Positions 1 to 64,000 of a stretch of DNA of 64,000 nt are shown here, piece after piece. Source of the stretch: Azolla caroliniana (lineage: Eukaryota; Plantae; Polypodiophyta); assembly GCA_043228905.1 (NCBI GenBank), contig JBHGNT010000012.1, forward strand, positions 15,066,001 to 15,130,000. Reading direction: 5' to 3'. The first letter of the stretch is position 1. Every line of letters starts with the position of its first letter. Under the pieces are notes generated by a model that was not told the origin of the DNA, searched no databases, and was given only the letters and a program-made list of their open reading frames with translations. The translations under genes and the position numbers were made by a program.

Positions 1-109
1 AAGCCAAGTAGTGGGCTATTTAGAGCACATTAAAACGCCGCCACGTGGCACTTCATTGCCATTATAGTACACAACGTTCGCATGTGCAAGAATCGAGAAA
101 GGCGCGAAC

Positions 110-889
110 ATGCAGAAAGAAAACCTACACTGCATGGAGGCCTTCTTATTTCGCGAACAGAGAATTGCAAATGCACACAGTCGATTGAAGATAATTAGAC
201 ACGAGCACCTAGAGCCCCCTAACGCACCTACCTCACCAACAACCACCGACTCAGAAGGAGAAATGGACTGCATGACGCTCTCGGAGGCAGCTAAGAAGTG
301 GTTAAAGCAACACGGATTGGAAGGATTCTTAAGGATCATGGAGGCACCACCACACAAAGAGGCGGAAAGGGTTGTCAAAGCCATCGACATAGAAGTAATC
401 ACAGAGGAGGCCATCCCTGCCCTGACGGGCCTTCCCGAGGGCGGCATCTTCACCGTCGACAACCCTACCCCGGAGCAGCTCACGAAATACTTCGGTGAGT
501 ATTCTCTGGCCAGCAAGGCATATTGCACATAGGGCGGCGAGGATGGCTTATTTAAAGAGATTGCTCGTGTACTGCACAAGTATGGTCATGTGTACCCTCG
601 ACCCCTGGCAATGCCTAGGAACAGAGCCGGGTTAATTATCGCCATATATGAAGGTATACAGGTGGACTGGTCGGTGCTGATCGCTGACGGACTGCGCGTG
701 GCCATTGACTCGGTAAGAGGGAAGGATGGAAGAAAAATATGGTCGGCGATGGCGCAATGGCTCACATTGTTAGCACCACCAATGGAGCGCAACACGGCAA
801 AGAACGGCCGAAGGAACCTCCAAACCGGCTTCGAAACGACAGTTGGATGCAAAGTCGGAGAAATGCATCCTAGTCGGTTACTCACATGA
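110..889 (+). pseudogene. Disrupted ORF of unknown function, probably in the 3' internal region of an LTR retrotransposon
   Basis: ORFs 110-532 and 590-889 are in the same frame, separated by one stop, and are followed directly by a purine tract and a TG-initiated LTR-like segment. Confidence 0.35.
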
Positions 890-905
890 GCAAAAGGGGT
901 ATAAG

Positions 906-1727
906 TGTTATAACCCCCAAACGAAGTAGGTCCGAGTTAGCCAGGATGTTGAGTTTGATGAGATGGCATCATGGTATGTGATAGGGTGTATAAGATAATA
1001 GATAGTTATACACTATATGAGGGCTTGACCAAACCGATTAGAAGGAATTGAAAATCATAATATATTATATAGCTCTAGGTAATTATGATTAGAGAGTATA
1101 ACTCAAGAAACTAAGAAAAAAGATAGAGAAAGCGAGCAAGAAATAAGAATGTTCTGATATTCCAACATCAAGAGAATACAAAGGAGACAAACTCCACATT
1201 GAACTAAAACCAAAGACCTTCCTCTTCTAAGACACTTCCTCTTCCACAAAGACACTTCTTCCTAACACTCCTCATCCACTCTTTGGCCTTCACTCTTAGC
1301 CCCCCTCCTCACTAATATCACTTCTTCTTTTATAACCTTCCTCTTCTTATCCACGTTCATGCTATTTTTAGAAGCTTTTTATCTCCCTATTTTTAGCTAT
1401 GACACATCTACCTTCTAATCGTCATATCTCCCTCATCCGATATCCAAATTAAGCGATTTAAAAAGCTATAGAAAGCTCTTTTTACAAGCTTTCTAATCCA
1501 TATTTAAACGTGATATTTGGATAAACAACGAGGGAGTTATGACCATTCTATTTTTACTGTTTTTTATAGTCTGCGTTTTCTCTTTTTACTTTTCTCTTGG
1601 TCTCGTACTTTTACTTTTGACTTCTTCCCTAAGGTCTTAGTTCGTGTCCTTATCCTCCAAATGTGAATTATCCATACTTTATATCCATCTAGTGTTCAAT
1701 GGTTTGAATTCAAAAAACACTTTCACA
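906..1727 (+). mobile_element. Putative 3' LTR of an LTR retrotransposon nested inside Copia element A
   Basis: Purine-rich tract GAGCAAAAGGGGTATAAG then TGTTATAAC...TTTCACA; Copia pol sequence begins abruptly at 1728 (the homologous element B continues upstream of that point). Confidence 0.5.
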
Positions 1728-1992
1728 GTATGCCTTACCGGCTCCGACTTCTGACCCCGACCCGATACCAGAGGATGAGGCTAGTGAGCCTGAATCGGTC
1801 CAGTCAGAAGACGAGGGGTTCGAGACTCTAGATGTGAGTCCGAAATCATTTCGGTTGAACGGACCTAATGAGTGGCTGAGACAGGATGACCAGTCTAATG
1901 AAGAACCGGCGAGTAGTGGAGACTTTGTTGTGCTCTCCCTGTAAAAGGAACCGAGGCCACGGTTCACACACAAAGAGAAGCGGAAGAAGAAG

Positions 1993-3761
1993 ATGCCGGA
2001 ATACGAAACCGACAATTTTGAATCAGATCGGAGCGAATCCGACTCCGGAAAGGATGAAGGCGGATCTTCGGGAATGAAGCCCGAATCGGCCAAGAAGTCT
2101 GAACGAAGCCTCAAACCAGGTAACGATAAGTTACGCCGGTCTTCCTGCAAGAAGAACCTCGTGAAGCGGTACGGGTACAATGAGTACATGGCGCATCATT
2201 ATGCGTACATGACCAAAGTGGCGGAAGTGCGTGAGACAGAGAGCTACACAAAAGCAGCAAAGGACGCAAATTGGCATGCCATTATGAAGGAAATATGGGC
2301 ACTTGATGCCAACGACACATGGGACCTAGTTGACCCTCCCCGACACTATAAACCGATCGGATGCAAGTGGCTGTACAAGGTAAAGTACAATGCCGACCGT
2401 TCGGTTAACCGGTACAAGGCCCGGTTAGTGGCGAAGGAATATGCGCAGACCCACGAAATCGACTACGATGAGACCTTCACTCCGGTAACGAAGATGACGA
2501 CGGTTCGTGTGGTGCTGGCGGTTGCTGCGGCAAGGGGGTGACAACTTCAATAGATGGACGTGAAGAATGCATTTCTTCAAGGTGATCTTGAAGAAGAGGT
2601 CTTTATGACCCAACCCCCCGGTTTCCAGTCAGAGATGAACAAGTCAACGGTATGCCGGCTGAAGAAGTCACTTTATGGCCTGAAGCAAGCCCCCCGAGCT
2701 TGGAATGCGAAGATCACACACCGGTTGCGTAAGCTGGGGTTTGCAGCCTCCAAGTCCGACTCTTCGTTGTTCATCCGGCAAGGTCCGGATGGTCCGGTTT
2801 GCATCTTGATGTATGTTGATGATCTAGTCATCACCGGACCCAGGGTCCATGAAATCAACCGAGTCAAGTCCCAACTAGCGGATGCATTTGAGATGAAGGA
2901 CGTGGGGGACCTTCACTATTTCCTTGGGATTGAGGTGATCCGAACCCCCGACGGCATATTGCTATCACAAAGACACTATGTGTTGAATATGTTGTACAAG
3001 TTCGGCATGACGGAATGCCGACCGATCTCCACACCCCTGGACCGGAACCAGAAGCTCCGTCCCGACTCAGGACCGGCCTACAATTAGAAGCGGTTCCGAC
3101 AAATCGTCGGAAGCCTTATATATTTGAGAATCACCCAACCCGACATCAGTTATCCGGTCGGCGTGATCAACCAATATATGCAGAAGCCGACCATGGAGCA
3201 CCTTCTGTGCGTGCATCGAATTTTGCAATATGTGAGCGGCACGAAGGACCGGGGAATGTTATATTGGCATGGTATAACCGAAGAGCTAGTCGGTTACACT
3301 GATGCTGACTGGGCCGGTGATGCATCGGATCGCCGATCCACCTCCGGCTATATGTTTTCCCTTGATAGCACGACTGTTGCGTGGAGCAGCAAAAAGTAGC
3401 CAATAGTGGCCCACTTTTTAGCACTGAGGTGGAATTCTGGGGCGCTACAATTGCCACCTGTGAAGCCATTTGGCTTCGGCGACTGCTACAAGACCTGCGG
3501 ATCAAGGTGCCGACCCCGATCTTGATCTACTGCGACAACATAAGCAGCATGCAACTCGCCAAGAACCCTGTATTCCATGCTTGCACAAAGCACATAGAAG
3601 TGCACTACCACTTCGTTCGTGAGAGTGTCCTGAGTGGTGAAGTTGAACTTCGGTATGTTCATACGGATCAGCAAGTTACCAACATCTTCACCAAACCGCT
3701 TGGATCGGACAAGTTGCAGCACTTCACTGAAATGCAGCACTTCTCAGCGTGCCACACTTGA
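1993..3761 (+). pseudogene. Copia pol (RT-RNase H) with stops and frameshifts
   Basis: Four ORF fragments (1993-2541, 2554-3087, 3124-3399, 3381-3761) carry consecutive RT and RNase H motifs. Confidence 0.9.
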
Positions 3762-4393
3762 GGGGGAGACCATGCAAAGACACCGGAACGGTCAAAGGCA
3801 AAGAAACTTCCGATTGCGCCGATGAGGGAAGAACCGACAAAGGGAGAGACAAAAAGAAGAAAGGAGCCGAGTCGACCAAGGAAGTTCACACATCCGAACA
3901 AGTCGGAACAAGCGACAACGGCGGCAAAGTCAAGAAGGACAAAGCCGACCGGAAGAAGAAGGCCAAGACCCAGACATGGTCTGATATGGTGAAGGACCTG
4001 GAACCGGAAGACGAATCGGGTGCGACCAATTCGGACAAGAGCTGGAACGAATCGAAGATAGACGATTCGGTTCAACAGACAGATTCGGAAGAACCGGATC
4101 AATTCAAGGCCAAGAGGACAAGAAGGTAGCGAAACTCAACACCAACACGAAGGAATTGGCGAATAAGCAAGCGCCAAAGTCACAACAGCGAGCGAGCTAA
4201 ATTGGGCCTCTTGAGGAGACAAGCCGACCAAGGAGGTCGAGGTGCATAAAATCAGAAGAGTCGCGGAAAACAGGACCGAACCGGACGAGGAGCACGAGCG
4301 AGGCAGTGTGACGCCAGAAGGAGCCAGGGGGAAGGATCGGTTAACATGGAGACTAACACTACGATCCGACCTCAAGTTGAGCTTGAGGGGGAG

Positions 4394-4826
4394 TGTTGAG
4401 CGGCTAGCTCAACCGGATCTAGATCGGCTGAATAAGCCGAATCGGGTACAGGAAGGATGAGCGAGATCGGTAAGCCGGTGGGCAAGTGAGTCGGTGAGCT
4501 GGGGAGCAGGTTAACCGGATTCAGCAGTAACCCGAAGCCTAGTAGCAACCTAGACTACTAGGTAGTTAATGTCTCCTAGTTAGTGTCAAACACTTGTGTG
4601 AGCATGGAAGTACACCGTACTTCTGTCAGTCCTCTTAGGACTTGTATAAATAGTGTTGTTGTGCATGTTGTATGTATATAGTTTTTTACAGAGTTGTTAA
4701 TAACAGATTTAAGTTGTTTTGCTCTTTCTCTGTCTCTCCCACGTACTGTGTATATCCAAGCTATCCATTAAACCTGCGTTTTTGAGTTTGGTCTTCTATT
4801 GCTTCCGCACGCTATTCTTTTTAATA
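4394..4826 (+). repeat. 3' LTR of Copia element A
   Basis: Starts TGTTGAG right after the PPT; TATA-like TGTATAAATAG; homologous to the LTR at 6062-6435; array sequence resumes at 4827. Confidence 0.8.
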
Positions 4827-5333
4827 GTACACCATATACAATGATACAATTTCCATACCAATTTTGTGAGAGTGCATTTAATATTACTTATTCAATTATA
4901 CTATTTGAGATCTATTTTCTTCTTGTTTTCATAGTTCCTTTTTACAAGAAATATTGTATACTTAGAAGCTTGACATGTTTGATGTTCGCTTTCCTCTAAG
5001 GCATTTAGAATTATCGTGTGATTCATGGATACGGTGAAAGTGGTAGTGCGTTCAATTCTTGGATTGCCTCCGCTTTTATACGACACGTAATTTAGTTGAT
5101 AAGTGCATGTGTTATCATTGCGCTCGCACCCTCATCACGGCATTTCTTCTACCTCTTTAGAATATACTACTTTTGTAAGGTAATTTGCTCTAGTCATATA
5201 ATTCTCGCTCAGTGTGAATGTGGTCCTCAGGTCTATTTCGGAATGCCCACTATTAATAATAGGGATAACCACACTTTTGTGGTTATCCCTATTAATAATA
5301 GGGATAATAAACACATTTGTTTGTATCCTTCGA

Positions 5334-5405
5334 GGGCATTTGGTCTAGTGGTATGATTCTCGCTTAGGGTGCGAGAGGTCTCGAGTTCAATTCTCGAAAT
5401 GCCCC
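5334..5405 (+). tRNA. tRNA-Pro(AGG)
   Basis: 72-nt cloverleaf GGGCATT...AATGCCCC; anticodon arm CTCGC-TTAGGGT-GCGAG; matches the plant cytosolic tRNA-Pro type. Confidence 0.92.
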
Positions 5406-5577
5406 TCATACAGTTATAGTAACAATAATGTCGATAATTGAACATATTTACAATGTTCACAATTGTATTTCTTCATGTTGACGAACCAACATTGTGTCGC
5501 GGTGTAGTTTGTCACTTCACCTTACGAAGGATCTTGAATTTCTTAATTTGAGACATGTACTTGTTATCATGCAACAA

Positions 5578-5651
5578 GGCTTCGTGGTGTAGTTGGTGAT
5601 GACGTCAGTCTAACACACTGAAGGTCTCCGGTTCGAACCCGGACGAAGCCA
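5578..5651 (+). tRNA. tRNA-Val(AAC), one D-stem mismatch
   Basis: Acceptor GGCTTCG/CGAAGCC; anticodon arm TCAGT-CTAACAC-ACTGA; ATCAC>ATGAC in the D stem. Confidence 0.8.
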
Positions 5652-6061
5652 ACCTCTGTTTCTCAAAAAGAGCCGTCGTTTAGCAGTTTTGGAATATTAA
5701 AATCATCGATTCACTTCACAAACCTCATTCAAGAAGAGGATCCAGCCTTCACTACATATCTGACCTGTTTTTCGTGAATTAACCTAGTTGGCATTCACTC
5801 TAACATGCATTGTGTGACCTAGTTTATGCGATTTTGCCTATTTCGTGATCACATGACTCTAACATGCCGGTAGTCTCGAATTCGAGACCGATAAAACAAA
5901 CCCAGATTTACAACAGAGGACCTTAAATCCTAGTTAGTCTTTCAATTATCCAAAATAACGCTTCACATCTATATGTACAACATATACAATGATACTATTT
6001 CCATACCGATTTCAATTATACTATGTGAGATTTATTTTCTTCTTGTTTTGACATTTCGTTT

Positions 6062-6435
6062 TGTGAAAGGTTATGTGCGGAAGCGTAAGAGAACAACTTG
6101 GTTGCGTAGCAGTACTGAAGAGAGACAGAGAGAGGTGAACGTTTAAATCTATTACGAATCAATAATAGTTCTCTGTACATGAAACGTGCTCAAGAACACT
6201 ATTTATACAAGTCCTGAAAGCATTGACAGAAGTACCGCGTACTTCAATGATCACTCGAGCGTCTGGCACTGTCCTCGAGGCTATTAACTCCCTAGTAGTC
6301 TAGCTGCTACTAGGCTTCCGGTTACTGATGGATCCGGCTAACCGGCTCCCCGGCTCCCCGGCTCATCCTTCCGGATGTCAATCCGGCTCTGGCTTATTCA
6401 GCCGATACGGATCCGATTGAGCTTGCTGCTCAACA
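6062..6435 (-). repeat. 3' LTR of Copia element B
   Basis: TGTTGAG...TTTCACA on the minus strand, adjacent to the PPT. Confidence 0.85.
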
Positions 6436-6531
6436 CTCCCCCTCAAGCTCAACTTGAGGTCCGGTCGTAGTGTCAATGTCTGTGGCAACCGGTCCTTCTA
6501 CCCGGCTCCTTCGGGCGTCACTCCGCCTTGC

Positions 6532-9500
6532 TCACGCTCCTAGTCCGGTCCGGTCCCGTTTGCCATGACCCTTCGGTTCCTGCGCACCTCGACCTCCTTG
6601 GTCGGCTTGTCTGCTCAACAGGCCCAATTCAACTCCCTCGCTGTTGTGACTTTGGCTCTTGCCGATTCGCCGATCCCTTCGTGTTGGCATTGACTTTCGC
6701 TGCCTTCTTGTGCTCTTGGCCTTGAATTGATCCGGTTGTTCAGAATCCTTCTGTAGAACCGAATCGGCTGTCTCTGATTCGTTCCAGCTCTTGTCTGAAC
6801 CGGTTGCTCCCGATTCGTCTTTCGGTTCCAGGTCCTTCACCACATCGGACCATGTCCGGGTCTTGGCCTTCTTCTTCCGGTCGGCTCTGTCCTTCTTGAC
6901 TCTGCCTCCGCTGCCGCTTGTTCTGACTGGTTCGGATGTGTCAACTTCCTTTGTTGACTCAGCTCCTTTCTTCTTCTTGTCTCTCCTCTTGTCGGTTCTT
7001 CCCTCACTGACGCAATCGACAGTCTCTTTGCCTTTGCCCGTTCCGGTGGTGTCTTTGCCCATTCTCCCCCTCAAGTGTGGCACGTCGAGATGCTGAACAC
7101 CAACCATTTTGGTGAAGTGCTGCAACTTGTCTGATCCGAGTGGTTTGGTGAAGATGTCGGCGACTTACCGATCCGTATGAACATACGGAAGTTCGACTTC
7201 ACCGCTCAGGACACGCTCATGCACAAAGTGATAGTGCACTTCGATGTGCTTTGTGCGAGCATGGAATACGGGGTTCTTGGCGAGCTCCATGCTACTTATG
7301 TTATCATAGTAGATCAGGATCGAGGTCAGCACCTCAATCTGTAGGTCTTGTAGTAGTCGTCGAAGCCAAATGGCTTCATAGGTGGCAACGGTAGCGCCTC
7401 AGTACTCAACCGCAGTGCTCGAAAGGGCCACTGTTGGCTGCTTTTTGCTGCTCCATTGAACAACCGCGCTCCCATGGGAAAACATATAGCCGGAGGTCGT
7501 TCCTTCGTGCTGCTCACATATCGCAAAATTCGATGTGCGCACTGAAGATGTTGTACTATCGGCTTCTGCTTGAATTGGCTAATCACACCGACCGGATAGC
7601 TGATGTCGGGTCGGGTGATGCTCAAATATAGAAGGCTTCCAACAATTTGTCGAAACCTTTTCTCATCGCAGGCCGGTCCAGAGTTGGGACAGAACTTCTG
7701 GTTTCGGTCCAGGGGTGTAGAAATAGGTCGGCATTCCGTCATGCCGAACTTGTACAACATACTCAACACATAGTGTCTCTGTGAGAGCAATATGCCGTTG
7801 CGGGTGCGGATCAGCTCGATCCCAAGTAAGTAGTGAAGGTCCCCTAGGTCCTTCATCTCAAATGCGTCCGACAGCTGGGACTTAACTCGGTTGATTTCAT
7901 AGAGTCTGGGTCCGGTGATGACTAGATCATCAACATACAACAAGATGCATACTGGACCGTCCGGACCTTGCCGGATGAACAACGAAGAGTCAGACTCAGA
8001 GGCCGAAAACCCCATTTTACGCAACCGGTGCGTGATCTTCGCATTCCAAGCTCGGGGGGCTTGCTTTAGGCCATAAAGTGACTTCTTCAGCCGGCATACC
8101 GCCGACTTGTTCATCCCCGATTGGAAGCCAGGGGGTTGGGTCACAAAGACCTCTTCTTCAAGATCACCTTGAAGAAATGCATTCTTCATGTCCATTTGGT
8201 GAAGATGCAACCCCCTTGCCGCAGCAACCGCTAGCACCACACGAACCGTCGTCATCTTCGCTACCGGAGCGAAGGTCTCGTCGTAGTCGATTCCGTAGGT
8301 CTGTGCGTATCCCTTTGCCACTAACCGGGCCTTGTACCGGTTAACTGAACCGTCGATGTTGTACTTTACCTTGTACACCCACTTTCATCCGATCGGTTTA
8401 TAGTGACGGGGAGGGTCAAGCAGGTCCCATGTGTCGTTGGCATCAAGTGCCCGCATCTCTTCCTCCATAGTGGCATGCCAATTTGCGTCCCTTGCCACTT
8501 CTCCGTAGCTCTCCGGCTCACGCACTTATGCCACATTGGTCTTGTACGCATAGTGATGCGCCATGTACTCACCGTTAACAGGTTCCTTCTGGCGGGTTGA
8601 CCAGCGTAACCCACCGTTACCCGGATTGAGGCCCTTCTTGGCCAGTTCGGTCTTCGGTACCGAAGGACCGTCATCTTCTTTTCCAGAGTCGGATCTGCTC
8701 CGATCCAACTCATCATTACCGGTTTCATAACCCAGCATCTTCTTCTTCCCCTTTTCTTTGCGTGTGAACCGTCTCCTCGGTTCCTTGCGCGGGAAGAGCA
8801 CGTCAGAGTCTCCACTACTCGTCGATTCCTCATCCGACTGGTCATCTCGACTCAGCCGCTCATTCGGTCCACTTAACCGAAATGAGATCGGACTCTTTTC
8901 TAGAGTACCTATGTCCTCATCTTCTAACTGAACCGATTCAGGCTCACTAGCCTCATCCTTCGGTATCGGGTCGGGGTCAGAAGTCCGAGCCGGTAAGGCA
9001 TACCATGATGCCGTCCCATCAAACTCAACATCCCGGCTAACTCGGACCTGCTTCGTCCAGGGGTTGTAACATTTATACCCCTTTTGCTTATGCGAGTAAC
9101 CGACTAGGATGCATTTCTCTGACTTTGCATCCAACTTCCTCTGCTTCTCATCCGGTACATGCACATATGCAATGCTACCGAATATCCGAAGGTGTCGCAA
9201 ATTCGGCTTGCGCCGGAAATATAGCTCATGCGCGGACACCTTGTCACCAATCCGGTTTTGGATGTAGACGGCCGTCCAGACCACCTCCGCTCAATAGAAA
9301 TGGGGCATGCTCTTCTCCTCCAGCATCGCCCTTACCGCGTCGACAATCGACCGGTTTTTCCTCTCGGCCACACCGTTTTGCTCCGGTGTGTATCTGCAGC
9401 TGAACTCTCACCGAATTCCTGTTTGCTGCAAATAACTGTTGAATTGGCCGGAAAAATATTCTTTTCCGCCATCCGACCGCAGGCACTTGATCTTCCTCTC

Positions 9501-11170
9501 CGTTTCCCGTTCAACCAAACTTTGCAGGTTCCAGAAACACTCGAAGACTTCTCTCTTCCGCTCAATGAGGTAGATCCATGTGTGCCGGCTGTAGTCGTCG
9601 ATGAAGGAGATGAAATATCGACTCTCGCCAAGACTCACATTCTGTGCCAGTCCCCATACATCCGAATGAATAAGGTCGAGCTTGTTACGGCTACAATTTC
9701 GTTCGGTGGGGAATGGAAGCCGGTGTTGCTTCCCGAGTTGGCAGGCTTCACATATTTGGGCCTTCCGGCCACTGAACTTTGGCAAACCGAAAACAACTTG
9801 TTTCGTTTGCAGATCTGGAAGCCTCCGGTAATTGACATGGCCGATCCGCTTGTGCCACAAGTCGATGTCCGATTCGACCTTCTGTCCTTTGGTGAACAAA
9901 GCGGTCCCGACGTCATTGGTGTTGAGGATGAACATCCTCCCGTCTCTGTGCCCTTGCGCAATGATTTCGCCCTCTTCCTCGATGAACCACCCGAGGTGCG
10001 TAAACTGCACCTGCATCCCCTGGTCGACAATCTGTCCAACCGACACTAGGTTCTTCGTGATAGTCGGAACGTGTAATACGTTCATCAGCTTCCCCCTCTG
10101 TTCGACGTGGCTCAAAGGGACTTCTCCGATATGCACGATTGGGTGAGGAGTGTCGTCTCCGGTTTCGACAACTCCCGGTTGTTCCGGTTTCTCCAGGAAG
10201 GAGAACCACTCTTTGTGGCTTGTCATGTGATTCGACGCACCGGAATCAACATACCATACTTCCTTCGATTTGGAAGTGGTCTTCTTCATCGAATTTGCCT
10301 CGTGCTTCATCACCAAGGCTCGCTCCTTACCGGTCTTTCCGGTTCCAGATCCTTTCGATCCTTGCGCGTAGTGCGAGCTTTGCCGGTTCTCCCGACCGGT
10401 TTTGCCGGATCCAAATCTGTCCGAATTGGCACGCTTCTTCTAGCACTCTCTTTCTCTGTGGCCCTTTTTGCCACAGTACGAGCATTCCGTCGCGGATTTG
10501 TCAAGCCGGCCTCCGGCGCCGCCTTGACCACCCCTGGTTGTGGAAGTCCCAGAACTACTGTCGGCACCGTGTACAACATCCGACTGTCAGATTGAGTGGT
10601 CCTGGACCCACTCGCGTGGTTTTCTTCGACCATCAGCATCGATTGCAAGTCAAAGAAGGTCGGTAGTTTCTCCTCGGTGTATATTGCTGTCCGGATTGGC
10701 TCGTACCTTTACGTTAGAACACCAAGGCAGATTTTTACCATTTCGTCTTCATCCACCATCATGTTGATGGACCCGAGCGCATCGCAAATCTCCTTTATTT
10801 TGGTGGTGTACTCCGCAACGGACGTATCTCTTGCTCGGATGTTGTTCAGCTCTTGCTGAAGCTGCAACTTACAAGCTATGGTACTTGCGGCAAAAATCTT
10901 ACGCAGATTTTCCCAGGCCTTCTTTGGCGTCTTTGCATCCCTAACATAGCCGAGCATCTGGTCATGCACACAGGATGCGAGGCAGTATAATACTCGGCTC
11001 GCTCCTTGCTCCCATACCGGGAAGTCCTTATATCCAGGCTCTGGTGCTACCTCATTCGTCCCTTCCAAGAAACTCCAATACCCATGCCCCAGTAGGTACT
11101 GGTGCATTTTGTATGACCAGGACGCGTAGTTGCTCCGGTCGAGCTTCTGTGTAGGAAGTGAACTCGCCAT
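6532..11170 (-). pseudogene. Copia gag-pol polyprotein, disrupted
   Basis: Fragments 10709-11182, 9408-10316, 8526-9284, 7326-8378 and 6532-7125 in gag-PR-IN-RT-RH order. Confidence 0.9.
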
Positions 11171-11544
11171 ACCTCTATACATTTTTGTCGTCTACTGCTC
11201 TATTCTCACAACCTGTAGGGTTTTTCTTACGAAAGCAGATGTCGTCTGCAGAGGTCTTCAACCCTCGCGCTCGCACCCTTATCAGGGCATTTCTTCTACC
11301 TCTTTAGAATATACTACGTTCGTAAGGTAATTTGCTCTAGTCGTATTATTCCGGCTCAGTGTGCATGTGGTCCTCAGGCCTATTTGGGAGCGCAATAGGG
11401 ATAACCACACTTACGATAGTAGAGTTGATAATAAACAGATTTGTTTGTTTTTCCAAAAACATGTAGGGGTAATAATTGATATTCACATCTAATTCAATTC
11501 TTCACCAAAACCTTTATGGATGACATTTTCTTTGTATCCTTTGA

Positions 11545-11616
11545 GGGCATTTGGTCTAGTGCTATGAGTCTCGCTTACGGTGCGAGAGGTCTAGAGTTCA
11601 ATTCTCGAAATGCCCC
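11545..11616 (+). pseudogene. tRNA-Pro-derived pseudogene with ACG anticodon
   Basis: Pro body, loop TTACGGT, D-loop GG>GC, T-stem mismatch. Confidence 0.8.
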
Positions 11617-11813
11617 TCGTACAATTATAATAACAATAATGTCGATAATTGAACATATTTAGAATGTTCACAATTGTATTTCTACATGTTGATCCACCAA
11701 CATGGTGTCGTGGTGTAGTTTGTGATCACGTTACGAAGGATCTTGAATTTTCTTACTATACGTTGTTCTACTTTCTTAATTTGAGACGTGTACTCCTTGT
11801 TGTTATGCAATAA

Positions 11814-11886
11814 GGTTTGGTGGTATAGTTGGTGATCATGTCAATTTAATACTCTGAAGGTCTACGGTTTACCCCGGATGAAGCCA
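11814..11886 (+). pseudogene. tRNA-Val pseudogene
   Basis: Val-like sequence with many substitutions in the anticodon and T arms. Confidence 0.8.
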
Positions 11887-12793
11887 ACCATTGTTTGTCA
11901 AACAAGAATCGTCGTTTAGCGGTTTTCGAATATTAAAATCATCGATTCACTTCACAAACCTCATGTAAGAAGAGGATCCAGCCTTCACTACATATCTTAC
12001 CTACTTTAGGTGAATTAACCTAGTTGGCGATCACTTTAACATACATTATGTGACCTACTTTATGCGACTTTGCCTATTTCGTAATCGCATGACTCTAACA
12101 TGCCGGCAGTTTCAAATTACAGACCAATGAAACAAACCCAGATTTACAACAGAGAACCCTAAATCCTAGTTAGTCTTTTAATTATCCAAAGTAACCGTTC
12201 ACAGCTACATGTACACCAAATACAATAATACAATTTCCAAACCAATTTTGTTACAGTGCATTTAATATTACTTATTCAATTATACTATTATGAGCTTTTT
12301 ATTATTGTTGTTTTGACATTTCCTTTTTACAAGAAATATTGTATACTTAGAAGCTTGACCTATTTGATGTTCGCTTTCCACTAACGCATTTAGAATTATT
12401 GTGTTATTCATGGATACGGTGCAACTCGTAGTACGTTCAATTCTTGGATTGCCTCGACTTGAATACGACACGTAATTTAGTTGATAAGTGCATATCTTAT
12501 CATTCCGCTCGCACCCTCATCACGGCATTTCTTCTATCTCTTTAGAATATACTACTTTTGTAAGATAATTTTCTCTAGTCGTATGATTCTCGTTCAGTGT
12601 CAAAGTGGTCCTCAGGTCTATTTTGGACTGCCCACAATTAATAATAGGGAGAACCACAATTACGGTAGTAGAGTTATTAATAACCACGTTTGTTTGTTTT
12701 TCCAAAAACATGTAAGGGTAATAATTGAGATTCACATCAAATTCAATTTTGCACCAAAACCTTTATGGCTGACCTTTTCTTTGTATCCTTCGA

Positions 12794-12865
12794 GGGCATT
12801 TGGTCTAGTGGTATGATTCTCGCTTAGGGTGCGAGAGGTCTCGAGTTCAATTCTCGAAATGCCCC
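12794..12865 (+). tRNA. tRNA-Pro(AGG)
   Basis: Identical to 5334-5405. Confidence 0.92.
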
Positions 12866-13038
12866 TCATACAGCTATAGTAACAATAATGTCAATAATTG
12901 AACATATTTACAATGTTCACAATTGTATTTTTTCATGTTGGCGAACCAACATGGTGTCGGGGTGTAGTTTATCATCACGTTACGAAGGATCTTGAATTTC
13001 TTAATTTGAGACGTGTACTCGTTGTTGTCGTGCAACAA

Positions 13039-13112
13039 GGCTTCGTGGTATAGTTGGTGATCACGTCAGTCTAACACACTGAAGGTCTCCGGTTCGAACC
13101 CGGACGAAGCTA
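13039..13112 (+). tRNA. tRNA-Val(AAC), slightly mutated
   Basis: Intact anticodon and T arms; G>A in the D stem; G1-U72 pair. Confidence 0.75.
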
Positions 13113-14018
13113 ACCTCTGTTTCTCAAACAAGAGTAGTCATTTAGTGGTTTTGGAATATTAAAATCATCGATTCACTTTACAAACCTCATTCAAGAAGAG
13201 GATCTTGCCTTCACTACATATCTGACCTGCTTTTCAATAAATAACCTAGTTGGCATTCACTCTAACATGCATTGTGTGACCTAGTTTATGCGATTTTGCG
13301 TATTTCGTGATCACATGACTCTAACATGCCGGCAGTCCTGAATTAGAGACCGATGAAACAAACCCAGATTTACAACAGAGGATCCTAAATCCTAGTTAGT
13401 CTTTCAATTATCCAAAATAACCCTTCACATCTACATGTACACCATATACAATGATACAATTTCCATACCAATTTTGTGAGAGTTCATTTAATGTTACTTA
13501 TTCAATTATAGTATGTGACATTTATTTTCTTCTTGCTTTCACATTTCCTTGTTACGAGAAATATTGTATACTTAGAACCTTGACAAGTTTCATGTTCGCT
13601 TTCCTGTAACGCATTTAGAATTATCGTGTGATTCATGGATACGGTGTGAGTGGTAGTGTGTTAAATTCTTGGATTGCCTCTACTTTAATACGACACGTTG
13701 TTTAGTTGATAAGTGCATATCTTATCATTGCGCTCGCACCCTCATCACGACATTTCTTCTACCTCTTTAGAATATACTACTTTTGTAAGGTAATTTGCGT
13801 GAGTCGTATGATTCTCGCTCAGTTTGAAAGTCGTCCTCAGGTCTATTTCAGAATGCCCAGTATTAATAATAGGGATAACCACACTTACGGTAGTAGAGTT
13901 CATAATAAACAAATTTGTTTGTTTTTCCAAAACCATGTAGGGGTAATAATTTAGATTCACATCTAATTCAATTTTGCACCAAAACCTTTATGGATGACCT
14001 TTTCTTTGTATCCTTCGA

Positions 14019-14090
14019 GGGCATTTGGTCTAGTGGTATGATTCTCGCCTAGGGTGCGAGAGGTCTCGAGTTAAATTCTCGAAATGCCCC
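14019..14090 (+). pseudogene. tRNA-Pro(AGG), B-box mutated
   Basis: T loop TTAAATT instead of TTCAATT; otherwise a Pro cloverleaf. Confidence 0.7.
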
Positions 14091-14237
14091 TCATACAGTT
14101 ATAGTAACAGTAATGTCAATAATTGAACATATTTACAATGTTCAGAAATGTATTTCTACATGTTGACGCACCAACATGGTGTCGCGGTGTAGTTTGTGAT
14201 AACGTTACAAAGGATCTTGAATTTTCTTACAATACGT

Positions 14238-15069
14238 TGTCGTAGTGTATTTCGTAGACTACGTGAAAAACTTGAGTAAATATGAGTAAATAGTAGAAAA
14301 TATTAAAATATATATAACATGCATAAGGCAAGATTCAAACCTTGCACCTCCATGTTAATAATGTAATGTCTTACCATTACACTAGCATTTCATTAGTGTT
14401 TAAAAGTAGATGTTCAACATAGAAAGGTTAGATTACCTAGGATAAACTTTAGTTAAAAGAAAACGCATGCTAAAAGAAAAACTTACGCATGCACATCTAG
14501 CGTGCATGAATGCTATAGTTGATAAAAAACGCACAAGTTAAAAAAAGCATGATCACTTTAGTTAAAGCATATAGTCTATCTATAGGAAAAGCATGGAGTC
14601 TATAGTTAGAGAAAAAAAAGCATGGATTCCTAAGACTCCCTCATCACTACATAAGGATGGGGAGCACAATGTAATAGGGTTGTGAAAAATAATTGGGAAA
14701 TTGGATATATTTCCTAAACCACCAATTAATATAATCACGGGATTCACGAAGTTTTATATAATCTATCTCTTTCAATCTAAATTCATATTCTTACATAAAT
14801 ATTGATTAATGTAATACTTGTGGGATTCACAAGGTTTGATCTCTTTTCTACTCCTAATCTAAACTATTCTAAACTATTTCAATTTATTACTATGATTAAG
14901 AGAAACTAAAACAACTCTACTTGTGGGATTCACAAGTTTCTATATCTCTTTCTTATAATCTATTCATATTCATAACTAGATTAACCTCAAATTCTTCCTC
15001 CTCCTAGTCCAAAACCTCGGTGGTTCCCATCCGACTCACGCAAACGATCTAGCGCCGAAAGGCACGACA
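14238..15069. mobile_element. Solo LTR inserted in the Pro-Val spacer
   Basis: TGTCGT...ACGACA inverted termini; ACGT duplicated at 14234-14237 and 15070-15073; other monomers show the empty site TATACGTTGTTCTAC. Confidence 0.8.
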
Positions 15070-15123
15070 ACGTTGTTCTACTTTCTTAATTTGAGACGTG
15101 TACTCGTTATTGTAACGCAACAA

Positions 15124-15197
15124 GATTTCGTGGTGTAGTTGGTGATCACGTCAGTCTCACACACTGAAGGTCTTAGGTTGGACCCCGGACGAAGCCA
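15124..15197 (+). pseudogene. tRNA-Val(CAC) pseudogene
   Basis: AAC-type body with CAC anticodon, damaged T arm (TTAGGTTGGACC), G2>A. Confidence 0.75.
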
Positions 15198-16057
15198 ACC
15201 TTTGTTTCTCAAACAAGAGTCGTCCTTTAGCACTTTTGCAATATTAAAATCATCCATTCACTTTAGAAACGTCATTCAAGAAGAGGATCCAACATTCACT
15301 ACATATCTGACCTGCTTTTCGTGAATTAACCTAGTTGGCATTCACTCTAGAATGCATTGTGTGAGCTAGTTTATGCGATTTTGACTATTTCGTGATCACA
15401 TGACTCTAACATGTCGGCAGTCTCGAATTAGAGACCGATGAAACAAACCCAGATTTACAATAGAGGATCCTAAATCCTAGTTAGTCTTTCAATTATCCAA
15501 AATAACACTTCACATCTACATGTACACCATATACATTGATACAATTTCCATACCAATTTTGTGAGAGTGCATTTAATATTACTTATTCAATTATACTATC
15601 TCAGATTTATTTTCTTCTGTTTTTGACATTTCCTTTTTACAAGAAGTATTATATACTTAGAATCTTGACATGTTTCATGATCGTTTTTCTCTAACGCATT
15701 TATAATTATTGTGTGATTCATGGATATGGTGCGAGTAGTAGTGCATTCAATTTTTGAATTGCGTCCGCTTCAATACGACACGTAATTTAGTTGAAAAGTG
15801 CATATCTTATCACCATAACCTTTATCTAGACCTTCGAGGGCATTTGTTCTAGTGGCCTCAGTATGGAAGTGGACCACAAGTCTATTTGGGAGCTCCCACT
15901 ATTAATAATAGGGATAATCACACTTACGGTAGTAAAGTTCATAATAAACAGATTCGTTTGTTTTTCCAAAAACATGTAGGGGTAATAATTTAGATTCACA
16001 TCTAATTCAATTCTTCACCAAAACCTCTATGGATGACCTTTTCTTTGTATCTTTCGA

Positions 16058-16129
16058 GGGCATTTGGTCTAGTGGTATGATTCTCGCTTAGGGTGCGAGA
16101 GGTCTCGAGTTCAATTCTCGAAATGCCCC
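16058..16129 (+). tRNA. tRNA-Pro(AGG)
   Basis: Intact cloverleaf identical to the other array copies. Confidence 0.92.
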
Positions 16130-16326
16130 TCATACAATTATAGTAACAATAATGTCGACAATTCAACATATTTACAATGTTCACAATTGTATTTCTACAT
16201 GTTGGCGCACCAACGTGGTGTCACAGTGTAGTTTGTGATCATTTTACAAAGGATCTTGAATTTTCTTACTATACATTGTTCTACTTTCTTAATTTGAGAC
16301 ATGCACTTGTTGTTGTCATGCAACAA

Positions 16327-16400
16327 GGTTTCGTGGTGTAGTTGGTGATCACGTCAGTCTAACACACTGAAGGTCTCCGGTTCGAGCCCGGACGAAGCCA
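16327..16400 (+). tRNA. tRNA-Val(AAC)
   Basis: Intact 74-nt cloverleaf GGTTTCG...CGAAGCCA. Confidence 0.92.
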
Positions 16401-16710
16401 ACCTTTGTTTCTCAAACAAGAGTCGTCGTTTAGCGGTTTTGGAATATGAAAATCATCGATGTACTTCACAAACCTCATTCAATAAGAGGATCCAGCCTTC
16501 ACTACATATCTAACATGCTTTACCTTAATTAACCTAGTTGGTATTCACTCTAACATGCATTGTGTGACCAAGTTTATGCGATTTTTGCGTATTTTGTGAT
16601 CATGGTGCCGCGGTGTAGTTTGTGACCATGCGACGGACCAACTTGAGTTATGCTACAGTACGTTGTTTTCTTGATTTGTGACGTTATTTCTCGTTGTTGT
16701 CATACATTAA

Positions 16711-16784
16711 GGTTTTGTGGTGTAGTTGGTGATCACGTTAGTCTCACACAATGAAGGTCTCCGGTTTGAGCCCGGATGAAACCA
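16711..16784 (+). pseudogene. Degenerate tRNA-Val(CAC)
   Basis: G-A mismatch in the anticodon stem; T loop TTTGAGC. Confidence 0.75.
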
Positions 16785-17691
16785 ATCTATGTTTCTCAAA
16801 CAACAATCATCGTTTAGTGGTTTTGGAATATTGAAATAAGGGATTCACCCCACAAACCTCATTTAAGAAGAGGATCCAGCCTTCACTACTTATTAGACCT
16901 GCTTGACGTGAATTAACCTAGTTGGCATTCACTCAAACATGCACCGTGTGACCTAGTTTATGCGATTTTACCTATTTTGTGATCGCATGACGCTAATATC
17001 CCGGCAGTCTCGAATTACAGAACGATGAAACAAACCCAGATTTACAACAGAGGACCCTAAATCCTAATTAGTTTTTCAATTATCCAAAATAACCCTTCAC
17101 ATCTATATGTACACCATATAGAATGATCCAATTTCTATACCAATTTTTTGACAGTGCATTTAATATTACTTATTCAATCATAGCATGTGAGATTTATTTT
17201 CTTCTTGTTTTGACATTTCCTTTTTACAAGAAATATTGTACACATAGAATTTTGACATGTTTGATGTTCTCTTTCGTCTAACGCATTTACAATTATCGTG
17301 TGATTCATGGATACGGTGTGAGTGGTAGTGCGTTCAATTCTTGGATTACCTCCGCTTTAATACGACCACGTAATTTAGTTGATAAGTGCATATCTTATCA
17401 TTGCGATCGCACCCTCGTCACGACATTTATTCTACCTCTTAAGAATATACTACTTTCGTAAGGTAATTTGCTCTAGTCGTATGATTCTCGCTCAGTATGG
17501 ACGTGGTCCTCAGGTCTATTTGGGAGCTCCCACTATTAATAATAGGGATAATCACACTTACGGTAGTAAAGTTCATAATAAACAGATTCGTTTGTTTTTC
17601 CAAAAACATGTAGGGGTAATAATTTAGATTCACATCTAATTCAATTCTTCACCAAAACCTCTATGGATGACCTTTTCTATGTATCCTTCGA

Positions 17692-17763
17692 GGGCATTTG
17701 GTCTAGTGGTATGATTCTCGCTTAGGGTGCGAGAGGTCTCGAGTTCAATTCTCGAAATGCCCC
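17692..17763 (+). tRNA. tRNA-Pro(AGG)
   Basis: Intact cloverleaf, HOR unit 1. Confidence 0.93.
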
Positions 17764-17960
17764 TCATACAATTATAGTAACAATAATGTCGACAATTCAA
17801 CATATTTACAATGTTCACAATTGTATTTCTACATGTTGGCGCACCAACGTGGTGTCACGGTGTAGTTTGTGATCATGTTACGAAGGATCTTGAATTTTCT
17901 TACTATACGTTGTTCTACTTTCTTAATTTGAGACGTGCACTCGTTGTTGTCATGCAACAA

Positions 17961-18034
17961 GGTTTCGTGGTGTAGTTGGTGATCACGTCAGTCTAACACA
18001 CTGAAGGTCTCCGGTTCGAGCCCGGACGAAGCCA
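17961..18034 (+). tRNA. tRNA-Val(AAC)
   Basis: Intact cloverleaf, CAACAA immediately upstream, HOR unit 1. Confidence 0.93.
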
Positions 18035-18538
18035 ACCTTTGTTTCTCAAACAAGAGTCGTCGTTTAGCGGTTTTGGAATATGAAAATCATCGATGTACTT
18101 CACAAACCTCATTCAATAAGAGGATCCAGCCTTCACTGCATATCTGACATGCTTTACGTGAATTAACCTAGTTGGTATTCACTCTAACATGCATTGTGTG
18201 ACCAAGTTTATGCGATTTTTGCGTATTTCGTGATCACATGACTCTAGCATGCCGACAGTATCGAATTAGAGACCGATGAAACAAACCCAGATTTACAATA
18301 GAGGATCCTAAATCCTAGTTAGTCTTTTAATTATCTAAAATAACCCTTCGCAACTACATATACACCATATACAATGATACAATTTCCATACCAATTTTGT
18401 GAGAGTGCATTTAATATTACTTATTCAATTAAACTATGTAAGATTTATTTTCTTCTTGTTTTGACATTTCCTTTTTACAAGAAATATTGTATACTTAGAA
18501 GTTTGACAAGTTTGATGTTCGCTTTCCTCTAACACATT

Positions 18539-18580
18539 TGAGGGTGCGATAGATGCCGAGTTCAATTCTCGGTATGCCCC
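18539..18580 (+). pseudogene. 3' half of the divergent tRNA-Pro (recurs every 3,294 bp)
   Basis: TGAGGGTGCGATAGATGCCGAGTTCAATTCTCGGTATGCCCC fused to upstream spacer by a deletion. Confidence 0.8.
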
Positions 18581-18786
18581 TCATAACAATTATACGAAGA
18601 ATAATGTTGATAATTCAACAAATCTACAATGTTCACAATTGTATTTCTACATGTTGGCGCATCAACATGTATTGCAACATGGTGCCGCGGGGTAGTTTGT
18701 GACCATGTGACGGACCAACTTGAGTTACCCTACAGTACGTTGTTTTCTTGATTTGTGACGTTATTCTCGTTGATGTCATACATTAG

Positions 18787-18860
18787 GGTTTCGTGGTGTA
18801 GTTGGTGATCACGTCAGTCTCACACACTGAAGGTCTCCGGTTCGAGCCCGGACGAAGCCA
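18787..18860 (+). tRNA. tRNA-Val(CAC), AAC-type body
   Basis: Identical to the Val(AAC) copy except the first anticodon base; HOR unit 1. Confidence 0.9.
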
Positions 18861-19725
18861 ACCTATGTTCCTCAAACAAGAGTCATCTTTTAGTGGTTTT
18901 GGAATATTGAAATAAGCGATTCAGTCCACAAACCCCGTTTAAAAAGAGGATCGAGCCTTCTGTACATATGTGACCTGCTTTACGTGAATTGACATGGTTG
19001 GCATTCACTCTAACATTCATTGTGTGATCTAGTTTATGCGATTTTTGCTACTTCGTGATCACATGACTCTTACATGCCGACAGTCTCGAATTCGAGACCG
19101 ATGAAACAAACCTAGATTTACAACAGAGGACCCTAAATCCTAGTTAGTCCTTCAATTTTCCAAAATAACCCTTCACGTCTATATATACACCATATACAAT
19201 GATACAATTTCCATACCAATTTTGTGAGAATGCATTTAATATTGCTTATTCAATTATACTACGTGAGATTTATTTTCTTCTTGGTTTGACATTTCCTTCT
19301 TACAAGAAATATTTTCCGCTTGATGTCCGCTATCCTTTAACGCATTTAGAATTATCGTGTGATTCATGGATACGGTGCGAGAGGTAGTGCGTTCAATTCT
19401 TGCATTGCCTCCGCTTTAATACGACACGTAATTTAGTTGATAAGTGCATATCTTATCATTGCGCACGCACCCTCATCAACAAATTTCTTCGGCCTCTTTA
19501 GAATTCACTACTTTTGTAAGGTAATTTGTTCTAATCGTCTGATTCTCGTTCAATGTGAAAGTGGTCCTCTCGGAATGCCCACTATTAATAATAGGGATAA
19601 CCACACTTACGGTAGTAGAGTTGATAATAAACAGATTTGTTTGTTTCTCCAAAAATAAGTAAGGGTAATAATTCAGATTCGCATCTAAATCAATTCTTCA
19701 CCAAAACCTTCATCTAGACTTTCGA

Positions 19726-19797
19726 GGGCATTTGTTCTAGTGGTATGATTCCCTCTGAGGGTGCGATAGATGCCGAGTTCAATTCTCGGTATGCCCC
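19726..19797 (+). pseudogene. Divergent tRNA-Pro pseudogene
   Basis: Broken anticodon stem, U33>G, T-T mismatch in the acceptor stem; B box intact. Confidence 0.8.
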
Positions 19798-20004
19798 TCG
19801 TAACAATTATACGAAGAATAACGTTGATAATTCAACAAATTTACAACGTTCACAATTGTATTTCTACATGCTGGCGCATCAACATGTATTGCAACATGGT
19901 GCCGCGGTGTAGTTTGTGACCATGCGACGGACCAACTTGAGTTATGCTACAGTACGTTGTTTTCTTGATTTGTGACGTTATTTCTCGTTGTTGTCATACA
20001 TTAA

Positions 20005-20078
20005 GGTTTTGTGGTGTAGTTGGTGATCACGTTAGTCTCACACAATGAAGGTCTCCGGTTTGAGCCCGGACGAAACCA
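20005..20078 (+). pseudogene. Degenerate tRNA-Val(CAC)
   Basis: Anticodon-stem mismatch, TTTGA T loop. Confidence 0.75.
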
Positions 20079-20985
20079 ATCTATGTTTCTCAAACAACAA
20101 TCATCGTTTAGTGGTTTTGGAATATTGAAATAAGGGATTCACCCCACAAACCTCATTTAAGAAGAGGATCCAGCCTTCACTACTTATTAGACCTGCTTGA
20201 CGTGAATTAACCTAGTTGGCATTCACTCAAACATGCACCGTGTGACCTAGTTTATGCGATTTTACCTATTTTGTGATCGCATGACGCTAATATCCCGGCA
20301 GTCTCGAATTACAGAACGATGAAACAAACCCAGATTTACAACAGAGGACCCTAAATCCTAATTAGTTTTTCAATTATCCAAAATAACCCTTCACATCTAT
20401 ATGTACACCATATAGAATGATCCAATTTCTATACCAATTTTTTGACAGTGCATTTAATATTACTTATTCAATCATAGCATGTGAGATTTATTTTCTTCTT
20501 GTTTTGACATTTCCTTTTTACAAGAAATATTGTACACATAGAATTTTGACATGTTTGATGTTCTCTTTCGTCTAACGCATTTACAATTATCGTGTGATTC
20601 ATGGATACGGTGTGAGTGGTAGTGCGTTCAATTCTTGGATTACCTCCGCTTTAATACGACCACGTAATTTAGTTGATAAGTGCATATCTTATCATTGCGA
20701 TCGCACCCTCGTCACGACATTTATTCTACCTCTTAAGAATATACTACTTTCGTAAGGTAATTTGCTCTAGTCGTATGATTCTCGCTCAGTATGGACGTGG
20801 TCCTCAGGTCTATTTGGGAGCTCCCACTATTAATAATAGGGATAATCACACTTACGGTAGTAAAGTTCATAATAAACAGATTCGTTTGTTTTTCCAAAAA
20901 CATGTAGGGGTAATAATTGAGATTGGCATCTAATTCAATTCTTCACCAAAACCTCTATGGATGACCTTTTCTTTGTATCCTTCGA

Positions 20986-21057
20986 GGGCATTTGGTCTAG
21001 TGGTATGATTCTCGCTTAGGGTGCGAGAGGTCTCGAGTTCAATTCTCGAAATGCCCC
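20986..21057 (+). tRNA. tRNA-Pro(AGG)
   Basis: HOR unit 2 copy. Confidence 0.93.
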
Positions 21058-21254
21058 TCATACAATTATAGTAACAATAATGTCGACAATTCAACATATT
21101 TACAATGTTCACAATTGTATTTCTACATGTTGGCGCACCAACGTGGTGTCACGGTGTAGTTTGTGATCATGTTACGAAGGATCTTGAATTTTCTTACTAT
21201 ACGTTGTTCTACTTTCTTAATTTGAGACGTGCACTCGTTGTTGTCATGCAACAA

Positions 21255-21328
21255 GGTTTCGTGGTGTAGTTGGTGATCACGTCAGTCTAACACACTGAAG
21301 GTCTCCGGTTCGAGCCCGGACGAAGCCA
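21255..21328 (+). tRNA. tRNA-Val(AAC)
   Basis: HOR unit 2 copy. Confidence 0.93.
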
Positions 21329-22080
21329 ACCTTTGTTTCTCAAACAAGAGTCGTCGTTTAGCGGTTTTGGAATATGAAAATCATCGATGTACTTCACAAA
21401 CCTCATTCAATAAGAGGATCCAGCCTTCACTGCATATCTGACATGCTTTACGTGAATTAACCTAGTTGGTATTCACTCTAACATGCATTGTGTGACCAAG
21501 TTTATGCGATTTTTGCGTATTTCGTGATCACATGACTCTAGCATGCCGGCAGTATCGAATTAGAGACCGATGAAACAAACCCAGATTTACAATAGAGGAT
21601 CCTAAATCCTAGTTAGTCTTTTAATTATCTAAAATAACCCTTCGCAACTACATATACACCATATACAATGATACAATTTCCATACCAATTTTGTGAGAGT
21701 GCATTTAATATTACTTATTCAATTAAACTATGTAAGATTTATTTTCTTCTTGTTTTGACATTTCCTTTTTACAAGAAATATTGTATACTTAGAAGCTTGA
21801 CAAGTTTGATGTTCGCTTTCCTCTAACACATTTGAGGGTGCGATAGATGCCGAGTTCAATTCTCGGTATGCCCCTCATAACAATTATACGAAGAATAATG
21901 TTGATAATTCAACAAATCTACAATGTTCACAATTGTATTTCTACATGTTGGCGCATCAACATGTATTGCAACATGGTGCCGCGGGGTAGTTTGTGACCAT
22001 GTGACGGACCAACTTGAGTTACCCTACAGTACGTTGTTTTCTTGATTTGTGACGTTATTCTCGTTGATGTCATACATTAG

Positions 22081-22154
22081 GGTTTCGTGGTGTAGTTGGT
22101 GATCACGTCAGTCTCACACACTGAAGGTCTCCGGTTCGAGCCCGGACGAAGCCA
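22081..22154 (+). tRNA. tRNA-Val(CAC)
   Basis: HOR unit 2 copy. Confidence 0.9.
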
Positions 22155-23019
22155 ACCTATGTTCCTCAAACAAGAGTCATCTTTTAGTGGTTTTGGAATA
22201 TTGAAATAAGCGATTCAGTCCACAAACCCCGTTTAAAAAGAGGATCGAGCCTTCTGTACATATGTGACCTGCTTTACGTGAATTGACATGGTTGGCATTC
22301 ACTCTAACATTCATTGTGTGATCTAGTTTATGCGATTTTTGCTACTTCGTGATCACATGACTCTTACATGCCGACAGTCTCGAATTCGAGACCGATGAAA
22401 CAAACCTAGATTTACAACAGAGGACCCTAAATCCTAGTTAGTCCTTCAATTTTCCAAAATAACCCTTCACGTCTATATATACACCATATACAATGATACA
22501 ATTTCCATACCAATTTTGTGAGAATGCATTTAATATTGCTTATTCAATTATACTACGTGAGATTTATTTTCTTCTTGGTTTGACATTTCCTTCTTACAAG
22601 AAATATTTTCCGCTTGATGTCCGCTATCCTTTAACGCATTTAGAATTATCGTGTGATTCATGGATACGGTGCGAGAGGTAGTGCGTTCAATTCTTGCATT
22701 GCCTCCGCTTTAATACGACACGTAATTTAGTTGATAAGTGCATATCTTATCATTGCGCACGCACCCTCATCAACAAATTTCTTCGGCCTCTTTAGAATTC
22801 ACTACTTTTGTAAGGTAATTTGTTCTAATCGTCTGATTCTCGTTCAATGTGAAAGTGGTCCTCTCGGAATGCCCACTATTAATAATAGGGATAACCACAC
22901 TTACGGTAGTAGAGTTGATAATAAACAGATTTGTTTGTTTCTCCAAAAATAAGTAAGGGTAATAATTCAGATTCGCATCTAAATCAATTCTTCACCAAAA
23001 CCTTCATCTAGACTTTCGA

Positions 23020-23091
23020 GGGCATTTGTTCTAGTGGTATGATTCCCGCTGAGGGTGCGATAGATGCCGAGTTCAATTCTCGGTATGCCCC
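23020..23091 (+). pseudogene. Divergent tRNA-Pro pseudogene
   Basis: HOR unit 2 copy. Confidence 0.8.
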
Positions 23092-23298
23092 TCGTAACAA
23101 TTATACGAAGAATAATGTTGATAATTCAACAAATTTACAACGTTCACAATTGTATTTCTACATGCTGGCGCATCAACATGTATTGCAACATGGTGCCGCG
23201 GTGTAGTTTGTGACCATGCGACGGACCAACTTGAGTTATGCTACAGTACGTTGTTTTCTTGATTTGTGACGTTATTTCTCGTTGTTGTCATACATTAA

Positions 23299-23372
23299 GG
23301 TTTTGTGGTGTAGTTGGTGATCACGTTAGTCTCACACAATGAAGGTCTCCGGTTTGAGCCCGGACGAAACCA
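23299..23372 (+). pseudogene. Degenerate tRNA-Val(CAC)
   Basis: HOR unit 2 copy. Confidence 0.75.
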
Positions 23373-24279
23373 ATCTATGTTTCTCAAACAACAATCATCG
23401 TTTAGTGGTTTTGGAATATTGAAATAAGGGATTCACCCCACAAACCTCATTTAAGAAGAGGATCCAGCCTTCACTACTTATTAGACCTGCTTGACGTGAA
23501 TTAACCTAGTTGGCATTCACTCAAACATGCACCGTGTGACCTAGTTTATGCGATTTTACCTATTTTGTGATCGCATGACGCTAATATCCCGGCAGTCTCG
23601 AATTACAGAACGATGAAACAAACCCAGATTTACAACAGAGGACCCTAAATCCTAATTAGTTTTTCAATTATCCAAAATAACCCTTCACATCTATATGTAC
23701 ACCATATAGAATGATCCAATTTCTATACCAATTTTTTGACAGTGCATTTAATATTACTTATTCAATCATAGCATGTGAGATTTATTTTCTTCTTGTTTTG
23801 ACATTTCCTTTTTACAAGAAATATTGTACACATAGAATTTTGACATGTTTGATGTTCTCTTTCGTCTAACGCATTTACAATTATCGTGTGATTCATGGAT
23901 ACGGTGTGAGTGGTAGTGCGTTCAATTCTTGGATTACCTCCGCTTTAATACGACCACGTAATTTAGTTGATAAGTGCATATCTTATCATTGCGATCGCAC
24001 CCTCGTCACGACATTTATTCTACCTCTTAAGAATATACTACTTTCGTAAGGTAATTTGCTCTAGTCGTATGATTCTCGCTCAGTATGGACGTGGTCCTCG
24101 GGTCTATTTGGGAGCTCCCACTATTAATAATAGGGATAATCACACTTACGGTAGTAAAGTTCATAATAAACAGATTCGTTTGTTTTTCCAAAAACATGTA
24201 GGGGTAATAATTGAGATTGGCATCTAATTCAATTCTTCACCAAAACCTCTATGGATGACCTTTTCTTTGTATCCTTCGA

Positions 24280-24351
24280 GGGCATTTGGTCTAGTGGTAT
24301 GATTCTCGCTTAGGGTGCGAGAGGTCTCGAGTTCAATTCTCGAAATGCCCC
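24280..24351 (+). tRNA. tRNA-Pro(AGG)
   Basis: HOR unit 3 copy. Confidence 0.93.
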
Positions 24352-24548
24352 TCATACAATTATAGTAACAATAATGTCGACAATTCAACATATTTACAAT
24401 GTTCACAATTGTATTTCTACATGTTGGCGCACCAACGTGGTGTCACGGTGTAGTTTGTGATCATGTTACGAAGGATCTTGAATTTTCTTACTATACGTTG
24501 TTCTACTTTCTTAATTTGAGACGTGCACTCGTTGTTGTCATGCAACAA

Positions 24549-24622
24549 GGTTTCGTGGTGTAGTTGGTGATCACGTCAGTCTAACACACTGAAGGTCTCC
24601 GGTTCGAGCCCGGACGAAGCCA
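24549..24622 (+). tRNA. tRNA-Val(AAC)
   Basis: HOR unit 3 copy. Confidence 0.93.
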
Positions 24623-25374
24623 ACCTTTGTTTCTCAAACAAGAGTCGTCGTTTAGCGGTTTTGGAATATGAAAATCATCGATGTACTTCACAAACCTCAT
24701 TCAATAAGAGGATCCAGCCTTCACTGCATATCTGACATGCTTTACGTGAATTAACCTAGTTGGTATTCACTCTAACATGCATTGTGTGACCAAGTTTATG
24801 CGATTTTTGCGTATTTCGTGATCACATGACTCTAGCATGCCGGCAGTATCGAATTAGAGACCGATGAAACAAACCCAGATTTACAATAGAGGATCCTAAA
24901 TCCTAGTTAGTCTTTTAATTATCTAAAATAACCCTTCGCAACTACATATACACCATATACAATGATACAATTTCCATACCAATTTTGTGAGAGTGCATTT
25001 AATATTACTTATTCAATTAAACTATGTAAGATTTATTTTCTTCTTGTTTTGACATTTCCTTTTTACAAGAAATATTGTATACTTAGAAGCTTGACAAGTT
25101 TGATGTTCGCTTTCCTCTAACACATTTGAGGGTGCGATAGATGCCGAGTTCAATTCTCGGTATGCCCCTCATAACAATTATACGAAGAATAATGTTGATA
25201 ATTCAACAAATCTACAATGTTCACAATTGTATTTCTACATGTTGGCGCATCAACATGTATTGCAACATGGTGCCGCGGGGTAGTTTGTGACCATGTGACG
25301 GACCAACTTGAGTTACCCTACAGTACGTTGTTTTCTTGATTTGTGACGTTATTCTCGTTGATGTCATACATTAG

Positions 25375-25448
25375 GGTTTCGTGGTGTAGTTGGTGATCAC
25401 GTCAGTCTCACACACTGAAGGTCTCCGGTTCGAGCCCGGACGAAGCCA
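25375..25448 (+). tRNA. tRNA-Val(CAC)
   Basis: HOR unit 3 copy. Confidence 0.9.
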
Positions 25449-26313
25449 ACCTATGTTCCTCAAACAAGAGTCATCTTTTAGTGGTTTTGGAATATTGAAA
25501 TAAGCGATTCAGTCCACAAACCCCGTTTAAAAAGAGGATCGAGCCTTCTGTACATATGTGACCTGCTTTACGTGAATTGACATGGTTGGCATTCACTCTA
25601 ACATTCATTGTGTGATCTAGTTTATGCGATTTTTGCTACTTCGTGATCACATGACTCTTACATGCCGACAGTCTCGAATTCGAGACCGATGAAACAAACC
25701 TAGATTTACAACAGAGGACCCTAAATCCTAGTTAGTCCTTCAATTTTCCAAAATAACCCTTCACGTCTATATATACACCATATACAATGATACAATTTCC
25801 ATACCAATTTTGTGAGAATGCATTTAATATTGCTTATTCAATTATACTACGTGAGATTTATTTTCTTCTTGGTTTGACATTTCCTTCTTACAAGAAATAT
25901 TTTCCGCTTGATGTCCGCTATCCTTTAACGCATTTAGAATTATCGTGTGATTCATGGATACGGTGCGAGAGGTAGTGCGTTCAATTCTTGCATTGCCTCC
26001 GCTTTAATACGACACGTAATTTAGTTGATAAGTGCATATCTTATCATTGCGCACGCACCCTCATCAACAAATTTCTTCGGCCTCTTTAGAATTCACTACT
26101 TTTGTAAGGTAATTTGTTCTAATCGTCTGATTCTCGTTCAATGTGAAAGTGGTCCTCTCGGAATGCCCACTATTAATAATAGGGATAACCACACTTACGG
26201 TAGTAGAGTTGATAATAAACAGATTTGTTTGTTTCTCCAAAAATAAGTAAGGGTAATAATTCAGATTCGCATCTAAATCAATTCTTCACCAAAACCTTCA
26301 TCTAGACTTTCGA

Positions 26314-26385
26314 GGGCATTTGTTCTAGTGGTATGATTCCCGCTGAGGGTGCGATAGATGCCGAGTTCAATTCTCGGTATGCCCC
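26314..26385 (+). pseudogene. Divergent tRNA-Pro pseudogene
   Basis: HOR unit 3 copy. Confidence 0.8.
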
Positions 26386-26592
26386 TCGTAACAATTATAC
26401 GAAGAATAATGTTGATAATTCAACAAATTTACAACGTTCACAATTGTATTTCTACATGCTGGCGCATCAACATGTATTGCAACATGGTGCCGCGGTGTAG
26501 TTTGTGACCATGCGACGGACCAACTTGAGTTATGCTACAGTACGTTGTTTTCTTGATTTGTGACGTTATTTCTCGTTGTTGTCATACATTAA

Positions 26593-26666
26593 GGTTTTGT
26601 GGTGTAGTTGGTGATCACGTTAGTCTCACACAATGAAGGTCTCCGGTTTGAGCCCGGACGAAACCA
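26593..26666 (+). pseudogene. Degenerate tRNA-Val(CAC)
   Basis: HOR unit 3 copy. Confidence 0.75.
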
Positions 26667-27573
26667 ATCTATGTTTCTCAAACAACAATCATCGTTTAGT
26701 GGTTTTGGAATATTGAAATAAGGGATTCACCCCACAAACCTCATTTAAGAAGAGGATCCAGCCTTCACTACTTATTAGACCTGCTTGACGTGAATTAACC
26801 TAGTTGGCATTCACTCAAACATGCACCGTGTGACCTAGTTTATGCGATTTTACCTATTTTGTGATCGCATGACGCTAATATCCCGGCAGTCTCGAATTAC
26901 AGAACGATGAAACAAACCCAGATTTACAACAGAGGACCCTAAATCCTAATTAGTTTTTCAATTATCCAAAATAACCCTTCACATCTATATGTACACCATA
27001 TAGAATGATCCAATTTCTATACCAATTTTTTGACAGTGCATTTAATATTACTTATTCAATCATAGCATGTGAGATTTATTTTCTTCTTGTTTTGACATTT
27101 CCTTTTTACAAGAAATATTGTACACATAGAATTTTGACATGTTTGATGTTCTCTTTCGTCTAACGCATTTACAATTATCGTGTGATTCATGGATACGGTG
27201 TGAGTGGTAGTGCGTTCAATTCTTGGATTACCTCCGCTTTAATACGACCACGTAATTTAGTTGATAAGTGCATATCTTATCATTGCGATCGCACCCTCGT
27301 CACGACATTTATTCTACCTCTTAAGAATATACTACTTTCGTAAGGTAATTTGCTCTAGTCGTATGATTCTCGCTCAGTATGGACGTGGTCCTCAGGTCTA
27401 TTTGGGAGCTCCCACTATTAATAATAGGGATAATCACACTTACGGTAGTAAAGTTCATAATAAACAGATTCGTTTGTTTTTCCAAAAACATGTAGGGGTA
27501 ATAATTGAGATTGGCATCTAATTCAATTCTTCACCAAAACCTCTATGGATGACCTTTTCTTTGTATCCTTCGA

Positions 27574-27645
27574 GGGCATTTGGTCTAGTGGTATGATTCT
27601 CGCTTAGGGTGCGAGAGGTCTCGAGTTCAATTCTCGAAATGCCCC
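27574..27645 (+). tRNA. tRNA-Pro(AGG)
   Basis: HOR unit 4 copy. Confidence 0.93.
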
Positions 27646-27842
27646 TCATACAATTATAGTAACAATAATGTCGACAATTCAACATATTTACAATGTTCAC
27701 AATTGTATTTCTACATGTTGGCGCACCAACGTGGTGTCACGGTGTAGTTTGTGATCATGTTACGAAGGATCTTGAATTTTCTTACTATACGTTGTTCTAC
27801 TTTCTTAATTTGAGACGTGCACTCGTTGGTGTCATGCAACAA

Positions 27843-27916
27843 GGTTTCGTGGTGTAGTTGGTGATCACGTCAGTCTAACACACTGAAGGTCTCCGGTTCG
27901 AGCCCGGACGAAGCCA
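27843..27916 (+). tRNA. tRNA-Val(AAC)
   Basis: HOR unit 4 copy. Confidence 0.93.
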
Positions 27917-28668
27917 ACCTTTGTTTCTCAAACAAGAGTCGTCGTTTAGCGGTTTTGGAATATGAAAATCATCGATGTACTTCACAAACCTCATTCAATA
28001 AGAGGATCCAGCCTTCACTGCATATCTGACATGCTTTACGTGAATTAACCTAGTTGGTATTCACTCTAACATGCATTGTGTGACCAAGTTTATGCGATTT
28101 TTGCGTATTTCGTGATCACATGACTCTAGCATGCCGGCAGTATCGAATTAGAGACCGATGAAACAAACCCAGATTTACAATAGAGGATCCTAAATCCTAG
28201 TTAGTCTTTTAATTATCTAAAATAACCCTTCGCAACTACATATACACCATATACAATGATACAATTTCCATACCAATTTTGTGAGAGTGCATTTAATATT
28301 ACTTATTCAATTAAACTATGTAAGATTTATTTTCTTCTTGTTTTGACATTTCCTTTTTACAAGAAATATTGTATACTTAGAAGCTTGACAAGTTTGATGT
28401 TCGCTTTCCTCTAACACATTTGAGGGTGCGATAGATGCCGAGTTCAATTCTCGGTATGCCCCTCATAACAATTATACGAAGAATAATGTTGATAATTCAA
28501 CAAATCTACAATGTTCACAATTGTATTTCTACATGTTGGCGCATCAACATGTATTGCAACATGGTGCCGCGGGGTAGTTTGTGACCATGTGACGGACCAA
28601 CTTGAGTTACCCTACAGTACGTTGTTTTCTTGATTTGTGACGTTATTCTCGTTGATGTCATACATTAG

Positions 28669-28742
28669 GGTTTCGTGGTGTAGTTGGTGATCACGTCAGT
28701 CTCACACACTGAAGGTCTCCGGTTCGAGCCCGGACGAAGCCA
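28669..28742 (+). tRNA. tRNA-Val(CAC)
   Basis: HOR unit 4 copy. Confidence 0.9.
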
Positions 28743-29607
28743 ACCTATGTTCCTCAAACAAGAGTCATCTTTTAGTGGTTTTGGAATATTGAAATAAGCG
28801 ATTCAGTCCACAAACCCCGTTTAAAAAGAGGATCGAGCCTTCTGTACATATGTGACCTGCTTTACGTGAATTGACATGGTTGGCATTCACTCTAACATTC
28901 ATTGTGTGATCTAGTTTATGCGATTTTTGCTACTTCGTGATCACATGACTCTTACATGCCGACAGTCTCGAATTCGAGACCGATGAAACAAACCTAGATT
29001 TACAACAGAGGACCCTAAATCCTAGTTAGTCCTTCAATTTTCCAAAATAACCCTTCACGTCTATATATACACCATATACAATGATACAATTTCCATACCA
29101 ATTTTGTGAGAATGCATTTAATATTGCTTATTCAATTATACTACGTGAGATTTATTTTCTTCTTGGTTTGACATTTCCTTCTTACAAGAAATATTTTCCG
29201 CTTGATGTCCGCTATCCTTTAACGCATTTAGAATTATCGTGTGATTCATGGATACGGTGCGAGAGGTAGTGCGTTCAATTCTTGCATTGCCTCCGCTTTA
29301 ATACGACACGTAATTTAGTTGATAAGTGCATATCTTATCATTGCGCACGCACCCTCATCAACAAATTTCTTCGGCCTCTTTAGAATTCACTACTTTTGTA
29401 AGGTAATTTGTTCTAATCGTCTGATTCTCGTTCAATGTGAAAGTGGTCCTCTCGGAATGCCCACTATTAATAATAGGGATAACCACACTTACGGTAGTAG
29501 AGTTGATAATAAACAGATTTGTTTGTTTCTCCAAAAATAAGTAAGGGTAATAATTCAGATTCGCATCTAAATCAATTCTTCACCAAAACCTTCATCTAGA
29601 CTTTCGA

Positions 29608-29679
29608 GGGCATTTGTTCTAGTGGTATGATTCCCTCTGAGGGTGCGATAGATGCCGAGTTCAATTCTCGGTATGCCCC
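29608..29679 (+). pseudogene. Divergent tRNA-Pro pseudogene
   Basis: HOR unit 4 copy. Confidence 0.8.
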
Positions 29680-29886
29680 TCGTAACAATTATACGAAGAA
29701 TAATGTTGATAATTCAACAAATTTACAACGTTCACAATTGTATTTCTACATGCTGGCGCATCAACATGTATTGCAACATGGTGCCGCGGTGTAGTTTGTG
29801 ACCATGCGACGGACCAACTTGAGTTATGCTACAGTACGTTGTTTTCTTGATTTGTGACGTTATTTCTCGTTGTTGTCATACATTAA

Positions 29887-29960
29887 GGTTTTGTGGTGTA
29901 GTTGGTGATCACGTTAGTCTCACACAATGAAGGTCTCCGGTTTGAGCCCGGACGAAACCA
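29887..29960 (+). pseudogene. Degenerate tRNA-Val(CAC)
   Basis: HOR unit 4 copy. Confidence 0.75.
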
Positions 29961-30867
29961 ATCTATGTTTCTCAAACAACAATCATCGTTTAGTGGTTTT
30001 GGAATATTGAAATAAGGGATTCACCCCACAAACCTCATTTAAGAAGAGGATCCAGCCTTCACTACTTATTAGACCTGCTTGACGTGAATTAACCTAGTTG
30101 GCATTCACTCAAACATGCACCGTGTGACCTAGTTTATGCGATTTTACCTATTTTGTGATCGCATGACGCTAATATCCCGGCAGTCTCGAATTACAGAACG
30201 ATGAAACAAACCCAGATTTACAACAGAGGACCCTAAATCCTAATTAGTTTTTCAATTATCCAAAATAACCCTTCACATCTATATGTACACCATATAGAAT
30301 GATCCAATTTCTATACCAATTTTTTGACAGTGCATTTAATATTACTTATTCAATCATAGCATGTGAGATTTATTTTCTTCTTGTTTTGACATTTCCTTTT
30401 TACAAGAAATATTGTACACATAGAATTTTGACATGTTTGATGTTCTCTTTCGTCTAACGCATTTACAATTATCGTGTGATTCATGGATACGGTGTGAGTG
30501 GTAGTGCGTTCAATTCTTGGATTACCTCCGCTTTAATACGACCACGTAATTTAGTTGATAAGTGCATATCTTATCATTGCGATCGCACCCTCGTCACGAC
30601 ATTTATTCTACCTCTTAAGAATATACTACTTTCGTAAGGTAATTTGCTCTAGTCGTATGATTCTCGCTCAGTATGGACGTGGTCCTCAGGTCTATTTGGG
30701 AGCTCCCACTATTAATAATAGGGATAATCACACTTACGGTAGTAAAGTTCATAATAAACAGATTCGTTTGTTTTTCCAAAAACATGTAGGGGTAATAATT
30801 GAGATTGGCATCTAATTCAATTCTTCACCAAAACCTCTATGGATGACCTTTTCTTTGTATCCTTCGA

Positions 30868-30939
30868 GGGCATTTGGTCTAGTGGTATGATTCTCGCTTA
30901 GGGTGCGAGAGGTCTCGAGTTCAATTCTCGAAATGCCCC
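30868..30939 (+). tRNA. tRNA-Pro(AGG)
   Basis: HOR unit 5 copy. Confidence 0.93.
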
Positions 30940-31136
30940 TCATACAATTATAGTAACAATAATGTCGACAATTCAACATATTTACAATGTTCACAATTGT
31001 ATTTCTACATGTTGGCGCACCAACGTGGTGTCACGGTGTAGTTTGTGATCATGTTACGAAGGATCTTGAATTTTCTTACTATACGTTGTTCTACTTTCTT
31101 AATTTGAGACGTGCACTCGTTGTTGTCATGCAACAA

Positions 31137-31210
31137 GGTTTCGTGGTGTAGTTGGTGATCACGTCAGTCTAACACACTGAAGGTCTCCGGTTCGAGCCCG
31201 GACGAAGCCA
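31137..31210 (+). tRNA. tRNA-Val(AAC)
   Basis: HOR unit 5 copy. Confidence 0.93.
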
Positions 31211-31962
31211 ACCTTTGTTTCTCAAATAAGAGTCGTCGTTTAGCGGTTTTGGAATATGAAAATCATCGATGTACTTCACAAACCTCATTCAATAAGAGGA
31301 TCCAGCCTTCACTGCATATCTGACATGCTTTACGTGAATTAACCTAGTTGGTATTCACTCTAACATGCATTGTGTGACCAAGTTTATGCGATTTTTGCGT
31401 ATTTCGTGATCACATGACTCTAGCATGCCGACAGTATCGAATTAGAGACCGATGAAACAAACCCAGATTTACAATAGAGGATCCTAAATCCTAGTTAGTC
31501 TTTTAATTATCTAAAATAACCCTTCGCAATTACATATACACCATATACAATGATACAATTTCCATACCAATTTTGTGAGAGTGCATTTAATATTACTTAT
31601 TCAATTAAACTATGTAAGATTTATTTTCTTCTTGTTTTGACATTTCCTTTTTACAAGAAATATTGTATACTTAGAAGCTTGACAAGTTTGATGTTCGCTT
31701 TCCTCTAACACATTTGAGGGTGCGATAGATGCCGAGTTCAATTCTCGGTATGCCCCTCATAACAATTATACGAAGAATAATGTTGATAATTCAACAAATC
31801 TACAATGTTCACAATTGTATTTCTACATGTTGGCGCATCAACATGTATTGCAACATGGTGCCGCGGGGTAGTTTGTGACCATGTGACGGACCAACTTGAG
31901 TTACCCTACAGTACGTTGTTTTCTTGATTTGTGACGTTATTCTCGTTGATGTCATACATTAG

Positions 31963-32036
31963 GGTTTCGTGGTGTAGTTGGTGATCACGTCAGTCTCACA
32001 CACTGAAGGTCTCCGGTTCGAGCCCGGACGAAGCCA
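31963..32036 (+). tRNA. tRNA-Val(CAC)
   Basis: HOR unit 5 copy. Confidence 0.9.
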
Positions 32037-32901
32037 ACCTATGTTCCTCAAACAAGAGTCATCTTTTAGTGGTTTTGGAATATTGAAATAAGCGATTCAG
32101 TCCACAAACCCCGTTTAAAAAGAGGATCGAGCCTTCTGTACATATGTGACCTGCTTTACGTGAATTGACATGGTTGGCATTCACTCTAACATTCATTGTG
32201 TGATCTAGTTTATGCGATTTTTGCTACTTCGTGATCACATGACTCTTACATGCCGACAGTCTCGAATTCGAGACCGATGAAACAAACCTAGATTTACAAC
32301 AGAGGACCCTAAATCCTAGTTAGTCCTTCAATTTTCCAAAATAACCCTTCACGTCTATATATACACCATATACAATGATACAATTTCCATACCAATTTTG
32401 TGAGAATGCATTTAATATTGCTTATTCAATTATACTACGTGAGATTTATTTTCTTCTTGGTTTGACATTTCCTTCTTACAAGAAATATTTTCCGCTTGAT
32501 GTCCGCTATCCTTTAACGCATTTAGAATTATCGTGTGATTCATGGATACGGTGCGAGAGGTAGTGCGTTCAATTCTTGCATTGCCTCCGCTTTAATACGA
32601 CACGTAATTTAGTTGATAAGTGCATATCTTATCATTGCGCACGCACCCTCATCAACAAATTTCTTCGGCCTCTTTAGAATTCACTACTTTTGTAAGGTAA
32701 TTTGTTCTAATCGTCTGATTCTCGTTCAATGTGAAAGTGGTCCTCTCGGAATGCCCACTATTAATAATAGGGATAACCACACTTACGGTAGTAGAGTTGA
32801 TAATAAACAGATTTGTTTGTTTCTCCAAAAATAAGTAAGGGTAATAATTCAGATTCGCATCTAAATCAATTCTTCACCAAAACCTTCATCTAGACTTTCG
32901 A

Positions 32902-32973
32902 GGGCATTTGTTCTAGTGGTATGATTCCCTCTGAGGGTGCGATAGATGCCGAGTTCAATTCTCGGTATGCCCC
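32902..32973 (+). pseudogene. Divergent tRNA-Pro pseudogene
   Basis: HOR unit 5 copy. Confidence 0.8.
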
Positions 32974-33180
32974 TCGTAACAATTATACGAAGAATAATGT
33001 TGATAATTCAACAAATTTACAACGTTCACAATTGTATTTCTACATGCTGGCGCATCAACATGTATTGCAACATGGTGCCGCGGTGTAGTTTGTGACCATG
33101 CGACGGACCAACTTGAGTTATGCTACAGTACGTTGTTTTCTTGATTTGTGACGTTATTTCTCGTTGTTGTCATACATTAA

Positions 33181-33254
33181 GGTTTTGTGGTGTAGTTGGT
33201 GATCACGTTAGTCTCACACAATGAAGGTCTCCGGTTTGAGCCCGGACGAAACCA
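33181..33254 (+). pseudogene. Degenerate tRNA-Val(CAC)
   Basis: HOR unit 5 copy. Confidence 0.75.
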
Positions 33255-34161
33255 ATCTATGTTTCTCAAACAACAATCATCGTTTAGTGGTTTTGGAATA
33301 TTGAAATAAGGGATTCACCCCACAAACCTCATTTAAGAAGAGGATCCAGCCTTCACTACTTATTAGACCTGCTTGACGTGAATTAACCTAGTTGGCATTC
33401 ACTCAAACATGCACCGTGTGACCTAGTTTATGCGATTTTACCTATTTTGTGATCGCATGACGCTAATATCCCGGCAGTCTCGAATTACAGAACGATGAAA
33501 CAAACCCAGATTTACAACAGAGGACCCTAAATCCTAATTAGTTTTTCAATTATCCAAAATAACCCTTCACATCTATATGTACACCATATAGAATGATCCA
33601 ATTTCTATACCAATTTTTTGACAGTGCATTTAATATTACTTATTCAATCATAGCATGTGAGATTTATTTTCTTCTTGTTTTGACATTTCCTTTTTACAAG
33701 AAATATTGTACACATAGAATTTTGACATGTTTGATGTTCTCTTTCGTCTAACGCATTTACAATTATCGTGTGATTCATGGATACGGTGTGAGTGGTAGTG
33801 CGTTCAATTCTTGGATTACCTCCGCTTTAATACGACCACGTAATTTAGTTGATAAGTGCATATCTTATCATTGCGATCGCACCCTCGTCACGACATTTAT
33901 TCTACCTCTTAAGAATATACTACTTTCGTAAGGTAATTTGCTCTAGTCGTATGATTCTCGCTCAGTATGGACGTGGTCCTCGGGTCTATTTGGGAGCTCC
34001 CACTATTAATAATAGGGATAATCACACTTACGGTAGTAAAGTTCATAATAAACAGATTCGTTTGTTTTTCCAAAAACATGTAGGGGTAATAATTGAGATT
34101 GGCATCTAATTCAATTCTTCACCAAAACCTCTATGGATGACCTTTTCTTTGTATCCTTCGA

Positions 34162-34233
34162 GGGCATTTGGTCTAGTGGTATGATTCTCGCTTAGGGTGC
34201 GAGAGGTCTCGAGTTCAATTCTCGAAATGCCCC
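34162..34233 (+). tRNA. tRNA-Pro(AGG)
   Basis: HOR unit 6 copy. Confidence 0.93.
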
Positions 34234-34430
34234 TCATACAATTATAGTAACAATAATGTCGACAATTCAACATATTTACAATGTTCACAATTGTATTTCT
34301 ACATGTTGGCGCACCAACGTGGTGTCACGGTGTAGTTTGTGATCATGTTACGAAGGATCTTGAATTTTCTTACTATACGTTGTTCTACTTTCTTAATTTG
34401 AGACGTGCACTCGTTGTTGTCATGCAACAA

Positions 34431-34504
34431 GGTTTCGTGGTGTAGTTGGTGATCACGTCAGTCTAACACACTGAAGGTCTCCGGTTCGAGCCCGGACGAA
34501 GCCA
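34431..34504 (+). tRNA. tRNA-Val(AAC)
   Basis: HOR unit 6 copy. Confidence 0.93.
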
Positions 34505-35256
34505 ACCTTTGTTTCTCAAACAAGAGTCGTCGTTTAGCGGTTTTGGAATATGAAAATCATCGATGTACTTCACAAACCTCATTCAATAAGAGGATCCAGC
34601 CTTCACTGCATATCTGACATGCTTTACGTGAATTAACCTAGTTGGTATTCACTCTAACATGCATTGTGTGACCAAGTTTATGCGATTTTTGCGTATTTCG
34701 TGATCACATGACTCTAGCATGCCGACAGTATCGAATTAGAGACCGATGAAACAAACCCAGATTTACAATAGAGGATCCTAAATCCTAGTTAGTCTTTTAA
34801 TTATCTAAAATAACCCTTCGCAACTACATATACACCATATACAATGATACAATTTCCATACCAATTTTGTGAGAGTGCATTTAATATTACTTATTCAATT
34901 AAACTATGTAAGATTTATTTTCTTCTTGTTTTGACATTTCCTTTTTACAAGAAATATTGTATACTTAGAAGCTTGACAAGTTTGATGTTCGCTTTCCTCT
35001 AACACATTTGAGGGTGCGATAGATGCCGAGTTCAATTCTCGGTATGCCCCTCATAACAATTATACGAAGAATAATGTTGATAATTCAACAAATCTACAAT
35101 GTTCACAATTGTATTTCTACATGTTGGCGCATCAACATGTATTGCAACATGGTGCCGCGGGGTAGTTTGTGACCATGTGACGGACCAACTTGAGTTACCC
35201 TACAGTACGTTGTTTTCTTGATTTGTGACGTTATTCTCGTTGATGTCATACATTAG

Positions 35257-35330
35257 GGTTTCGTGGTGTAGTTGGTGATCACGTCAGTCTCACACACTGA
35301 AGGTCTCCGGTTCGAGCCCGGACGAAGCCA
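35257..35330 (+). tRNA. tRNA-Val(CAC)
   Basis: HOR unit 6 copy. Confidence 0.9.
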
Positions 35331-36195
35331 ACCTATGTTCCTCAAACAAGAGTCATCTTTTAGTGGTTTTGGAATATTGAAATAAGCGATTCAGTCCACA
35401 AACCCCGTTTAAAAAGAGGATCGAGCCTTCTGTACATATGTGACCTGCTTTACGTGAATTGACATGGTTGGCATTCACTCTAACATTCATTGTGTGATCT
35501 AGTTTATGCGATTTTTGCTACTTCGTGATCACATGACTCTTACATGCCGACAGTCTCGAATTCGAGACCGATGAAACAAACCTAGATTTACAACAGAGGA
35601 CCCTAAATCCTAGTTAGTCCTTCAATTTTCCAAAATAACCCTTCACGTCTATATATACACCATATACAATGATACAATTTCCATACCAATTTTGTGAGAA
35701 TGCATTTAATATTGCTTATTCAATTATACTACGTGAGATTTATTTTCTTCTTGGTTTGACATTTCCTTCTTACAAGAAATATTTTCCGCTTGATGTCCGC
35801 TATCCTTTAACGCATTTAGAATTATCGTGTGATTCATGGATACGGTGCGAGAGGTAGTGCGTTCAATTCTTGCATTGCCTCCGCTTTAATACGACACGTA
35901 ATTTAGTTGATAAGTGCATATCTTATCATTGCGCACGCACCCTCATCAACAAATTTCTTCGGCCTCTTTAGAATTCACTACTTTTGTAAGGTAATTTGTT
36001 CTAATCGTCTGATTCTCGTTCAATGTGAAAGTGGTCCTCTCGGAATGCCCACTATTAATAATAGGGATAACCACACTTACGGTAGTAGAGTTGATAATAA
36101 ACAGATTTGTTTGTTTCTCCAAAAATAAGTAAGGGTAATAATTCAGATTCGCATCTAAATCAATTCTTCACCAAAACCTTCATCTAGACTTTCGA

Positions 36196-36267
36196 GGGCA
36201 TTTGTTCTAGTGGTATGATTCCCTCTGAGGGTGCGATAGATGCCGAGTTCAATTCTCGGTATGCCCC
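36196..36267 (+). pseudogene. Divergent tRNA-Pro pseudogene
   Basis: HOR unit 6 copy. Confidence 0.8.
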
Positions 36268-36474
36268 TCGTAACAATTATACGAAGAATAATGTTGATAA
36301 TTCAACAAATTTACAACGTTCACAATTGTATTTCTACATGCTGGCGCATCAACATGTATTGCAACATGGTGCCGCGGTGTAGTTTGTGACCATGCGACGG
36401 ACCAACTTGAGTTATGCTACAGTACGTTGTTTTCTTGATTTGTGACGTTATTTCTCGTTGTTGTCATACATTAA

Positions 36475-36548
36475 GGTTTTGTGGTGTAGTTGGTGATCAC
36501 GTTAGTCTCACACAATGAAGGTCTCCGGTTTGAGCCCGGACGAAACCA
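36475..36548 (+). pseudogene. Degenerate tRNA-Val(CAC)
   Basis: HOR unit 6 copy. Confidence 0.75.
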
Positions 36549-37455
36549 ATCTATGTTTCTCAAACAACAATCATCGTTTAGTGGTTTTGGAATATTGAAA
36601 TAAGGGATTCACCCCACAAACCTCATTTAAGAAGAGGATCCAGCCTTCACTACTTATTAGACCTGCTTGACGTGAATTAACCTAGTTGGCATTCACTCAA
36701 ACATGCACCGTGTGACCTAGTTTATGCGATTTTACCTATTTTGTGATCGCATGACGCTAATATCCCGGCAGTCTCGAATTACAGAACGATGAAACAAACC
36801 CAGATTTACAACAGAGGACCCTAAATCCTAATTAGTTTTTCAATTATCCAAAATAACCCTTCACATCTATATGTACACCATATAGAATGATCCAATTTCT
36901 ATACCAATTTTTTGACAGTGCATTTAATATTACTTATTCAATCATAGCATGTGAGATTTATTTTCTTCTTGTTTTGACATTTCCTTTTTACAAGAAATAT
37001 TGTACACATAGAATTTTGACATGTTTGATGTTCTCTTTCGTCTAACGCATTTACAATTATCGTGTGATTCATGGATACGGTGTGAGTGGTAGTGCGTTCA
37101 ATTCTTGGATTACCTCCGCTTTAATACGACCACGTAATTTAGTTGATAAGTGCATATCTTATCATTGCGATCGCACCCTCGTCACGACATTTATTCTACC
37201 TCTTAAGAATATACTACTTTCGTAAGGTAATTTGCTCTAGTCGTATGATTCTCGCTCAGTATGGACGTGGTCCTCGGGTCTATTTGGGAGCTCCCACTAT
37301 TAATAATAGGGATAATCACACTTACGGTAGTAAAGTTCATAATAAACAGATTCGTTTGTTTTTCCAAAAACATGTAGGGGTAATAATTGAGATTGGCATC
37401 TAATTCAATTCTTCACCAAAACCTCTATGGATGACCTTTTCTTTGTATCCTTCGA

Positions 37456-37527
37456 GGGCATTTGGTCTAGTGGTATGATTCTCGCTTAGGGTGCGAGAGG
37501 TCTCGAGTTCAATTCTCGAAATGCCCC
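37456..37527 (+). tRNA. tRNA-Pro(AGG)
   Basis: HOR unit 7 copy. Confidence 0.93.
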
Positions 37528-37724
37528 TCATACAATTATAGTAACAATAATGTCGACAATTCAACATATTTACAATGTTCACAATTGTATTTCTACATGT
37601 TGGCGCACCAACGTGGTGTCACGGTGTAGTTTGTGATCATGTTACGAAGGATCTTGAATTTTCTTACTATACGTTGTTCTACTTTCTTAATTTGAGACGT
37701 GCACTCGTTGTTGTCATGCAACAA

Positions 37725-37798
37725 GGTTTCGTGGTGTAGTTGGTGATCACGTCAGTCTAACACACTGAAGGTCTCCGGTTCGAGCCCGGACGAAGCCA
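37725..37798 (+). tRNA. tRNA-Val(AAC)
   Basis: HOR unit 7 copy. Confidence 0.93.
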
Positions 37799-38550
37799 AC
37801 CTTTGTTTCTCAAACAAGAGTCGTCGTTTAGCGGTTTTGGAATATGAAAATCATCGATGTACTTCACAAACCTCATTCAATAAGAGGATCCAGCCTTCAC
37901 TGCATATCTGACATGCTTTACGTGAATTAACCTAGTTGGTATTCACTCTAACATGCATTGTGTGACCAAGTTTATGCGATTTTTGCGTATTTCGTGATCA
38001 CATGACTCTAGCATGCCGACAGTATCGAATTAGAGACCGATGAAACAAACCCAGATTTACAATAGAGGATCCTAAATCCTAGTTAGTCTTTTAATTATCT
38101 AAAATAACCCTTCGCAACTACATATACACCATATACAATGATACAATTTCCATACCAATTTTGTGAGAGTGCATTTAATATTACTTATTCAATTAAACTA
38201 TGTAAGATTTATTTTCTTCTTGTTTTGACATTTCCTTTTTACAAGAAATATTGTATACTTAGAAGCTTGACAAGTTTGATGTTCGCTTTCCTCTAACACA
38301 TTTGAGGGTGCGATAGATGCCGAGTTCAATTCTCGGTATGCCCCTCATAACAATTATACGAAGAATAATGTTGATAATTCAACAAATCTACAATGTTCAC
38401 AATTGTATTTCTACATGTTGGCGCATCAACATGTATTGCAACATGGTGCCGCGGGGTAGTTTGTGACCATGTGACGGACCAACTTGAGTTACCCTACAGT
38501 ACGTTGTTTTCTTGATTTGTGACGTTATTCTCGTTGATGTCATACATTAG

Positions 38551-38624
38551 GGTTTCGTGGTGTAGTTGGTGATCACGTCAGTCTCACACACTGAAGGTCT
38601 CCGGTTCGAGCCCGGACGAAGCCA
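38551..38624 (+). tRNA. tRNA-Val(CAC)
   Basis: HOR unit 7 copy. Confidence 0.9.
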
Positions 38625-39489
38625 ACCTATGTTCCTCAAACAAGAGTCATCTTTTAGTGGTTTTGGAATATTGAAATAAGCGATTCAGTCCACAAACCCC
38701 GTTTAAAAAGAGGATCGAGCCTTCTGTACATATGTGACCTGCTTTACGTGAATTGACATGGTTGGCATTCACTCTAACATTCATTGTGTGATCTAGTTTA
38801 TGCGATTTTTGCTACTTCGTGATCACATGACTCTTACATGCCGACAGTCTCGAATTCGAGACCGATGAAACAAACCTAGATTTACAACAGAGGACCCTAA
38901 ATCCTAGTTAGTCCTTCAATTTTCCAAAATAACCCTTCACGTCTATATATACACCATATACAATGATACAATTTCCATACCAATTTTGTGAGAATGCATT
39001 TAATATTGCTTATTCAATTATACTACGTGAGATTTATTTTCTTCTTGGTTTGACATTTCCTTCTTACAAGAAATATTTTCCGCTTGATGTCCGCTATCCT
39101 TTAACGCATTTAGAATTATCGTGTGATTCATGGATACGGTGCGAGAGGTAGTGCGTTCAATTCTTGCATTGCCTCCGCTTTAATACGACACGTAATTTAG
39201 TTGATAAGTGCATATCTTATCATTGCGCACGCACCCTCATCAACAAATTTCTTCGGCCTCTTTAGAATTCACTACTTTTGTAAGGTAATTTGTTCTAATC
39301 GTCTGATTCTCGTTCAATGTGAAAGTGGTCCTCTCGGAATGCCCACTATTAATAATAGGGATAACCACACTTACGGTAGTAGAGTTGATAATAAACAGAT
39401 TTGTTTGTTTCTCCAAAAATAAGTAAGGGTAATAATTCAGATTCGCATCTAAATCAATTCTTCACCAAAACCTTCATCTAGACTTTCGA

Positions 39490-39561
39490 GGGCATTTGTT
39501 CTAGTGGTATGATTCCCTCTGAGGGTGCGATAGATGCCGAGTTCAATTCTCGGTATGCCCC
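39490..39561 (+). pseudogene. Divergent tRNA-Pro pseudogene
   Basis: HOR unit 7 copy. Confidence 0.8.
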
Positions 39562-39768
39562 TCGTAACAATTATACGAAGAATAATGTTGATAATTCAAC
39601 AAATTTACAACGTTCACAATTGTATTTCTACATGCTGGCGCATCAACATGTATTGCAACATGGTGCCGCGGTGTAGTTTGTGACCATGCGACGGACCAAC
39701 TTGAGTTATGCTACAGTACGTTGTTTTCTTGATTTGTGACGTTATTTCTCGTTGTTGTCATACATTAA

Positions 39769-39842
39769 GGTTTTGTGGTGTAGTTGGTGATCACGTTAGT
39801 CTCACACAATGAAGGTCTCCGGTTTGAGCCCGGACGAAACCA
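39769..39842 (+). pseudogene. Degenerate tRNA-Val(CAC)
   Basis: HOR unit 7 copy. Confidence 0.75.
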
Positions 39843-40749
39843 ATCTATGTTTCTCAAACAACAATCATCGTTTAGTGGTTTTGGAATATTGAAATAAGGG
39901 ATTCACCCCACAAACCTCATTTAAGAAGAGGATCCAGCCTTCACTACTTATTAGACCTGCTTGACGTGAATTAACCTAGTTGGCATTCACTCAAACATGC
40001 ACCGTGTGACCTAGTTTATGCGATTTTACCTATTTTGTGATCGCATGACGCTAATATCCCGGCAGTCTCGAATTACAGAACGATGAAACAAACCCAGATT
40101 TACAACAGAGGACCCTAAATCCTAATTAGTTTTTCAATTATCCAAAATAACCCTTCACATCTATATGTACACCATATAGAATGATCCAATTTCTATACCA
40201 ATTTTTTGACAGTGCATTTAATATTACTTATTCAATCATAGCATGTGAGATTTATTTTCTTCTTGTTTTGACATTTCCTTTTTACAAGAAATATTGTACA
40301 CATAGAATTTTGACATGTTTGATGTTCTCTTTCGTCTAACGCATTTACAATTATCGTGTGATTCATGGATACGGTGTGAGTGGTAGTGCGTTCAATTCTT
40401 GGATTACCTCCGCTTTAATACGACCACGTAATTTAGTTGATAAGTGCATATCTTATCATTGCGATCGCACCCTCGTCACGACATTTATTCTACCTCTTAA
40501 GAATATACTACTTTCGTAAGGTAATTTGCTCTAGTCGTATGATTCTCGCTCAGTATGGACGTGGTCCTCGGGTCTATTTGGGAGCTCCCACTATTAATAA
40601 TAGGGATAATCACACTTACGGTAGTAAAGTTCATAATAAACAGATTCGTTTGTTTTTCCAAAAACATGTAGGGGTAATAATTGAGATTGGCATCTAATTC
40701 AATTCTTCACCAAAACCTCTATGGATGACCTTTTCTTTGTATCCTTCGA

Positions 40750-40821
40750 GGGCATTTGGTCTAGTGGTATGATTCTCGCTTAGGGTGCGAGAGGTCTCGA
40801 GTTCAATTCTCGAAATGCCCC
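40750..40821 (+). tRNA. tRNA-Pro(AGG)
   Basis: HOR unit 8 copy. Confidence 0.93.
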
Positions 40822-41018
40822 TCATACAATTATAGTAACAATAATGTCGACAATTCAACATATTTACAATGTTCACAATTGTATTTCTACATGTTGGCGC
40901 ACCAACGTGGTGTCACGGTGTAGTTTGTGATCATGTTACGAAGGATCTTGAATTTTCTTACTATACGTTGTTCTACTTTCTTAATTTGAGACGTGCACTC
41001 GTTGTTGTCATGCAACAA

Positions 41019-41092
41019 GGTTTCGTGGTGTAGTTGGTGATCACGTCAGTCTAACACACTGAAGGTCTCCGGTTCGAGCCCGGACGAAGCCA
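41019..41092 (+). tRNA. tRNA-Val(AAC)
   Basis: HOR unit 8 copy. Confidence 0.93.
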
Positions 41093-41844
41093 ACCTTTGT
41101 TTCTCAAACAAGAGTCGTCGTTTAGCGGTTTTGGAATATGAAAATCATCGATGTACTTCACAAACCTCATTCAATAAGAGGATCCAGCCTTCACTGCATA
41201 TCTGACATGCTTTACGTGAATTAACCTAGTTGGTATTCACTCTAACATGCATTGTGTGACCAAGTTTATGCGATTTTTGCGTATTTCGTGATCACATGAC
41301 TCTAGCATGCCGACAGTATCGAATTAGAGACCGATGAAACAAACCCAGATTTACAATAGAGGATCCTAAATCCTAGTTAGTCTTTTAATTATCTAAAATA
41401 ACCCTTCGCAACTACATATACACCATATACAATGATACAATTTCCATACCAATTTTGTGAGAGTGCATTTAATATTACTTATTCAATTAAACTATGTAAG
41501 ATTTATTTTCTTCTTGTTTTGACATTTCCTTTTTACAAGAAATATTGTATACTTAGAAGCTTGACAAGTTTGATGTTCGCTTTCCTCTAACACATTTGAG
41601 GGTGCGATAGATGCCGAGTTCAATTCTCGGTATGCCCCTCATAACAATTATACGAAGAATAATGTTGATAATTCAACAAATCTACAATGTTCACAATTGT
41701 ATTTCTACATGTTGGCGCATCAACATGTATTGCAACATGGTGCCGCGGGGTAGTTTGTGACCATGTGACGGACCAACTTGAGTTACCCTACAGTACGTTG
41801 TTTTCTTGATTTGTGACGTTATTCTCGTTGATGTCATACATTAG

Positions 41845-41918
41845 GGTTTCGTGGTGTAGTTGGTGATCACGTCAGTCTCACACACTGAAGGTCTCCGGTT
41901 CGAGCCCGGACGAAGCCA
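41845..41918 (+). tRNA. tRNA-Val(CAC)
   Basis: HOR unit 8 copy. Confidence 0.9.
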
Positions 41919-42783
41919 ACCTATGTTCCTCAAACAAGAGTCATCTTTTAGTGGTTTTGGAATATTGAAATAAGCGATTCAGTCCACAAACCCCGTTTAA
42001 AAAGAGGATCGAGCCTTCTGTACATATGTGACCTGCTTTACGTGAATTGACATGGTTGGCATTCACTCTAACATTCATTGTGTGATCTAGTTTATGCGAT
42101 TTTTGCTACTTCGTGATCACATGACTCTTACATGCCGACAGTCTCGAATTCGAGACCGATGAAACAAACCTAGATTTACAACAGAGGACCCTAAATCCTA
42201 GTTAGTCCTTCAATTTTCCAAAATAACCCTTCACGTCTATATATACACCATATACAATGATACAATTTCCATACCAATTTTGTGAGAATGCATTTAATAT
42301 TGCTTATTCAATTATACTACGTGAGATTTATTTTCTTCTTGGTTTGACATTTCCTTCTTACAAGAAATATTTTCCGCTTGATGTCCGTTATCCTTTAACG
42401 CATTTAGAATTATCGTGTGATTCATGGATACGGTGCGAGAGGTAGTGCGTTCAATTCTTGCATTGCCTCCGCTTTAATACGACACGTAATTTAGTTGATA
42501 AGTGCATATCTTATCATTGCGCACGCACCCTCATCAACAAATTTCTTCGGCCTCTTTAGAATTCACTACTTTTGTAAGGTAATTTGTTCTAATCGTCTGA
42601 TTCTCGTTCAATGTGAAAGTGGTCCTCTCGGAATGCCCACTATTAATAATAGGGATAACCACACTTACGGTAGTAGAGTTGATAATAAACAGATTTGTTT
42701 GTTTCTCCAAAAATAAGTAAGGGTAATAATTCAGATTCGCATCTAAATCAATTCTTCACCGAAACCTTCATCTAGACTTTCGA

Positions 42784-42855
42784 GGGCATTTGTTCTAGTG
42801 GTATGATTCCCGCTGAGGGTGCGATAGATGCCGAGTTCAATTCTCGGTATGCCCC
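42784..42855 (+). pseudogene. Divergent tRNA-Pro pseudogene
   Basis: HOR unit 8 copy. Confidence 0.8.
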
Positions 42856-43062
42856 TCGTAACAATTATACGAAGAATAATGTTGATAATTCAACAAATTT
42901 ACAACGTTCACAATTGTATTTCTACATGCTGGCGCATCAACATGTATTGCAACATGGTGCCGCGGTGTAGTTTGTGACCATGCGACGGACCAACTTGAGT
43001 TATGCTACAGTACGTTGTTTTCTTGATTTGTGACGTTATTTCTCGTTGTTGTCATACATTAA

Positions 43063-43136
43063 GGTTTTGTGGTGTAGTTGGTGATCACGTTAGTCTCACA
43101 CAATGAAGGTCTCCGGTTTGAGCCCGGACGAAACCA
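43063..43136 (+). pseudogene. Degenerate tRNA-Val(CAC)
   Basis: HOR unit 8 copy. Confidence 0.75.
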
Positions 43137-43990
43137 ATCTATGTTTCTCAAACAACAATCATCGTTTAGTGGTTTTGGAATATTGAAATAAGGGATTCAC
43201 CCCACAAACCTCATTTAAGAAGAGGATCCAGCCTTCACTACTTATTAGACCTGCTTGACGTGAATTAACCTAGTTGGCATTCACTCAAACATGCACCGTG
43301 TGACCTAGTTTATGCGATTTTACCTATTTTGTGATCGCATGACGCTAATATCCCGGCAGTCTCGAATTACAGAACGATGAAACAAACCCAGATTTACAAC
43401 AGAGGACCCTAAATCCTAATTAGTTTTTCAATTATCCAAAATAACCCTTCACATCTATATGTACACCATATAGAATGATCCAATTTCTATACCAATTTTT
43501 TGACAGTGCATTTAATATTACTTATTCAATCATAGCATGTGAGATTTATTTTCTTCTTGTTTTGACATTTCCTTTTTACAAGAAATATTGTACACATAGA
43601 ATTTTGACATGTTTGATGTTCTCTTTCGTCTAACGCATTTACAATTATCGTGTGATTCATGGATACGGTGTGAGTGGTAGTGCGTTCAATTCTTGGATTA
43701 CCTCCGCTTTAATACGACCACGTAATTTAGTTGATAAGTGCATATCTTATCATTGCGATCGCACCCTCGTCACGACATTTATTCTACCTCTTAAGAATAT
43801 ACTACTTTCGTAAGGTAATTTGCTCTAGTCGTATGATTCTCGCTCAGTATGGACGTGGTCCTCAGGTCTATTTGGGAGCTCCCACTATTAATAATAGGGA
43901 TAATCACACTTACGGTAGTAAAGTTCATAATAAACAGATTCGTTTGTTTATCTAAAAATATGTAAGGGTAATAATTGAGATTGGCATCTA

Positions 43991-44436
43991 TGACCTGTAC
44001 CAAACCGAACCGAACCACGAAACCGTTAAACCATTAACCCGTAAAACCGCGGTTTCATGGTTCGGTTTCGGTTTTCAATATAGGTCAAAGGTTTTATTTT
44101 ATTATTATTTTATTTTATTTTTTATTTTTTAAAATTGTTAATATTTCATTTTTTAAAATTTCTAAAATTTTTAAGATGTTCCTAACATGTGAGAATAAGG
44201 TCTAAAAATAAAAAGATTGTTTAAAAATAAATTTTTAAGTTTTTTTCCAAATTTTTAAATTAAAATAAAAACCGTTAAACCATTTAAAGCGCGGTTTGTG
44301 GCTGTTAAAACCGAACCGAACCGTTTTAAAAAACCTAAACCTGAACCAAACTGAATTGAAGCGTTGAATTCGGTAAGCTGTTAAGCTGAGGTATCACTGT
44401 TCGGTTCGGTTCAAACCGAACCATTGCCGAGTGGTA
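43991..44436. mobile_element. MITE-like non-autonomous DNA transposon (AACCG/CGGTT subterminal repeats)
   Basis: Clusters of AAACCG/CGGTT near both ends around an AT-rich core; array-like sequence on both sides (44437-44482 matches monomer spacer). Confidence 0.65.
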
Positions 44437-45832
44437 CCTTCACATGTACATGTACACCTTATACAAAGGATACAATTTCCATGCACCATAGTAAGCCAAA
44501 ATGGCAACAGAGTGAAACTAGGAATCGGCAATGGCTTCCCTCAAGCTTAATCATGGCCTTTAAACTGTTTTTAAATGGTTTGGCAGTTTGTTTCTCCTCA
44601 ATGTATGGATCGACAAGGCAATCTTTAGCTTTGTTCATATCTACAATGGTTTCTTTTTTCTTTGGTTTTTATCCAAAACTGCAATGGTTTCTTTTACATG
44701 AGATAATGTTGGTGCTTATAGATTATGTATGTGCAGGTTTTTGTAATTTTGATTCGGATTTCTTTTTGGGTTGTTTTTGGTTTTTTGAAGGGATAGAAGG
44801 GGATTCTTGAGATGAGCAAAAGAAAGACAATGTTATTTGTTTATTGAAGAAGCCATGAAACTGAGAGATGTGTCCACTCAAATTCCAATTAGTTAATTTA
44901 TTAAATAATGAGTATTATTCACCTCAAAAATAAGAAATCAATTTATAGAGCAATAAATTGCAGAAGGTGGATTGTTTATGGGCTTCATCATTAATTTTAT
45001 TAATTAATTTCAATATGGTTTTTAAATTACAATTTATTTATTTATGTAATAAATAATTGTTTATTTTAAAAAAATTGGGAAGATGGATTGTTTTAGCTTC
45101 ATGGGCTGATATTTTATTTATTTATTAATTAAATAATCAAACAAACATTATTTAAAAAATTTTGGGAAGATGGGTTGATTGAGATTCATGGGGTATTTAA
45201 TTTAATCTCTAAGTGATTTTAGATATAAATAAGCACTTCTGCAGTCTTCTTAAATCCTTAGCTTCCTGATTCTTCTCAATTAATTTTTGTAATTTTTGTT
45301 TTTCGTTGATCGAAATTCCTCCCTGGAGCTTCCCCTTCTCTGATTCTGTTTTCTTGAACGCAAGGAGGTGAAAGATTTCATTTAATTAGTTCTGATTTCC
45401 TTCCCTTAACGAGTGATTTGCTTTCTTTATTACTCCATCTCTTCTTAATCCACTATATCTTTCACTCTTACTGTTTAATCCATACACGATGAATCAGGTG
45501 TGTGTATTTGATTGAAATGCAGATCATAAACATTCAAAGGAATGCGATGGGATCAACATTGCAATGCTGAGAATCATTTAGTTTGGTGATTTGGCAAAAT
45601 CTCTCCACTGTAATTGATATAGCACAAGAACACTCAGTTGCAGTTCTTTATCTGTTCTTGTAACCATAACGCACAACCGAAACCCTAAAATTTAAACACT
45701 AAAAACCTAAAAAAGATATTCTAAAACCCTACAAATATATATATATCTATAAATATAAAACCCTAGATCTAAGAAATCTAGACTTTAAAACCCTAAAACC
45801 CTAACTCCTTGATTTGCAAGACCCTAAACAAG

Positions 45833-48800
45833 ATGGCATTAGAGGGGCTTAACATTAGCTATAACCATGTTCACGTGGATTCAGCTTCAGATTGCTCCAC
45901 AAACAGGGACGATTCCGTGAGAGGTGGGTGTGCCATTGAGATCGGCAAAGACATGGGCAGCCCTTTCGTCCTAATTCGTACCAAAAGCCGAGATGATGAT
46001 GGTCACGTCCGTCGAACAGGTTACTATGTCTCTTAATTTTACCCACATATACAGTATCTATTTATGTATGTAAATGTGTACATACTCGTATGTATGCATG
46101 TATTTTATCACACATGTAATATATGTATGTATGAATCTAATGAATCATTTGCAATGCAATGTATGCATGTATTTTATCACACATGTAATATATGTATGTA
46201 TGAATCTAATGAATCATTTGCAATGCAATGTATGCATGTATTTTATCACACATGTAATATATGTATGTATGAATCTAATGAATCATTTGCAATGCAATGT
46301 ATGCATGTATTTTATCACACATGTAATATATGTATATATGAATCTAATGAATCATTTGCAATGCAATGTATGCATGTATTTTATCACACATGTAATATAT
46401 GTATGTATGAATCTAATGAATCATTTGCAATGCAATGTATGCATGTATATCTGAATGTAATGAAAGATGTGCAGTGTGATAGTATGCATTTAATTGTAGG
46501 TATGTATCTATGAATGTAAGGATTGACAGGTAACATATGCAATGGTAGGTCTGTATTTGTGAAATCAAATAAACCTTTAAACGCCATTGTTTCTGATATA
46601 GGTAATATATATGTGGTTAATAGTGTGGATCAATCCGGGTAATGAAGGGTTTAGGGATACATATTATGTAGATGTATATATATGTATACATGAAGGTAAC
46701 CCTAAACCCTCAAGACTAAACATGATTTTTAATATGGTTAGTGAGCTTGACAATGCTGATATGGATAATGAATTTAGACATTCTGCTAATATCCTCTGTG
46801 TTATGCATGATAATGGGGACTAAGACTGGAAGTTTACTGTTTAGACTATATATGTATCTAGTCTTAAACGCTTTACCATGTTTATATGATCAATGTTCTC
46901 TAAACATGTTTATTCTATGATTAATTTAATCCCCAGCACGCTTATGATATGATAAAAGGATTTCTAACTTGCTTATGAATGTCTTTATGGAACATGCTTA
47001 TGATATGGAGCTTATATGTATCTAAACGTGTTTATGTATTTTGTGCTTGAGAATGTGGATCACTCAATGCAGAATGAAGGGTTGGGTTTATGGTCATTTA
47101 AGTAACTCTAAACAATTTGTAGTCCTAAACCTTAAAACAGGGCTATAATTCAATGGGCGGATTCATAAACATGTTTATAGGACTGGTTAATGGGCTTATA
47201 AACATGCTTATCATATGATGGATGGACGCCATGGACGTATGGACATGCTTATGGGATTGGTTTTTTGGACTCATGAACATCCTTACGATTAATTAACTTG
47301 GTATTTGCGCCTGAGATATTGACAGATCCAAGTAAAAAGAGGGTTTAGAATCATATATTGCTTAGGGGTAATGTACAATAATCATGCTTATGACACGTTT
47401 AACGTACTCATAAAACATGCTGATGGTATAATAAATTTGGCTCATACAATTAAGATGTATAGACTCATAAACATGGTTGTAATAACGATTACGACGAATA
47501 CATTAAACATGTTTATGATATGGTTAATGGACTCATAATCATGTTTATGTTATGATGACTGGATTCATAAACATGCGTATGGTATGATGAATGGAGTTGT
47601 AAATATGGGTTATGACATACATTATCAAAGCCTAAACATTACTTCTGGCCTACATACCTGAAAACCCTAAACATGCTATTTTAATTTGTGGTATGAAATT
47701 GGCTTGAGGATATAGGGTAATGGCTGATGATTGAAAATGTTAAAACATTTGCAGGCAATGTGTGGACTGCTTCAGCTCATGTAATCACAGCAGTTATCGG
47801 GTCTGGAGTGTTATCTCTTGCTTGGAGTATCTCTCAGATTGGATGGGTTGCTGGGCCCCCCATCTTGTTGGGTTTTGCATTCATCACATACTACACTGCC
47901 CTGCTCTTAGCTGATTGCTATAGACACCCTGACCCCATCACAGGAAGAAGAAACTACACATACATGGATGCTGTCAAATCACACTTAGGTAGGTTATTCA
48001 ACTTTCTGTATCTCCCTCACCAAAATGGTGCCTCTATCAACAAATTTCCATTACTTTTACATTATATATGTGATCATTCAATGTCAATGTCAATGTATAT
48101 GTATATGTATATATTTATGTGATCATTCAATGTATATATATATGTATATGTATATATTTATGTGATCATTCAATGTATATGTGTATGTATATATTTGTGT
48201 GATCATTCAATGTATATATATTTGTATATGTATATGTATATGATGTATATGTATGAATGTATGCATATCAATGATTAGAATCATGGTAGAAAGTTACATG
48301 TATTGTGTGTATGTTGTTTGTGTATATGCATGTATGTTTCTGTGTTATGTAACATGTATTTAGACCTTGATGTTTATATATTGTAAAGTTACTTTTAATG
48401 CTTATAGGTAAGATTCAACATATGTATGTATATTACACACATTACTATGAATGTTAGGACATTGTGTATATTTATTGTTGAATGGCTTTTCTATGGTTAG
48501 CACTAGTTCTAATCCTTTATGGGGTAGCATTGGTTAAGGTGACAAGCAAGTGTGGATATGTGGGTTTGTGCAATATATCAATCTGATCGGAACCGCGATC
48601 GGGTATACCATCACTTCTTCGATAAGCATGGTGTAAGTCTCACTTTTGAGATGAATTTATTCATCAAATTTCTAGTTCTCTAAATCCTAAACATATTTTC
48701 TCACTTTTGAGATGAATTTATTCATCAAACTTCTATTTCTCTAAATCATAAGCATATTTTTCTCACTTTTGAGATGAATTTATTCATCAAACTTCTATTT

Positions 48801-50690
48801 CTATAAATCATTATAAACATATTTTGTTATTCCTCTTCACTGTAGGGCTATTAATAGATCTAATTGCTTCAACAAGAATGGGCATGATGCAAAGTGCAAC
48901 ATTTCCAATAATCCATACATGATTCTCTTCGGTGTAACACAAATTGTGCTTTCGCAAATCCCCGACTTTGATCGGCTCTGGTGGCTTTCCACAGTTGCGG
49001 CCATTATGTCATTTTCCTACTCTTCGATCGGCCTTGGTTTAGCGATCCTGAAAGCTTCGGGTTTCTATCTATCACACACATCTCTATATCTGGTCACAAT
49101 AATCTTTGTTTAACATACATACATTCATTCATTCTTACATCTTACATTGTCTCTTCATTTTTAACATAATGCGCTACTAGACAAGGGGCATACCCATGGG
49201 ACACTCATCGGAGTTGATGTAGCCGAGGAGAAAAAGGCATGGGGGATCTTCCAAGCCCTCGGAAATATTGCTTTTGCTTATTCATTCACATCAATCCTCA
49301 TTGAGATTCAGGTAGCACAATGCTATAGAAATAGAGTATAAATCCCATCAAGGATCATTGAAAGCTTTTCGGATATTTGTACAAGTTTACACACCTAAAC
49401 CTGAAAGCTTCAAACATTACACAATATCAAGTGTCAATGCTCAACCCTAGATCTTTGGACATTGCACCATACGAATCTTTTAATTCTACACCCTAAAAGT
49501 TTTGGACATTGTTTGATTTACAACTCCATCTAAACCATAACCCTAAACTCTGAATTCTAACGAAGATTTGAGCATTGTTATGTACATATATACATCTTGA
49601 AACTTGAAACACAACCGCCATAAACATAAATCCTTTTTGTTTCAGGACACCTTGAAGTCTCCACCGGCCGAGAACAAAACAATGAAGAAAGCATCATTAA
49701 TAGGCATCATGACCACTACTATGTATTACGTATCTGTCGGTTGCATCGGTTATGCGGCATTTGGAGACAAAGCACCTGGGAATATCTTGACGGGGTTCGG
49801 CTTCTACAACCCCTATTGGCTTGTGGACTTTGCAAATGCTTGCATTGTGGTGCATCTTGTGGGTGCCTTTCAGGTACTACTCTCAAGATGTCATCATATT
49901 ATTTCCTTTGATTGGTATAAAAGCATGGTTAAAGTTATTTGGCATAGCTTTTGACACATTACATTGGATCCCCCACATGAGCATAGTGTGTATTGTATGT
50001 GCATTTGTTGTGTAGCTTAAGGTTTTGTGTGTATAGAGTATAGAGTATAGAGGTAGATGTTTAGGGGGTATAGGTTTTAGGTTATCAATATTGTTTCTAT
50101 ATTTTTATCATATATCATGGACATGGATACTTGTTGGGGGGTTTGGGTTTTTCGGAGGGTTTCATATTCTCGAGCATATCTAGAGGGATTTTGGTTTATA
50201 GGTTATAGTGTTGGGATTTGTGAGATCTCATATGAGGTTAGTAGTAATGGTTTTTCGTGTATTGTTGTTCCAGGTATTCGTGCAACCCGTATTTGCATTT
50301 GCCGAGAATTGGGTCGTGGCAATGTGGCCATCATGCCAATTCTTAACATATGAGCTCAAGATAAGCAAGTCTTTCAAGCTGAATTTGTTCAGGCTTATAT
50401 GGAGGACAACATTCGTGGTCTTCACGACACTGGTATCGATGTTGTTACCTTTTTTCAATGACATCTTAGGTCTTCTTGGAGCTTCAGCATTTTGGCCTCT
50501 CACGGTGTATTTCCCGATAGCAATGCACATCTCCCAAAACCAAGTGAAGCCGTGGACGACAAAATGGATTGGGTTACAAGCTTTGAGTTTAATTTCCTTA
50601 TTTGTTTCATTGGCGGCTGGCCTAGGGTCTATTGCCGGGATTGTATATGATCTCAAGCATTATACCCCATTCAAAACCACCCAATCCTAA
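45833..50690 (+). CDS. AAP: Amino acid permease (AAP/AAAP family), 7 exons, ~501 aa
   Basis: Exons 45833-46019, 47755-47988, 48539-48632, 48846-49060, 49181-49311, 49646-49873, 50274-50690 with GT-AG introns join in frame (1,506 nt); motifs DDDG..RTG, WTASAHVITAVIGSGVLSLAW, QALGNIAFAYS, IEIQDTLKSPP, FWPLTVYFP. Confidence 0.95.
46091..46448 (+). repeat. 69-bp minisatellite x5 in AAP intron 1
   Basis: TGTATGCATGTATTTTATCACAC...GCAATGCAA unit repeated, giving 23-aa periodic spurious ORFs. Confidence 0.95.
48638..48825 (+). repeat. ~61-bp tandem repeat x3 in AAP intron 3
   Basis: TCTCACTTTTGAGATGAATTTATTCATCAAA occurs three times. Confidence 0.85.
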
Positions 50691-52504
50691 GGTTTTTAAA
50701 TCTTAGAGATTAGCATAGGTTGGATTAGAGTAGGGGAATAGGGCTTTATATGCTAATGTTTTGTGTCTATAGACAATCAACCCATAAAGGTAGGGACAAG
50801 TGCTGGGTAATGAGGACACTTTGGAACTAAGGTCTTATCCTAATCACCAATAATCATCATAGATTCGAGCAACACTAACTGTAATCACTTCGCGCCCTTT
50901 GGATATATAGCATAAGCTCCAATGCGGCTGACTCTCCTTTTTTCATGCATGAATCAATCGAAAACTTTGAGAAATTTGGTTAGCTTCTTTAAACTTTAGA
51001 ATGCCACAACATTACCAATGAAAAATGTTTCTTTCGACATATTTCAGACATTTCTTCAAGTGTAAATGCTTTCAATCTTGAGTTAAGTAATATGTGTTGA
51101 TTGTTCTAATTTCTTTCAACAATGTCTAGTGTAACTTTACAATAATAACAATTGACATGGTAGTAAAATTAACAAACAAATTACTCCAAAACTTTGTGTG
51201 TGTAGTATTAAGGTCTTATGAAAGGGTATAACGTTCTTCCAAAGATAATATCAGTTGGAATTCTTGCTTGAGTTTTCTCTCAGCACCTCACTTTAAATAA
51301 TGACATTTTAAAAGTTGAAGATTCAACCTCTTATTGTGCATACATTTTAAGGCATTTGTCGAGTGACGCTATATCATTAGAACATTTGAGATCTAGCTAC
51401 ATTTGTTCCAATCTCTTCTTTACAAATGAAGCTATATCATTGTAAAGGGAAGAAAATGACATGTGAACGCCTTTGTACAATGCTTCCAAACTCATAAGAA
51501 GTATAGTTCTCATTGTGTGGACGAATACAAAAGCTTCCCAAGTTCGATGATAGTGCTCAAGGAGCTATAAGTTTTTACTAAAATTAGCATAATTCCCTCT
51601 CATTGGACTTTTAACAAACAAGATGACACTTGTTAGCACATGGTGATCAAAATCCTTTTAATCACAACAATGAGAATTAGATTTTTTATCATCCATAAAG
51701 AGGCTGATTTTGACCTATGGAACCAGAAGTGATCAGTTGGGGAACCAAACAAACTACCAATGTACATAAACTACCCTTACATTCTACCAAACTAAGCACA
51801 TGAAGTACCAATACATACATATAAACTATAAAACCTTTAAACTTTTTAGCTTCAAGTAATAGGATTCAACTACAAAAAGCTCTTGTGGAGGAATCTCAAC
51901 TACCAAGACAAGGGCCCGTGATCAATCAATGAGCAGCGTGAAATGTGCCATTTATAACGTTTAATCTTGTTGCCAATCTCTTTCGCTAGGAGACCCTCCG
52001 ATTCGTTAAATGTGGACTTGCACTATGTCACAGATCACCTACTAGCATGCAACTAAGGTGAAATTTCAATAGAATCATGAACTTGTAATACATTATGCAA
52101 CATGTTATGCATTCAAATTGAAGTTTTGGGCAGATGCCGAACTATGTGATCACAATTTTGCAGTACTCAAAAAGGAATTGAGCTCCATCTTCAATCTGAA
52201 CTCAGGAGCCACATGATACAAGCATATCTCGTGAAGCTATGGTGTTGCAACTAACTAAATGTGGCATATCCTCATGTTTGAATCATTTCACTCACAATAA
52301 GCATGCACACTGTTTAATGTAACTCTCAACAAAGCAACATCATATGTGGGTATATGCTGATCTTTCAACAGATCAAAGCCCTAATAATATGTATCAAAAA
52401 CATTTACAGATCAAAGTCTATACATCAAAGATTTACACTAGAAATAGTTCAAAACAGCGTTGAAACGAAAAAAAAGTATATAAAACTGATGTAGAAAAGA
52501 TTTG

Positions 52505-54001
52505 TTATACAATTGGTTCCAACTCCATGTTCACTTTGTTATCTTGCTCGATGACATCCAGAAAAACAGGATCGATCTTGATGTTGCTTTCGACATGAAC
52601 CTAGATACCAAAAAAAAAAATGAAGAATTAAAAATATAGTATGTAATGTCTGTCTGTCTCTCCATCCTTACTCTTCGTATTCGGAATGAAATGATTCAAA
52701 GGACGCAACATTCGTACCTCGAATCTGTGAGTCCATTTCCATAGCCTTGCATGTCCCTTGATGGTGACAACGGAAACCATGTCCATCTCTCGCTTTCTAA
52801 TATCAGAGATTAGTTGCTTTATGTTTTTGGTTACCTCGAGGCCGCTTATTTTCGCTGGCACCTCAATGATTTCAACACTATTTGGTCCTTGGCCTCCTGG
52901 CTCAACCTGTAAATCCACACACCATTATGTTGAAGGTAGCAGCAATATATAACACAACATTAACATAACAAATAAATGCAGCAACAAAATGCTCAGTTGA
53001 CATTTAAAAAAACAAAAGGTTATTTATTTAGGCTTGCAAGACATGGATTTGAATATAAATTCATCGTATGGAATGAATCCAATCCACCTTATTGGCTACT
53101 CTAAATTTGCCCTTCTAGCATATGGGCGAACACGTTTTTTGTATCTTGTCATTGTAAGGTGTTCAAATCCAACCCACCTTGTTAAAGATTCAATGGAAAC
53201 TTGCCATCTACCATCAAACATTAGTTACACATAGAGACATTGATCAGGTAAAAGAATCCAAACATTCGCTGAACATAACGTGCTAACCACAACAATATTC
53301 TGAAGTTCGGTACATCACAATCATGAAAGGTATGAATACAAATCCAACCAAGCCCTATTAGCCATTCAATGCATGCAAATTAAGGACATAATCGAATATC
53401 AATCGTGACCTAGTTAAATGGATGCACTATGAGTAATATCTTAGGTGAATTAGATATAAAAGAGTGCATGCCATATATAACCCAAATGATTGATTAAACC
53501 TAACATAACCCATACCATGACAGTAGTGGATCCAAATAACATATAATCCAATTCTTATCAGTTTTAATGCAGATATTGTTCACATGAGTGAAGATATGGA
53601 TCATTGATTTCCCCTAACACTATCCGTAAGATCGAAAGGACACGAATTGCATGATAGAATCATTAAGAGAGCTTCCATGCTCGATTGTTGTATAATCAAT
53701 CTATATAGAGGCTTGGACATACCTTGGCTTGGCCGAGGAGGTCACCAGCATAGAAGATGTCCATGGTGGTGCTAGTGTACTCGATGGGTGCGATATTAGG
53801 GTTGATGACCTTGATGGAAAGCGAGAGCTTGGAGTCGACAGTGGCCATGGCGTGGCGGGCCGAGAAGTGGACATGGAAGCCCTTGACATGGATGGAGAGA
53901 ACCTGAAAGATGGGGTCTCGGGGTCGATTCCTGTACAGAAAAGTTGCAACACCACCACATGAGGCCAACCCTAGACCACCCACAAGCATCACCATGGCCA
54001 T
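52505..54001 (-). CDS. LEA_2 (late embryogenesis abundant group 2/WHy-like) domain protein, 3 exons, ~187 aa
   Basis: Exons 54001-53723, 52906-52718, 52600-52505 with phase-0 GT-AG introns; N-terminal hydrophobic helix, PRDP.F, INPNIAPIEY, IDPVFLDVI. Confidence 0.88.
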
Positions 54002-54224
54002 GTCTCTCTAACAAGATGGGGTTTCTCCCAAAGCTTCTTGAGAAACCTAGACATCAATCAATTTCCCTCCATCTCTGTCTAAAACCCTAGCAGATCTTCA
54101 CCTTTCAATCTCCTACTTCTTCCTTCATCAATCATGTCTTGAGATCCACCTGCTTCATGCCAAGTGTCACCCCCCTCCCCCCCCTCCCATACACACACAA
54201 CTTCCACGAAAAACCCGATCTCCC

Positions 54225-54630
54225 CCGGTAATCACGAAGCCGAGGTCCCATAACTAAGTGATTTAAGGTTTAGGGTTTAGGGTTTAAGCTTACTAAGATC
54301 CGACCCATGGGCCGGTAATCACGAAGCCGAGGTCCCATAACTAAGTGATTTAAGGTTTAGGGTTTAGGGTTTAAGCTTACTAAGATCCGACCCATGGGCC
54401 GGTAATCACGAAGCCGAGTTCCCATAACTAACTAAGGTTTAGGGTTTAGGGTTTAAGCTTACTAAGGTCCAATCCAAGGGCCAGATATCACGAAGCCGAG
54501 TTCCCATAACTAAATGGTTTAAGGTTTAGGGTTTAGGGTTTAAGCTTTCTAAGGTCCGATCCAAGGGGTTTAGTGTTTAATGTTATTAAGGCCCGATTCA
54601 AATGGTTTAGGGTTTAAGCTTACTAAGGTC
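54225..54630. repeat. 87-bp minisatellite containing TTTAGGG (telo-box) repeats and TGGGCC
   Basis: Units start at 54225, 54312 and 54399, then degenerate. Confidence 0.9.
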
Positions 54631-54874
54631 CGATCCAATCGATGAAAACATTAAATTCTAATTCGTTACACGAGAAAAGGCGAGGCGAGAGGAAACGAAA
54701 AAACGAAAAACCGAAGCAATGGGAATTGATGGGGACTGCCTGATAGTTATGTAAAAGAAACCTTCGAGACACTAGCAACATTGGTTCGTGTCGATATTTA
54801 GCTAACTCAGATTCGGAAGCCACTTTATGATATGTGGCCAATACACTATATTACATAGACAAAAGAGACATGGT

Positions 54875-54948
54875 GGGGATAGAGGTTTAATTGGTATGAT
54901 TCTTGCTTGGGGTGCAAGAGGTCTCGAGTTCAATTCTTGGAATGCCTT
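54875..54948 (+). pseudogene. tRNA-Pro pseudogene
   Basis: GGTATGATTCTTGCTTGGGGTGCAAGAGGTCTCGAGTTCAATTCTTGGAATGCC; damaged 5' end. Confidence 0.75.
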
Positions 54949-55770
54949 GAACACAATAATATTACTAATAATGCAAGTTGAACATTTGAACACACTTTCA
55001 AGAGGTCTTTTTTCCTCTCAACCTATAAATAGTGAATATTCACTCATTTCTAGTTTACAAAAGAGAGGAGAGGAGTGTTTGCCTATCTATGTGAAGTAGA
55101 TTGTGACATAGAAAGTGCATGTTAAATGCTTGCTCACTTGATTTGAGATTGTGAAATGGAAGTTGCACGTTAGTCGCTTTCCATTGATCCTTGGTTGACA
55201 TACAATTGGTGGGCTATTTTTAGGGGCACATATATTATAGTGCTTTGTGGCCTACGATGATATTTTCATATACATAATTTTTGCCCGTGAACATAATAAT
55301 TGTGCCCAAGACCACCTAGTGAATAACATCCCAACTATCATTAGGCGCTTAAAGTTGCAATCAACAAAGTTTCATTACCACCTAATGCCTTCCCAAATGT
55401 CTGTCAAGTACCTTTAGTTCTTTTAGCTCCCATAGAAATGACTCTGTGATTGGAAAAGACCACCTTGAGATCCACAAATTTGATGGATACAACATCATCT
55501 TGTGGAAGAATAAGATGAGAGACGTTCTGACCATATATAATGTAAAATGATTCCATTTGGGCTCTGCTCTAGATGTGACCTACTTTAGTTATTCCATATA
55601 CTTTCCGTATCAAAAGGGAACCAACATTAACTTCTTTCTCTGGTATCGAAAATAGAGTTTATATAGAGAATCAACTTGTGATTCCACATATATCATGTGA
55701 AATGTTACACTTTTTGCCCTAGATGTTCTCCTACTGTACAATATTCTAGTTTTTAATTAGCAAGATACAA

Positions 55771-55843
55771 GGTTTTGTTATGTTGTTGGTGATCATGTTA
55801 GTCTAACACATAGAAGGTCTCTTGTTCGAGCTCGACGAAGCCA
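55771..55843 (+). pseudogene. tRNA-Val(AAC) pseudogene
   Basis: Degenerate Val sequence with the same 3' flank as array copies. Confidence 0.75.
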
Positions 55844-55980
55844 ACCTATGTTGCTTAAAGAAGAGCCATTGTTTAGTTGTTTTGGAGTATTGAAATCAAT
55901 AATTTACTTACCCAAACATCATTTTAAAAGATTCAACCTTGACTAGATTTGTGACCTAATTTATGTAGTTTGTGATTGTA

Positions 55981-56394
55981 TCATACGGTTTGGTTCGGTT
56001 TCTTGGCCTTGAAACCAAACCAAACCAAACCATTTATTTATATTAAAAACCAAACCAAACTGTTTAAATTTTATGAAGCCATTTAAACCAAACCATTTAT
56101 GAAAAATTTAGAACCAAACCAAATCAGTTTATCATAAATCAAAACCAAACCAAAACTATAACCCGATAAACCTATAAACCTATAAACCTTCAAAACTCTT
56201 AAACCTTAAAACCTTAAAACCAAACCACATAAGCCGAAACCGCTCAATCGTGAAAATCAAAACCAAACCGAAACCAAACCGGATCATAATATTTGAAGTC
56301 AAACCAAATGGTTTATTTATCTTTGAACCAATAAACTGTTAAGCCATGGCTTAACGATTCGGTTTGGTTTGAGCCGAAACCGTGCTCATTGCTA
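55981..56394. mobile_element. MITE-like element with AAACC repeats inserted in a Val ghost
   Basis: CGGTTTGGTTCGG / AAACCAAACC repeats; the empty site is visible in the paralogous segment near 57850. Confidence 0.6.
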
Positions 56395-57075
56395 ATCGTA
56401 TGACTCTAACATGTTGAAGGTTTTGAATTCGAGACCGATGGAGGCAATCCATGTTTAGAGAATAGGACCCTAAAATTTAGTTAGTTTTTTAGTTCCGAAA
56501 ATAACCATTGAATTGTACATTTAACATATAAAATGATATAAATTTTATTCCATTTGTATGAGAATGCATAGATAATTTTATTCTATTATATTGTGTGAGA
56601 ATTATTTTCTTTTTGTTTCGACATTTCTTTTACAAGAAAGATTCTAAAAACTAATGGTGACATATAAGAGCTTTACTTTCCTCTAAGGCATTTGGGCTAA
56701 TGGTGTAGTTCTTGCTTACGGTGCGGAGGACTTGAGTTTAATTCTGCTCCTCTTTAATATGAGAAGTAATTTAGTTGATAAGTATATATCTTATCATTAA
56801 GTTCGAACCCTAATCAAGCAATTTCTTCTAAATGTGTAGAAAATATTATTTTTGCAAGGAAATTTGCCCTAGTGCTATGATTCTTGCTTAGTGTGCAAGA
56901 GGTCCTAAGCTCTAATTTCAGAATTATGACCCCTGTTAATAATAGAGATTATCATGTTTATAATTGTAGAGTTGGTAATCCATGGATTTATTTGTTTTTC
57001 AATATATATTTTTACCCAAATACTTCAAATTCATGTCCAAAAATTCTTTTATATTTTTGATCTCTTCAATTGGAA

Positions 57076-57147
57076 GGCCATTTGATCTAGTGCTATGATT
57101 CTTGCTTAGGGTGTGAGAGGTCCCGAGTTCAATTCTCGGAATGCCTT
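57076..57147 (+). pseudogene. tRNA-Pro(AGG) pseudogene
   Basis: Pro body with mutated acceptor stem and D loop, intact T arm. Confidence 0.75.
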
Positions 57148-57645
57148 GAGTAAAATAATAGTACTATAATATTGTTAATTGAACATATTTACAATGTTCA
57201 CAATTGTATTTCTATGCATTGGCGCACCAACATATGTTTTAACATGGTGTCATGGTGTAGTTTGTGATCACATGCCGAAGGATCTCATATTTGAGTGCGA
57301 GGAAACCAATCCTTGTTTACAAAAGAGGAGGCAACGGTTAGTGCATTACATAGCTCCAGTTTGGACTCCAGTGAAGCCAAAGAGAACCAACATTAAGTTC
57401 TTTCTCTGGTATTGAAAATAGAGTATATAATGACAATCAACTTGTGATTGCACATATATCATGTGAAATGTTTATAGAATATATATTGAGAATCAACTTT
57501 TGATTGCACATATATCATGTGAAATGTTTATAGAATATATATTGAGAATCAACTTGTGATTGCACATATACCATGTGAAATGTTTTTGCCCCGGATTTTC
57601 TTCTATTTTATGTTATTGTATATTTTAATTTGTGATATATAACAA

Positions 57646-57719
57646 GCTTTCATGGTGTACTTGGTGATCACATTAGTCTAACACATTGAAGATCTTTGGT
57701 TCAAGCTCGGACAAAGCCA
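57646..57719 (+). pseudogene. tRNA-Val(AAC) pseudogene
   Basis: Val body with many C>T/G>A transitions. Confidence 0.75.
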
Positions 57720-58337
57720 ACCTATGTTGTTCACAAAAGGGCCATTGTTTAGTTGCTTTGGAATGTTGAAATCAATGGTTCACTACACAAACATCATTTA
57801 AAAAGATTCAATCTAGACTAGATATGTGACCTAGTTTATATTAATTTATGTAGTTGGTGACCGTATGACTCTAACATGCCAAAGGTCTCGGTGATCATAT
57901 AACTCTAACATTCCAAAGGTTTCTAATTCGAGACAGATGAATCTAACCATATTTACAAAACACCGGACTTTAACATTTAGTTAGTTTTTCAATACTGAGA
58001 ATAACCGTTGATTTGTATTTTTTAAATAGAAAATAATATAATTTTTATTCCATTTGTGTGAGAATGCATCTAATTTTATTTTATTATACCATGTGGGAAA
58101 TATTTTCTTTTTGTGGTATGATTTTTGCTTAGTGTGTGAGAGGTCCTAAGGTCTAATTTCAGAATGGCCCCAATTAATAATAGAGATAACCGTGTTTATA
58201 TTTGTAGTTGGTAATCCACGGATTTGTTGGTTTTTCCATTTCTTTTTACACTAATACTTCAAATTCACATCTAGAAATTCTTTCATGTTTTCAATATATC
58301 AGAAATCCTTTAATAAAATGTTTCATTCCAATGGGAA

Positions 58338-58409
58338 GGGCATTTGGTCTAGTGGTATGATTCTTGCTTAGGGTGCGAGAGGTCCCGAGTTCAATTCTCG
58401 GAATGCCCC
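58338..58409 (+). tRNA. tRNA-Pro(AGG), near-canonical
   Basis: Full cloverleaf, T stem CCGAG/CTCGG, one U-G pair in the anticodon stem. Confidence 0.85.
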
Positions 58410-58794
58410 GAAAACAAAAGTAGTAATAATAATGTTGTTAATTGAACATTTCAACACATTTTCAAGAGGTAATTTTTTTCTTCTCAACATATAAACGGTA
58501 AATACATATTTACTCGTTTCTAGTTTACAAATGAGTGTTTGCCTATCTATGTGAAGTAGATTGTGCATAGAAATTGCATGTTAAATGCTTGCTCTCTTGA
58601 TGTGAGATTGTGAAATGGATGTTGCGTGTTAGTTGCCTCCCATTGATCCTTGGCTGACATATGAGTGAGGGATTGTTTTTTGGGGGGATATACATAGTTA
58701 TTTGTAGCCTACGATGATAGTTGGGTATACATAATTTTTGCCGATGAAGATAGTTGTGCTTGAGACCACCTAGTGAGTAGCCCCAACTATCATT

Positions 58795-59678
58795 ATGCGC
58801 TTAAAGTTGCAATCAACAAAGTTTCATTACCACCTAATGGCTTCCCAAATGTCTGAGGAGTTGAGTACCTCACACGGTGGTTCCTTTAGTTCCCATAGAA
58901 ATTACTCTATGACGGGAAAAGACCACCTTGAGATCCATAAATTTGACAGATACAACTTCGCCTTGTGGAAGAATCAAAAGGCATCGTCTATTAAGTAGTG
59001 AAGCCAAGAGACTTGAAGACATGACCAATGGCAATTTGGAAGAGCTCGATTTCTTGGTAATGTCCACCATAAGAGCACCTTGCAAACAATGTATACTTCA
59101 TAGTCTTGGATTATGACTCGGTTGAAAAACTATGGACTAAACTATGTACTACTTATGAGAAAGAGACAACATCAAATACAATTTTTCTAATGAGAAAACT
59201 CTTTGATTTTCACATAGACATCGATAATGTCGCCTCTCATTTGAATGACTTTGATGCACTATGGTCCCAACTACAAGCTCAAAAAACTTCTATGGACGAT
59301 GTGCTAAAATGTGTCTCTCTTATGCATGTTGCATGCCTTGTGGGACACATTTTACTCTGTTGCTAGGAATATGCACTGAATGGAAAAGTAGTCTATAATC
59401 ACATGTGGAGCTCTATTGAGCAAAGAAATTCATATGAAATCTATGACTACATCACATAGTGGAGATGCGTACAATGTGTATGAGGTTGGTTCTCGCAAGA
59501 ACCAACAATGTGGTATGAACCAAACTAGGATCAATAGTGGAAACTAAGCAAGTCTAGGAAGAGAAACATTGAGTGTGATTATTTGCATAGGAAAGGAAAC
59601 TTCAAGAAAAATTGTTATGGCTTGAAAAATAAGGAAAAGGATAATGCTACATCCAAAGGTGATGGGCATGCAAGACAA
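58795..59678 (+). pseudogene. Degenerate Copia gag remnant (partial paralogue at ~55340-55530)
   Basis: IHKFDRYNFALWK, LWTKLCTTYEK..NTIFLMRKLF, decayed zinc knuckle near 59570-59620. Confidence 0.65.
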
Positions 59679-60803
59679 TGTAGTGGTCCCTCTTTATTAG
59701 AGACATAGACTAATGTAAGCATTAGATAAGGATAGAATATAGATGAATAGATAGATCTAAAAAGGAGAGAGAGAAAGAAGGGTGCCAATCCACCCGACCA
59801 CCCCCGAGCGAAGGGATCGAGATGGACTCGAGCCTCGATCGGCGTCCCATACCACCGTCGTGGCGTCGAGTTGTACCTGGTGCTGGCGCGCTGTCGGGGT
59901 AGTTGTGGTTCGTGCGACGAAGTCGCAGGGACGAAGGTTAAGGCGAGTTGAAGGAACTTAAATTTTAATAAGGCTTGTATGGTGATGTTAGAAAGGTTAA
60001 GAGTAGCAAGAAGAAGAGTTACGAGTAATGTGTGTGTGAGAGAGAGACGAGAATAGATAGAAGATAGAGACAAAATATGATTTAAGAAGGAAGATTGAGA
60101 CAAAGTATGAATCAAGAAGCAAGAGTATTTGATATAAACATGATGTATATTAAAAAGACAATATTTTACCAACTTTATAATCCTTGATTGCAAACTGAAC
60201 ACATTCTCTACAGACCCTTGATTTGAACCCACGATCTCAACTTCGAAACGAGAGATTCTCCACCCAATGGGCTAGTCTTCTTTACTTGATTGTATTATTT
60301 TCTCACTCTCTCTTGATTGATTTCTTGTTTTCCTTGCCCCTCTTTATATAAGTGTTGCCATGCATATGGTAATGTATGGGAGCATGGCATGCATGCAATG
60401 CATGAGTTACATGTAATGCATGATCGCCATTTGGCGCACATGTATTGCACATGATGCATGGTAGCCATCATGCTCACTTGAGCTCCCATGTATGAAAATA
60501 GATATGGGATAAGTATAATGATGAAAATGCATTCTAAAATAACTAACCTAGCTTAGTGGTATATACTTTGTGTTTGGCATAAAAGGTTGAGAGTTCAAGT
60601 CTCTTAATTTTACTTAATACAATATATAGCTTTATTCTTATATCATGAAGCACATTTATTACACACTTTTACAAATAAATAGCCTAGCCTAGTGGTATAT
60701 ACATTGTACTTCGTATATAAGGATGTGGGTTCAAGTCTCTCAAATATGATTAAATACAACATTTAAGCTCATTTTTATAACGTGAAGCACATTCTTCACG
60801 ACA
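59679..60803 (-). mobile_element. Solo-LTR-like element carrying tRNA-like A/B boxes (left boundary uncertain)
   Basis: Right terminus reads TGTCGTGAAGAA on minus, the same start as the Gypsy LTR at 61619; TATA-like motif near 60345; no clear TSD. Confidence 0.5.
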
Positions 60804-60907
60804 ATGCTCGCTACAAGAGTTGACCCACCACAAGACAAAGTCTCAACGTAGTCAACAAGATGATCAAATGAGGGTAGCTAGGCCTCTTATATATAGCGAT
60901 ACCCAAG

Positions 60908-63900
60908 TGTTACGGGCATGACCATATAATATCCCGTGGTGAGAATTTACCGTAGTATTCTATACACGTTGTCACGTTGCTACGCGCGTGCGTGGAGAAA
61001 CGAGGCGGGACCACCGGGGTCTTGAACCGAAGAGCAGGTGATAGGAGGGGAAAGAGAAAGAGAGAGAGACGACCGGTCACGTATGAGCAAAGAAACACAG
61101 GGACACGGCCCGTGAACGTAGAGAACACGAATGGACACAGAGACAGAGAGACACGAAAGTTTGTATATTAACAAATAACAAATACACAACAGAGCGCGCG
61201 AGCGGTTACAACCGACCAGGCCGGCGAACAGATGCCGATGCCTATTCGTCTGCGTGCGAAAGGGGATAGGATGGAGGTGCTGCCGGAAGCACACGAGCGT
61301 TCCTCGAAGCAGCGCGAGCCTCTCGAAAACCTGCAAAGAAGAGTGATAGAGAACAAACAGAGGAGAAGCGTTCGGTTACGGTCTGACAACACTTCATCCT
61401 CCTCAACGCGCGATCCCTTCTCCTTGCATCTCCCTTTCCTTTATATCCTCAAGAAGGGAGTCGTCTCCCTCATTTACTTTCTACCTACTGAATCTAACTA
61501 CCCCGGATATACCTATGTACCTAATTCCCTATTATATACATTAAGGGCACGCACGCGTGAAGAGCCGGTTCACGTGCGCTATGCACCGATTGCGCTAAGG
61601 GACGGTTTTCTTCACGACATCTGCCCCCACCTAACCGCGCATCCACTGGTATGCGCCAAAATTGGGTTCTGGTTGGAGAAAACCGGTTCGGGTTCTGGTT
61701 CTTCGTCCATCGGTTCGTCCTCCGCTTCGGACTGTTCGCCGTCGCTATCCAGGCCTCTTAGATCCGGTTCGCCGTCGTGGCGCTTCTTGAACGCTTTGAT
61801 CCGCTTCCCTGCTACCGGTATCGGCACCCTTGTACCGTCGAGTTCCGCCAGGTGATACGTCCCGTTGTTGTTGGCGCTCATTACCACGTAAGGCCCGAAC
61901 CACCGCTTCGCAAACTTCCCTGTTGCTCGGTGCTGGTTGTCGAGGCTGCTGTCGTAGACTAGCACCCAGTCGCCTTCCTCGATTTTCTTAGGTCGGAGCC
62001 GGTGTGTTCGGTCGAACCGGGCTTTGTTCTTCATCCTCGCCGTCCGAAGTCTCTCCGCCGCTCATTCCACGTCCTCTGGCCTCCGCTCGAGCTGCCGTAT
62101 ACGCGCCGCTAGCAGTTCTTCCCGGCTCATCTCGTCTCTCCAGTCCACTATTGCCCAAGAGGAGATCGTCTGTTCCATTGGCATGATTGGCTTCTGTCCG
62201 AACATGAGCTCTGACGGCATGAACCCTGTTACCGAACTGTGTGTTGTCCTGTCCGCCCACAAGGCATAAGGTAACAACTGTGGCCAGTTCCCGACCTGGC
62301 CTCCGCATGCCCGGACTAGTGCTTTGACGATCGGTCCATGTCCGCGCTCCACCTTCCCATTTGCCTCCGGATTGTACACTGTGGTGAGCGAGAGCTTGAC
62401 CCCTAACCGGTCGAACAGCTCCTCGGCCTCTTCGGCGTCCAACTCCCCACGGTCAACCACGATCTTCCTGACGTACCCGTACCGGCATATCACGTCCTCG
62501 ATCAGGAACCGACACACGGCCGCGGTCGTTTTGTTCTGCAGGGCTCGGCCTTCCACCTGGTTCGTTAGGTCCTCCCGGGCCAGCACCAGATATCGCATCT
62601 GCCCTACGCCCATCGGCATCGTCACCAAATCTACCATCCATTTGAAGTGGATGGCCGGAGGGTAAGTAGGATGAAGCTCGTCCCGATGTCGGACTATGGA
62701 GTGCATCTGACTGCTCTCACAAGTTGTCACGAACCGATGCACGTCCCGATACAGTCCTGACCACCAGTATTTCCCCTTTAGTTTCTCGAACGTGGCCCAC
62801 GTCCCACGGTGTCTAGCCCAGGGGCTGTCGTGGTAGGCCTTCAACAACTCCTCCTGTTCCTCCTTCATCGCCACTACTCAGAGCGGGATGCCGTTTCTCT
62901 TCTTCGGGTGCTTCCATAAGTATCCGTCCCGGAGAAAGAATCGGTATGCTTTCTTCCAGACCCGGTTGGCCTCGTTCTTTGTCCATGACACGTCCGGCGT
63001 CATCGTCCTCAAGAATCCCCCAATCTGCAGCCACTCCCCGTTGTACTTGCTCTCGTCGAAATCGTTAAGCGCCGGAGTGCTCCCTCCCTCGGTTGTTACG
63101 TAACCCGCCTCGAAGAAGTCCACGCTGACTTCCTCGTCCTCCGAAACCATGCCGCCCTCGTCGTCGAATCGCGCCCTTGAAAGCATGTTGGCCATGGCAT
63201 TGTCTTTCCCGGAAATGTGTCGTATTTCCGGATCCAGGGACTTGATGTATGCTATCCACCTGAGCATTGCCAGGTCCGGGGTTGCGCATTCGGAAACCAT
63301 GCCGAGAATTGGTAGGCAGTCCGTCTCGATAATCACCTCTGTCCCGATCAGATAGTCTTTATCGGCCTTCACCGCCGAAACGATACCCTAGAGTTCGCGT
63401 TTAACCTGGGTGTATCCTCGCTGTCGCTCGCTGAGGACCTTCGCGCCGAACCGGATTGGGAACCGAATGCCGTTCTCATCTTCTTGGTTGACAACCCATC
63501 CGATCCCGGTCGGACTCGTATCTACCGTTATGTAGACGGGAGTGCCTTTCTCGTAGACAGCCTTCCGGAGTGCCGGAGCTGCAGCAAGAGCCTCCTTCAT
63601 CTTTCGCACCGACTCCGTATGCTCGTCTCGCCACTCGAATTTTCGCCCCTTTTTCAACAACCCATATAGCGGCTCGGCAACGTGGGCGTAATACGGGATC
63701 CATATGTGGTAGAACGCGCATGCTCCCAAGAACCTCCGTACCTCCGTGACCGAGTTACAGTCGGAATTCATTGCGGAGATGGCTTCCACCTTAGTCGGAG
63801 ACGGTTTCCGGCCATACGGTCCGCATAGATGTCCGACGACCATGATCTCTGATTGCCCGAAGGCCGATTTTTCCCCGGAAAAGGTGTGCCTCGCGTCCTC

Positions 63901-64000
63901 TAGCCTCTGCAGCACCCTCTCACAGTCGTCAATGTGTGTCGCCACGAATTTCCGGCATCCGTCCGGTCCGATCGTTTCGTTCTTTTCTTCCACCGGACAT
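60908..64000 (-). mobile_element. Ty3/Gypsy LTR retrotransposon, 3' part (RT end, RNase H, integrase, PPT, 3' LTR 60908-61619)
   Basis: RT-RH-IN order: VRRFLG, TDC, HISGKDN, H..H..C zinc finger, YNPEANGKVER, WFGPY; purine tract GTGGGGGCAGA before TGTCGTG; in-frame stops. Confidence 0.92.

Follow-up and report, generated by a model that had tools for sequence, protein, structure and literature searches.

A higher-order tandem array of tRNA-Pro and tRNA-Val genes in the fern Azolla caroliniana

Analysis of a 64,000-nucleotide stretch of the Azolla caroliniana genome (the window; contig JBHGNT010000012.1) identified a tandem array on the forward strand at 16601..43990, in which a 3,294-bp unit is repeated head-to-tail 8.31 times (eight complete copies and a further 1,038 bp). 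The locus is very probably a Pro/Val 'heterocluster' of nuclear Pol III tRNA genes arranged in tandem, which expanded through recurrent unequal exchange among its own repeat copies. The anatomy of the array, the constraint on its genes and the concerted evolution of its units were observed directly. Unequal crossing-over would be the mechanism of growth, and the eight-fold copy number most likely reflects neutral drift rather than adaptation.

Organization of the array and its repeat unit

Comparison of the window with itself gave an identity of 0.9988 at a lag of 3294 and of approximately 0.27 at neighbouring lags, with the lag-3294 matching run extending from 16601 to 40696+3294 = 43990 with no indels. 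The initial annotation had described a block of about 8.3 near-identical 3,294-bp units, and this was confirmed (99.88% identity, zero indels). Alignment of the units showed 19 variable columns, with none lying within the intact genes. Distances between successive Val genes inside the array (ARAGORN) were 826, 1218 and 1250 bp, which supports the earlier view of a higher-order unit built from three diverged Pro-Val monomers of these lengths. The spacers of these monomers are 12-15% apart, while interior units differ by only about 0.1%; the pattern is that of a satellite higher-order repeat and agrees with the suggestion of a recent amplification, the units having been amplified or homogenised recently.

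At the left junction of the array (16590..16612, + strand), sequence of M1 type (offset ~545) was found by alignment to be joined to sequence of M3 type (offset ~170) with 2-5 bp of microhomology. The right boundary (43991..44416) consists of unrelated DNA with AACCGAACC / GGTTCGGTT inverted repeats (I7, I8, I10), which in the alignment starts 54 bp upstream of the expected start of the next Pro gene.

tRNA genes, pseudogenes and constraint

Within the array block, 36 tRNA-like genes were predicted with ARAGORN, all on the + strand, comprising eight Pro(AGG), eight Val(AAC), 17 Val(CAC) and three 'Leu(GAG)', the last being the pseudo-Pro of the three units having G at unit offset 3153. Scores with the Rfam tRNA model were 55.9 bits for Pro, 60.3 for Val(AAC) and 61.6 for the Val(CAC) at 18787. 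Neither the pseudo-Pro (19726) nor the second Val(CAC) (at 20005 and in its copies) reached E<=10. A search of the whole window at the Rfam gathering threshold returned Pro genes only; the absence of Val genes at that threshold is a filter effect, as laxer filters recovered them. Each unit was thus found to hold an intact Pro(AGG), Val(AAC) and Val(CAC), together with one dead gene each of Val(CAC) and Pro and half of a Pro, and the earlier count of 24 intact genes in the core (three per unit) was upheld by both ARAGORN and the Rfam model.

In the reference unit, monomer M1 (17692..18508, +), the short form, contains an intact Pro(AGG) (17692-17763) and an intact Val(AAC) (17961-18034), each recurring at 3,294-bp intervals in eight copies. 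Monomer M2 (18509..19725, +) contains the 3' half of a Pro (18541-18580) and an intact Val(CAC) (18787-18860, eight copies) whose sole difference from Val(AAC) is A34C; from the monomer alignment, it appears to carry a deletion of approximately 430 bp relative to M3. Monomer M3 (19726..20985, +) contains a pseudo-Pro (19726-19797) changed at 10 of 72 positions, a decayed Val(CAC) (20005-20078) changed at five of 74, among them the T-loop change C56T in the B box and one mismatch in the anticodon stem, and two old Pro-like relics (20577-20644 and 20760-20814). Spacers were also found to hold tRNA-like relics (blastn-short E 2e-9 to 3e-3), and the presence of older Pro-like and Val-like relics inside the monomer indicates that duplication took place at three nested levels.

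The Pro and Val genes that score between 55.9 and 61.6 bits encode cytosolic-type tRNA bodies with intact A and B boxes, and would be transcribable. Agreement with the angiosperm cytosolic consensus extends to 70 of 72 positions in Pro and 71 of 74 in Val(AAC), with the remaining differences preserving base pairs (49:65 is U-A here for both, compared with C-G for Pro and U.G for Val in angiosperms). The Val(AAC) body with A34C, that is Val(CAC), is a combination absent from five angiosperm tRNA sets. A recent anticodon switch from Val(AAC) to Val(CAC) was rejected: between M1 and M2 the spacers have diverged by 14.5% and the genes differ at the anticodon alone (1/74; p = 2e-4), indicating that the switch is old and has been maintained.

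Similarly, none of the 72 sites of Pro vary among four copies, whereas their spacers vary at 13% (Fisher p = 9e-5). The M3 genes, in contrast, could not be distinguished from the spacer rate (p = 0.08-0.5), and M3 Pro and Val are dead passengers that decay neutrally. Conversion limited to the genes is an unlikely cause of the conservation, since the sequence immediately 5' and 3' of the conserved genes differs among the old monomers. Purifying selection has thus preserved Pro(AGG), Val(AAC) and Val(CAC) without change, which would make them working genes now or until recently. This evidence of selection covers the older history of the monomers and is silent on the importance of the recent eight-fold amplification. 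A sliding conservation profile across the monomers was flat at 0.8-0.95, and no conserved non-tRNA block was found in the spacers.

The surrounding cluster and concerted evolution

Old monomers related to the unit were identified with blastn both left and right of the array, which forms the young centre of a more ancient Pro-Val cluster extending over approximately 4827-58464. The older monomers to the left (11267..16600, +) share 80-90% identity with the unit when it is compared with the flanks by blastn, and carry tRNAs identified by ARAGORN at 11545, 12794, 13039, 14019, 15124, 16058 and 16327; the last of these monomers (16058-16600) has 98% identity to M1. An 829-bp insertion (14241..15069) with a 7-bp duplication, ACGTTGT, at both sides lies between the Pro and Val of one old monomer. 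A Ty1/copia retrotransposon fragment (6063..11266, -) is inserted into the old cluster and was identified from RVT_2 (E 1.7e-71) with integrase and gag-like ORFs; no LTR pair was found. It separates off an outlying Pro-Val monomer (4827..6062, +; blastn with the unit), of which the Pro at 5334 is identical to that of the array (72/72) and the Val at 5578 matches array Val(AAC) at 71 of 74 positions. To the right, the oldest Pro-Val monomers (54892..58464, +) are CpG-depleted and show 67-83% identity to the unit, with Pro at 57075 and 58338 (blastn, ARAGORN). An amino-acid transporter gene of at least four exons (Aa_trans, Pfam PF01490; 47727..50690, +) begins 3.7 kb beyond the right end of the array and was recognised from four ORFs covering profile positions 3-409. 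It is followed by a possible two-exon gene of LEA_2 / NHL type (52628..54001, -), with weak PF03168 matches (E 5e-4 and 4e-3) that lie under the curated cut-off. An exon of the transporter gene and the copia RT, searched for relatives, gave no narrower placement than Streptophyta and a best named hit in the fern Adiantum at 57%; the closest hits were metagenome contigs.

An independent contig, L002 (ENA ERZ1034427), was found to have 99.2-99.35% identity to every unit of the array. Ten differences from this contig are fixed in all units of the window, and C41A of M3 Val occurs in nine of nine window copies and is absent from L002; the units therefore evolve in concert. The edge unit (unit 0) carries eight private variants whose alleles match L002, so these alleles are ancestral, and derived alleles are common to the interior units. 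At offsets 911, 1654 and 3153 all four allele combinations are present among the units, as would result from exchange between them. A single-copy locus differed by 0.6% between the window and a contig from a sibling sample (L006, ERZ1034435), similar to the divergence of L002. Coverage of L002 was 13x, compared with 1.3-1.9x for single-copy plant contigs from other samples of the same series; no recorded gene was found among the ORFs of L002, so the approximately ten-fold excess rests on sibling samples. This only hints that the unit is multi-copy in the second sample, and the copy number in the window is that of one assembly.

The cluster shows three layers of growth. The first consists of Pro-like and Val-like sub-units of great age, which survive as relics of 63-75% identity. 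The second is a monomer of approximately 1.25 kb with one Pro and one Val, the copies of which now have spacers 7-17% apart. The third is a trimer of this monomer, copied or homogenised eight times, with interior copies about 0.1% apart. New variants spread among the interior units, with edge units lagging behind.

Activity of the array and alternative readings

CpG observed/expected was 1.06 for the unit, 0.92 for the old left monomers and 0.52-0.56 for adjacent unique DNA. The excess of transitions at CpG was 1.5-1.7-fold, although this measure discriminates poorly, the copia pair in the window reaching only 2.35-fold. Both values weakly suggest low methylation. Within 63-282 bp downstream of the Pro genes there is no stretch of at least four T, which is unusual for efficient Pol III termination, and the CAACAA motif found immediately 5' of the Val(AAC) genes is missing from M2 Val(CAC). 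Dicistronic Pro-Val transcription, considered on account of the missing Pro terminators, was rejected as a general feature, as most monomers have their first T4 run ahead of Val, at positions that are not conserved.

A realistic possibility, somewhat short of probable, is that the array is a silenced surplus cluster, with intact genes held in repressive, methylated chromatin, contributing little or nothing to the tRNA pool and possibly being reactivated in some tissues. Such a state has been documented in the closest plant analogues, the Pro and Ser-Tyr-Tyr clusters of Arabidopsis (PMC7544208, PMC12308677), and it is consistent with the retrotransposons that flank the locus, with the lack of nearby terminators at the Pro genes and with the dead M3 Val, in which four changes are C-to-T or G-to-A, two of them at CpG. 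Purifying selection on three genes per unit throughout the divergence of the monomers speaks against it, as do the CpG ratios and transition excess, which are unlike those of long-term germline methylation, weak as this signal is given the copia pair. An active, germline-hypomethylated gene bank resembling rDNA, whose homogenised units would supply a large share of the plant's tRNA-Pro(AGG), Val(AAC) and Val(CAC), appears unlikely.

It is quite doubtful that the eight-fold amplification was selected for a higher dosage of these three tRNAs. The 24 intact genes are identical in sequence and constrained, and the unit is seemingly multi-copy in the second sample, but every unit also carries two dead genes and approximately 3 kb of spacer, and the copy number of comparable arrays is reported to fluctuate under drift (PMC2886086). 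There is a similarly low chance that the unit is real and its 8.3 copies were inflated or collapsed by the assembler. Units that are 99.9% identical across 27 kb are hard to resolve; however, the variants that distinguish them form a non-trivial pattern, the edge unit is diverged, the array has an exact period and clean junctions, and the coverage excess of L002 comes from an independent short-read contig.

A role as a chromatin or boundary element, in which TFIIIC/Pol III binding would create an insulator or nuclear-positioning domain without acting through the tRNAs, is highly improbable. Boundary activity has been associated with tRNA genes and with the human 1q23.3 tRNA repeat (PMC4041453), and the array sits between retrotransposons and two protein-coding genes, but constraint spans the full tRNA body, with pair-preserving changes, beyond the A and B boxes, and the spacers hold no conserved block of their own. 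The likeness to centromeric satellites drawn by the initial annotation holds for the pattern of monomer and unit identity only; a centromere-type satellite, expected to occupy hundreds of kb to Mb of gene-poor, centromeric or pericentromeric DNA, was rejected for an array of 27.4 kb and only 8.3 units that lies 3.7 kb from a transporter gene. A tRNA-derived SINE or other mobile element, expected to be dispersed with target-site duplications and a LINE-type or A-rich tail, was also rejected, as the copies adjoin each other directly, with neither duplications nor tails, and everything related to them in the window belongs to one locus.

Relation to known tRNA clusters

The preferred reading, a tandem tRNA heterocluster, fits the description of tDNA clusters as at least five tRNA genes in 5 kb (PMC13437025). 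Six genes supported by the covariance model lie within 4.46 kb (17692-22154), the units, spacers included, are arranged head-to-tail on the same strand at 99.88% identity, and the fixed differences and four allele combinations point to concerted evolution or unequal crossing-over among them. The initial annotation knew of no Pro-Val cluster with such monomer-to-higher-order organization; the literature search turned up no Pro-Val tRNA repeat unit, but repeat units of several tRNA genes that arose by earlier internal duplication and evolve in concert have already been described in Arabidopsis (Ser-Tyr-Tyr; PMC2886086), at human 1q23.3 (7.3 kb; PMC4041453), in Entamoeba (PMC2652664) and in Ceratodon (Val-Glu-Phe; PMC12652284).

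The Ser-Tyr-Tyr array on chromosome 1 of Arabidopsis thaliana (27 triplet units of ~1.5 kb) shares with the present array a three-gene head-to-tail unit, an earlier internal duplication, concerted evolution within a lineage and pseudogene copies, and its expansion has been attributed to unequal crossing-over (PMC2886086, PMC7544208). The Azolla array differs in combining Pro with Val, in its 3.3-kb unit with long relic-bearing spacers and in its approximately eight, far more uniform copies; moreover, the Arabidopsis array has been shown to be silenced and methylated, a state that the Pro-Val array may or may not share. Pro is the commonest tandem tRNA isotype in plants, and the Pro homoclusters of Arabidopsis and many dicots likewise consist of tandem genes near or within protein-coding regions (PMC13437025, PMC12652284). 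These contain Pro only, with short spacing, and are reported to have well-conserved downstream terminators, whereas the Pro genes of the array have no T4 run within 63-282 bp. The Val-Glu-Phe and Ala-Leu modules of Ceratodon purpureus provide a parallel of mixed isotypes in a non-seed land plant, with copies that are 100% identical (PMC12652284), but combine other isotypes, and no hierarchy of diverged monomers within the unit has been described there. The human 1q23.3 variable-number tandem repeat (9-43 copies) resembles the array in its kb-scale multi-tRNA unit repeated approximately ten-fold (PMC4041453); it is GC-rich and binds CTCF, and its copy-number polymorphism has been demonstrated, whereas polymorphism is only hinted at for the Pro-Val array. 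The maize satellite tRNASAT_ZM is likewise a tRNA gene turned tandem repeat (PMC10335936); the Pro-Val array keeps three constrained, intact genes per unit.

The locus is therefore a well-preserved new example of the known plant tandem tRNA clusters, and neither a new type of structure nor a new mechanism. According to recent surveys, in which ferns have barely been sampled, land-plant tRNA genes are mostly dispersed, with few compact clusters (Pro, Ser-Tyr and a handful of others) (PMC13437025, PMC13578239). With this locus, a non-model plant provides a Pro/Val heterocluster in which all stages of array growth are found together and selected genes are separated from dead weight within one unit, with a second public sample that documents concerted evolution directly. 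It is thus suited to asking if tRNA gene clusters other than those of Arabidopsis are in use or silenced, and at what rate such arrays turn over.

Structure of the array and its tRNA gene content

Comparison of the window with itself identified a tandem block at positions 16601–43990 (the array), which matched itself with 99.88% identity when displaced by 3,294 bases and with approximately 27% at neighbouring displacements, the match running from 16601 to 43990 without insertion or deletion. It was found to consist of eight complete units plus 1,038 bases. Using ARAGORN, 36 tRNA-like genes were identified inside the array, all 36 on the + strand, with successive Val genes spaced at 826, 1218 and 1250 bp. 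The Rfam tRNA covariance model gave 55.9 bits for Pro(AGG), 60.3 bits for Val(AAC) and 61.6 bits for the Val(CAC) at 18787; neither the pseudo-Pro (19726) nor the other Val(CAC) (20005) reached E<=10. Three genes per unit, or 24 in the core, are therefore considered intact. Application of the Rfam gathering threshold to the whole window returned Pro genes only, the absence of Val being a filter effect.

The initial annotation had described a satellite-like array of approximately 8.3 units of 3,294 bp, each built of three diverged monomers of 826, 1218 and 1250 bp, with 24 intact genes in its core. The self-comparison and tRNA gene prediction that it recommended reproduced this period with sharp periodicity and clean ends, together with its copy count, monomer spacings and number of intact genes.

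In the reference unit (17692–20985), the first monomer, M1 (17692–18508), was found to carry an intact Pro(AGG) and Val(AAC), the second, M2 (18509–19725), the 3’ half of a Pro gene (18541–18580) and an intact Val(CAC), and the third, M3 (19726–20985), a dead Pro and a dead Val(CAC). As judged from the monomer alignment, M1 is short due to the loss of approximately 430 bp, together with the 5’ half of the M2 Pro gene. Changes were found at 10 of the 72 positions of the M3 Pro and at 5 of the 74 positions of the M3 Val, the latter including the invariant T-loop C56 (in the B box) and a mismatch in the anticodon stem. The spacers of the three monomers differ pairwise by 12–15%. They also contain tRNA-like relics with 63–86% identity to the genes, namely two Pro-like pieces preceding every Pro gene, a fragment of the 5’ part of Val preceding every Val gene and another Val-like piece downstream. 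The occurrence of relics within spacers, of diverged monomers and of a repeated unit indicates three nested rounds of duplication at this locus.

Constraint on the intact genes and origin of Val(CAC)

Among four copies of the Pro gene (5334, 12794, 16058 and 17692) none of the 72 positions was variable, while their spacers are variable at 13% of sites (Fisher p = 9e-5). Likewise, M1 and M2 carry Val genes that differ at the first anticodon base alone, with spacers 14.5% apart (p = 2e-4). In comparison of M3 with M1, both Pro (p = 0.5) and Val (p = 0.08) had diverged at the spacer rate. Conversion tracts limited to the gene could also keep genes identical, but this is unlikely to be the cause, since the bases directly flanking the conserved genes vary between old monomers. 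Set against tRNAs from five angiosperms (supplement of PMC12652284), the array Pro was found to have a compensated pair at 49:65 (C-G in the angiosperms, U-A here), and the array Val a U.G pair changed to U-A plus differences at two loop positions. Such sequence conservation and pairing changes are the marks expected of tRNAs maintained in a working state.

Val(CAC) at 18787–18860 and its copies, as well as that at 15124–15197, possess the body of Val(AAC) with A34C as the only difference. The Val(AAC) anticodon arm occurs many times with AAC in the five angiosperm sets and was absent from them with CAC; the Val(CAC) of the array is therefore a Val(AAC) gene with a shifted anticodon. As the remainder of the gene is unchanged despite the divergence of the spacer, this shift is old and maintained. 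C34 occurs in both M2 and M3 and also in an old monomer that groups, by its spacers, with AAC-type monomers, indicating that the change either arose twice or was moved by conversion.

Homogenisation of the units and the surrounding older cluster

Nineteen variable columns were identified among the units of the array, with eight variants private to the leftmost unit and approximately three differing sites per pair (0.1%) among interior units. Between copies the mature tRNAs do not differ, so that they are not assignable to one locus. For three sites the full set of four allele combinations was present, a sign of exchange between units. When public metagenome contigs were scanned for a 30-base string taken from the Pro gene’s 3’ end, a single contig was identified, L002 (ENA ERZ1034427, 1,997 bp), which spans the dead Val, Pro and Val(AAC) with 99.2–99.35% identity to every unit. 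It belongs to an ENA metagenome series, with sibling contigs L006 (ERZ1034435) and L001 (ERZ1034417), containing low-coverage DNA of the same plant or a very close relative (99.3–99.4%).

Ten fixed differences separate L002 from the window, with all eight window units in agreement. At three sites the alleles seemingly private to the leftmost unit match L002 and are therefore ancestral, the interior units sharing derived bases. The Pro and Val(AAC) of L002 are identical to those of the window, and its dead Val lacks only C41A, which was present in nine of nine window copies. On L006, a segment of the nearby transporter gene, present in single copy, was 99.4% identical to the window. Ordinary DNA thus differs by approximately 0.6% between sources, as against 0.1% among array copies in one genome, a pattern of textbook concerted evolution. 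The assembler coverage of L002 (13.1, against 1.3–1.9 for single-copy plant contigs of sibling samples) hints that its source also has roughly 7–10 collapsed copies, though this excess is only suggestive as the compared contigs come from different samples.

Older monomers matching the unit were identified to the left of the array at 11267–16600 (80–90% identity), the last of them (16058–16600) being 98% identical to M1, with an outlying monomer at 4827–6062 (77–94%). Further older monomers lie to the right at 54892–58464 (67–83%), beyond approximately 11 kb of other DNA containing an amino-acid transporter gene (47727–50690) and a possible LEA_2-type gene. A copia fragment (6063–11266) divides the left part of the old cluster and a gypsy element is situated at the right end of the window. 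The array therefore forms the young centre of an older cluster, situated among both genes and transposons, and is not a centromere-like block.

At its left edge, M1-type sequence is joined to M3-type sequence at non-equivalent positions with a few bases of microhomology. The right edge adjoins a block (43991–44600) with several inverted repeats (AACCGAACC; AACCGAACCGAACC / GGTTCGGTTCGGTT), which may be a small terminal-inverted-repeat transposon.

Several other features were observed in these surroundings. Two copia fragments (1–4300 and 6100–11266), approximately 85% identical and in opposite orientation, lie on either side of the monomer at 4827–6062. Sequence matches and plant telomere-type repeats placed the source no more precisely than Streptophyta, and the best named retrotransposon match was to a fern, at 57%. 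An 829-bp insertion (14241–15069) with a 7-bp target-site duplication (ACGTTGT) separates the Pro and Val genes of one old monomer; it occurs once in the window, gave no match in Rfam and contains, close to its left end, a short hairpin sequence resembling a tRNA T-arm. ARAGORN called a tRNA-Arg(ACG) at 11545–11616, at the Pro position of an old monomer, but its body is of Pro type (68/72 against the array Pro, with anticodon AGG changed to ACG) and it probably represents a copy in decay. Four copies of an 87-bp repeat, each containing the plant telomere-type unit TTTAGGG three times, are situated at 54225–54567, between the LEA_2-like gene and the oldest Pro-Val monomers. At 46090–46448, a tandem repeat of 69 bp was found in 5.2 copies with 99% identity; RING-finger and thiolase Pfam matches in its frame were dismissed as spurious and low-complexity, no domain being individually significant.

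Transcription signals, methylation history and known tRNA clusters

The Val genes are followed by TTTT at +28 or +37, and CAACAA lies immediately upstream of the Val(AAC) copies and was absent upstream of the Val genes of M2 and M3. For the Pro genes no four-T run was found for 63–282 bp downstream, the first such run falling at a non-conserved position. This counts against efficient Pol III termination of the Pro genes; terminator signals are described as weaker outside angiosperms (PMC13437025). Observed/expected CpG was 1.06 for the unit and 0.92 for the old left monomers, with 0.52–0.56 for both the oldest monomers on the right and the unique DNA alongside. Transitions at CpG were 1.5–1.7 times those at other C/G sites, the copia pair in the window giving 2.35-fold. 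These figures lean weakly towards low long-term methylation of the array.

The nearest analogue is the Arabidopsis Ser-Tyr-Tyr array, whose three-gene unit derives from an internal duplication and was multiplied through unequal crossing-over, with concerted evolution among the copies (PMC2886086); this array is silenced via DNA methylation (PMC7544208) and reactivated in the root tip (PMC12308677). The commonest plant tRNA clusters are Pro homoclusters (PMC13437025, PMC12652284), and multi-isotype modules are found in the moss Ceratodon (PMC12652284), a tRNA satellite of 92 kb in maize (PMC10335936), a 7.3 kb tRNA repeat at human 1q23.3 (PMC4041453) and arrays of nearly all tRNA genes in Entamoeba (PMC2652664). 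No description of a Pro-Val unit was found in the literature searched. The novelty proposed in the initial annotation is overstated, three-gene units from internal duplication being already known (PMC2886086).

Judged on its sequence, the locus is a predicted tandem Pol III tRNA gene cluster shaped by concerted evolution and, probably, by unequal exchange, in which three genes per unit are kept by selection and two are dead. The Pro-Val array thus belongs to an already known class of tandem tRNA clusters, within which it stands out through a clean hierarchy of three levels and direct evidence of both constraint and homogenisation.
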